From assembly GCA_002269645.1 (NCBI GenBank), contig NIVC01000558.1, positions 1-64,000 of the forward strand: a stretch of DNA of 64,000 bases, in the 5' to 3' direction. This DNA comes from Macrostomum lignano. Taxonomy: Eukaryota. Positions within the stretch are counted from its first letter, which is position 1. Each line of letters begins with the position of its first letter. Below the pieces are notes generated by a model. It did no database searches. It was not told the origin of the DNA and saw only the letters and a list, made by a program, of their open reading frames with translations. Of this stretch, positions 1 to 64,000 are shown one piece after another. Both the position numbers and the translations under genes were made by a program.

Positions 1-3000
1 TAAGATTCGGGGGGATAAGATTCGGGGGATAATATTCGGGGGATAAGATTGGGGGGATAAGATTCGGGGGTAAGATTCGGGGGATAAGATTCGGGGGATA
101 AGATTCGGGGGTAAGATTCGGGGGGATAAGATTCGGGGGGTAAGATTCGGGGGTAAGATTCGGGGGGTAAGATTCGGGGGGTAAGATTCGGGGGGATAAG
201 ATTGGGGGGATAAGATTCGGGGGTATAAGATTCGGGGGGATAAGATTCGGGGATAAGATTCGGGGGATAAGATTCGGGGATAAGATTCGGGGGGATAAGA
301 TTCGGGGGATAAGATTGGGGGATAAGATTCGGGGGTAAGATTCGGGGGATAAGATTCGGGGGGTAAAGATTCGGGGGTAAGATTCGGGGGGATAAGATTG
401 GGGGGATAAGATTGGGGGGTAAGATTCGGGGGGATAAGATTCGGGGGTAAGATTCGGGGGGATAAGATTCGGGGGATAAGATTCGGGGGATAAGATTGGG
501 GGATAAGATTCGGGGGTAAGATTCGGATAAGATTGGGGGGATAAGATTCGGGTGATAAGATTCGGGGGATAAGATTCGGGGGGATAAGATTCGGGGGGAT
601 AAGATTCGGGGGGATAAGATTCGGGGGGGATAAGATTCGGGGGATAAGATTCGGGGGGATAAGATTCGGGGGGTAAGATTCGGGGGATAAGATTCGGGGG
701 GATAAGATTCGGGGGGTAAGATTCGGGGGATAAGATTGGGGGGATAAGATTCGGGGGTTAAGATTCGGGGGGATAAGATTCGGGGGGATAAGATTCGGGG
801 GATAGATTCGGGGGGATAAGATTCGGGGGGTAAGATTCGGGGGATAAGATTCGGGGGTTAAGATTCGGGGGGATAAGATTCGGGGGATAAGATTCGGGGG
901 ATAAGATTCGGGGGGGATAAGATTCGGGGGGATAAGATTGGGGGGGATAAGATTCGGTGGTTAAGATTCGGGTGGGTAAGATTCGGGATAAGATTCGGGG
1001 GGGTAAGATTCAGGGTGGTAAGATTCGGGGGGATAAGATTGGGATAAGATTCGGGTTAAGATTCGGGGGATAAGATTCGGGGGATAAGATTCGGGGGATA
1101 AGATTCGGGGGGATAAGATTCGGGGGGATAAGATTCGGGGGATAAGATTCGGGGGATAAGATTCGGGGGATAAGATTCGGGGGGATAAGATTCGGGGGAT
1201 AAGATTCGGGGGATAAAGATTGGGGGGATAAGATTCGGTGGGTAAGATTCGGGGGGATAAGATTCGGGGGTAAGATTCAGGGGGGTAAGATTCGGGGGAT
1301 AAGATTGGGGGATAAGATTCGGGTGGTTAAGATTCGGGGGGATAAGATTGGGGGGATAAGATTCGGTGGTAAGATTCGGGGGGATAAGATTCGGGGGGGG
1401 TAAGATTCAGGGGGTAAGATTCGGGGGATAAGATTGGGGGGGATAAGATTCGGGTGGTTAAGATTCGGGGGGATAAGATTCGGGGGGATAAGATTCGGGG
1501 GATAAGATTCGGGGGGATAAGATTCGGGGGGATAAGATTGGGGGGATAAGATTCGGGTGGTTAAGATTCGGGGGATAAGATTCGGGGGGATAAGATTCGG
1601 GGGGATAAGATTTGGGGGGATAAGATTCGGGTGGGTAAGATTCGGGGGGATAAGATTCGGGGGGTAAGATTCAGGGGGTAAGATTCGGGGGATAAGATTG
1701 GGGGGATAAGATTCGGGTGGTTAAGATTCGGGGGATAAGATTCGGGGGATAAGATTCGGGGATAAGATTCGGGGGATAAGATTCAGGGGGGATAAGATTC
1801 GGGGGGATAAGATTCGGGGGGATAAGATTGGGGGATAAGATTCGGGTGGGTAAGATTCGGGGGGATAAGATTCGGGGGGGTAAGATTCAGGGGGGTAAGA
1901 TTCGGGGGGATAAGATTGGGGGGATAAGATTCGGGTGGTTAAGATTCGGGGGATAAGATTGGGGGGGATAAGATTCGGGTGGGTAAGATTCGGGGGATAA
2001 GATTCGGGGGGTAAGATTCAGGGGGTAAGATTCGGGGGATAAGATTGGGGGGATAAGATTCGGGTGGTTAAGATTCGGGGGATAAGATTCGGGGGGATAA
2101 GATTCGGGGGATAAGATTCGGGGGGATAAGATTCGGGGGGATAAGATTGGGGGGATAAGATTCGGGGTTAAGATTCGGGGGGATAAGATTCGGGTGGGTA
2201 AGATTCGGGGGGATAAGATTCGGGGGGGTAAGATTCAGGGGGGTAAGATTGGGGGGATAAGATTCGGGTGGTTAAGATTCGGGGGATAAGATTCGGGGGG
2301 ATAAGATTCGGGGGATAAGATTCGGGGGGATAAGATTCGGGGGGGATAAGATTCGGGGGGATAAGATTCGGGGGGATAAGATTCGGGGGGATAAGATTCG
2401 GGGGGATAAGATTCGGGGGGGATAAGATTCGGGGGGATAAGATTGGGGGGATAAGATTCGGGTGGGTAAGATTCGGGGGGATAAGATTCGGGGGGGTAAG
2501 ATTCAGGGGGGTAAGATTCGGGGGGATAAGATTGGGGGGGATAAGATTGGGGGATAAGATTCGGGTGGTTAAGATTCGGGGGGATAAGATTCGGGGGATA
2601 AGATTCGGGGGATAAGATTGGGGGGATAAGATTCGGGTGGGTAAGATTCGGGGGGATAAGATTCGGGGGGTAAGATTCAGGGGGTAAGATTCGGGGGATA
2701 AGATTGGGGGGGATAAGATTCGGGTGGTTAAGATTCGGGGGATAAGATTCGGGGGATAAGATTCGGGGGATAAGATTCGGGGGATAAGATTCGGGGGATA
2801 AGATTCGGGGGGATAAGATTCAGGGGGATAAGATTGGGGGGATAAGATTCGGGTGGGTAAGATTCGGGGGATAAGATTCGGGGGGATAAGATTCGGGGGA
2901 TAAGATTGGGGGGGATAAGATTCGGGTGGTTAAGATTCGGGGGATAAGATTCGGGGGATAAGATTCGGGGGATAAGATTCGGGGGATAAGATTCGGGGGG

Positions 3001-4005
3001 ATAAGATTCGGGGGGGATAAGATTCGGGGGGATAAGATTCGGGGGGATAAGATTCGGGGGGATAAGATTCGGGGGGATAAGATTCGGGGGGTTAAGATTC
3101 GGGGGGATAAGATTGGGGGGGATAAGATTCGGGGGGTAAGATTCGGGGGATAAGATTCGGGGGGTAAGATTCGGGGGGTAAGATTCGGGGGGATAAGATT
3201 GGGGGGGATAAGATTGGGGGGGATAAGATTCGGGTGGTTAAGATTCGGGGGGATAAGATTCGGGGGATAAGATTCGGGGGATAAGATTCGGGGGGATAAG
3301 ATTCGGGGGGATAAGATTCGGGGGGATAAGATTGGGGGGGATAAGATTCGGGTGGTTAAGATTCGGGGGGATAAGATTCGGGGGGATAAGATTCGGGGGA
3401 TAAGATTCGGGGGGATAAGATTCGGGGGGATAAGATTCGGGGGATAAGATTCGGGGGATAAGATTCGGGGGATAAGATTCGGGGGATAAGATTCGGGGGG
3501 GATAAGATTCGGGGGGATAAGATTGGGGGGATAAGATTCGGGTGGGTAAGATTCGGGGGATAAGATTCGGGGGGGTAAGATTCGGGGGGATAAGATTCGA
3601 GGGGATAAGATTCGGGGGGATAAGATTGGGGGGATAAGATTCGGGGGGATAAGATTCGGGGGATAAGATTCGGGGGATAAGATTCGGGGGGATAAGATTC
3701 GGGGGGATAAGATTCGGGGGATAAGATTCGGGGGATAAGATTCGGGGGGATAAGATTCGGGGGATAAGATTCGGGGGATAAGATTCGGGTGGTTAAGATT
3801 CGGGGGATAAGATTCGGGGGATAAGATTCGGGGGATAAGATTCGGGGGGATAAGATTCGGGTGGTTAAGATTCGGGGGATAAGATTCGGGGGTAAGATTC
3901 GGGGGGATAAGATTCGGGGGGATAAGATTCGGGGGATAAGATTCGGGGGGATAAGATTCGGGGGGGATAAGATTCGGGGGGGGATAAGATTCGGGGGGTT
4001 AAGAT
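1..4005. repeat. G-rich satellite, ~14-17 bp monomer TAAGATTC(G)4-7GA
   Basis: Continuous tandem array visible in the sequence; runs off the window start; the Pro-rich ORFs over it are repeat artefacts. Confidence 0.98.
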
Positions 4006-4497
4006 TCTTGGTGAGGGTAAGATTATTGGATGGGAGGGCAAGATTTGGGAGGGCAATATTTGGGAAGATGGATAGATTTTTACACTCGTACGTATATAAT
4101 GCAGAAATTTTATGCTCCCATAAAATCAAGCCAATATAACAATTGTGTGCAAACTGCGAAAGACGATGCAGTGAGACGATAGATAATTTTGTTTAAAAAT
4201 CGTGGGAATTCTAGCAGACTTGGCTCTTCCAGTTTCTGGCTCCGGGCCTCCTCGGCCAAGAAGTCTCGGAAAAGACAATGGACGCAGGGGCAGGGGAGGG
4301 GAGGGCTGGAAACCCCGGTGCTACATTTTGGAGCTTTGGGAAGCTGTGTAAGCTAGAGAAGGGCCTGTGACGCACGTAGAGAGGCCGCAACAAACCCTCC
4401 CTCCAACTGCGCTCCTCCAAAACTAAATGAAGAAGCAATCAAGCATGAAGAAAAATAGGAGCTCAACTTTTAGACGTGGCATCCACGGGGTTAAAAG

Positions 4498-4665
4498 ACA
4501 GGGGAGGGGCGCCTAAATAAAAGACAGGGGCGCCCACCAAGAGACAGGGGCGCCTAAATAAGAGACAGGGGCGCCCACCAAGAGACAGAGGCGCCCACCA
4601 AGAGACAGAGGCGCCCACCAAGAGACAGAGGCACCCACCAAGAGACAGGGGCGCCCACCAAGACA
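4498..4665. repeat. 20-bp GC-rich minisatellite (AAGAGACAGGGGCGCCCACC)n, short copy
   Basis: Tandem 20-bp units; same unit and same upstream flank as the array at 16585-17455. Confidence 0.9.
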
Positions 4666-5091
4666 CCAAGACAGCAAGTTTCATGAGTAGCAAAATGAAA
4701 AGCTCTCAAAGAGAGACCCACCCGGTCCCTAAGTCGAAGACAAGGTCTATTAAACAATGAGCCTGTGCCCCGCGCCCCTCCTCCGTTGTCACGCAAGCAG
4801 GAGCATAACAAGAATTAAAGATGAAAGCCGAATGGGAAGAAGACATGGAAGACAAAGGAGCTCAAGAAGTCAGACTTCCATTGTTCCAGGGAGAGAAAAG
4901 CAAAACCCAGGTCCCCATAATGCCAAAATAGTGCATCTGAGCTGTCTGAAGAAAATGGAAAAACAGGAGAAAACACGTCAGCTAAATAAGCGCACAGATG
5001 CTTGTTTTTTATATTTTCTACTCAAGGGCGCAGATGCAGGAACGCGCGAACAAAAGCGAGAAACTAACGCGGACAAGATATAACTCAGACA

Positions 5092-5935
5092 AGATATAGA
5101 GATAAGCGCGCAAAGATAACATAGAAATTAGCGCGCAAAGATGAGATAAACATAAGCGCGCAAAGATAACATAGAAATAAGCGCGCAAAGATAACATAGA
5201 AATAAGCGCGCAAAGATGACATAGAAATAAGCGCGCAAAGATAACATAGAAATAAGCGCGCAAAGATGACATAGACATAAGCGCGCAAACAGGAGATAGA
5301 CATAAGCGCACAAACAGGATATAGACATAAGCGCGCAAACAGGGGATAGACATAAGCGCGCAAACAGGGGATAGACATAAGCGCGCAAACAGGGGATAGA
5401 CATAAGCGCGCAAACAGGAGATAGACATAAGCGCGCAAACAGGGGATAGACATAAGCGCGCAAACAGGGGATAGACATAAGCGCGCAAACAGGGGATAGA
5501 CATAAGCGCGCAAACAGGATATAGACATAAGCGCGCAAACAGGGGATAGACATAAGCGCGCAAACAGGGGATAGACATAAGCGCGCAAACAGGGGATAGA
5601 CATAAGCGCGCAAACAGGAGATAGACATAAGCGCGCAAACAGGGGATAGACATAAGCGCGCAAACAGGGGATAGACATAAGCGCGCAAACAGGGGATAGA
5701 CATAAGCGCGCAAACAGGGGATAGACATAAGCGCGCAAACAGGATATAGACATAAGCGCGCAAACAGGGGATAGACATAAGCGCGCAAACAGGATATAGA
5801 CATAAGCGCGCAAACAGGGGATAGACATAAGCGCGCAAACAGGGGATAGACATAAGCGCGCAAACAGGGGATAGACATAAGCGCACAAACAGGGGATAGA
5901 CATAAGCGCACAAACAGGATATAGAAATAAGCGCG
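5092..5935. repeat. 25-bp minisatellite (GACATAAGCGCGCAAACAGGGGATA)n
   Basis: Period 25 read directly (cataag at 5401, 5426, 5451). Confidence 0.97.
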
Positions 5936-6471
5936 CAACTGAAAGTTTGCTCCGAATTTTGAGGGATTTATTTGCGTCATAGTTTAAATCAGCTTTAATG
6001 TTCCGTAAACGTCCTGATTTATAATTTTATGACACTCAATAAGAGTACGTGAGAAGATAATTTGAAAAAAACTTGAAATGTTTTCTAAGCATTCTTACGA
6101 GTTTTTAAGCTACGAGAAGGAGGGAATAAAAGAATTAACAGATAAATTTGCATAAACAAAATTTATACAGAAAAGTAGAAAAATGTAATAAATTGATAAA
6201 TAATGAATTGAGACTTTATAGATTGATGCATAGTGATAAGCGATGACATAGGCAGAAGGTGAATGCAATGCATATTCAATAAGCTGGATCAAGCATATAG
6301 GCTAAGTCTTACAGATCTAGTGTGATAGATACATTGCGCCAAGAGGTACTCCTAAAAGGGACACAAGTAGGCTTAGTATGAAACAAACATTACGAGACTT
6401 GTGATGATTCACAAGCATATTTAAATATCTCTTATAAGACCCAATATTTCAAAAAGGAGGCAGATCTTTTC

Positions 6472-7223
<752 letters not shown>

Positions 7224-7229
7224 CCCTCC

Positions 7230-8252
7230 TCAGGGAAGCAGACTGAAGAAATGGCGAATCTGCTGCTCAGACATTGAGCCGCTGGCGATGCCGATGGCGC
7301 TCACCGTGCCTCGGAGAGTGTAGTTCCACCAGAAGGTCTCGTACCTGCCGATCAATATGATCGGGCACGCGAGAAAGTTAAATGTCGTACCACTGTGGCG
7401 TGTCGCATTGTCGTCAAAGGAGGACCCAATGAACAGATGGCTGCTCGCGGCGTCCGTTCCGATTGTGACCGCGATGTCAATCCATGAACTCGAGTGGGGA
7501 AGAGTACCGTTAATCAAGGCGACTTTCTGAGCGAGGCGGTTTTCGCGTTTGAAACGAAGTCTGTATGTAGGAATTTCGACTAAAGATGGGCCGATATCGG
7601 CAAAGTTAGAGCAGGAAACAACCACAATGAATGGCTGAATTCTCGGCTCCCTTCTAACCCTCATCATCCAGGTGAAGCCAGCTAGAGTGTCGATGGAGAC
7701 GAAGCGACTATCGTTAAGCATAGCGTAGGAGGATTCCCCATCGAACTGGGCACCCTCCTCAGTCCACTGCAGGTTCGCGGTCTCCAGTTTGCCGCCGCCG
7801 TCGCTCTGGCACACCAGGTTGCTGAACCGGCTGCTCCCACCGGCCAGCCACACGCCAAGCAGGTCAGAGCCGAGCGAAGCATCGCAGCTTTCCTAAGACA
7901 ACGCGCGATACACCAAGCACTGCGACTCAGTCCACTGCATCGCAGCTTCAGCTCCCATCGCAACGGCGCCAGTAGCCTGCATCACGCGACACACCTGCTG
8001 GTAGTGGAAGAGCGAGCACACACCTGTCTGCTTGTTCCACTGAAGCACTAGGTCGTCCGGCTCGTTGCTCGCTACGATGGCGCAACCGTGCAGTCTTTGA
8101 GAGTTCCACTGCTTCAACGCCGAGCTTTCGTTAAGGCACTGCGGCATCCCATATTGGCACCAGCGCCTGCGGCACGTGTTAGCGCAACTGGACGCAACAA
8201 ATGCACAGAGAAGCAGCTGAACCAGTGAAATAATATTTTTGTAGAAACTCAT
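7230..8252 (-). pseudogene. Intronless secreted protein: signal peptide + Cys-rich PAN/Apple-like domain + LamG/concanavalin-A-like (pentraxin-type) domain, one in-frame TAG at 7893-7895
   Basis: ORFs 7893..8252 and 7230..7853 are in the same frame, joined by TAG-ESCDASLGSDLLG; hydrophobic N-terminus; LamG-like motifs AQFDGESSY, FTWMMRVR, WIDIAVT, ILIGR, MSEQQIRHFF. Domain names are by motif recognition. Confidence 0.7.
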
Positions 8253-8589
8253 TTCTTTGCTGGCCAGGATTTCTTGGTTCGATAAAGTTTCGTTTCGTGT
8301 GAAGTCACTTTGTTGTTTCGTTCAGATAGAAACCTTCGACTTAAGATATTAATTAGGTCATTGACTGATTGGGCTTGAGCGACGCGTCATAAGCTGTAAT
8401 AAAAAGCTTTCTTCCTGTACATTTTCATTGGTTCCAACCGAGCCAAGAGAAAGTGCTCAGTGCTACTCAGCACTCCAACCCAGCGCTCATAATACGCATT
8501 GTATCATCATTTTGGAGGGGTTTTTAGAAGTATACCAATCCAGCCTGCATTGCTCTTGTTTCAGAACGGATATTGGGGTGTTGTCAAAC

Positions 8590-8760
8590 TGCTGTCAGAT
8601 CCACGTTGGGAATTGCTGAGATGCTGTGGCTCATGGGTATTGCTGATATGCTGTGGCTCATGGGTATTGCTGAGATGCTGTGGCTCATGGGGGAATTACT
8701 GGAATGCTGTGGCTCATTGGGTATTGCTGAGATGCTGTGGCTTATAGGGGTCATGTGTTG
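8590..8760. repeat. 27-bp minisatellite (GGGTATTGCTGAGATGCTGTGGCTCAT)n, ~5 copies
   Basis: Tandem units visible. Confidence 0.85.
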
Positions 8761-9476
8761 TATCTCAGTGGGTTTTTATTAAAGTACTGACATTTCAATC
8801 AGTCCTTCTAATATACTAAAAATGAAATGCTTGGTTGCTTGCTTGTAATTGATTTTCTCCCGAACGGCTCAACCGATTTTCTTCAAACTTGCACCATTCG
8901 ATCAGAAATTTTCCCGGGACGGTACATGCATATTGGCTAAGAAATTGCTCAATGTTAAAGGGATTAAATATTCGAAAAACATGATTTTTTGCAAAGGTCA
9001 AGCAGCTCTTTCGACCTGAAATGCATTGTAAGAATGCTAGAGAAAAATCTGACTGGTTGAATTCTGATTCTGAAATAGATTGCATCACAATACACTTTAT
9101 TTATCGTCTGTGTACTGGCTGAATTTGACACTCAATTGAATTGCGTCACAGCTTTGAGGGTGAAAGTATAGTGCAGTACTGAATTTATATTACGTAACCA
9201 TATTGTTAACTTTCATAGACACTGGTACTGACTTGCCTAAGAAATTGATTATGTCATAACTGCTTCGCGTGACTTTTTACTCTACCTGACTTGGTGTGAG
9301 TGTTGAATTAATTATATAAGTGGTACAAATTCACTGATAACTTCGATGAGAGCTAGCCTAGAGCTGAGCAGACCAGACTGCTAATGCAGCGACCTGGGTT
9401 CGAATCTAAGTAGTTTAAAAGTAGTAGTGTAAAATTTTTTATTAAAAACTTTTATTAAAGGACTAAATAAAAACAC

Positions 9477-11335
9477 TTAGATTACTGCACTCGATAAGCT
9501 AAGGATTATTGCTCTTGGCAAACCAAGGAATACTGCACTCGATAAGCCAAGGATTATTGCTATTAATAAACCAAGGATTAATGCACTCGATAAACCAAGG
9601 ATTATTGCTATTAATAAACCAAGGATTACTGCACTCGATAAGCCAAGGATTATTGCTATTAATAAACCAAGGATTATGCACTTGGCAAACCAAGGATTAC
9701 TGCACTCGATAAGCCAAGGATTATTGCTATTAATAAACCAAGGATTACTGCACTCAATAAACCAAGGACTATTGCTATTAATAAACCAAGGATTACTGCA
9801 CTCAATAAACCAAGGACTATTGCTCTTGGCAAACCAAGGATTACTGCACTCGATAAGCCAAGGACTATTGCTCTTGGCAAACCAAGGATTACTGCACTCG
9901 ATAAGCCATGGATTATTGCTATTAATAAACCAAGGATTACTGCACTCGATAAGCCAAGGATTATTGCTATTAATAAACCAAGGATTACTGCACTCGATAA
10001 ACCAAGGATTATGCACTTGGCAAACCAAGGATTACTGCACTCGATAAGCCAAGGATTATTGCTATTAATAAACCAAGGATTACTGCACTCAATAAACCAA
10101 GGACTATTGCTATTAATAAACCAAGGATTACTGCACTCAATAAACCAAGGACTATTGCTCTTGGCAAACCAAGGATTACTGCACTCGATAAGCCAAGGAC
10201 TATTGCTCTTGGCAAACCAAGGATTACTGCACTCAAAAACCAAGGACTATTGCTCTTGGCAAACCAAGGATTACTGCACTCGATAAGCCAAGGATTATTG
10301 CTATTAATAAACCAAGGATTACTGCACTCGATAAGCCAAGGATTATTGCTATTAATAAACCAAGGATTAATGCACTCGATAAACCAAGGATTATTGCTAT
10401 TAATAAACCAAGGATTACTGCACTCGATAAGCCAAGGATTATTGCTATTAATAAACCAAGGATTATGCACTTGGCAAACCAAGGATTACTGCACTCGATA
10501 AGCCAAGGATTATTGCTATTAATAAACCAAGGATTACTGCACTCAATAAACCAAGGACTATTGCTATTAATAAACCAAGGATTACTGCACTCAATAAACC
10601 AAGGACTATTGCTCTTGGCAAACCAAGGATTACTGCACTCAAAAAACCAAGGACTATTGCTCTTGGCAAACCAAGGATTACTGCACTCGATAAGCCATGG
10701 ATTATTGCTATTAATAAACCAAGGATTACTGCACTCGATAAGCCAAGGATTATTGCTATTAATAAACCAAGGATTACTGCACTCGATAAACCAAGGATTA
10801 TGCACTTGGCAAACCAAGGATTACTGCACTCGATAAGCCAAGGATTATTGCTATTAATAAACCAAGGATTACTGCACTCAATAAACCAAGGACTATTGCT
10901 ATTAATAAACCAAGGATTACTGCACTCAATAAACCAAGGACTATTGCTCTTGGCAAACCAAGGATTACTGCACTCGATAAGCCAAGGACTATTGCTCTTG
11001 GCAAACCAAGGATTACTGCACTCGATAAGCCATGGATTATTGCTATTAATAAACCAAGGATTACTGCACTCGATAAGCCAAGGATTATTGCTATTAATAA
11101 ACCAAGGATTACTGCACTCGATAAGGCATGGATTATTGCTATTAATAAACCAAGGATTACTGCACTCGATAAGCCAAGGATTATTGCTATTAATAAACCA
11201 TGAATTACTGCACTCGATAAGCCAAGGATTATTGCTATTAATAAACCAAGGATTACTGCACTCGATAAGCCATGGATTATTGCTATTAATAAACCAAGGA
11301 TTACTGCACTCGATAGCCAAGGATTACTGCGCTTG
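9477..11335. repeat. 24-bp satellite with alternating monomers (AACCAAGGATTACTGCACTCGATA / AGCCAAGGATTATTGCTATTAATA)
   Basis: Tandem 24/48-bp periodicity read directly. Confidence 0.97.
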
Positions 11336-11364
11336 ATAAGCTTGGCTACATGTATAGGATTATT

Positions 11365-11580
11365 TCTATCCAGGGATGCTTGCTATTTAGGGATTCTTGC
11401 TATGTGCAGGATGCTTGCTATCTGGAAGGATGCTTCTACATTATTTGGGGTATGCTTGCTATCTGCAAGATGCTTGCTATCTGCAAGATGCTTGCTATCT
11501 GCAGATGCTTGCTATCTGGGTGGATGCTTGCTAGGAGTATTAGGGGATGCTTGCTACTGGGGGGATGCTTGCTGTCTTGG
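11365..11580. repeat. Degenerate 18-bp repeat (CAAGATGCTTGCTATCTG)n
   Basis: Period 18 at 11461/11479/11497. Confidence 0.8.
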
Positions 11581-11744
11581 GAATATTTTCTATTTAGGGG
11601 TAATGACTAAAATTCATGAGAGCTAGCCTAGAGGTAAACAGACTAAACTGCTAAATGCAGGGACGATGGTTCGAATTTTTAGAGAGTAGAGTTTTTTTAA
11701 TTAAAGCCTTTTAACGCCAAGACAAAAAAAATTATGGAAGCGTC

Positions 11745-12640
11745 ATGTAAACAATCATACAAGCGTCATGTAAACAATCATAGAAGCGTCATGTAAACAA
11801 TCATAGAAGCGTCATGTAAAAATCATAGAAGCGTCATGTAAAAATCATAGAAGCGTAATGTAAACAATCATAGAAGCGTCATGTTAAAATCATAAAAGCG
11901 TCATGTAAACAATCATACAAGCGTCATGTAAACAATCATAGAAGCGTCATGTAAAAAATCATAGAAGCGTCATGTTAAAATCATAAAAGCGTCATAAAAA
12001 ATCATAGAAGCGTCATGCAAGCAATCATAGAAGCGTAATGTAAACAATCATAGAAGCGTCATGTTAAAATCATACAAGCGTCATGTAAACAATCATACAA
12101 GCGTCATGTAAACAATCATAGAAGCGTCATGTAAAAAAATCATAGAAGCGTCATGTTAAAATCATAGAAGCGTCATGTAAACAATCATAGAAGCGTCATG
12201 TAAACAATCATAGAAGCGTCATGTAAAAATCATAGAAGCGTCATGTAAAAATCATAGAAGCGTCATGTAAACAATCATAAAAGCGTCATGTAAACAATCA
12301 TAGAAGCGTCATGTATACAATCATAGAAGCGTCATGTAAACAATCATAGAAGCGTCATGTAAAAAATCATAGAAGCGTCATGTAAAAATCATAGAAGCGT
12401 CATGTAAAAATCATAGAAGCGTCATGTAAAAATCATAGAAGCGTCATGTAAAAATCATAGAAGCGTCATGTAAAAAATCATAGAAGCGTCATGTAAAAAT
12501 CATAAAAGCGTCATGTAAAAAATCATAGAAGCGTCATGTAAACAATCATACAAGCGTCATGTAAACAATCATAGAAGCGTCATGTAAAAATCATACAAGC
12601 GTCATGTAAACAAGCATAGAAGCGTCATGAAAAAATTATA
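11745..12640. repeat. 22-24 bp satellite (TCATAGAAGCGTCATGTAAA[C]AA)n
   Basis: Tandem units; shorter copy at 14815-15070. Confidence 0.96.
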
Positions 12641-13596
12641 GAAGCCTCATATAAAAACTAATGAAAGTGTGTCATTTAAAAAATTAAGAAGCATCATGGA
12701 AGAATAAAAGAAGCGTAACGTAAAAATCAAAAGAAGCGTCATGTCAGACATGAAAGAAATGTCATATAAAAATTAAATGAAGCTATAGTACAGTGCTGTG
12801 CTGGGGAGAATTACTGAGACGTCAAGGCTCACAGAGAATAACTGAGATTACAGGGGGGTTTCTGAGATGTTAAAGCAAAAGTCAGAAGCTACTTCAAAGT
12901 ACATGTACTTTACTTAAGTTTTTTATTGCATTCTTTGTTGGCTTGCCACGGTGGGGGGGGGCGCTGATAGAAGAAGAGTCATGTAAAAATAAAAGGAGCA
13001 CTATGTATACATAAAATAAAAGTCATGTCAAAGTTAAAAGATTCATTTGGGAATTGCTACGATGTCAAAGCTTGGAGGGAATCGTTATAGTGCTGTGATT
13101 CTTAAAGAAGGAATCACTTAAATGCCAAGGCTTAGGGAAGAAGAATTGCTGTGATTTCAAGGCTTTAGGTTGGGTGAAAGTTAGGTTTACGTCAGGTTTG
13201 GGTTGAGGGTTAGATTTTAGCGCGTTTCAAGGTTAACAGGGGATTTTTTAGATTTCAAGGTTTATGGGGGGCATCGCTGACATGTCAAGGCTTACGAGGG
13301 GAATCTATCTATCTATCTATAGCTGAGATGTCAAGGCTCACGGGGGAATAAATGAGATGTCAAGGCTAATGTCAGAAGCTACATGTAGTTTATTGGAAAA
13401 AAGTTATTACATTATTTGTTGGCTCCTCACGGGAGGGATCGCTGATAGAAAAAGCGTAATGTAAAAAAAAGAAGCTTCATGTCAAAGTTAAGAGATTCAT
13501 TTGGGAATCCCTACGATGTCGAGGCTTGCAGGGAATCGCTATAATGCTGTAGTAGTGCTATAGACTCTTAGAGAGAATTACTGAAATTTCAATGCT

Positions 13597-13630
13597 TTAG
13601 GGTTAGGGTTAGGGTTAGGGTTAGGGTTAG
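13597..13630 (+). repeat. Interstitial telomeric repeat (TTAGGG)n
   Basis: About 5.5 perfect units inside Helitron-like element 1. Confidence 0.9.
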
Positions 13631-14814
13631 AAAATAGACAGATTTTTTAAGATTTCAAGGCTTGTGGGAGCATTGCTGAGATGTCAAGGGGGGAGTTGAT
13701 ATGTTAAGGCTTGTGGGGGGGATTGCTGACATGTCAAGGCTTACAAGGGTACTGGTAGCGTACTGAAGCATACTGGTAGAAGTAGCTCTGAAAGAAGGCA
13801 AGTATGGTTGAATTTCAATGTCTGTTATAAAATTCTGCACAAACATGTTTTATTGGTACATAAGCCTGGAATTAAAATGAGAATTCGATTCCTAGCCCCC
13901 TCCCTAAGAATTTTTTTTCATTTAAAAGGATTCGTCCCTTGCTTATTGGCCACCCGAAGGCCATTTTTTATCAAAAATGATAAAAATAATTTTTATCAAA
14001 CACGTTGACATATACAGGGCTCTAAACTAAAAACTGTAAAAAGTTGATAGTTTTGTTTTACCTAAAATGCGTTATTAACGATCTCCAAAAATTCCTATTT
14101 TAAGCTTAAGCTTAAGAAAAACACTTAAAGTACTCCTGCTAAAAGGTATATTATATTAGACGAATATTAATTATTTCTGCTCCCCGAAGGGGGGCAAAAC
14201 TTTAGCTTCCTATATACTAAAAATGTGATGTCTATATATATGTGATAGATTAGAGAAAAAATGGCTGGACCGATTTTGTTCGAACTTGCACTGTTCGATC
14301 AGAAATTTTCCCGTGACGGTACATGCATCGTGGCTAAGAAATTGCTCGATGCTAAAGGCATTAAATTTTCGAAAAACATGCTTTTTTGCAAAGGTCAAGC
14401 AAACTTTTTGACTTGAAATGCATTGTAAGAATGCTAGAGAAAAAACTGACTGGTTGAATTCTGACTCTGAAATATATTGCATCATAACTGAATTGTAACT
14501 CCGACTTGAATTGAAAATGCAGTGTGGAAGCGTAGCACCAGACTTGATTTAAATTGCGTAACCATATTGTTAACTGATACTGACTGAGTGAGAAACTGAT
14601 TATGTCATAACTGCTTCGTGTGATTTACTCTATGCTTGGATTTAAAAGTGTTGAGTTATATAAGTGCAAAAGTTGATGTTATCAAAACGATGAGAGCTAG
14701 CCTAAAGGTGAACAACCTGAACTGCTAAATGCAGTGACGATGGTTTGAATTTTCATAGAGTATAATTTTTTTAATTAAAGCTTTTCAACGTCAGGAAAAC
14801 TAAAAGACTTTTTA

Positions 14815-15070
14815 AAAAGAAGCGTCATGTAAAAATCATAGAAGCGTCATTTACAAAATCATAGAAGCATCATTTAAAAAATCATAGAAGCGTCATTTAC
14901 AAAATCATAGAAGCATCATTTAAAAAATCATAGAAGCGTCATGTAAACAATCATAGAAGCGTCATGTAAAAAATCGTAGAAGCGTCATATAAAAATCATA
15001 GAAGCGTCATGTAAACAATCATAGAAGCGTCATGTAAAAATCATAGAAGCGTCAAGAAAAAATCATAGAA
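14815..15070. repeat. 22-24 bp satellite, second array
   Basis: Same unit as 11745-12640. Confidence 0.92.
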
Positions 15071-15973
15071 GCCTCATTTAAAACTAATGAAAGTGTCATT
15101 TAAAAAATTAAGAAGCGTCACGGTAGAATAAAAGAAACGTCATGTCAGACATGAAGGGTTCATGTAAAAATTAAATGCAACTATAATGCTGTGCTGGGGA
15201 GAAAAACTGAGACGTCAAGGCTCTCAGAGAATAACTGAGATTACGGGGGGGGTTTCTGAGATGTCAAAGCAAAAGTCAGAAGCTACTTCAAAGTTCATGT
15301 ACTTTACTCCATTTTTTATTGCATTCTTTGTTGGCTCGTCACGGGGGGGGCGCTGATAGAAGAAAAGTCATGTAAAAAATAAAAGTAGCACTATGTATAC
15401 ATAAAAGAAAAGTCATGTCGAAGTTAAAAGATTCATTTGGGAATTGCTACGATGTCAAAGCTTGGTGGAAATCGTTATAGTGCTGTGATTCTTAAAGAAA
15501 GAATCACTAAAATGTCAAGGCTTAGGGGAGAAGAATTGCTGAGATTTCAAGGCTTTAGGTTGGGTTAAAGTAAGGTTTAGGTCAGGTGTGGGTTGAGGGT
15601 TATATTTTATCGGGTTTCAAGGTTAACAGGGGATTTTTTAGATTTCAAGGTTTATGGGGGCCATTGCTGACATGTCAAGGCTTACGGGGGAATAGCTGAG
15701 ATGTCAAGGCTCACGGGGGTATAAATGAGATTTCAAGGCTAAAGTCAGAAGCTACATGTAGTTTATTGAAAACTTTTTATTACATTATTTGATGCCTCCT
15801 CAGGGGAGGGATCGCTGATAAAAAAGCGTAATGTAAAAAATAAAAGAAGCTTCATGTCGAAGTTAAGAGATTCATTTGGGAATCCCTACGATGTTGAGGC
15901 TTGCAAGGAATCGCTATAATGCTGTAGTAGTGCTATAATGACTCTTAGAGAGAATTACTGAAATTTCAATGCT

Positions 15974-16040
15974 TTAGGGTTAGGTTAGGGTTAGGGTTAG
16001 GGTTAGGGTTAGGGTTAGGGTTAGGCTAGGGTTGGGGTTA
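15974..16040 (+). repeat. Interstitial telomeric repeat (TTAGGG)n
   Basis: About 11 units with few variants, same context as 13597-13630. Confidence 0.9.
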
Positions 16041-16584
16041 GAAGGTTGACAGATATTTTTAGATTTCCAAGGCTTATTGGGGCATTGCTGAGATGTCAAG
16101 GGGGGAAGTTGATATGTTAAAGCTTGTGGGGGGATAACTGACATGTCAAGGCTTACAAGGTTTGACAGGAGATTTTTTAAGATTTCAAGGATACATGTAG
16201 CTTATTAAAAAAACGTGTATTGCATTTCTTTGGCTCCCCAACGGGGGCGTAGATTGCTAGTTTTAAACTAAGACCAATATACAGCGTTTGTGCGTTAACT
16301 GTGAAAATTGTGGGAATTCTAGCAGACTTACAAACAAAATATCGTCAGAAACAATGGACGCTGGAGGAGAAGGTAGGGGAGGGCTGGAAAGAGAAAACCC
16401 CAGTGCTGCGACACTGTTGAAGTTTTGGGATGCTGCTAGAGAAAGGTCTGGGCCGCAGCCACCCCCTCCCCAGTCGCCCTCGCAAACTGCGCTCCACAGA
16501 AAACTAAAAGAAGTAGCAACCAAGCTTGACAAACGACAGGAGCTCAAATTTTAGACGTGGCTTCCGCGGGTCTAAGAGCCTGGG

Positions 16585-17455
16585 TGTTCGCCAGGTAGAG
16601 CGGCTACAAAGAGACAAGGGCGCCAAAAAGAGGCAGGGGTGCCAAACAAGAGACAGGGGTGCCCACCAAGAGACAGGGGCGCCCACCAGGAGACAGGGGC
16701 GCCCGGCCAAGAGAAGGGGCGCCCACCAAGAGACAGGGGCGCCCACCAAGAGACAGGGGCGCACACCAAGAGACAGGGGCGCCCACCAAGAGACAGGGGC
16801 GCCCACCAAGAGACAGGGGCGCCCACCAAGAGACAGGGGCGCCCACCAAGAGACAGGGGCGCCCACCAAGAGATAGGGGCGCCAAACAAGAGACAGTGGC
16901 GCCAAAAAAGAGACAGGGGCGTCCACCAAGAGACAGGGGCGCCCACCAAGAGACAGGGGCGCCCACCAAAAGATAGGGGCGCCAAACAAGAGACAGTGGC
17001 GCCAAAAAAGAGAGAGGGGCGTCCACCAAGAGACAGTGGCGCCCACCAGGAGATAGGGGCGCCCGGCCAAGAGACAGGAGCGCCCAGCAAGAGACAGGGG
17101 CGCCCACCAGGAGATAGGGTCGCCCGGCCAAGAGACAGGAGCGCCCAGCAAGAGATAGGGGCGCCAAACAAGAGATAGGGGCGCCCGGCCAAGAGACAGG
17201 AGCGCCCAGCAAGAGACAGGGGCGCCCACCAAGAGACAGGGGCGCCCATCAAGAGACAGGGGCGCCCAGCAAGAGACAGGGGCGCCCACCAGGAGATAGG
17301 GGCGCCCGGCCAAGAGACAGGGGCGCCCAGCAAGAGACAGGGGCGCCCACCAAGAGACAGGAGCGCCAAACAAGAGACAGTGGCGCCAAAAAAGTGACTG
17401 GGCGCCCACCAAGAGACAGGGGCGCCACCCGGCAAGAGACAGGGGCACGCGCCAA
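16585..17455. repeat. 20-bp GC-rich minisatellite (AAGAGACAGGGGCGCCCACC)n
   Basis: Period 20 read directly at 16741-16860. Confidence 0.96.
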
Positions 17456-18109
17456 AAAGATCTGTATTTAGAAAAAGTTGCATAAATGTATTTGATATAC
17501 TTTAGCCCTTATAACTGATTTATAATTGTAAAATTAGACAGCTGATGAAGTTCCGAGCTGGTACCTTCTTTACAGGAAATTTTAATTGCTGGCAACTTTC
17601 GTACTCCCTATTTACGTTAGGAGATTCGCTTTTTCACTACTAGTAGTTGTTCAGGCTTTGGCACTAGGATAGGAACGTGATTTGCGAGTTTTTATGCAAA
17701 GTAAAGAGCAGTTTGACTGTGAGAAAGCAATATTAGTGTAGGCAGGCTGATAGTCGCTGAGAAGATGGGCCCACTGCTCAAGAGCTTCAAAGTCGTATTG
17801 TCTTAAAACCAGCGCTACTTCGTTTCCTTCTGGGGAGTAAAAGACAAAGAGTTAAAATGCAATCATGAAGAATACAAAGCATGCTGTATAGACTTTAATT
17901 GAATAGACTTGCGCAGCCTCCTTAAGTTGCGCTGCTTGCTGTCCTGGCAGCTGCAAGAGGCCAGAAAGTCTTTCAACTGTTTTTTGATCGATTAAGTCTT
18001 GACTGCTTGACTGCGAGAAGAGCGGGATGAGAAACCATGGCAACACAGGAGTCAGCCTTGGGAAGCAGTTAAGAAAAAACCAAACCAAACTGGTTTTGAG
18101 TCCATAGTG

Positions 18110-18115
18110 TATAAA
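18110..18115 (+). promoter_or_regulatory. Candidate TATA box of G1
   Basis: TATAAA ~110 nt upstream of ATG; equivalent motif upstream of G2 (22782) and G3 (29883), CATAAATA in G4 and G6. Confidence 0.5.
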
Positions 18116-18221
18116 TAGAAACTTGGAAGCTACTCAGTTGAGGCGCTACTCAAAACCTCCAGTAGACTCTCTTGAAAACTGAAATTTGCAAAAAAGTTCA
18201 AAATTTTAGACTCTCTCGGAA

Positions 18222-20404
18222 ATGATATTAAAGTTTGTCACCCACTGCATTCTGGTCGGTGCCGCCATGGCCCAAGCGTTGAATGGTGCAGGTAAGACAT
18301 TAGATTAAATTTTCTAGAGATTTTATCTTTAGCCATAACATCACTGCAAGTTCTCAAATTTTTGCAGAGTACTCGACTGACCCAGTGGAGTCGCTGAACT
18401 CCACTGCTCCGATTACATCAGCTGGTGGAAGCAGCGACATTCACTGCACTGTGCAGTGCTCGGCCGCTGGAGCCGCCGTCTGCGCCGCCACCGCCTACGT
18501 GGAAGAGACTCGGGTGTGCCTGTTCTCAGGCGTGAGCAATGCGGACTTCTCTGCTGCCGCTCGAGCAGCACCGTCTTCCGTAGGGTGAAAGGTGCGTTGT
18601 CAATATAACGGAGAAGCAGTTATGCGCCTTTGAAGGAGCTTAGTTAGTTTGCAAAGGAGTTTCGGGTACTCACCATTTCCAATGTCCAGCTATATGCCTG
18701 AGCGCGTATGAACACTTTAGAGAGGCAACTTCTCTCAAGCAGGGTGTAGAGTTGCCCTGAATTTCTCACCTTATAGACAGTGTACACACTAGGTGCCTTG
18801 AAGGATAATTTCTGCACCCAAACCCTTAAATTGTTCACTGTAGCTATTTAAAAACTTCGATGTCTCAGTAACTTTTTATCACCGATTTTCTGCCAGGTCC
18901 CAAGCCAGATTTGGGGTACTACGTGATGCTGAATAGGACTCGTACGAACGTGCAAATGAGTTTTGCTAGAAACTGGACAGAGTACGAAAACGGATTCGGC
19001 GATGGAATCGACGTGTGGCTTGGTGAGCATTATCTTACGTCATGGCTGCTACCACAGCGTTTTTTGTGCCTAGATGAATCTTTTTGCCCGTTTTATTCGA
19101 TTTTCGGTTGTCTTCGATGAGTTAGCCATACCAAGAGACCATTCCTTTAAGACAGATTTAGGGGCTGTTTCGCAGAGGCTGTTTTGAAATTCAAGGAGGT
19201 TTGAAATCGGGTGACTATTATAAACGAGTGCAAATAAAGTGTTTAAATTTTAAAGATGCGTTAAGAATTCAAATTTTATAGCAACCTTTCGGTTTCCTAG
19301 TTGGTTTTTAATGCGTCAAATTAGGTGCAGTGCATAGAGTCCAGCAGAGTTCATAGAGTCCAGCAGAGTTCATATTCACCATTGGCTAACAACTGAAATC
19401 GTCAGGCAATTTGAATTATTTCACGAACATCAAACTCCAAGCATCCAGTTACGCATGCATTCACTGTCCTATCTCTTCTTTCTGTTCACCAGGCTGATTT
19501 CAGCGTACAGTCCCCTTTGCGCCATTCTTTACTTAAGCCATGTCTTCGATGTTCTGTGGCCCAACTTGCTCGCAGTTAAAAACCCAATTGATTTCTGTTG
19601 TCTATGGCTTGTCTGTGTAAACTATCTGCTACGTCTCAGCCTGCTGACGGCCACGCATCAAATTAACAGAACTACCAGTGGGTGGGGGCAACCGGCTATC
19701 TGACAATTTTTTGCTGCGCCGTACATGAACTTCAAGAACACGGGCTAACTTTTTGTTGCCACCTTCTCAAACAAAAATCAAGTCGCCAGCCCTCGGGACC
19801 ATCGAGATATTCTACGATTCTGCCAGAAGGTCGGATTTTCCCATAAGCTCTAGTGTATTCACGACACCCCTGTGAGTGCATAAGCACTGCGCTTCAGTAC
19901 AGCAGTGAAGAAAAAACCAAATAGGACGCAAAAAGGTAAATGTTCACATGAAATGACTATTTAAGGCAATTGCAATTTCTTTTAGGACTTCGGAGAATTC
20001 ACGAACTGACTGGAAACACGCCCAGGAAACTGCGAGTAGAAGCTGTCTTCACATCCGGTGTTCTCCACGTATACGAGTACTCCGGATTCTCCGTGGGCAA
20101 CGCCAGCACAAACTACCAAATGACTTTCGATTCATTTTTGTCGGCGAGCTCCAACTCATCCTATGATGCCATGACGCACCACAAGGGAATGCAGTTCTCA
20201 ACATTTGATAGGGATAACGATATGTTAGCATCCTCTTCATGCTCGCAGTCCCACGGTAATGTCGGCTGGTGGTTTAAAAGCTGTTACTATGCTCTTCCCA
20301 CGGGAAAAATATCCACATCTCATACTGGTGACTACGTTTACATTAACTGGTACGACGAATACACTTGCAACCACATTAAAATGTTATTGCTAGACCTAGA
20401 CTAG
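18222..20404 (+). pseudogene. PAN-FReD paralog G1 (signal peptide-PAN/Apple-fibrinogen C-terminal domain, no Thr stalk), 1-nt frameshift in exon 2
   Basis: join(18222..18291,18368..18591,18897..19022,19986..20404), all GT-AG phase 1; exon 2 is 224 nt vs 225 in paralogs; FReD motifs FARNWTEYENGFG..WLG, GMQFSTFDRDND, GWWFKSC. Confidence 0.85.
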
Positions 20405-22902
20405 TGCGAACACGCTGGAGTCCCAAAATCAAATCACACTACTGATGTACAAGGCGACAAAGAATATGTACAAGCCTTGAAGTCACTTATAAGATTCAAA
20501 ATTATTTTGATTTCAGGCGATGTTAACGAGCTTAAAGCTTACAGGAAGGTACAAGGCGCGGAGTAATTAAAAAATAATATTTTGGCAGACAACGCAAAGA
20601 AATAGTGGATTAAATTACAGCAAAATTTAGGTAAGGCAAACTGGGAAATTTTGGCAAAGTTTATAAATAACCTTAGAAAGTTAAATTGCAGGAATTTTTT
20701 AGTTGCTGTTTCTTATCCGCTAGAACATTATAACTTCTATTAAATTAAAAAAGTAGAATTATACGAACAGATATAGTTACTGGCCTAGGTTCGATCAGTG
20801 CATGTTCGGATTCTAGCAAACAGTCGGATATGAATTTCCATTTTCCCTGCTTTTTACATGTAAATCAAGCGAACACAAAAACAGAGCAACACAGGCTCAC
20901 GAAATTTAAGAACACGGGCTAACTTTATTGGTGCACACCTCGAACAAAAAAAGTCCTTCTGCCAGAAGATCGCGTTTTTTACAAGCGCTAATGCATTCAG
21001 TACACCCTGTGTGCCACTTGCATGGCTTTGCAAGGACTTTATATTTCGTTTTTAATAACGTGTCTACATCAAATTTCTGACATCGGTGTTATGTGGCCTT
21101 TACATAGGCGGAGCTTCTGATCACCTTTAACCTTTTGAAGCTTGTGGGTATCGATGCTTGATCAACAACATTAGGCATCTGGTGTCGAACCCCAGGTCCT
21201 TGAAGTTTGTGTGCCCAACTTGTTCCAGTAAAAAACTAACTATAATTCTGTTTTCACCCAGCTATGTCCTTGCGACCGAATATCTTTAACGTTTCAAATC
21301 GTTTTAATAACGATGGCGCAGTGAAGTTTTGGGAGCCCTGCGAAATTGATATATCGCAGGTCCAACTTGAGTGTTCGGTTCGTATCGCCTGCTAATCAAT
21401 GATGTACATTAATATTGGCTAGAGTTTCTTTAATCGTAGTTTTCTGGAAGTTTTTAAAAACGAAAATTTTGACCGCTGAGCAAAATGATTTTTGGCTGAA
21501 ATGAATAACTTAATACATGTACATGTGGTTTTTTGTAGTTTCTATTCTACATGCTATTTCACTGTAATTCTGGAAAATAATTCTGCTAGATGTAACGATT
21601 AAAATATCAAAAATGCGCAATTAAAGACGTAGCAGTTTTTTCTAATAGCATGTAGTTCCTTAAACATGAATATTTATAAACCGATGAAATACGGTTACTT
21701 TTTTACGTGTAACCGTGTCTGTTCTAAAATCGAGAATCTTGACTTTGTTTTTATGTTTTTTCCTGAAAATTACTTTCAATTTAACCAGTTTAGCAAAAAC
21801 TGTTGTTTTTTTAATAAATATTCTGTACTAAGTAGTACTCCTTTATCCCAAATATTTGCATATTACATGTATATATCTATATATATCTTGCACCACCTTA
21901 TTCCGTCAATATTAGCACAAAATCTGCTGTATCTTTCTACTTATTACTATTACTATTAACCAAAAAAAATTCTTTTAAACAAACGGCTTAAATCTCACCA
22001 GCGTTAATTTTCAAAAGTCTTTGAAAGCTTCGTTAATTTGCAGCAATAATTGAGAAGTCACAGAGAAGCAGTACAGCCACTCACAGCTCCACAAGGCCAA
22101 GGGAGTGAGGTTGAGGGCAAGGGACCATTGTTCCAAAGTCAGGAGCTACGAAGACCAGTGCCCAAGCGGCCCTGTCGTGGGTCAGTACATGTACATGTAA
22201 CCAGTACATGTAAGTCATGGGTCGGCAAACTCCGGCCCGTGAGCCACATGCAGCCTGAAAAGCTAATTCTCTATTCGGCCCTCGGGTCTTTTGAAACGTG
22301 TCTCGCAAGTTCACTCAAGATTTGCGTCTCTCTCTTCTCAGCTCTCCCTCTTCTCTTTCCCCCCTTTTCTCTCTACCCTCTTCGCTTCTCTCTGCTCTCC
22401 TCTCTTCCTTTCTCTCTCTTTTCTCTCATCTTTTCTTTTCTCTTTCCTCTTCTCTCTCTTTTCTCTATCTTGCAACGTGCAGAAAGATAAATTGAAACTG
22501 AACTACTGTTGAGTCCAGCATCCCAGAAAAGGAGCTGCTCAAGCAGTGACTGATCCTTGAGGCGGTGGAAGTGGCGGTTGAGTGACAGGTGATTCCATTG
22601 TTTTTGAGTTTTAAGAGCGAAGAAGAAGCGCGGAGGCCAAGCAAATTTATTGATTCTCTGAGCTGAGTCTTGAATCCTTGACTGCGGGAAGAGCGGGATG
22701 GGAAACCATAGCAACACAGGAGTCAACCTTGGGAGACAGATAAGAAATAAACCAAACCAAACTGGTTTTGAGTCCATAGTGTATAAATAGAAGCTTGGAA
22801 GCTGCTCAGTTGAGGCGCTTCTCAAAGCCTTCTTCAGACCCTCTTGAAAACTGAAATTTGCAAAAAAAGTTCAAAAATTCGAAAAAACAAACTTTCCCGG
22901 AA

Positions 22903-24174
22903 ATGATATTGAAGTTTTTCATCCACTGCATTCTTATCGGTGCCGCCATGGCCCAGGCTTTGGATGGTACAGGTGAGACATTCGATTTAGTTTCCTAGAG
23001 ATTGCATATGTTGTGTCTCGACCTAATGGCCGCTGGACGGGTCAGGGTTCGGGTCCTCCCGCCTAAGACACCCCGGTCCCAGCCCTCTACCCCGGCTACT
23101 CCTACGCGCCCTTCGCTCGGCTCGGCGAGAGTTCGCCGGACCGACCACCCTGAGATCAGCGAGTGTTCACCGGTCCCAGGTCCCAACCAGCTCCCGGCCC
23201 CACGCGGCAACCCAGGAGAAGAAAGCACGCGCTCACCTCTGCGTTACAGACTTATTCGCGAAGCGTTTATTGGCGAAGCGTTTATTTGCACGAAGCAGAA
23301 TAATCAGCGATTGCGGGATTCACGAGTTATTAGCTTGCAGAGAGCAGTTTTGCAGAGGGACGCCGACGAACGGGATAGAATACAAACAAAAAGAAAGAAG
23401 CATGGAGCGCAGCACGCTCAGGGCTAGCCATTAAATAATATTTACACAAAAAAGGGGGGAGGGGTGGGGCAGAATGGAGAGGGCGAGCCAAACCCTGGGG
23501 CCCAGCCAGCTTATCAGCCAGCCAGCCAATACGAGCAGCCCCAGGGTGAGGCGGGCAAAGAGGGAGGGGGTAGGGTCAGCACCCAGATTGGACAGAAGTT
23601 GGGCCGGGGGCTGAGTGCAGAAACGGGTAGGCCAGGGTTAAGGCTTACGCCTCTCACAAACCCTGGCCCTGGCGCGAGACGGGGGACGGGGCGGGGTGGC
23701 AAGAAAACTGAAAACACAATCACTGGAAGGACGCAGCCCAACACATCTTTATACGATGGCATCAATGCAAGTTCTCAACTATTTGTAGAGTACTCGACTG
23801 ACCCAGTGGAGTCGCTGAGCTCTACTGCTCCGATAACATCAGCTGGTGGAAGCAGCGACATTCACTGCACTGTGCAGTGCTCGGCCGCTGGAGCCGCCGT
23901 CTGCGCTGCCACCGCCTACGTGGAAGAGACTCGGCTGTGCCTGTTCTCAGGCGTGAGCAATGCGGACTTTTCTGCTGCCGCTCCGCGCAGCATCGTTTAT
24001 CGAAGAGTGAAAGGTATGCAAGTGCTGGGTTTTGGGGCTTGTTTGAGTCAATTTTCACAGGCAGATTGGTTACTTAGTACATTTTTATTGTAACTGGAAC
24101 TTTAGCTAATTAGGTGATTTTTTGATGCACAATTAACAGTAAATCGGAATAAATGCTTTTCTTCAGAGGAATTG

Positions 24175-24208
<34 letters not shown>

Positions 24209-24276
24209 CTACATCAACAACAACAACAACTACTACTACTACTACAACTCCTGCCCCCCTGAAAGGGTACGGATAA
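22903..24276 (+). CDS. PAN-FReD paralog G2, truncated: signal peptide-PAN-poly-Thr stalk, FReD absent (134 aa)
   Basis: join(22903..22972,23789..24013,24167..24276); frame intact to ..TTPAPLKGYG-stop; sequence then switches to the cluster's downstream flank. Confidence 0.75.
23009..23743 (-). mobile_element. Probable solo LTR (735 bp) in intron 1 of G2
   Basis: TGTTG...CAACA termini, absent from the homologous G1 intron, AATAAA motifs on minus strand; TSD imperfect (CATA/CATC). Confidence 0.6.
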
Positions 24277-27085
24277 TGATTTGATAGACGCAAGATTTTC
24301 GCAACCTATTCCCCAATAATATCTTATTTGGAGCGCACTATTATTATTATTATAAAACTATTTATTATTATAATTTATAAAACTATATCTGCGGATTTCA
24401 GTCAGTCCAATCCTACCCTAATTTTACTCTAATCTTACAGGATACACTTTGTCCACTTATGATCCCTACATTTATTGGCGTTACTCTTGCACTTATCAAT
24501 CTAGCGTTCGACTGTATTTGATCTTGCAGACACCAAATTTTTAGACTTGCTCGAAAGATTTCTGCACTCATAAGAAGTGGAGTTTCAAGTCTGAAAAAAA
24601 TTTACACTTGTCAAGCACTCACCCAAACAACTTTTTGTATCTTTCAGCAGCTTAAAACAAATAAATATTAAACAATACTATATTACAATCTATTTTTTAC
24701 GCTCGTATATTCTTCGTACTCGTCAAAAAGCAAGATTTTCTGGCTATCAGCGTATAGTAGTAATTAATGCAATCGTTTATCCTAAACTGTATATCATAAG
24801 TCCTAGATTATAAATCGAAATCCTAAATATATTGTAACGAGTCCGGTATATTTAATATTACTAGCGAAGAGAGAGTATTAGCAACGTATATCAATGGTTC
24901 AGCAGATACGTCTGTCAGTCCTGGACGATTTACTATACTCGGAGCATAAGAAATCTTACTGTCTTAGTATGAATGCGTACACTGGTGATCGGCTCTGATT
25001 ATAATTATTGTATCTCACGTACATGCTAGGTTGATCTACGTCCCAGGCTGCCACACGCTTACAGAAAAAGACTAGAACTTACATGTTAAAATTATGAGTC
25101 GCATTTCTTGGAAACGGAAACCAAATTAACAAAATACGTAATATTAAACCCTATAATAAATTACGCACGTAATCTAAACAGCTAAGGATTTGAATAAAGT
25201 TAAAATACACCATGTAAATAAACTAGATTTGAATTACAGAATTTCCAAACCGTTACAATATCATTATATGCTATCAAAAATCCGCAATCTGCAATAGATC
25301 GAAATGTTTAATGAATCCACTGCTTGATCACAGTTGCCGATTGAATTCGGTTAAGTTTTAATGTTGTTATTACTTATCATTTTTTTAAAATTCTATTAGC
25401 AATTACGGAATACTATGCCAATAAATTCAAGATCGCATAGATTGGTAATTGTTCAATTGAAATAAATGAGTGTGTGACGTTCTTGCAGGCGAGCTTGAGT
25501 GCAGACGAACTACACGTACAAGGCAGAAGTATAGCAATCCCAATTATAGTTGCGCATGTCCAGATCGAGATGCAATCTGAGACTAGTAGCTCATACGAGT
25601 TTAATGCCATGTAGTTCTATGAGAGAACTACATGTAACATTCAGCGTGCGCGGGCAAGGGGCACTCGGCAATAAAGCTAAACAGGAAACCAAATTTGAAT
25701 CAGACACACCTCTGAAAATAGATAAACAAAGTTGTAACCCAATAGGAAAATATAAGACCAAAACAGATATAGCTTTAAATATCAATTCCTAGCTTAATCC
25801 TTACTAAATCCAATTAGAAACCTGTAATATACAATCAGCGCTGAATCCTGAGCACATGCATGTAGAAGAGCACCAATACTCCAATACTGTATACAGGCAC
25901 GCACTCATGCACACGCACACATAGGGTGTACAGCGGCCCAGAATTTCTAATCGTCATGGGGTCGTGAAAGCACTAGTTTCTTTATATTTTTATCTGATAT
26001 CTTGCACCACCTTACTGCGTCCATATTAGCACAAAAACTTATGCATCCTTCTACTTGTTATTATTATTAACCGAACAAAATTCTTTTTTAACAAAAAGCC
26101 TTAATCTAACCAGCGTTAATTCTCGGTCTTTGAAAACTTTGTTAAATTGTTATCTGGCTTTGTTTTTTTATTCGCCCAACACTCAGTGTGCTCGCAATTC
26201 CTGACGTACATGTACTGAATAATGTTTCTGAAGCCAGGAGACTGAAATAGCTACTATACGTAGCAGCAAGAATTGAGAAGTCACAGAGCAGCAGTCACAG
26301 CACTCACAGCTCCACAAGGCCAAGGGAGTGAGGTTGAGGGCAAGGGACCACGTCAGGAGCCACGAAGAACAGTGCCCAAGCGGCCCTGTCGATCTGGTAG
26401 TTTCAGCTGCTTGAGATGGGAGTTCTAATACTAACCTATGTGAGAGCAAATTTTATCCAAAGAGAAAAGTTTTCAGCATCCCCTGCAAGTCTGCCTTGCT
26501 TTATAAGCCTCAGCTGACTCTAAAAAACACTGCTCAAGACGTTACTTTTGCTGCGGCTACATCTATTAGAACATGCGGGTAAAATTAAAATGCATGAATT
26601 ACTGTCCATCTTCTGATTCTCGTTTTAACCGTCAAGGAGCCTGACTGATGTACAAAGTTTCTATATAAGTATGATGCACAAGCATATACCTCGGAACAAT
26701 ATCAGAGCCAAACTGAAATTCTGTCTCTAGAATAAATGACATGCAACATGACTCCCATGTGCATGTAAATGAGGGGGGGGGGTGGTTTATGAAATTTTGT
26801 GGTATGAATAGGATGTGGTAGCAGCCTCGGTCACAAAATCTGTGACTCATGGATTTTCATGCTTTCGCGATCGACTGACTCCCAGTTTTGCAAGCTGCAC
26901 AAAATCACACAAAGTATTTTTCTGTAGTCGCTTTTGCACGACTACAAAAGAGTCATTTATTTCGCACGATCAATGGAAAGGAAATCCAAGATCAGATAGT
27001 TAAAAAAGTTTGCTTTCACAAAAGAACTCAGGGTAAAAATTTTGCTTCAAGTTCTTTTATTCTTGCAACGGCAGCACAACCAATA

Positions 27086-28040
27086 CCTGCAGTGACCAAT
27101 GCCTGCAGTGACCAATGCCTGCAGTGACCAATGCCTGCAGTGACCAATGCCTGCAGTGACCAATGCCTGCAGTGACCAATGCCTGCAGTGACCAATGCCT
27201 GCAGTGACCAATGCCTGCAGTGACCAATGCCTGCAGTGACCAATGCCTGCAGTGACCAATGCCTGCAGTGACCAATTCCTGCAGTGACCAATGCCTGCAG
27301 TGACCAATGCCTGCAGTGACCAATGCCTGCAGTGACCAATGCCTGCAGTGACCAATGCCTGCAGTGACCAATGCCTGCAGTGACCAATGCCTGCAGTGAC
27401 CAATGCCTGCAGTGACCAATGCCTGCAGTGACCAATGCCTGCAGTGACCAATGCCTGCAGTGACCAATGCCTGCATTGACCAATGCCTGCAGTGACTAAT
27501 GCATGCAGTGACCAATGCCTGCAGTGACCAATGCCTGCAGTGACCAATGCCTGCAGTGACCAATGCCTGCAGTGACCAATGCCTGCAGTGACCAATGCCT
27601 GCAGTGACCAATGCCTGCAGTGACCAATGCCTGCAGTGACCAATGCCTGCAGTGACCAATGCCTGCAGTGACCAATGCCTGCATTGACCAATGCCTGCAG
27701 TGACTAATGCATGCAGTGACCAATGCCTGCAGTGACCAATGCCTGCAGTGACCAATGCCTGCAGTGACCAATGCCTGCAGTGACCAATGCCTGCAGTGAC
27801 CAATGCCTGCAGTGACCAATGCCTGCAGTGACCAATGCCTGCAGTGACCAATGCCTGCAGTGACCAATGCCTGCAGTGACCAATGCCTGCAGTGACCAAT
27901 GCATGCAGTGACCAATGCCTGCAGTGACCAATGCCAATGCCTGCAGTGACCTATGCCTGCAGTGATCATTGCCCCTGGAGTAAACAATGCCTGCAGTGAT
28001 CATTGCCCCTGGAGTAAACAATGCCTGCAGTGGTCATTGC
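27086..28040. repeat. 16-bp satellite (GCCTGCAGTGACCAAT)n
   Basis: Period 16 read directly. Confidence 0.97.
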
Positions 28041-29975
28041 CGAGTGATTTTCCAGTAATCAGACAGCCTCATGCAATTGCCAAAAGCTTACAATCAAAGT
28101 AACGCCGTCTGGTTTTTTTTAAACAGCGTTACAGGGCGCGTTTCTGGGTTTGGGGCGAACGTTGGCCGTGGGTGTTCGCCTGTGTTGGAGGTGCTGCTGC
28201 CAACGATGCACTGAACAACAGTATATGAACCAGTAGGCCAGGGGTAGGCAAACTCCTGCCAGGGGGGGGGGTCACATGCAGCCTGAAAAGCTTCTATCTC
28301 CAGCCCTCGGATCTTTTGAAACTTCACAATAGCAATCCGGCCCACTCGGGGTTTGCGCCTCTTCTCAGCTCTCCTCTCTTCTCTTTTCCCTCCCCTTTCC
28401 TCTCTACTCTCTTCGTTTCTCTCTTTCTTTTCCTCTCTTCATTCTCTCTAATCTCTCTTTCCCCTCTTCTCCTCCTCCATCCTTTCATATCTCATCTCCT
28501 CCTTTCTATTCTCTCTATCTATTCTCTCTTCTCTATCTTCTCTATCTTTTCTATCTTGCAGTTTGCAGAGACGGATTGCATCTGCACTGCTGTTGAGCCC
28601 CAGCAGCCCAGAGAAGGAGCTACTCAAACAGTGACTGATCCTTGAGGCTGTGGAAGTGGGGGTTGAGTGACAGGTGATTTCATTGTTTTTGAGTTTTAGG
28701 AGCGAAGAAGAAGCGCGGAGGCCTAGCAAGTTCATTGGTTTTCTGAGCTGTTGTTGTCTTGTCCCGACTTCTGCTGCTGCTTGAGGTGAGTGCCTGCCTC
28801 ACAGACCTGTCAGGGAGTAACCAACAGCATATTTGCATAAGCTGCTACCCACAGACAAGCAACTCTGAGCCTGCAAGCAGAATGAATTGGCTAGTAGAGG
28901 AAGGGATGGGTAACCATATTGCGGACTCAAAACACTTGTGAACGTGATTGTCTCAGTCCCAGATGACTAGAAAATTGGCTTACAGAAGTCTCAAAGACTC
29001 TAATATCATAATATTTTACTACGAGTATAGAACCTGACTTCATCGATGATTGTTTTATCTCAAAGTCGAAAAACATGTTTATGATTTGTCTATTAAGCTG
29101 GAATTAAACACACAAAGCACTGGGTTTATTGCTTTTCTGCTCTGGCAAAGCCCAAGTCCTGCTATCCAAGAGACGAGATCACCTACGAAAGGGATACTCT
29201 GCAAGGCTAAGTAAGGCTTTGAATCCCCAACCCACCAGTTGCAACAGCAGATTCTTCCTACAGAAAGCCAGCCAGTCTAAGTAAAAGTGTCCCGTAAAAA
29301 GTTAAAAGACAATAAGGGGATCCAAAAAGGCGCGGTGTTGAAGAAAGCAGAGGTTCATTGTTCCAGAGAGACGGGATCGGGTTGGCAAAATGGATTTGCT
29401 AGCTTCATACCCCCAGGTAGCAGCTGCTTCCCACAGAAAAACTGCGAGGCCCTCCCCCCTTTGGAAGCCATGCAGTTCTGGAAATCCAGAAAAGAAACTG
29501 GTGAAGCTAAAGCAGCTTCACATTTACTCATTACTCCCAACTACACCGACTAGCTGCCTGGTGCATCAAAGATTCAAAGCTCCACTGTTGGCTATTTACG
29601 CGACTCTTCAGCGTCCATTCTCTGTCGACTGTGGGTGAGCTATTAAAACAAAGGACTAGCTACTAGACAATGGGATTGTTAGGAGATGCAGGGAGCAGCC
29701 AACATGTGATGAGAGTGGGTGACACTACGAGTTAAGAGTCAAAGTCAAGTTTGGCAAGAAAATAGTCTCAGCTACTGTTGCTGCGCTAAAAACACGTTGC
29801 TAAGAGACGCAATGCTCAGATCCTAAGGCAGCTCCAATGTCTGAGCATCTGGCAGGCTGTTTGAGCGACATTTGAGGCAGTGTATAAATATGAGTGAGCT
29901 GCTCCTCCGGGTGGGACGCTGCCTCACCGAGACATTCAAGAATCCAGAGCTCACTGATAGACTGAATCTCCTGAC

Positions 29976-32900
29976 ATGATTCGCGAAATTCTTCTCGCCT
30001 GCGCCTTGGTCTGCGCTGCTGCAGCGAGTGACCTTGACGGCACAGGTAACAGCTTACGGTGACTAATTTATTTACCAATTGTAAAAATTCAACGCGAAGG
30101 TGAACCAAAAATTCGTTGCAGAGTACTCGACTGATCCTGTGGAGTCGCTGAACTCCACAGCTCCGATAACATCAGCTGGTGGAAGCAGCGACATTCACTG
30201 CACTGTGCAGTGCTCGGCCGCTGGAGCCGACGTCTGCGCTGCCACCGCCTACGTAGAGGAGACACGAGTGTGCTTGTTCTCAGGCGTGAGCAATGCGGAC
30301 TTCTCAGCTGCCGCTCCGCGCAGCACCGTCTTCCGAAGGGTGAAAGGTTCGCAATTGCTGGGTTTCGGAGCTGATTTCATTCAATTTTTATAAGTGGTTT
30401 GGCTATTCTGTAGGACCCTTTTGTGGCAGCTGATACATTAGTTACGACAGACGTCCGCAAAGTAGTGTTATTTTTCGTGTTGCGGACATTTGGTAAGTTG
30501 CACTGACACAAGTTTGGTGGCGTTCAAAAGCGACAAGTCTTTTTTTATAAATTATTTAAACTTCAATCAATTTGAGTTTATATATCAAGAGATATGTGTA
30601 TTTAAGTATAAAAAGATCGGTCATTGACTTACAGAACCTATAGACACCTAAGCTGTCTCGGCAGAACAACTGTCTGAAAAAAATTATCGATTGCCACTGA
30701 GCAGAATGCTAATTTTAACAGATATTTGAGCTTCTGAAAGTCTACGAGCAATCTCCCTCTACGAGAGCGCGTTAGTCATGTTAGAGAAGAAACTTGCCGC
30801 TTTCAAACGACACCAAACTTGTGTCAATGCAACTTGCCAAACGTCTGCAACACGTAAAAGTAACACTATTTTCCGGAATACCTTTAGTTAGTTAGTTAGT
30901 TAGCAGGGCGGTCCGAAGACGCAGCGGGGAGGCGAGCGTCGCCCATTCCGCTAATCCCTGAAAGACCCGCATAGGCTAGGGCGCGGGGCCAGTCAGGGAG
31001 GTCTGCCGGTCCTGTCTGCAGCGTTGTCTTCGGTGGGGAAGACGGAGGCTCGCTTGGTGGCCCACAGGAACCGGATGAGCCGTGGGATATTCTCGGGCCG
31101 GCAAGCGTCGTCCAGGGACGGGTTGGGCCCGAGGTGGTTGAGCCGGTCTCGGTTGAAGGCCGGACAGTAGCAGACAAAGTGCTTGGCGTCTTCGTTCTCT
31201 AGGTTGCAGAAGGGGCAGAGTTCGCTCCGGCGAACACTTCGGAGGAAGCAATGCCTGGCAAAGCAACCGTGACCTGTGAAGGTCATAATGAGAGCCCGGA
31301 TATCTTTTCGATTTTTGTTCAAAAGGATTCTCCGCAGCTTGAGGGACGGATTAGGCACTGCCGCACGGAATTGGCGGCAGTTGGAAATGCCACCCCATCT
31401 GCGCAAGTGCAGGATGTCCGCCCAGCCGTTAATCTGACGATTAATGACCGTAGCGGGGATGGGAGCAGAGGCACGGGGCCAAGGAACGAGCCAGAACTAC
31501 CCGCCTTGGCGAGGGAGTCGGCGAGCTCGTTACCTCTGAAGCCGGCGTGTCCTGTGATCCACGTGAGCCGGACGGAGTTTCTCCGAGCCAGCTTGTTGAG
31601 CTGCCCGATACAGTCGCAAACTGTTCGGGAGTTCGTAGTGGTGTGACAAAGGGCCTGCAAGGCGGCCTGGCTGTCAGAGTGGTAGAAGATTCTGTTGTCC
31701 TTGAAGTCCCTGCAATGGAGCTCAGCTGCACAGGAGCTGATGGCAAACTTCATTCTGGAAGACGCTGGAGAGTCTGCCAGTGTGTTGGGCGTGAGTGGCG
31801 ATCACGCGGCCGTTGATAAGGATGCAAACTCCAAAGTCAGATATACCGTCTTTGGAGATCCGTCAGTGAAGCAGTGAGCCTCCTGAGGGGCCCAGCTGTC
31901 GTCGGCGTTTTCCCTAGAGGGGATAGTGACCTTGAAGCGTTGGTAGAGATTGAGGGAGCGCGGCTTACAGTCCGAAAGGACAGCCGCACTTCTACTCTCC
32001 TCCAGAACTTTAAGGCACAGGTCAGAGTGCGGCAGGAACTTGCGCTTCGCCATCGCTCTTTGTGGCTTGAAGCTAACGCCAGCCTCGATGAGCCGGCGGG
32101 TAGTTTTAGCACCCTCGCGACGGACGAAGATGTCCAGGGGCGGGAGGCAGAGGAAAGCATTGAGGCCGTCAAAGGGTGCAGAGAGCGGGGCATTCAGGAT
32201 CATGCGACACGCACGTCCCTGCACCTTTTTGAGGGCTTCGTGGCAGGTTTTAATCTGCAAAGCGCTGGTCCAGACCAGGCCGGCGTAAGTAACGGCGGGC
32301 CGGACCATTGCGGTATAGATCCACCAGAGCCGCTTCGAAGTGAGGCCCCAGGTGGTGCCGACGGCTCTGCACAACTGCGCAAGAATCGCGAGGGCTTTTT
32401 TGGTTTTGGCCTGAACGTGGGTGGACCAGCTCAGCCTGTGGTCGAGCGTAACGCCGAGACACTTGGTTTGCTTGCAGGATGGGATTTCCACCCCCCGTAA
32501 AGCTTTAGTGGCCGAATACGCAGTTGACCCTGCTGGTGAACATGATCGCGACAGTTTTGGTCTCAGAGAGTCTGAGGCCGCATCTGTCCGCCCATTGTTC
32601 AGCAGAGTGAATAAAGTTTTGTAGAAGATCCCTAAGGGTTTCAGGTGACGGTCCGGATGCCACGGCTGTGACATCATCGGCGTAACCGACCTTAAGGATG
32701 GGGTCAAGATGGCTGTCCCTAAGGAGCTCATCGATGACCATGTTCCAGAGAAATGGAGAGAGAACACAGCCTTGGGGCTGCCTTTGCAGACGGTTACCGT
32801 CCGTTGGTGGCCCAGCAGGTGCGCGGTGGCAGTACGGTGGCTGATCATATACATGATCCACCGGGTGAGGTGCGAGTGGGTTCCTCTAGCACGAAGAGCT

Positions 32901-34748
32901 CTGTCAAAAGCCTCAAAGAGGACATTATCGAAGGCTCCAACAATGTCGAGGAAGACAGCGAGAGCGTAGTCATTGCCAAGAATGGCTTTCTACAGCATGT
33001 CGACCAAGACGTGAAGCGCGTCTCCGTGGACCTGCCTGCCCGAAAGGCTGAGCGGCTTGTTCTTCACTTCCACAGAGAGGAGGCGCCAGAGCACCAGTCT
33101 CTCCAACAGTTTCACCAGTGAGGAGGTGAGGCTGATAGGCCTGAAGGATTTAATGGACCGGTAGTCCGGTCGGTTGGGCTTGGGGATAAAAACCACCTTA
33201 GCCTCGGTCCAGGGTTTCGGAACAAAGCCGAGAACATGGCTTTCAGGAGCCAGCAAAGGTTCTGCAGGAAACCGGTGCATTTCACCACCTCTCGCAGGAA
33301 GGCTGGCAGGAAGTAATGATTGAGTCAGCCAGTACGTGTCCGCCCACTGAATGATCAGGGGGGTAGGGCCTGGCTATCTCGTTCGGGAAAAACGCTGTTA
33401 GCATCGCTTCCAGTGTTTCTTCTGGGTTCTCAGTGAGCGAGCTGTCGGCTCTTTTAAGGATTCCTAGCTCTCTCCCGGAAAACCCTCATAATCAGTTGAT
33501 TAAGAAATGCAGAATTATAGTGAATCTGAATGAAAGTTTTTTTATGATTCTTTAAGAGGAATTGACAACAACAACTACAACTACTACTACCACTACGACA
33601 ACGACAACTAGTCCTGCTCCCGGGTACCATGTGCTGCTGAGTCGCACAAGACTCACACTGAGCTTTGCTCGAACTTGGACTGAGTACGAAAACGGCTTCG
33701 GCGATGGAGTGGACGTGTGGCTCGGTGAGACTTAGGGCTCAACAGAAACTACCTTGACTAACTTACTTTAGTATTAAAACGCAAAACATTAAAACATTTG
33801 TTTTTCTGAAATCTTGGTGACAAAGTGCCGGGAGATATACTTATCATCGACCCTTTAGCAGGGCGATGACTTTTAATATGTTATGATGACTCATATGCCG
33901 ACCTAAAGGTTAGTACAATTTTAAGTAGCAAAAACTCTTCAAAAAAAATTTAAATTTTTATTACATCAGCTCTACTGGGCAGATGTACAACCGACAGCTC
34001 AGTCGCAGCAATTGCGTGGCGCATCTGAAGGCTGCGTACGGCTGTTCAGTCCAAGGACTGGGGGGTTGCCACATACACCTTGAATTACCCTTGAATTGTG
34101 AACTGGAGCAATGCAGAGTTAAGTGTCTTGCTCAAGGACACATTGTACCGAACTGGGTCGAGAATCGAACCCCCGACATTTCGGTCTTGGGTACGACGCT
34201 CTAACCACTAGGCTACAACCCCTTGTAGACCAATTTACATGTAACACTCGCTGTTTGATTTGTAGACTTGTACTAAAAAAAGACATTTTTAATCGCCACA
34301 GCAAGCTTTATGCTTATCCAATCTTGTATTAAAATCACTTGATTCAGGCCTGCAAAAAATAAATGAGCTGACTGGGAGCACGCCAAGGAAGCTGAGAGTG
34401 GAGACTGTGTCCACTACTGGCGTTCCGTACGTCGACGAGTATTCCGGATTCTCCGTGGGCGATGCCAGCACCAACTACGCCATGACCTTCGATGCTCATT
34501 TGACGGCCAGCTCAAACACAACTGGCGACTCGCTCACCTATCACAAAGGCATGCAGTTTTCCACCATGGACAGGGATAACGATCAATCTTCCACTTCTTG
34601 TGCCTCGCTATACGGTAATGGTGGCTGGTGGTTTAAAAACTGCCATTACGCTAATCCTACAGGAGGCACTGTCTCCACTCACAATCCCTACATTTATTGG
34701 CGTTATGCTAGCACCTATCAGTCCAGCATCCACATATATTTGATTTAA
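29976..34748 (+). CDS. PAN-FReD paralog G3, intact (signal peptide-PAN-Thr stalk-FReD, 287 aa)
   Basis: join(29976..30045,30122..30346,33557..33724,34348..34748) = 864 nt, open; GT-AG phase 1 introns; PAN-type HCTVQC..C..TAY....CLF; FReD motifs conserved. Confidence 0.9.
30883..33474 (-). mobile_element. 5'-truncated non-LTR retrotransposon with RT, RNase H and C-terminal CCHC finger (I-group, LOA-like), degenerate
   Basis: RT (GCVLSPFLWN, YADD), RNase H (FTDGS, SDSQAAL, WITGHAGFRGNELADSLA), CPFC..H..C; (CTAA)n tail; TSD CCGGAA[T/A]ACC at 30873-30882 and 33475-33484; several frameshifts. Confidence 0.92.
33972..34222 (-). mobile_element. tRNA-derived SINE with CORE-like segment, intron 3 of G3
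   Basis: Minus strand GGGGTTGTAGCCTAGTGG (A box) ... GGTTCGATTC (B box), then GTGTCCTTGAGCAAGACACTTAACTC resembling the MIR/CORE domain; 3' boundary approximate. Confidence 0.75.
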
Positions 34749-35202
34749 CAGGCACCAAATTATTAGACTGCCTCAAAGATTTCGGCACTAACAAAAACTG
34801 GAGTTTCAAGTTAAAAAAATATAGTTACTCGTATAAAGCAATCATTTTAACAACTTTTTGTTCCTTTTCTATTCGCTAAAACAGTCGCTGAAAAGTAAAA
34901 AGTAAATTTTTATTATACTTTTCTCCTAATATTTTATTCTTTATACTTTCTAGAAAGCTGTTTGATGAATAGCAAGATATTCTGGCTTATCTCCAGTTTA
35001 TTCTATCCTAAATCCTAAGTCTTAAATATAAGTTATTAAAAAATTCACAATAAAAAATTGCTCGTAATTTTTTATACGAGCATCCTTTTGATTAAAGCTG
35101 AATCCCATGGCATCGACATATTAATCTTCCATTAATGCCTTCTTGGGTTGTTAGAGATTGAATGTGAAAGAAAAGTGTCATGTTCCTTTTCAAATAATCT
35201 AA

Positions 35203-36144
35203 TATAGCTTTTTTCAAGCCAATTGAGCCTAGGAGCAAGCAATTTAATCCTTAGTGGGAGAATCAAGCTATTGAAGACTTGTTTTTCATTGTCTATGGCC
35301 CAAAAGGGGGTTTATGGAGCAACCAATTTGAGAATCTGGGCGCGCAATTGATCCTTTCCACAGTTGTGCAAGCCTCAGACATTAGAAAAGAACAGATTTC
35401 ATTAGACAAACATGGATATGGCAGACGAAAAATTTAGCGAGCAGAGCAGTGACCAAAGTTTTGATACCTAGCCCAAGATGTAGTGCAGTTGAGCAGAATC
35501 CTACAGGGCGAGAACCCTATTGCAAGATAAGCAACAAAAAGTACGACCTGATTGTCGCTGCCATCGAGAGAGGTGATAGTGCTGAGCACATTTCGCGATG
35601 ACTGGACGTAAAGAGAAAAACAGTGTATTCTAACAGGCGTCGCTATGAAATCACGGGATGACGGGACTGCGCACGAGGGGGTGGAGATCGAGCATCGAAA
35701 CTGGAAGAGCAGCACATGCTACTGCTTCTTTTATCACTGGATAGCAATCCTATAATGACGTTGAAAGAGCTCTGAACATTGATCGGGTTTGATTTCAATC
35801 TGTCCAACACTGTTTTGAGAGACACGATTGTTCTCGGCTTATACTGTATGCTATGGTTTTGCATTTGCCTGTTTTTGATTGGTTACTCTGAAATCAAAGT
35901 GTTAATGTCAATCGTTTTTTGATATGCCATCTACTTGCAGACGTTATTTCAGTGAAGTTATGAAGGATATACGAGCACTGTGAAAAGGATTAATTGCGCG
36001 CCCAGATTCTCCAATTGGTTGCTCCATAGACTCCATGACCCTTTCGGGCCATAGACAATGAAAAACAAGTCTTCAATAGCTTGATTCTCCCAATAAGGAT
36101 TAAATTGCTTGCTCCTAGGCTCAATTGGCTTGGAAAATGCTATA
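35203..36144 (+). mobile_element. Internally deleted Tc1/mariner/IS630-like DNA transposon
   Basis: ~150-bp inverted repeats (35203-35350 vs 35992-36144) bounded by TA; degenerate HTH frame IVAAIERGDSAEHISR*LDVKRKTVY..RGGGDRASKL..NPIMTLKEL; absent from the homologous flank at ~55550. Confidence 0.72.
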
Positions 36145-38896
36145 CTGGCTCGTATATAGGAAAGGTAGCCATTGCATACCCTTTACAGAATAAAGAAAAT
36201 ACGAGCATAGCGTATTAGCATTAATATTAATTGAATTAAAATTGTATATGTTTAACTGTTCATCTAGAGAGACAAAATGCCAGTAAGACCAGGGCAGTAA
36301 CTCACTGCTGCAGAGAAAAGCGATCTTTTGGTGAATTGGAAAACCAGTTTAGGAGGCCCAAGCCTTAACGGAAATCATGTCTTTGTGGAGTATACACGTT
36401 TCCGTTTATGCATGAATATACATCTTTTTGGAATAAATTCAGAGGTCCTGTAGGCACCCTGCGTTGTGCAAAGCCTTCGGGGAAATCGTCCTGAGCACAT
36501 ACAAGCACTTCAATACTGCACACCGTCACACAGGTTGTACAGCCGCTTAACTTTCTAGTCGTCAGGCATATACGGAATGGGCGGAATTGGTGATCTTGTG
36601 ATCGGAAGGAATCACAAGACAGCTCCAAGCCAATTTGCGTTCACGAGAACCAAGTCAATGTGGCCACTCTGAGTCAGCTCTGCCCCGCGTTGTGAAATCA
36701 ACATCATTGCCTGCTGTACACTGCAAGTAAATTTTGAATAGTGCCGCCATCAGCAACTGGGACGATCTACGTAAATTGGGCATGCAGCTTGATCATTCGC
36801 AAAATCTGTTGAACTCCATCTTAATAGGGACTATTCAAACAGTTTGAGTACTTATAGACACTTAGCATTGATTTGCTAATGTGTTTTTAACTGTAATTCG
36901 GTGAGAAATAAAACTTGCTTGCAAAAGAAGCTTGAGGAAATAAGATACCAGGGTAGCTGATTTTAAACGTAGCAAGACGTTTACAATTTTGAGCTAATAG
37001 CTAGCTGTTTTCATTTTATAGCTGTGTATTTTTGCCTCATTACAGAGAAGTACATGCATCTCAATTAAATAATTGAAAAACCAAGAGGAAACGGTCATTT
37101 GATGAGTTTAACAAATCAAGATCAAATTCAAATGCAATCTTGAAATCGGCAATAAAAGTTAAACAAATTATATTATCCTAGCATTCACTTGTTTGATTAC
37201 CTGATTAAACAGGGTGTAGAAATATCACGGATTTACGGTAGAGACAGTCCGTTTTTGGCTAAAAATGAGACACCGCATGGAGAGACTGCCATTCGGAGAT
37301 GTGATTGGAAATAGCTGTGTCCAAGATAGGCTCGTAGGTACACGTACGAAGCTTCAGTTTACATCCAGAGCATTCAGGTAACTTGCATTCACTCCAGTTC
37401 TATTGAGACTTTTTTCAAAGCTTAACCTACCAAAGCCTATTTATGAATTTATCACTTGAAAAAATCGGCGTTAGAATGAAAATTAATGCCCTCTCTGGGT
37501 GACTAATACATGAAGTCACAAAGTTACGAGCTCCAAGTCCTGCTCAGTCAGGACTCAGGTGAGATGATAGACCAAAAAGAAATAACGCAGCACGTCGAAC
37601 TCCGGGCCAAGTACCCAGCCCGCACACCTAGGCCACAAACCAGCACAGGTGGGTTCCTTCTCTATCCTTTCATCTCTCATTCCCCTCTCACCTGGCCAGC
37701 AGCCATGGGCTAGATTATTTATCTGGTTCTTGATTTAAATAAGTCAGCGAACTCTTGCAGTAGGTTCTGCTTGAATTGCAACCTGCAGAGAGACGCATTG
37801 CATCTGCACTGCCGTTGAGCCCCTGCAGTCCAGAGGAGCTGTTCACAGAATGCATGGCTGATTCCTGAGGCTGTGGAAGTGGTGCTTGAGTGACAGGTGA
37901 TTACATTGTTTAAGAGTCTTTGGAGCGAAGAAGAAGCGCGGAGGCGAAGCAAGTTTATTAATTATCTGAGCTGTTGTTGTCTTGCCTTGTCAGGGAGTAG
38001 TCAACAGCAGGTTCGCATAAGTTGCTTCACAGCTTCACACAGACAAGCAACTCTGAGCCTGCAAGCAGAATGAATTGCATGGCTAGTAGAGGAAGAAATG
38101 GGTAACCATACTGCTGACTCAAAAACATGTGAGCGTGCTTATCGTATGTTATTGAATCCATGATTGTTTTATCTAAAAACCACCAAAATAGATTTAATTT
38201 GTCTATTTAGATGACATAAGACACAGATAGCACTTTGTTTATGGTTTCCTGCGCTGGGAAAGCTCAAGTCCTGCTGTCCAAGAGACCAGATCATGGACGG
38301 AAGGGATGCCCTGAGACCAAGTAAGGCTTTGAATGCCAAACCCATCAGTTGCAGCAGCAGATTCTTCCCAAGGAAAGCTGGCCCAAGGAAAAGTGTCTAG
38401 TAAAAATTTAAAGACAATAAGGGGATCCAAAAGAGGCGCGGAGTTGAAGAAAGCAGAGGTTCATTGTTCCAGAGAGACGGGATCGGGTTCGCAAAATGGA
38501 CTTGCTGGCGATCGTCCCCAGGTGACAGCTGCTTCCTACAGAAAAACTGCGTGGCCCCCTACTTTGGAAGCCATGCAGCTCTGGAAATCCAGAAAAGAAA
38601 CTGATGAAGCTAAAACAGCTTCACATTTACTCATTACTCTCAACCACACCGACTAGCTATACCTGCTGAATCGCTTCAAAGCTTCAAGACTCCACTGTTG
38701 GCTTTTCACGTGACTCTTCAGCGTCCATGCTCTGCCGACCGTGAGGTGAGCTATTAAAACAAACAAATAGCTAGAAAATGGGACTGCTAAGAGATGCAGA
38801 GAGCAGCCAACATGTGATGAGGGTGGGTGACACTGGGAGTTAAGAGTCGATATTATTTGGCAAGAAAATAGTAAATGGCAGGGAAATAGAGAATAG

Positions 38897-39228
38897 ACCA
38901 ATGCCTGCAGTGATCATTGCCCCTGCAGTGACCAATGCCTGCAGTGACCAATGCCTGCAGTGACCAATGTCTGCAGTGACCAATGCCTGCAGTGACCAAT
39001 GCCTGCAGTGACCAATGCCTGCAGTGACCAATGCCTGCAGTGACCAATGCCTGCAGTGACCAATGCCTGCAGTGACCAATGCATGCAGTGACCAATGCAT
39101 GCAGTGACCAATGCCTGCAGTGACCAATGCATGCAGTGACCAATGCCTGCAGTGACCAATGCCTGCAGTGACCAATGCCTGCAGTGATCATTGCCCCTGG
39201 AGTAAACAATGCCTGCAGTGATCATTGC
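38897..39228. repeat. 16-bp satellite (GCCTGCAGTGACCAAT)n, second array
   Basis: Same unit and same 3' flank as 27086-28040. Confidence 0.96.
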
Positions 39229-40103
39229 CGATTGATTTTCCAGTAATCAGACAGCCTCATGCGATTGCCAAAAGCTTAGAATCAAAGTAACGCCGTCTGG
39301 TTTTTTTAAAACAGCGTTACAGGGCGCGTTTCTGGGTTTGGGGCGAACGTTGGCTGTGGGTGTTCACCTGTGTTGGAGGTGCAGCTGCCAACGATGCACT
39401 GAAAAATAGTATATGAACCAGTAGGCCAGGGGTCGGCAAACTCCGGCCAGGGGGGGGTCACATGCAGCCTGAAAAGCTTCTCTCTCCGGCCCTCGGATCT
39501 TTTGAAACTTCACAATAGCAATCCGGCCCACTCGGGGTTTGCGTCTCTTCTCAGCTGTCCTCTCTTCTCTTTTCCCTCCCCTTTCCTCTCTACTCTCTTC
39601 GTTTCTCTCTTCTTTCCTTTCCTCTCTTCCTTCTCTCTAATCTCCCTTTCGCCTCTCCTCCTCCTCTATCCTTTCATATCTCATCTCCTCCTTTCTATTC
39701 TCTTTATCTATTCTCTCTTCTCTCTCTTCTCTATCTTTTCTATCTTGCAACTTGAAGTGAGACGATTTGCATTGGCACTACAAATGAGCCCCAGCATCCC
39801 AGAATAGGAGCTGCTCAAACAGTGACTGATCCTTGAGGCTGTGGAAATGGGGATTGAGTGACAGGTGATTCCATTGTTTTTTAGTTTTAGGAGCGAAGAA
39901 GAAGCGCGGAGGCCAATAAAATTTATTGATTCTCTGAGAGCTGTTGTTGCCTTGTCGGGGCTTCTGCTGCTGCTTGAAGTTGGTGTCTGCCTCACAGACC
40001 TGTCAGGGAGTAGCCAACAGCAGGTTCGCATAAGCTGCTACTCACAGACAAGCAACTCTAGCATGCAGTCCTAGTCATAATCTAGCATGCAGCCCTAGTC
40101 AGC

Positions 40104-40680
40104 CCTAGAAGACATTGACTTGTTGATTCTTAGCAGATCTTGTCTATCTTCTTGGGTTGAGGTGCAAGTACTTGCAAGAACGTGCAAGATCTTCGCTATG
40201 ATAATACTTAGGTAAACTTACCAGATCTGGGCGACTTGCTACATCGTACAAGATCTTAGCTTTTATATTCTTTTATAGCTTCGAATCGCATATTTTCTTA
40301 AATTTATTTTCCCATTTTGTCACAAAATAAAATATATTTCAGCTCGAACACTTTAGCCAAATGAATAAAAAACGTGCCTCCAATCTCAGAAGATCCTGTA
40401 AGAACCAAGCAGATTGAGAAGATCTGCTAAGAATGGCACAGAGGCAAGCGGCCGTATGCAGAAAGCTTAATCCAGACTAGCTAGTCAGGACTTGGGTAGT
40501 TTAGTCTATAGTCTATGGTCTAGCTACCTTAGTTCTGTCTATAGTAGACCGGTCTAACTTTGTCTTTCTGCATATCAAATCCAAGTCCAGACTAGCTTTT
40601 CAAGACCAGACTACCCTAGACAGAGCTTTTTGTATATGGCTCAAGATCTGCTAAGTTTGAGAAACAGAATGTCCTCTAGG
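40104..40680. mobile_element. Possible MITE (~580 bp)
   Basis: Inverted termini CCTAGARGACATT-12nt-CTTAGCAGATCTTG; absent from the paralogous segment at ~28880; no clear TSD. Confidence 0.45.
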
Positions 40681-41385
40681 AGGGTAACCATATTGCGGAC
40701 TCAAACACTTGTGAACGTGATTGTCTCAGTCCCAGATGGCTAGAAAATTGGCTTACAGCAGCCTCATGGACTCTAATACGAAAATATTTTACGACGAGTA
40801 TAAAACCTGACTTCCATCTATGATTGTTTTATCTCGGTCGAAAAACAAGTTTAATTTGTCTATTAGGCTGGAATTAAACACAAATAGCACTGGGTTTATT
40901 GTTTCCTTCGCTGGGAAAGCTCAAGTCCTGCTGTCCAAAAGACGAGATCACGCACCAGATGGATGCTCTGCAAGGCCAAGTAAGGCTTTGAATCCTTCCC
41001 ATGGAATTTTCCATTCTTCCCATGGAAAGCCAGCCCAAGTAAGTGCCCAGTAAAACGATAAAAGACAATAAGGGGTCCAAAAGAGGCGCGGCGTTGAAGA
41101 AAGCAGAGGTTCATTGTTCCAGAGAGACGGGATCGGGTTGGCAAAATGGATTTGCTGGCTTCGTCCCCAGGTGGCAGCTGCTTCCCTCAGTAAAACTGCG
41201 AGCCCTTCCCCCCCCTTTGGAAGCCATGCAGCTCTGGAAATCCAGAAAAGAAACTGGTGAAGCTAAAACAACTTCACATTCACTCATTACAAGTTGGGTA
41301 AATGATAGACAGATTACTCCCGACTACACCGACTTGCTGCCTGCTGAATCGCTTCAAAGCCTCAAAGCTCCACTGTATGGCTTTT

Positions 41386-41535
41386 CCATGCTGTCCATGC
41401 TGTCCATGCTGTCCATGCTGTCCTTGCTGTCCATGCCGTCCATGCTGTCCATGCTGTCCTTGCTGTCCATGCTGTCCATGCTGTCCATGCTGTCCTTGCT
41501 GTCCATGCTGTCCATGCTGTCCATGCTGTCCGTGC
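41386..41535. repeat. 9-bp repeat (CCATGCTGT)n
   Basis: About 16 tandem units. Confidence 0.93.
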
Positions 41536-43224
41536 TCTGTCGACCACAGGTGAGTAATAAAACAAAGGACTAGCTAGACAATTGGATTGCTAAGGAATGC
41601 AGAGAGCAGCCAACCTGGGGTAGGGGTGGGTGAGGTGGGAGGTGAGTTAAGAGTCAATATTGTTTGGGAGGAAAATAGTCTCAGCTACTGTTGCTGCGCT
41701 AAAACACGTTGCTAAGAGACGCAATGCTCAGGTCCTAAGGCAGCTCCAATGCCTGAGCATCTGGCAGGCTGTTTGAGCGGCATTTGTGGCAGTGCATAAA
41801 TATGAGTGAGCTGCTCCTCCGGGTTGAACGCTGCCTCACCGAGACATCCAGAGCTCACTGATAGACTGAATCTCCTGACATGATTCGCGACTTTCTTCTC
41901 GTCTGCGCCTTGGTCTGCGCTGCTGCAGCGAGTGACACTGACGGCACAGGTAACAGCTAAGGGTGACTAATTTATTTTCCAATTATGTGAAAATGCATCG
42001 CAAAGGTGAACCACAAATCCCTTGCAGAGTATTCGACTGACCCGGTGGAGTCTCTGAACTCCACAGCTCCGATAACATCAGCTGGAGGCAGCAGCGACAT
42101 TCACTGCACTGTGCAGTGCTCGTCCGCTGGAGCCGCTGTCTGCGCTGCCACCGCCTACGTGGAAGAGACTCGGGTGTGCCTGTTCTCAGGCGTGAGCTCC
42201 GCGCAGCATCGTATACCGAAGGGTGAAAGGTGCGCAAGTGCTGGGTTTCAGAGCTGGTTTCATTCAATAATTATAGGCAGTTTGGCTATTCTGTAGGACC
42301 CTTCTATGGCAACTGATACTTTAGCTACGACAGGTGTCCGGAAAACAGTTTTATTTTTCGTGTTGCGGACGTTTGGTAAGTTGCATTGGCACAAGTTGGT
42401 GTAGTTTGAAAGCGGCAAGTCTCTTCTTTAAAATGACAAACTCCAATTAATTTAAATTTATATGCCAAGATATATGTGCATTTAAGTATAGTGAGATCGG
42501 TCATTGACTTACAGAACCGACAGACACACAAGCTAAGTCCTGTAAAAATCGAGCTCGCCTAGAAAAAATACGAGTTATCGATTGCCACTGAGCATAATGC
42601 TAATTTTAACAGATATTTTAGCTTCTATAAGTCTACGAGCAATCTCCCTCTGCGCGTTAATCATGTTAGAGAAGCAACTTGTCGCTTTCAAACAACTTAC
42701 CAAACTTCCGCAACAACGCAAAAGTATTATAACACTTTTTTCCGGATAACACCATAACTAGCTGATTGATTAATGCAGAATTATAGTGAGTCTGAATGAA
42801 TGCTTTTCTACAATTCTTTAAGAGGAATTGACAACAACAACAACAACTACAACTACTCCTACTCCTGGGTACCATGTGATGCTGAGTCGCACTAGACTGA
42901 CACTGAGCTTTGCTCGAACTTGGACTGAGTACGAAAACGGATTCGGCGATGGAGTGGACGTGTGGCTCGGTGAGACTTGGGGCTCAACAGAAACTATCTT
43001 GACTAGCTTATTTTAGTGTTAAAACACAAAAATATTAAAAAAAATTAAGTTTTCTGAAATCTTGGCGACAAAGCGCCGGGAGATTTACTTATCATAGACC
43101 CTTTAGCAGGGCGATGACTTTTCATGTATGTTATGTTATAAGGACTCATATGCCGACTAAAAGGTAAGTACAGTTCTAAGTAGCAAAAGTTCTTCAAATG
43201 TTAATGTACATTTTCTTTACACCT

Positions 43225-43466
43225 GCCCCAATGGGCAGATGTGCAACGGACAGCTCAGCCGCAGATATTGTGCGGCGCATCTAAAGACAGCGTACGGCTG
43301 TTCAGTCCAAGGACGGGCGGTTGCCACATACACCATCAATTTACCTTCAATTGTGAACCGGAGCAATGTAGAGTTAAGTGTCTCGCTCAAGGATAAATGG
43401 GTAGAGATTTAAACCCCCAACATTTTGGTCTTCATTTCGGTGCTCTAATCACTAGGCTACAACCCC
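43225..43466 (-). mobile_element. tRNA-derived SINE, copy in intron 3 of G4
   Basis: Homologous to 33972-34222 at the same intron position. Confidence 0.7.
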
Positions 43467-44725
43467 TGTAACTACTAAGGGCCAGTAGATCCGTCGATTT
43501 TGGAGGTGAGGTGGGTGTCAACCCTCCTCGCCTCTCATTGGCTGGCGCCCCGATCACTAGGTGATCGATACGCGTATCGATATCGGCGCTCGGCGCGCGT
43601 GCGCGCTGCAGGCTACCGATATGTATGCCGCAGGCGCGCCCTCCCGATATGTACACCCTACCGATATGTATGCCGCAGGCGCGCCCTCCCGATATGTACC
43701 CCTCCCGAGCCGCAGGTCCCACCCGAGCCGCAGGTCCCACCCGAGCCGCAGGTCCCACCCGAGCCACAGGCGCCCCAAGTCAAAGGTACACTCTCCCGAT
43801 ATGGGTGTACACTCTCCCGATACGGGTGTACACTCTCCCAATACGGGTCTACACTCTCCCGATATGCGTGTACACCGATATGTAGTCAACGATACGTACC
43901 CTGCAGGCACCCTCTACCTCACGCCCTGCCCCCACCTAGCCTCTCCCCCTCTCTCACCCACATCTCAACTAGCGAAATCGAACCCAGGTCGCGCCCATAC
44001 TAGGCCACTACACTGTCGAAGCATAGGGAGCGAGATGTTTCAACCCTAACGCTGACGCAGCCCTGTACAGCGAGGAATGTACGGACAGAGGGGAGGGTGA
44101 ACAGAGAGCTAGCCACTAGGTTGTTATACTGTCGAGGCATAGGGAGCGAGAAGTTTTAACCACGATGCTGACGCAGCCCTGTACAGTGAGCGTGTACGGA
44201 CTGAGAGAGGTGGGTGGACAGAGAGCCAGCCACTAGGTTGTTATACTGTCGAAGCATAGGGAGCGAGAAGTTTAAACCCCGATGCTGACGCAGACCTGTA
44301 CAGTGAGCGTGTACAGCCAGAGGGTTGGTGGAAAGAGAGATATGAACAGCACGGCCTGCTGCAGGAGCCGGATAGAGGCGCATGCGGGAACAGAGACGCA
44401 GTCGGGAGGGCGCGCCTGCGGCATATGTTGGGGTTGTACTTTGTTTCACTGTCTGTTTCTCTCTCTCTCTCCCGTGACTGATTATTATTGCGCGCTATCG
44501 TTTTACCCCTACCCGTTTGTGCATTTGCGCTTGCCAGTGTGCGTGGTTTTAACTCCCAGCCAATCAGAGGGTGTTTGTCTATTGATGTACGTGGTATCGT
44601 GTCTTAAAGTCAAATATATACGTTCGTCGCTTCGGTAGAGTTCTTTTCAATTGTATGTCTCCTTCGCTTGCAAATATGAGTTGACTCAGTTTTGCCTAGC
44701 CCAACATCTTGGCGTCGCAAGCAGG

Positions 44726-47700
44726 ATGAGCATCAAACTGAGAGAGACGCTGCCGTTGAGCAACATAGATGAGCTTCGCGCTTGGGTTGAAGTGTTTCCA
44801 GATCCAAAGAAGTCGAAGATACCGATGAGAGACTAGCGCTGACCAACGCTTTCATGGGCTGCCTCGGGGTCGCTGAGCTCATCAAAGTCAAGCAGCTGGT
44901 GGCTCCAAAAACCCCGTCTGAGATGAAATGGTCTGAAATCAAGCAATGCCTACTGGCGTTTGTGGAGCCCAAGAAGAAACTGCAGATTGCTGAAAGGACA
45001 GCCTTCATGTCTATGCGCCAGGCCGAAGGCGAAACCGTCACCAGCTATGCCGCTCGTCTCAGGGAGCAAGCCGTCGTTTGCGAGTTCGAGAGCCTGAAAA
45101 AGGAGGGAGCGGACCCCGCTGAAGTTCATCAAGATGCGGCTCATGGCCGGTCTGGCCAACTCGGAAATCAGGAACAAGGTGCTCGAGCGTGAAGTGACTC
45201 AAGAACTGACGGTCGATCAGGTCACAGAATATGTTCAGCAGCTGCAGATGGTCAGCAACTTTTCAGCTGGGTCCCTGGCTGCTGCTCGCTCGACTCCCGT
45301 GGATTCGATGGTGCACCAGGCTAGGTCGCTGTCGACCGCGGGTCTGACTACGGCTGATGAAGCTCACTGCCACCCAGATAGCTCCGGCTCTGTCAACGTT
45401 AAATTGGTTATGAGGCAGAAGCAGAACTTCGGACATCAGCGCTGTCAGCGTTGCGGGTTTGGATCGCACCAGAAGCCCGATGACTGCCGAGCCCCGAGAG
45501 CCACCTGCAATCAATGTGGAAAGCCTGGCCACTTTGCCCGTGTGTGCCGCGGTGCCAGGACCCACTTCGCTGTCCCAGCTGAAGCAGTCGGCACTCAGCT
45601 GAGTCCAGAAGACTCCTATCGTGATGAGCCCGTATTCTACTGTGGAGAAGGGAAGCCTGCCGAGTTCTGCACTGTGAAAATCAATCACAGAGAAGTACAG
45701 ATGGAGAAGGACAGCGGTGCATCCTGCTCGTTAATCTCACGAAGGATCTGGAATGAGCTCGGAAGGCCCCCGCTGAAGTCGGCGAAGTCGCGCATGCTGG
45801 CGTATGACGGACACGTTATGAGACAGCTGGGCGTTCTGGAATGCCTGGTGGAGACCACTGCCAAAAACGGCCGCTTCAAGGCGGCAGAGCTGCCCGTCAT
45901 CGACTGCCAACAAGAGTTTGGGCTGCTCGGCCGGAATCTGCTGGTCCTCGCGCCGGTGCACCATGCCAGTTCTGATGAGCCAGCTGCCAGCAACAGGTAT
46001 GAGAGCTTGTTGGGAATATCTGGTGCTACAGGAGAGATCCGTCTTTGTGCAGGAGCTAGGCCAATTTTCCAGGCAGCTAGAGAACTGCCCTTAGCGCTGA
46101 AGCACTTGGTTAAGAAGGAGCTGGACCTGATGGAAAGTGCTGGAATCGTTGAGAAGGTGATGTCGTCGGAATGGGGCAGTCCAATTGTGGTGACGGTGAA
46201 GTCAGATCGGGCATCCGTGAGAATTTGTGGAGATTATTCGGCTGTTAATCGGTTGGTTCAAGACCAGACCTTCCTCACTCCCTCGATTGAGACAGCCTTT
46301 TCGAAAATGGCCAACAAGAAGCTGTTCTGTCGGCTGGACCTATTGGATGCGTACTATCAGGTTCCCCTGGATGAGGAATCGAAGGCGGTGACCACCATAA
46401 ACACTCCTTTTGGTTGCTACAGGTTTAACCGGCTGCCGTATTTCATTAAGGTGTCGCTATCTGTTTTTCAACGTGTGATGGAAAAGCTCCTGGGAGACCA
46501 TCCATGTGTCATAGTATATCAGGACGATGTGCTGATCGGTGCTGCGAGCCGGGCAGAGTTGCAGAAAATCAGGGAGCAGGTGCTCAACAAGTTAAAGGCA
46601 GCCAACGTCAAGATCAACGAGGCGAAGTGCGTGATGGAAGCCAACAGCCTGAAGTTTCTTGGTCACATTATTGATGATGAAGGAATAAAACCGGATCCCG
46701 GCATGGTGAAACGTGTGATGGATGTCGAGGTGCCGAAGACCAAGAAAGATTTGGAGAGATTTCTAGGACTGGCTCAGTTTTATGTACGGCTTGTTCCAAA
46801 CTTTTCTGAGAAATGTCGGCCTCTTCAAGAGCTTCGCCGCGGAGACCGAGTCTTTGAATGGAACGCGGTGGTTGAGGCGGCATTTTCGGAAGTCAAGAGG
46901 AGTCTGGCCTCAAACCCGTGCATCAAGCCGTTTGATGTTTCCGCGCCTGTCTGTCTTCGAGTCGATGCGAGCGAGAAGTCATTGGGCGCGGTGCTGGTCC
47001 AGTCTGGACATCCCGTCATGTTCATGTCCAGGGCGCTCACACAGGCAGAAACCAACTACTCGAACATCGAGAGAGAAGCGCTGGCTATTGTTTGGGCGGT
47101 TGAACGAGCTCGGAAAATGTTGCTAGGGAAGAAATTCATCCTGCAGACCGATCACGAGCCTTTGAAGTTTATTCTGAATCCTTGCAAGAATCTTCCAAAG
47201 ACTGTTTCTGCCAGACTAACCCGATGGGCTCTGCGGCTGTCAGCGTATGATTACGAGATTGAATATGTGCCGGGAAAGAAGATGCAGGATGCTGACGCTC
47301 TATCAAGGCTGAGCTTTGAAAACCTCGATCCTGAGACTGAGTCGGTTCACCAGACTGAGTTGATCACTGACGGAGGCTTGGTTACCGTGGAGGAGCTGAG
47401 AGAAAGTACTTCCCGGTGTTCGTTGCTTCAAAGACTCCAGCAGAAATCAGGACAGGCCGATGGGGTCAGGTCTCTCAGGTGGAGCGGCCGTACAAAGCGT
47501 GTCGGGAAGCGTTGTCTGTGGAGAACGGGCTGGTCATCCACGGTACCAGGGTAGTGCCTCCGACCATTCTCCGGCGGCGCATTTTGGAGACTGCACATGA
47601 TGAGGTGCACCCGAGCGTGGAAAATACGAAAGCCCATGTGTCTAAAGAGTTCTGGTGGCCTGGACTGGATCGCGATGTCCGTCAGTTTGTTGAGCGGTGT

Positions 47701-48620
47701 CAGCTGTGCGCTGAAAGGCGGCCGGTGGTTCAGCGGAAAATTGACATATGGCCATCCGAGAGCGAGCCGTGGTCTCGGGTTCACATGGACCACTGTGAGG
47801 TGCCAGGAGTGGGCTTGCTGCTGTTGCTGTCTGCTGCATACTCTGTTTGGCCAGAAGCTGTCCAGGTCCCAGACAGGTCTTCGGGCAGTGTGCTGAGAGT
47901 GCTGAGAGTGTTGAGAGCGGTGTTTGCCAGAAATGGAGTGCCTCGGACGCTAGTGTCGGATAATGCGCCTAAGTTCAGGTCGGAAAGAGTCTCGCAGTGG
48001 CTGAACAGCGTCGGCTGCCAGGAGGTGCACACCCCACCGTACCATCCGGCATCGAACGGGCAGGCTGAGCGGTTGGTGAGGAGTCTCAAAGGCGGGCTGA
48101 AGACGTGGACGAAAGTGGTCCCATTTGACCAGTTCCTGCAGAAACTGCTCCTAACCATTCGAACCAGCAGGCCTAGCGGGAACCGTTCCAGCTCGCCGGA
48201 CATTCTCATGTGGGGACGCCGGCTGCGCCATCCGTTGACGACGACCGAGCAGGTGGGCGACTCCATCTGGCTGAGGGCTCGGCCTGGCACGGCTCCGGTT
48301 CCGGCCAAGTTCATCGTGCAGCACGGCCGGAACGCAGCTCTGGTGACCTCAGCTGACCTGCCAGACGGAGGACTGCAGATGGCGCACGCAAACCAATGGA
48401 GCTGCCGCCCAGAGGCGGAGTCCGATCGGCTAACCGAGGCGGCTGGATCCGAGGATCAGGCTGGGCTATCGATTCCGGGGCCAAGGCTGGCTCTGACTCG
48501 GAGCTGCGTGAACCTGAGGTGACTGTCTGTGACTCCCCGCTGAGTTCTGGAGATGAGACTCTCCAGCCCCACCGCTCGTATGATTTGCGGCCTCGTAAAC
48601 GTGTTTGTTATCAGGTCTAA
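44726..48620 (+). pseudogene. gag-pol of gypsy copy 1 (zinc knuckles, protease, RT, RNase H, integrase), frameshifted
   Basis: CNQCGKPGHFARVC, DSGAS, YQDD, VDASEKSLGAVL, YSNIEREALA, HHCC, VSDNAPKF, AERLVRSLK; frameshifts near 44795, 45122 and 47435; domain order PR-RT-RH-IN. Confidence 0.93.
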
Positions 48621-48980
48621 GGACTGGTTTTGGTTTCTTTTGTTTTTCGTTTTTCTGCTTTTGGGGGAGCAGTGTTGGGGTTGTACTTTGTTTCACTGTC
48701 TGTTTCTCTCTCTCTCTCTCTCCCTCCCGTGACTGATCATTATTGCGCGCTATCGTTTTACCCCTACCCGTTTGTGCATTTGCGCTTGCCAGTGTGCGTG
48801 GTTTTAACTCCCAGCCAATCAGAGGGTGTTTGTCTATTGATGTACGTGGTATCGTGTCTTAAAGTCAAATATATACGTTCGTCGCTTCGGTAGAGTTCTT
48901 TTCAATTGTATGTCTCCTTCGCTTGCAAATATGAGTTGACTCAGTTTTGCCTAGCCCAACATCTTGGCGTCGCAAGCAGG

Positions 48981-51900
48981 ATGAGCATCAAACTGAGAGA
49001 GACGCTGCCGTTGAGCAACATAGATGAGCTTCGCGCTTGGGTTGAAGTGTTTCCAGATCCAAAGAAGTCGAAGATACCGATGAGAGACTAGCGCTGACCA
49101 ACGCTTTCATGGGCTGCCTCGGGGTCGCTGAGCTCATCAAAGTCAAGCAGCTGGTGGCTCCAAAAACCCCGTCTGAGATGAAATGGTCTGAAATCAAGCA
49201 ATGCCTACTGGCGTTTGTGGAGCCCAAGAAGAAACTGCAGATTGCTGAAAGGACAGCCTTCATGTCTATGCGCCAGGCCGAAGGCGAAACCGTCACCAGC
49301 TATGCCGCTCGTCTCAGGGAGCAAGCCGTCGTTTGCGAGTTCGAGAGCCTGAAAAAGGAGGGAGCGGACCCCGCTGAAGTTCATCAAGATGCGGCTCATG
49401 GCCGGTCTGGCCAACTCGGAAATCAGGAACAAGGTGCTCGAGCGTGAAGTGACTCAAGAACTGACGGTCGATCAGGTCACAGAATATGTTCAGCAGCTGC
49501 AGATGGTCAGCAACTTTTCAGCTGGGTCCCTGGCTGCTGCTCGCTCGACTCCCGTGGATTCGATGGTGCACCAGGCTAGGTCGCTGTCGACCGCGGGTCT
49601 GACTACGGCTGATGAAGCTCACTGCCACCCAGATAGCTCCGGCTCTGTCAACGTTAAATTGGTTATGAGGCAGAAGCAGAACTTCGGACATCAGCGCTGT
49701 CAGCGTTGCGGGTTTGGATCGCACCAGAAGCCCGATGACTGCCGAGCCCCGAGAGCCACCTGCAATCAATGTGGAAAGCCTGGCCACTTTGCCCGTGTGT
49801 GCCGCGGTGCCAGGACCCACTTCGCTGTCCCAGCTGAAGCAGTCGGCACTCAGCTGAGTCCAGAAGACTCCTATCGTGATGAGCCCGTATTCTACTGTGG
49901 AGAAGGGAAGCCTGCCGAGTTCTGCACTGTGAAAATCAATCACAGAGAAGTACAGATGGAGAAGGACAGCGGTGCATCCTGCTCGTTAATCTCACGAAGG
50001 ATCTGGAATGAGCTCGGAAGGCCCCCGCTGAAGTCGGCGAAGTCGCGCATGCTGGCGTATGACGGACACGTTATGAGACAGCTGGGCGTTCTGGAATGCC
50101 TGGTGGAGACCACTGCCAAAAACGGCCGCTTCAAGGCGGCAGAGCTGCCCGTCATCGACTGCCAACAAGAGTTTGGGCTGCTCGGCCGGAATCTGCTGGT
50201 CCTCGCGCCGGTGCACCATGCCAGTTCTGATGAGCCAGCTGCCAGCAACAGGTATGAGAGCTTGTTGGGAATATCTGGTGCTACAGGAGAGATCCGTCTT
50301 TGTGCAGGAGCTAGGCCAATTTTCCAGGCAGCTAGAGAACTGCCCTTAGCGCTGAAGCACTTGGTTAAGAAGGAGCTGGACCTGATGGAAAGTGCTGGAA
50401 TCGTTGAGAAGGTGATGTCGTCGGAATGGGGCAGTCCAATTGTGGTGACGGTGAAGTCAGATCGGGCATCCGTGAGAATTTGTGGAGATTATTCGGCTGT
50501 TAATCGGTTGGTTCAAGACCAGACCTTCCTCACTCCCTCGATTGAGACAGCCTTTTCGAAAATGGCCAACAAGAAGCTGTTCTGTCGGCTGGACCTATTG
50601 GATGCGTACTATCAGGTTCCCCTGGATGAGGAATCGAAGGCGGTGACCACCATAAACACTCCTTTTGGTTGCTACAGGTTTAACCGGCTGCCGTATTTCA
50701 TTAAGGTGTCGCTATCTGTTTTTCAACGTGTGATGGAAAAGCTCCTGGGAGACCATCCATGTGTCATAGTATATCAGGACGATGTGCTGATCGGTGCTGC
50801 GAGCCGGGCAGAGTTGCAGAAAATCAGGGAGCAGGTGCTCAACAAGTTAAAGGCAGCCAACGTCAAGATCAACGAGGCGAAGTGCGTGATGGAAGCCAAC
50901 AGCCTGAAGTTTCTTGGTCACATTATTGATGATGAAGGAATAAAACCGGATCCCGGCATGGTGAAACGTGTGATGGATGTCGAGGTGCCGAAGACCAAGA
51001 AAGATTTGGAGAGATTTCTAGGACTGGCTCAGTTTTATGTACGGCTTGTTCCAAACTTTTCTGAGAAATGTCGGCCTCTTCAAGAGCTTCGCCGCGGAGA
51101 CCGAGTCTTTGAATGGAACGCGGTGGTTGAGGCGGCATTTTCGGAAGTCAAGAGGAGTCTGGCCTCAAACCCGTGCATCAAGCCGTTTGATGTTTCCGCG
51201 CCTGTCTGTCTTCGAGTCGATGCGAGCGAGAAGTCATTGGGCGCGGTGCTGGTCCAGTCTGGACATCCCGTCATGTTCATGTCCAGGGCGCTCACACAGG
51301 CAGAAACCAACTACTCGAACATCGAGAGAGAAGCGCTGGCTATTGTTTGGGCGGTTGAACGAGCTCGGAAAATGTTGCTAGGGAAGAAATTCATCCTGCA
51401 GACCGATCACGAGCCTTTGAAGTTTATTCTGAATCCTTGCAAGAATCTTCCAAAGACTGTTTCTGCCAGACTAACCCGATGGGCTCTGCGGCTGTCAGCG
51501 TATGATTACGAGATTGAATATGTGCCGGGAAAGAAGATGCAGGATGCTGACGCTCTATCAAGGCTGAGCTTTGAAAACCTCGATCCTGAGACTGAGTCGG
51601 TTCACCAGACTGAGTTGATCACTGACGGAGGCTTGGTTACCGTGGAGGAGCTGAGAGAAAGTACTTCCCGGTGTTCGTTGCTTCAAAGACTCCAGCAGAA
51701 ATCAGGACAGGCCGATGGGGTCAGGTCTCTCAGGTGGAGCGGCCGTACAAAGCGTGTCGGGAAGCGTTGTCTGTGGAGAACGGGCTGGTCATCCACGGTA
51801 CCAGGGTAGTGCCTCCGACCATTCTCCGGCGGCGCATTTTGGAGACTGCGCATGATGAGGTGCACCCGAGCGTGGAAAATACGAAAGCCCATGTGTCTAA

Positions 51901-52875
51901 AGAGTTCTGGTGGCCTGGACTGGATCGCGATGTCCGTCAGTTTGTTGAGCGGTGTCAGCTGTGCGCTGAAAGGCGGCCGGTGGTTCAGCGGAAAATTGAC
52001 ATATGGCCATCCGAGAGCGAGCCGTGGTCTCGGGTTCACATGGACCACTGTGAGGTGCCAGGAGTGGGCTTGCTGCTGTTGCTGTCTGCTGCATACTCTG
52101 TTTGGCCAGAAGCTGTCCAGGTCCCAGACAGGTCTTCGGGCAGTGTGCTGAGAGTGCTGAGAGTGTTGAGAGCGGTGTTTGCCAGAAATGGAGTGCCTCG
52201 GACGCTAGTGTCGGATAATGCGCCTAAGTTCAGGTCGGAAAGAGTCTCGCAGTGGCTGAACAGCGTCGGCTGCCAGGAGGTGCACACCCCACCGTACCAT
52301 CCGGCATCGAACGGGCAGGCTGAGCGGTTGGTGAGGAGTCTCAAAGGCGGGCTGAAGACGTGGACGAAAGTGGTCCCATTTGACCAGTTCCTGCAGAAAC
52401 TGCTCCTAACCATTCGAACCAGCAGGCCTAGCGGGAACCGTTCCAGCTCGCCGGACATTCTCATGTGGGGACGCCGGCTGCGCCATCCGTTGACGACGAC
52501 CGAGCAGGTGGGCGACTCCATCTGGCTGAGGGCTCGGCCTGGCACGGCTCCGGTTCCGGCCAAGTTCATCGTGCAGCACGGCCGGAACGCAGCTCTGGTG
52601 ACCTCAGCTGACCTGCCAGACGGAGGACTGCAGATGGCGCACGCAAACCAATGGAGCTGCCGCCCAGAGGCGGAGTCCGATCGGCTAACCGAGGCGGCTG
52701 GATCCGAGGATCAGGCTGGGCTATCGATTCCGGGGCCAAGGCTGGCTCTGACTCGGAGCTGCGTGAACCTGAGGTGACTGTCTGTGACTCCCCGCTGAGT
52801 TCTGGAGATGAGACTCTCCAGCCCCACCGCTCGTATGATTTGCGGCCTCGTAAACGTGTTTGTTATCAGGTCTAA
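48981..52875 (+). pseudogene. gag-pol of gypsy copy 2, near-identical to copy 1 with the same frameshifts
   Basis: ORF track repeats at +4255 with at least one SNP (ctgcacatg vs ctgcgcatg). Confidence 0.93.
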
Positions 52876-54559
52876 GGACTGGTTTTGGTTTCTTTTGTTT
52901 TTCGTTTTTCTGCTTTTGGGGGAGCAGTGTTGGGGTTGTACTTTGTTTCACTGTCTGTTTCTCTCTCTCTCTCTCTCCCTCCCGTGACTGATCATTATTG
53001 CGCGCTATCGTTTTACCCCTACCCGTTTGTGCATTTGCGCTTGCCAGTGTGCGTGGTTTCAACTCCCAGCCAATCAGAGGGTGTTTGTCTATTGTCTATT
53101 GTTTGTCTCCTTCGCTTGCAAATATGAGTTGACTCAGTTTTGCCTTGACCAACAGCATACATATCGGTAGGGTCTACATATCGGGAGGGTGCGCCTGCGG
53201 CATACATATCGGTAGCCTGCGGCGCGCGGGCGCCGAGCGCCGATATCGATACGCGTATCGATCACCTAGTGATCGGGGCGCCAGCCAATGAGAGGCGAGG
53301 AGGGTTGACACCCACCTCACCTCCAAAATCGACGGATCTACCGGCCCTTAGTAGTCCTGTAGATCAATTTACATGTAAGAGCTAGCAGTCGCTGTTTGAC
53401 TTGTACACTTGCACTTAAAAATATACATTTTTCGCCACAGCCAGTTTTATGTCTAGCCAACCTTGCATCAAAATCACTTGATTCAGGCCTGAAAAAAATA
53501 CACGAGCTGACTGGGAGCACGCCAAGGAAGTTGAGAGTGGAGACTGTGTCCACTGCTGGCGTTCCGTACGTCGACGAGTATTCCGGATTCTCCGTGGGTG
53601 ACGCCAGCACCAACTACGCCATGACCTTCGATGCTCATTTGACGGCCAGCTCCAACACGACTGGCGACTCGCTCACCTATCACAAAGGCATGCAGTTCTC
53701 CACCATGGACAGGGATAACGATCAATATTCCACTTCTTGCGCCTCGCTATACGGCAATGGCGGCTGGTGGTTTAAATCCTGTCAGAGTACTCTTCCCACG
53801 GGAGGAGCCTACTCGTCTTACGATCCCTATATTCGCTGGAGGTACGCTGGTAATGTTGAAGTGGCTATTCAAATGCTGCTGATTTAAAAACAATTTTAGC
53901 TCGAATTCGTTACTATGAAGATCATACAAGAGTGCGGTTAATGCATATAGGAGCTGTTGGTTCCTTAAGGCATGCAGACTACCCCGACGCATATAATTTT
54001 GGCTTTGTTATGAAACTACGTAATCTGTTTTTGACATAAAGCCGAAATCTAAAAAAGTCATCTTTTAGAGGATTCTAAATTCATAATACTGGTCCGTTTA
54101 AACCTTTCTAAATATCTGTTCTAGGGGAAACTTCTGCCTGTTTAAATTCGTATCACTCAACTCAATTAAAACTCCTTCTTGGAAAATCCCTAATTCACTC
54201 GATTTTTCGGAAATCTCCTGGTAGCGATTAGTGCTTAAGCGGTAAGACACTGTCTAAATTCCTAAGCTAATTCCTAAAGTATGGCGTTTTCCGTGGATCA
54301 TTGGTATCCAGCGGCAGCTGTTCTACATGTACTTTATGTCTAATGTCTAGCCCTAATTGTCTAATCCTAACGCCTAATATTTATCACTATTAGCCTGCTC
54401 GGGTTCCTTAGGGTCTTCACGACCCACCACCTTCAAGTTTCCCTATTCCAGACTCCTATTCCTGGGTCTCCACGACCTCAGTGTCCCTACTTCACAAAGA
54501 AATAATTCGAGATAAGTCTTAGTGAAAGTTTTTTATTTGAACTTCAAGCTTACTAACCG

Positions 54560-54696
54560 TTTCTCGCAGGTAAAAGCAAGGTAAAGCAGGTCGGTTATAT
54601 TCTTGAGCCAGATCGCTACCTTTATACAGTAGTAGTAGTACAGTAGTATAAAGGGAGCGGTCTTGCTCAAGAATAACTGCTTTTACCTGCGAGAAA
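54560..54696. repeat. Small fold-back inverted repeat (~137 bp)
   Basis: TTTCTCGCAGGTAAAAGCA..CTTGAGC..CCTTTATAC / GTATAAAGG..GCTCAAG..TGCTTTTACCTGCGAGAAA around an (AGT)n loop. Confidence 0.75.
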
Positions 54697-56654
54697 TAAA
54701 TTCGGGGGAGGGCGAACATATTTCATTGGGCGACATTCACTTAAACAAATATTAGCAAATTTATAACAAAGTTGAGAATTCAAACAAAAATATTATAGGA
54801 TAAAAACAAATAAGCAGATATTTTCTGGTTGGTCAGGATATACACATATAAGACGCAAAGTTAACTACTAATAGTAATATCGACAAGTTATACTAGCCCT
54901 ACATCATATCATTAGTAGTAGACGTAAGTTTTTCGCAACCTCCCTAATGGTCTATTTTGGCGGTGCACTAGCATAATTATAATATGCTAAATCTGCAGAT
55001 TTCAGTCAGTCAGTCGACTCAATCCTACCCTATAATCTAGTCCATACAGGGGACGCGTGCCGTCCTTTACTTACATTTATTGGCATTCACGCTAACACTT
55101 ATCAATCTAGCATTCGCCTGTATTTGATTGAACAAACACCAAATTATTCGAATGTTACAAAAATTTCAATGCTAGCAAGAACTGGAGTTTTAGGTCTGAA
55201 AAAATCTATACTAAGTATCAGGCAATCATTTTAACAACTTTAATTGTTATCTTTTCTATTCGCTAAAACAGCTAGCTGCTAAAAATGTTTATTTTCATAT
55301 ATGCATTCACATACACATTTTTCATATATGTATATTTTTATTTTATGCTTTTCTTAATATTTTATTCTTTGTACACTCTAGAAAGCGGTTTAAAAAAATA
55401 GCAAGCTTTTCTAGCTTATCCTATATCCTATACAAAATCCTATAGCTAAATCATAAATATACGTTATCAAAAAACTCACAATCAAAAATATCAATAGCTC
55501 GCAATTTCTTTACCGAGCAGCTGTTTAATCAAAGCTAAACCCAATCCCAACGTTGTTTTAAATATTTTTTATTTTGTCATAGAAACGATTGTCCTTTAGA
55601 GAGAAAAATACCGAAAATCACTGCTGCAGAGAACAATTAAGCCACGATCTTTTGTTCAAGCGGACAACCAGTTAAAGAGATCGATCCAAGCCTTAACTGA
55701 AGTCATAGGCTTTGTGGAATATACATGTATATGTATAGTAATAAGAATATAATCAAAATAAAAATAATTTCAGAAAGGCATCATGCAGGGCTTTCGGCGA
55801 ATTATCATCCCGAAAATTCTCCCCATTCCACTGACTCCTGAGCACATACAAGAGCCCCGGATACTGTGTGGGCTGGTACATGTATGCATTTATAAACATA
55901 CACTCACTCACGCATAGTGTACAGCAGCTCTAACTTACTAAACGTTAGGAATGTGCACTCAACTGTGAATTAGAGGTTTGGTGTGAATCGCAATTATATA
56001 TACTGATCTGGGGCATGCAGCTCCATCATATGCAAAATCAGCTGAACTCCATCTTAAACAGTGTGTTGGGGCATGTTTTCTTAGGCTTTGTTCTCGAGTG
56101 AAAATATTTGAAAACTTGACATTAATTTTCTTCTGGGGCAAACTAGTGGGAGAGATACTAGATACATGTACATTTCTTACATGATTGCATGGGCTCAATT
56201 CGAAGTGCAGTCACAGATAAATTGGAATCTCGGCTTGGCTCTGCTCGTGCAATCAACGTCCTTGAGGGCCAGCCCAAAAGGCAGAGTGAAGTGTATGTGC
56301 AACCACTTGGCTCCCCAACCCTTGAACAATCAACACGCTTCGATTTACTTTGAGTGTTTTTAACTGTTCTGTTTTTAAAAGAAAACATACTTGACAAAGA
56401 CTGAACAAAATACCTGATTTAAAACAAAACGAAACGTAGCAAAGACGTTTAGAGTTTTAAGCCAATAGCTGTTTTTCGTTTGTATCTGTGTATTTTTGCA
56501 TCATTATAGAGAAGTAAATGTAGTCTCACTTCAATAAATGAAAAACCGAGAGGAAACTTTTAATGTATGCATGATGACTCATATGCCGACTTAAACGTGA
56601 GTAAAATTTTATGTAGCATGAATTCTTCAAATGGTGATTCATATTTTTATTATA

Positions 56655-56811
56655 CCTGCCCCAATGGGCAGATATGTGCAACCGACAGCTCAGCAATGCA
56701 GAGTAAAGCGTCTTGCTCAAGGACACAAATTGTTCCTACCAGTAGGTCGAGAATCGAACCCCCGACCTTTCGGTCGTAAGTGCGACGCACCAACCACTAA
56801 GCTACAACCCC
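56655..56811 (-). mobile_element. tRNA-derived SINE, copy upstream of the orphan exon
   Basis: A/B boxes TAGCTTAGTGG / GGTTCGATTC and CORE-like GTGTCCTTGAGCAAGACGC on minus strand. Confidence 0.75.
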
Positions 56812-56895
56812 TATAGTAGCTAGGCTAGTTTACATGGAACAGTCGCTGCAGGACTTTTTGAGCTTCAGTTCTTCTATCATTATCACTTCATTCAG

Positions 56896-57280
56896 GTTTT
56901 AAAAAATACACGAGCTGACTGGGAGCACGCCAAGGAAGCTGAGAGTGGAGACTGTGTCCACTACTGGCGTTTCGTACGTCGATGAGTATTCCGGATTCTC
57001 CGTGAGTGACGCCAGCACCAACTACGCCATGACCTTCGATGCTCATTTGACGGCCAGCTCAAACTCGACTGGCGACTCGCTCACCTATCACAAAGGCATG
57101 CCGTTCTCCACCATGGACAGGGATAACGATTTAAGTAGCTCCTCGTCTTGTTCTAATTACTATGGAAATGTCGGCTGGTGGTTTAAAAATTGTTTCTGGT
57201 CTAATCCTACTGGAGACACTTACATTTATTGGAAATATGCTAGCAGTTATCAGTCCAGAATTCACATATATTTGATTTAA
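56896..57280 (+). other. Orphan FReD terminal exon (paralog G5), intact frame and acceptor, exons 1-3 missing
   Basis: TTCAG acceptor at 56895, GFKKIHELTGSTPRKLRV...IHIYLI-stop; upstream intron-3 sequence is fused at ~56557 to downstream-flank sequence. Confidence 0.85.
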
Positions 57281-59334
57281 CAGTAAAATTATTTTACTGC
57301 GCCAAAGACAGAAATCAATAAGAACTGGAGTTTCAAATCGGAAAAAAAATGATCGTAGTTATCAAGCAATCATTTTAACAACTTTTTTGTATCTTTCCTG
57401 TTGGCTAAAGCAGTCACTGAAAAGAAAAGAGTCGATTTTTATTATACCCCTCTCTTAATTTTTTTGTTCTTTATACTTTCTACGAAGTGATTTTATAAAT
57501 AGCAAGATTTTCTTGCTTATCCTATCAAAATCCTAAATCCTAAATATACCGGGTATGTTATAAAAAATCACAATCTAAAATAGATCGTAATTTTTTAAAT
57601 GACAATCTGTTTAATCCAAGCAGAATCCAATTTTTGCGTTTTTTTATATTTCTATTTTATTGATGTAACCGCCTTTTATGACCGTCTGCTCAGCGAGGAG
57701 AAGAGCGTATGATCATAGGGGCAATGATGGTGGGCTGCCTATGACCGGGCAATGACTTGACGGGCCTCCAGCACCAGACTGTCCCGATCACATGACTGAT
57801 AGCTTTGGTAGCGCTTTCGTGACCAGAGGACCAAGGACCCACATGGTTCCCGCCTGTAGCCAAGGTGCAAAAATTGGTCACTCGGTCATAGCATGACCGA
57901 GTGGCTGCCTTCACTCTATGTGACCTGGCGCACCTGCAGATCTATGACCAGACCTTACGAGGCTAGAGCCCCGCCTGGATTGGTTACCAGGGGATTTAGG
58001 CTAACAGGGGAGACGCATGCAGCCGTGTACAGGGACTCCGCTTGGGGCATGATCGGGAACTCTGGGCTCAATCTGGAGGATTTCTCAGTAGGGGATCCTT
58101 TGTGGCTGTAAATGAGGCGGACTTGCCTCAATTACTAAGAGTAGTGTGAGTTGAACATGTACTAGCTATAGTTTAGATTGCTCAGGGCGAAGGGACGTGT
58201 AAGCATGGGGTTGCAACCTTCCTGCTGCCATTCTGTGCCAAGACTCGCTAATTCCCTCTACTGCACGCACACACAGGCTTTGCACGGGGAGAGGCCATTA
58301 GCTTACTCAAACTTCCTTATGCTTTGCCACCCAGGGAGAAAGGCTTAGCAAGCCATGAGAGAAATGATGGTGAAGGTGTAAAAAATGAGGTGTTTAATAA
58401 TCGTTAAAATATCAATCCTCCAGCTCCAGGTTGGTGCCAGCTTGGCACATGACAGCATTTTTTCATTTTTGTTGTTTTTAACTTGTGTATAATATATAAG
58501 GTGGCATATTAATAGATTTCTTTTCTCAAAACACTGACATCTGATGTTTCAAAATGTACGAGCAGTTTTTCTTATACTTCGAAGCTTATTTTCGCAGAAG
58601 AAAAGGGGCTAGAGGGTTTAAATTCTCATATGAAAAGGGAAATACAATACAAACAGTAATATTACATTAAAAATAGCTTTTAATGCAAATCAAATCGATA
58701 AAAATGAATTCGTAAAGAAATTAAAGGGTAGCTACATCCTGGCCAAATTGCAGGATAAATTCGCTGGCATTTCGCTGGCAAATAGTAGTGACATTCTGCT
58801 ACCGTTTCGCCAGCTAATTTTTCATAGGGTAAACAGCAAGCTATGGGCATTTTTTCTCCTTTTTATGTAAATTTCCTAGCATTCATACTAGTAGGATCTT
58901 CTTGTAGCTAGATGATCTTGCCATACTTGTAGTCATAATAACACAGGCGCGGTTTTCGCTGCTTTTGGGGTCATAAATCATTGCTTGCGAGCTGGTCTGA
59001 AAGCCACCTGCGCCTCACTCAGTGTTGAGGCTGTCGCCAGATGGTCTGAGAGGATGCGGGCGGTAGCTTTTTTCTTATCATTTTTGACAGGCCATCAGAT
59101 GCGTTGCGTTTTACCCCTAAAAGTACTTTGGGATTAGCGATTAGCAATTTCTTTTCAACATCTTCACTTTTTACTTAATAAGATCTTTCTAATGTATATT
59201 AAATTTTATAATTCCTATGCGAAAGGTCATCAATCAATATGTAGCGATTTTGAGTGATTTATAACAACACCTGGCGTATTTTTATGGCCCCGAGGGAACT
59301 GATAGGATCTTTTGGTCACGTGAGTTTGGGTAGC

Positions 59335-59450
59335 AACAAGCTCAGCCAATCAGAAAATTTGACGTCAGTTATAACAAATCGGCTCAGCCAATCAGCGTCG
59401 AGGTGTTCCATTTTAACAAATTGCGGTCCAGTTGGCGGCTATATAAACCA
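59335..59450 (+). promoter_or_regulatory. Pol II promoter-like cluster (two CCAAT boxes, TGACGTCA, TATATAAA)
   Basis: CAGCCAATCAG twice, CRE palindrome, CTATATAAACC; no downstream gene identified, may belong to a transposon. Confidence 0.4.
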
Positions 59451-61913
59451 ATGTTTTTGGCCCGCTCGGACTTAACCTCCTGAAGCTTGGCCTAACTTTG
59501 GACCTGCTCGGACCCAGCACACAACTTCTGGCTCCCGGGACTCGACCGTCGTCTCTTGATCCCCGGATCGCGACAGCCCGGCCTTCATCATCAAGGACGA
59601 ATCCCCCCGGTCGACGGCATCGATCATCGAGGTTAAGATCATCACCTGCTAGCTATCTGCGAAGACTGCGACATCATCGTCCCAGACCTACAGCTGCGAA
59701 GCACTAAGCCGATTCGGTCACTGTGGATTACCTAGTCTCCGGCTGTTGAGTTTCTGATTGGTTGGGTGAGAGGCTACCTAGACTTGCTTGATTGGGTGAT
59801 CCCCTATCTGTCCCCTATTTCAGTAGCTGGATTAGGCGCACACTTTTGCTCATTTTGTTCAGCAGTGCTGTTGTTGAGAAGTCACTTAATACTACTGTTG
59901 GTAGTCTGATTACTCCAATTCAATTTGAAGTGTGAAGTGATGTAAGGAGAAGGTTAAATCTGACAGTTATTTTTATCGGTTTTATTTATTTTTTTCGCCG
60001 ATGGCTCGGGTGAGTAGCTAGGCTAGTAGGCGCCGGTCACAGTGGACCAATCGCAAGGCAGTTCTCAGTCGATCAATCTATCAAATCAGTTAGCAAAATT
60101 GCCAATAATGCAGAATCGGCGCTAGAGATGTACTATGTGCACTCTAGATTCGCCAAGCGGCTCGGGTAAAGAATCATGCGGTCTCTGAAGTTTGAGTTAG
60201 TCGATCATCAGCGCTATGAGAGGCTAGTTGGCGCGTTGAAGGCCAAAAGTACATATCTTCGTATTTAGCAATGTAATAGTACATGTAGCTACCCCATAGT
60301 CTCGCCACTGCAAGAACGTTGCAAAATCCCCTCTGCACCTGCATGGCCAATGCGATCAAGTCCCAGCAGTGTCCCTTATCATCGGCTATGACTTCGAGAT
60401 TGACAGCAAAAAGACACTAGTTGGCAGGTAAGTGCTAAGCCCCCTCTAGTCGGAAGCCCGATTTCGAAAGTTCCGGTTTGCTGAGCCAGGACGCACGCGC
60501 TGGTGGCAGCGGGTTAGTTAATCTGCGGATTAGCTGATCTCTACCTTCGAAATTCTCCCTGCTTGTCTCTCGCTGCCCCTCTCTTAGCTATAGGACCTAG
60601 ACTGCTCGCCACACGATCAAGCTACCTTGGGGCTGACCATCTGACAGGAGTGGGGGGCTCAAATTGATTTATTTCTGAGACCTGAGACTCGAAGGCTTCC
60701 CCAAAGGAGCCGAAAAGGCCGAAACCGATCAAATATTTCAAATTACTTTTATAGTCCTGTGAATAAGCGACATCGCATACTTGCCAAGCTGTACTTCCCA
60801 AGTTGCAGTGCATGTGCCGCAGACCATACTTTGAAAGTCATATAGAAAGTAGCGAGAAACATATTAAACTTTCCAAGTTACCAGCAAAGCCAACATTGAG
60901 TAGCTACGCGTCGTACTTTAAAAGCCAATCCAATACAAAGTACCAGTGCTGACCTTGAAAGTTTTCAACGCTTTTTTGCAATTCTAATTCTTTTTTTAGA
61001 ATTCTAATGAGCCCGGCGCAGAGGCAGCTCCTGGGGAGGAGCTGCGGGCAGGCCCGGGACCGACCCCTAACCCCGACTTGGCGTGGCAACCGAGAGGGTG
61101 GATGCGTGAGCCGGCCCGCACAGAAGGACAGTGAATTGAGCTCCCCCCAGATGCTCTAACGCAACCAGAGTAATCCGCTAAGTCTAACCGTCCAGCCCCC
61201 GCCTCCGTAGTTACGGGCATGTCTAGTGCTGTTTTAATTGCATGCGCTGTGTTGTGTAAACCCCGCCGTCGTTAGGAAAGCGTCGTCCACCAGTCGCAGC
61301 AGCAGATCCTAATTCCAGAAGAAAGCAGAGGTTCATTGTTCCAGAGAGGCGGGAGGGTGGGCAAAATGAATTTGCATGCTGGCTTCATCCCCATGTGGCA
61401 GCTGCTTGGCTCCCCTGTGGAAGCCATGCACCTTTGGAAATCCGGCAAAAGAAACTGGTGAAGCTAAAATAGCTTCACATTCACTAATTGCAAGCTGTGT
61501 GAATGATAGACAAATTACTCCCGACTACACCGACTAGCTAAACCTGCTGCATCGCTTCAAATCTTCAAAGCTGCACTGTAGCTTTCGACGCAACTCTTCA
61601 GTTTCCATGCTCTGTCGACTGTGGGTGAGCCATTAAAACAAAGGACTAGCTACTAGACAATAGGACTGCTAAGAGATGCAGGGGAGCAGCCAACATGGGA
61701 TTGGGGTGGGTGACACTAGGCGTTACAGTAGGAGTCTTTGCTAAGACGTTGCTAATTAAGCGACGCAATGCTAAGATACTGAGGCAGCTCCAACGCCTGA
61801 GCGGCATTTTGAGGCAGGGCATAAATAGGGGTGAGCTGCCCCTCCGGGTAGAACGCTGCCTCACCGAGACATTCAAGAATCCAGAGCCTCACTGATAGAC
61901 TGAATCTCCTGAC

Positions 61914-63983
61914 ATGATTCGCGAAATTCTTCTCGCCTGCGCCTTGGTCTGCGCTGCTGCAGCGAGTGACCTTGACGGCACAGGTAACAGCCTACGGTGA
62001 CTAATTATTTTACCAATTATGTGAAAATGCATCACAAAGGTGAACCACAAATCCCTTGCAGAGTACTCGACTGATCCTGTGGAGTCGCTGAACTCCGCTG
62101 CTCCGATAAGATCAGCTGGTGGCAGCAGCGACATTCACTGCACTGTGCAGTGCTCGGCCGCTGGAGCTGCCGTCTGCGCTGCCACCGCCTACGTGAAAGA
62201 GACTCGGCTGTGCCTGTTCTCAGGAGTGAGCAATGCGGACTTTTCTGCTGCCGCTCCGAGCAGCATCGTTTATCGAAGAGTAAAAGGTGCGCAAGTGCGG
62301 GTTTCATTCACTTTTTATGGGCAGTTTTTTCATACTGTAGGGCCTTTTTTGGTAACTGAGACTTGAACCACGACGTGTGTCCGGAAAAAAGTGTTCTTTT
62401 TTGTGCTTCTGACGTTTGGTAAGTTGCACTTTGGTGTCGTTTAAAAGCGGCAATTTACGAGCTATTTGTTTAAAATGAATCGAATTGCTATTAATATATT
62501 TTTATATATTAAGAGATACTCGTATTTAAGTACAGGGAGATTGGTCATTGAAGGTGAGGTGAGAACCTGTATACGCACGAGCTGTGAGGAAAAAATTATC
62601 GATTGCCACTGAGCAGAATGCAAATTTCAACGGATATTTGAGTTTCTGTAAGTCTACGAGCACTCTCTCTCGCTTAAGTCATGTTACCTCGCGTACGCTT
62701 TCCAACAACTTACCAAACTTCCGCAACACAAGTATAACACTATTTTCCGTACAACCCTCATAATTAGCTGATTGATTAATGCAGAAATACAGTAAATCTA
62801 AATGACTACTATTCCACGATTTTCAAGATGAATTGACAACATTAACAGCAGCAGCAGCAGCAGCAACAACAACAACAACAACAACAACAACATCAACAAC
62901 AAGAACTGCTTCTACTACTCCTACAACTTCTGCAACTACAAATACTACTCCTTCTCCTACTCCCGGATACCATGTGATGATGAGTCGTACAGGACTCACA
63001 CTTAGCTTTGCTCGAACTTGGACTGAGTACGAAAACGGCTTCGGCGATGGAGTGGACATGTGGCTCGGTGAGACCTACGAGAGTATTGGTTCAACAGAAA
63101 CAGTTTTAACCTACGAGTAGCTTATTTTAGTAATAAAAGATAAAAACATTTAAACATTTGTTTTCCTAAAGTCTTTGTGACGAAAGATTTAATAACTTAC
63201 CATCGACCCTTTAGCAGGGCTGTGACTTTTGATTTATGTTATGATGACTCATATGACGACTTAAAAGTGAGTAAAATTTTAAGTAGCACGAATTCTTCAA
63301 ATGATGATTCATATTTTTATTACACCTGCCCCAATCGGCAGATGTGCAACCGACAGCTCAGCCGCAGCTATTGCGCGCGCATCTGAAGGCTGCGTACGGC
63401 TGTTCAGTCTAAGGACTCTAACCATGCACTAGGCTACAACCCCTTGTATATTAATTTACTTGTAACAGTCGCTGTTTGACTTGTAGACTTGTACTAAAAA
63501 AGACATTTTTAATCGCCACAGCAAGCTTTATGCTTATCCAATCTTGCATTAAAATCACTTGATTCAGGCCTGAAAGAAATAAATGAGCTGACTGGGAGCA
63601 CGCCAAAAAAGCTGAGAGTGGAGACTGTGTCCACTGCTGGCGTTTCGTACGTCGATGAGTATTCCGGATTCTCCGTGGGCGATGCCAGCACCAACTACGC
63701 CATGACCTTCGATGCTCATTTGACGGCCAGCTCAAACACGACTGGCGACTCGCTCACCTATCACAAAGGCGCTCAGTTCTCCACCATGGACAGGGATAAC
63801 GATCAATCGCCCACTTCTTGTACCTCGCAATACGGCAATGGCGGCTGGTGGTTTAAATCCTGTTTTCGTACTCTTCCCACGGGAGGAGCCTACACAGCGT
63901 CCAACGGGGCGACCGTCGATCCCTTCATTCGCTGGATATACGCTGATGAACTTCAACAGGCTATTCGATTGCTGCTGATTTAA
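61914..63983 (+). CDS. PAN-FReD paralog G6, intact (signal peptide-PAN-long Ala/Thr stalk-FReD, 316 aa)
   Basis: join(61914..61983,62062..62286,62828..63067,63568..63983) = 951 nt, open; GT-AG phase 1 introns. Confidence 0.9.
63325..63443 (-). mobile_element. tRNA-derived SINE remnant, intron 3 of G6
   Basis: Internally deleted homolog of 33972-34222. Confidence 0.6.
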
Positions 63984-64000
63984 AACAATTTCTAGCTTTA

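Follow-up and report, generated by a model that had tools for sequence, protein, structure and literature searches.

A tandem cluster of PAN/Apple-FReD genes with mutually unalignable 3' cassettes in the flatworm Macrostomum lignano

Lineage-specific FReD families are a recurring invertebrate route to recognition repertoires, and to our knowledge none has been described in free-living flatworms. In snails, FREP diversification is reported to fall chiefly in the IgSF region and to include somatic events. The combination of a PAN/Apple domain with a FReD, which the first-pass annotation had put forward as possibly novel, is already on record in molluscs: PMC7588048, with reference to Huang et al. 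2015 and to Gorbushin et al. 2010, names Biomphalaria glabrata FREP1/Bg179, four Crassostrea gigas FREPs, and some Lottia gigantea FReDs. The locus described here is probably a Macrostomum-specific tandem cluster of small lectin-like genes that has evolved by birth and death and carries mosaic 3' cassettes.

The window (the whole stretch of DNA analyzed, 64,000 nucleotides of M. lignano contig NIVC01000558.1) contains homologous units spread over positions 18222 to 63983, all on the plus strand. These had been read as six units with one four-exon layout. A GT-AG four-exon structure with all junctions in phase 1 was confirmed for G1, G3, G4, and G6, but not for six units; the inventory is five PAN exons, four exon-3 FReD starts, five full exon 4s, and one exon-4 tail. 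A search of all six frames by low-stringency tblastn and with family HMMs recovered no further PAN or FReD pieces beyond these parts, exons 1 to 3 of G5 included. The four-exon, phase-1 layout is a trait of the whole family and recurs identically in a paralogue with 47% identity that lies elsewhere in the M. lignano genome, beside a defective tandem neighbor. Of the six copies, three or four have disabling lesions, which leaves two or three intact; the number of functional copies is uncertain because the 1-nt lesions of G1 and G5 may be assembly errors.

Reading is uninterrupted only in G3 (29976 to 34748; 287 aa) and G6 (61914 to 63983; 316 aa), both with good splice sites and TATA-like motifs upstream. 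G3 consists of exons 29976-30045, 30122-30346 (PAN), 33557-33724 (a 16-Thr stalk and the FReD start), and 34348-34748 (the FReD B/P part with a type A cassette; DRDND at 34569-34583). A degenerate non-LTR-type retroelement remnant lies on the minus strand of its intron 2 (30900 to 33300), with reverse transcriptase and RNase H fragments (Pfam RVT_1, E = 8.5e-13, 32505-32861; RNase_H, E = 1.9e-8, 31319-31753), and breaks the homology between G3 and G6 from about 30880 to 33470. The exons of G6 are 61914-61983, 62062-62286 (PAN), 62828-63067 (an Ala/Thr/Ser/Pro stalk of ~50 aa and the FReD start), and 63568-63983 (FReD B/P, type B cassette; DRDND at 63789-63803).

The remaining units are damaged to different degrees. 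G1 (18222 to 20404) has a signal peptide exon (18222-18291; MILKFVTHCILVGAAMAQALNGA), a 224-nt PAN exon (18368-18591) in which a 1-nt deletion (CC>C near 18562) leads to a premature TGA, a FReD start without a Thr stalk (18897-19022), and a FReD B/P exon with its own 3' cassette type (19986-20404). In the UniProt M. lignano model P0029, G1 exon 1 occurs together with the G1 PAN exon in an unshifted form (AAAPSSTVFRRVK); the lesion may therefore be allelic or reflect a mistake in the assembly. The G2 pseudogene (22903 to 24544) retains a G1-type signal peptide exon (22903-22972) and a PAN exon (23789-24013) that is intact but internally chimeric, G1-like to about column 147 and G6-like beyond. 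A deletion then joins the middle of exon 3 (remnant 24167-24276, about 27 Thr followed by ...PAPLKGYG and a stop) to what remains of exon 4, its final ~29 codons (24437-24544), a type A tail whose normal stop is gone; intron 1 is G1-like and intron 2 G3/G4-like. The G4 pseudogene (41880 to 53887; exons 41880-41949, 42028-42229, 42823-42969, and 53487-53887) has a frameshifting 23-nt deletion near 42197 in its PAN exon, the second of these, a 9-Thr stalk and FReD start in exon 3, and a still-open FReD B/P exon 4 with a type B cassette. Its intron 3 houses a tandem LTR retroelement on the plus strand (44426 to 53094; LTRs 44426-44584, 48673-48839, and 52928-53094) whose two internal units are 99.75% identical and which encodes gag, protease, reverse transcriptase, RNase H, and integrase. 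G5 (56556 to 57280) is a fragment limited to an intron-3 tail (56556-56694) and exon 4 (56896-57280), without exons 1 to 3; segments S2 and S3 of the exon are of type A and segment S1 is G1-like. The A-run at 56901-56906 is one base shorter than that of G4, which puts the ORF of G5 out of phase with the acceptor. We considered the open frame of G5 as a sign of selection and rejected it: by a rough estimate, about 0.8 stop-creating changes are expected on this branch, so an open 49-codon C-terminal block is unremarkable. Elsewhere in the window, minus-strand ORFs at 7230-8252 had no Pfam match, and ARAGORN called no tRNA in a tRNA-like stretch near 56700-56810.

The N-terminal module is a divergent four-cysteine PAN/Apple domain on a symmetric phase 1-1 exon. 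The G3 exon scores 16.5 bits (E = 0.0076) against Pfam PF00024 PAN_1, below the cut-off of 21.4; family member P0015 exceeds the cut-off at 25.2 bits, others reach 20.9, 18.7, and 18.2, and P0014 and P0032 bear the automatic UniProt name "Apple domain-containing protein." Cysteines C27, C31, C39, and C51 occur without exception in 17 sequences, and the family profile of the module reaches a bona fide PAN protein, P0022, with an E value of 1.3e-6. An AF2 model of the G3 exon (pLDDT, 91.5) predicts strands at residues 16-20, 41-45, 50-54, and 70-73 and a helix at 24-34; in a Foldseek search of the PDB, its top ~40 matches are all PAN/Apple structures, with probabilities of 0.6 to 1.0, TMq of 0.5 to 0.63, and weak E values of 0.009 to 0.7.

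The near-invariance of the PAN exon claimed by the first-pass annotation was borne out exactly: G1 and G3 differ by 12 synonymous and 2 nonsynonymous changes, while the adjoining introns are unalignable. The module is also constrained (dN/dS, 0.05 to 0.23; G3-G6, P = 7e-5), and since these values hold even in damaged copies, the lesions are recent. Purifying selection as the sole cause of PAN conservation in G1 was rejected, however: the dS of its PAN exon is about 0.25, compared with 0.6 to 2 in exons 3 and 4, and its introns are unalignable. Together with the junction inside the PAN exon of G2, this contrast indicates that exchange within the PAN exon contributes to its conservation. Homology of the G1 PAN exon ends within ~6 nt of both exon borders.

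Membership of the C-terminal domain in the FReD family is clear. Exons 3 and 4 of G3 match Pfam PF00147 Fibrinogen_C with 115.3 bits (cut-off, 22; E = 4.6e-33) over profile positions 41 to 211 of 221, and the sequence matches in the PDB are tenascin, ficolins, FIBCD1, and fibrinogen (E = 1e-25 to 1e-14). The first ~40 to 44 residues of the canonical domain, the N terminus of the A subdomain, are missing, and the PDB alignments begin at the "GGW" strand near chain residue 45. No exon for the missing part was found in six frames of the window, so the domain is not a complete three-subdomain FReD, and the truncation is common to all M. lignano paralogues. An AF2 model of the 47%-identical paralogue P0003, standing in for G3 (pLDDT, 84.8; pTM, 0.78), superimposes over ~185 aligned columns on ficolin-2, ANGPTL, and fibrinogen gamma (E of ~1e-14; TM, 0.72 to 0.74, with 0.74 for ficolin-2).

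The Ca2+ motif DRDND and both P-subdomain cysteines are retained in every one of the five exon-4 copies and, with few exceptions, throughout the family; the anchors are those of FIBCD1, Asp393/Asp395 and Cys401-Cys414. The peptides previously quoted after DRDND are all present as written, and the divergent block does span the P-subdomain region with the Ca2+ loop, the disulfide, and the pocket positions. In FIBCD1 numbering, the S1 acetyl-binding residues are Tyr405, His415, Tyr431, Ala432, and Trp/Tyr443, which gives a pattern of Tyr at Cys1+4, His at Cys2+1, Tyr-Ala before "G-I-x-W," and an aromatic residue after it (PMC3908420). HMMER alignments to solved FReDs stop at "PTGG," so that only Cys1+4 and Cys2+1 are placed confidently and the Tyr431/Ala432 loop is not reliably alignable. 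At Cys1+4, the copies G1, G3, G4, G5, and G6 have H, Y, Y, Y, and Y; at Cys2+1, the equivalent of His415, they have Y, H, Q, F, and F, and other family members have A, S, G, C, F, or L. G3 alone has both Tyr and His, and ahead of the conserved Trp the loop differs between copies by indels of up to 11 residues. The residue set of a TL5A-, M-ficolin-, or FIBCD1-type S1 site is thus not maintained across the copies, and because this canonical acetyl pocket is not conserved, lectin activity cannot be assumed.

This lack of conservation is one reason to consider that the products are structural or secretory proteins (mucus, adhesive, eggshell, or seminal fluid), with PAN and FReD acting as protein-protein modules, rather than recognition lectins. 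Fast-turnover tandem families are typical of reproductive and secretory proteins too, and the mucin-like Thr stalk, with its very variable length, would suit such a role; PAN domains are often engaged in protein-protein contacts, according to PMC7588048. The strictly conserved Ca2+ motif and P-subdomain disulfide nevertheless point to a putative working ligand site, and none of the M. lignano adhesion and secretome papers that we found mentions a PAN-FReD family. We regard a structural role as possible, although the balance tilts against it. For a family of small lectin-like proteins, the exon content predicts secretion, a stalk that is probably O-glycosylated, and Ca2+-dependent FReD binding of glycans or other ligands, with a specificity that may differ per cassette; a role in surface, mucus, or immune recognition would be consistent with it. 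The earlier picture of a diversified secreted recognition family therefore survives in part: the coding for signal peptide, PAN/Apple, an optional Thr-rich stalk, and FReD stands, but directed diversification of the ligand end is largely not borne out, and most units are defective.

What separates the constant from the variable part is a homology breakpoint inside exon 4, at 34610 to 34638 on the plus strand in G3 coordinates, about 27 to 55 nt after DRDND. Upstream of it the copies are 94 to 96% identical; downstream, the cassette types are unalignable through the 3' flank. At least three mutually unalignable 3' cassettes are present: that of G1, type A (G2, G3, and G5), and type B (G4 and G6). 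Informative sites supporting G3 and G5 against G4 and G6 number 25 of 28 in the C-terminal block (C-block) of the exon and 1 of 7 in its N-terminal block (N-block), and the topology switches at the same 34610-34638 interval. In the C-block dS is 0.85 to 1.5, compared with 0.06 to 0.15 in the N-block; as dS is as inflated as dN, the contrast between the two blocks is mainly one of age. The high dS, the divergence of the flanks, and the topology switch mark this as a recombination and gene-conversion mosaic of old 3' cassettes.

It is unlikely, in our judgment, that diversifying selection on the ligand pocket of a pattern-recognition family, with PAN held constant, produced this pattern. Such selection would account for the radical differences at Cys2+1 and the long loop indels, and C-block dN/dS is somewhat higher than that of the PAN exon. 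The expected elevation was, however, largely absent: apart from one pair, C-block dN/dS ranges from 0.26 to 0.69, mostly 0.26 to 0.5, and it does not differ from the value for the exon's N-block (Fisher P = 0.75 and 0.49). Two pairs are below neutral (G3-G6, P = 0.015; G3-G5, P = 0.011). The single value near 1 (1.02, G4-G6), with 10.5 nonsynonymous and 0.5 synonymous changes in the last 15 codons, comes from a pair that includes the pseudogene G4, and its C-block change is not distinguishable from neutral. The divergence peaks in the C-terminal strand, outside the pocket, and runs on into the noncoding 3' flank (G3-G5 nucleotide identity, 0.74 in the C-block and 0.73 in the flank). No positive selection is demonstrated, and because synonymous sites are saturated, ancient positive selection that created the cassette differences could have escaped notice.

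More doubtful still is a mostly decaying cluster whose C-terminal variability is functionally meaningless relaxed constraint in pseudogenes, a reading that fits the lesions, the transposable elements in introns, the near-neutral G4-G6 C-block, and the matching G3-G5 block and flank identities, but not the full integrity of G3 and G6, the five open full exon-4 ORFs, the low PAN dN/dS even in damaged copies, or the finding that the two intact genes carry different cassettes with a dN/dS of 0.33 between them, below neutral.

Under birth and death with mosaic cassettes, the cluster would turn over by unequal recombination and gene conversion in addition to gene gain and loss. Repeated exchange and purifying selection would keep the 5' two-thirds uniform, the PAN exon and the front half of exon 4 most of all, and the breakpoint just after DRDND parts this exchanged region from the old cassettes, each comprising the end of the P subdomain and its own 3' flank. 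As a result the units share their PAN end but fall into a few sharply different types at the ligand-site end; probably two or three copies are functional, and the remainder are recent casualties. A further twist, which we consider very improbable, is that partial copies with an open frame and a usable acceptor (G5 and the G2 tail) act as donor cassettes or alternative terminal exons, with patchwise gene conversion re-assorting the ligand end of a few expressed genes in the germline or even somatically; the donor logic would be comparable to gene conversion from chicken pseudo-V genes.

All close homologues of the cluster are from M. lignano, and P0029 reproduces the G1 and G3 exons exactly. 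Among 1.84 billion representative sequences, the PAN-module profile retrieved 17 proteins, nearly all of them M. lignano PAN-FReD proteins, and genome-wide the family forms at least about a dozen clusters at 50% identity. The best non-flatworm sequence match is an Anopheles FREP (P0009). From these searches, the family appears confined to Macrostomum. Several public gene models of the family are chimeric. Literature searches combining Macrostomum with fibrinogen, ficolin, or FREP, or using gene-model names, found nothing on a PAN-FReD family, which is thus uncharacterized.

RNAi and transgenesis are available in the laboratory model M. lignano, and the family is compact and tractable, with two or three intact genes at the locus, a constant PAN domain, and few sharply different binding-site cassettes. 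It raises the questions of which ligand a FReD without an A subdomain binds and what job its PAN partner does. It also carries a general caution: a conserved end with a hypervariable end can arise by recombination of old cassettes and homogenization elsewhere, and because recombination can produce the same pattern, it is not readable as positive selection without a check of dS and flanks.

Among the known systems closest to the flatworm proteins, the molluscan PAN/Apple-FReD proteins are likewise secreted lophotrochozoan proteins with a C-terminal FReD and genome-annotation finds without known function. B. glabrata FREP1 is described with an IgSF domain and a coiled-coil interceding region, neither of which the flatworm proteins have; conversely, some flatworm copies have a Thr-rich stalk, and the N terminus of their A subdomain is missing. 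The exhaustive PAN-profile search returned no mollusc PAN-FReD protein, which argues against a close relationship, the mollusc genes being known by description only, and independent exon shuffling is likely. Biomphalaria FREPs in general share a multigene, partly tandem organization, a different N-terminal recognition or oligomerization module, and diversity added by gene conversion. In the flatworm, by contrast, it is the P-subdomain end of the FReD itself that diverges, the evidence concerns the germline alone, and Pfam matched no IgSF domain in window proteins or family members. Insect FREP/FBN genes (Anopheles and Drosophila) are also lineage-specific tandem FReD expansions under birth and death, but they encode a complete FReD, usually with an N-terminal coiled coil or nothing, and neither PAN nor a mucin stalk. 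With ficolins, tachylectin-5A, and FIBCD1, the flatworm proteins have in common the B and P subdomains, the Ca2+ motif, and the Cys-Cys bridge joining the Ca2+ site to the S1 pocket; they differ in having no coiled coil, no complete A subdomain, and no collagen, Gly-X-Y repeats being absent from every gene model and replaced by a (Thr)n/Ala/Ser/Pro linker. For the PAN module, the predicted strands-helix-strands fold with two disulfides matches only PAN/Apple structures in the PDB, among them the N domains of plasminogen and HGF, the galactose-binding apple domains of Sarcocystis SML-2 and Toxoplasma MIC4, and leech antiplatelet protein, whereas its sequence similarity to them is marginal, with the window copies below the Pfam threshold.

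The window is eukaryotic: its introns follow the GT-AG rule, and it contains retroelements and numerous minisatellites. A self-search recovered five PAN-like exons, four pieces of exon 3, and the C-terminal FReD exon in five complete copies plus one tail fragment; every piece is on the plus strand between 18.2 and 64.0 kb, and a six-frame HMM scan of the window found no further PAN or FReD pieces. Gene models were built from the splice junctions. Two copies on the plus strand, G3 (29976-34748; 287 aa) and G6 (61914-63983; 316 aa), are intact, with four exons and every junction in phase 1, encoding in order a signal peptide, a 75-residue module with four cysteines, a Thr-rich stalk with the start of the FReD, and the remaining FReD. 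The other four, also on the plus strand, carry lesions. G1 (18222-20404) shares this layout except for the stalk, and a C missing from its PAN exon near 18562 produces a premature TGA. In G2 (22903-24544), exon 1 is present and the PAN exon is intact, and a deletion runs from the middle of exon 3 into exon 4, of which ~29 codons remain at the end. The PAN exon of G4 (41880-53887) carries a 23-nt deletion that shifts the frame, and G5 (56556-57280) consists of an intron 3 tail and exon 4 only, with the homopolymer right after the acceptor one A short. The single-base lesions of G1 and G5 may be assembly errors; because the UniProt protein model P0029 reads through the G1 PAN exon without a frameshift (…AAAPSSTVFRRVK), the one seen in the window may reflect either an assembly error or an allele. 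The first-pass annotation had described six units sharing one layout: both the family of repeats and its layout are confirmed, and the count of six is overstated.

By profile and predicted fold, the FReD assignment is secure, with a Pfam score of 115 bits for a window FReD, PDB sequence matches with E values down to 1e-25, and a TM score of 0.74 on ficolin-2 for the predicted model of P0003, a paralogue rather than a window protein. The match does not begin until position 41 of the profile, equivalent to residue ~45 of the crystal chain, so every family member is missing the N-terminal portion of the A subdomain along with its disulfide. The PAN assignment is weaker by sequence than that of the FReD: the window copy scores 16.5 bits in Pfam against a cutoff of 21.4, and one family member reaches 25.2. 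Four further observations support it. The module has four invariant cysteines, the family profile matches a genuine PAN protein (E = 1.3e-6), and UniProt automatic naming gives family members as "Apple domain." Finally, the confident predicted model of the window PAN exon (pLDDT, 91.5) retrieves only PAN/Apple structures among its top ~40 PDB matches, with weak E values. ACN repeats encode the stalk, whose length ranges from 0 in G1 through 9, 16, and ~27 Thr to ~50 residues in G6.

Purifying selection acts on the PAN exon. In 10 of 10 pairs, dS is 0.13 to 0.32, dN is 0.012 to 0.049, and dN/dS is 0.05 to 0.23, and the test on G3-G6 gives P = 7e-5; the 12 synonymous and 2 nonsynonymous differences between G1 and G3 are exactly those counted previously. 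The G1 PAN exon is 92 to 94% identical to all other copies, and its introns cannot be aligned, a pattern that would fit either conversion limited to the exon or nucleotide-level constraint. At each exon border the homology ends within ~6 nt (18362-18596 versus 30116-30351, 42022-42234, and 62056-62291). A 33-nt stretch of the exon (alignment columns 64 to 96, ...GGAAGCAGCGACATTCACTGCACTGTGCAGTGC...), which includes 11 third-codon positions, is invariant in 5 of 5 copies.

The strong divergence with indels that had been noted after the DRDND Ca2+ motif of exon 4 is also real. Positive selection does not explain it: dS itself jumps from 0.06 to 0.15 before DRDND to 0.85 to 1.5 after it, and the N:S ratio does not differ between the two exon halves (Fisher P = 0.75 in G3-G6 and P = 0.49 in G3-G5) and is below neutral in the C-terminal block (P = 0.015 and 0.011, respectively). 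The dN/dS values after DRDND are 0.26 to 0.69, the exception being G4-G6 at 1.02, a pair containing a pseudogene; between cassette types synonymous sites are saturated, and dN/dS there is blind to ancient selection. The divergence extends into the flanks, the identity of G3 to G4 and G6 starting at ~0.95, reaching random levels by ~50 nt past DRDND, and staying random beyond the stop codon, and common 3' flanks link G3, G5, and the G2 tail and, separately, G4 and G6. The grouping (G3,G5|G4,G6) is favored by 25 of 28 parsimony-informative sites in the C-terminal block versus 1 of 7 before DRDND, with the topology switch at 34610-34638. Divergence between cassette types peaks in the C-terminal strand past the conserved Trp, not in a pocket loop. 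The only stretch with a marked nonsynonymous excess is the 15-codon end of the G4 and G6 reading frames (53839-53884 versus 63935-63980; RYAGNVEVAIQMLLI versus IYADELQQAIRLLLI), with 10.5 nonsynonymous and 0.5 synonymous differences, a sample too small to test and one in which G4 is a pseudogene.

From DRDND to the second Cys, G5 is closer to G1 than to G3, so the mosaic is fine-grained. Exchange reaches the PAN exon too, that of G2 being G1-like to about column 147 and G6-like thereafter; its introns agree, intron 1 being G1-like and intron 2 G3/G4-like. Taken together, the selection statistics, the flanks, the topology switch, and the G5 and G2 patchworks indicate that the locus is a mosaic produced by recombination and gene conversion, in which a homogenized and constrained 5' part is joined onto at least three old 3' cassettes.

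Several other elements lie in and around these copies. Intron 3 of G4 contains a tandem LTR retroelement (LTR-internal-LTR-internal-LTR; 44426-53094) whose internal units are 99.75% identical and whose long gag, PR-RT-RNaseH, and IN open reading frames (ORFs) are open, which points to a very recent insertion or duplication and to an element that may still be active. A 16-nt minisatellite (ACCAATGCCTGCAGTG) occurs upstream of both G3 (27079-28032) and G4 (38896-39229) and is therefore part of the intergenic unit that was duplicated; upstream of G1, a GC-rich minisatellite of 20 nt (AAGAGACAGGGGCGCCCACC) is present at two sites (4522-4663 and 16609-17446). A tRNA-like sequence in minus-strand sense (56700-56810; ...ggtcgagaatcgaacccccgacc...) just upstream of G5 exon 4 is probably a tRNA-derived SINE remnant, since ARAGORN calls no tRNA there. 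The window opens with a ~4-kb satellite (1-4007) of ~277 copies of a G-rich 15-nt unit (TAAGATTCGGGGGGA) with an extreme GC skew of ~0.77, and a perfect (TAGA)188 microsatellite (752 bp, 100% matches) lies at 6472-7223. Two adjoining minus-strand ORFs of 119 and 207 aa (7230-8252), the former with a signal-peptide-like start (MSFYKNIISLVQLLLCAFVASSC...) and several cysteines, have the appearance of exons from some unrelated secreted protein; Pfam gave no match for them at an E value of ≤0.01.

All close protein relatives are uncharacterized Macrostomum lignano models. P0029 joins exon 1 and the PAN exon of G1 to the PAN exon and exons 3 and 4 of G3, which identifies the species and reveals that public models at this locus are chimeric. 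Several UniProt/ParaSite family models are likewise chimeric, and several have frameshifted stretches: besides P0029, an amiloride-sensitive channel N terminus is fused onto PAN-FReD in P0001 and P0005, three tandem units are merged in P0015, and P0019 and P0025 run on into a retroelement or unrelated genes. At a 50% identity threshold, the family falls into about a dozen clusters. Because an exhaustive search of 1.84 billion representative proteins with the N-terminal-module profile returned only 17 matches, nearly all M. lignano proteins with a PAN-like module and FReD, the family appears confined to the Macrostomum lineage. The paralogue P0003, 47% identical and at a separate locus, has four exons, phases, and junction positions exactly as in the window genes. 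Directly upstream of it on contig NIVC01001037.1 lies a second, unannotated, damaged PAN-FReD copy whose last exon is divided between two frames, and another PAN-like fragment lies downstream (these extra pieces span 8076-9101 and 13646-13954).

The literature search found no mention of the M. lignano PAN-FReD family, members of which are already automatically labeled in UniProt. What is new is a Macrostomum-restricted PAN-FReD family, its FReD A-subdomain truncation, a mucin-like stalk in one subfamily, and a documented cassette mosaic.

Anchors for the ligand site were taken from the FIBCD1 structure (PMC3908420), in which Asp393 and Asp395 form the Ca2+ site, Cys401 is bridged to Cys414, and the S1 pocket, also conserved by TL5A, L-ficolin, and M-ficolin, comprises Tyr405, His415, Tyr431, Ala432, and Trp443. 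In the window copies the Ca2+ motif and the two cysteines are retained, and the pocket residues differ: in G1, G3, G4, G5, and G6, position Cys1+4 is H, Y, Y, Y, and Y and position Cys2+1 is Y, H, Q, F, and F, and the loop expected to hold Tyr-Ala could not be aligned. The divergent block thus includes pocket positions, as the first-pass annotation had supposed. These copies do not conserve the canonical acetyl pocket, and ligand specificity is not readable from homology. The PAN-FReD architecture is already on record: PMC7588048 describes PAN/Apple with FReD in Biomphalaria glabrata FREP1, four Crassostrea gigas genes, and some Lottia gigantea FReDs, and it is this pairing of modules that the molluscan genes, as described there, have in common with the flatworm family.
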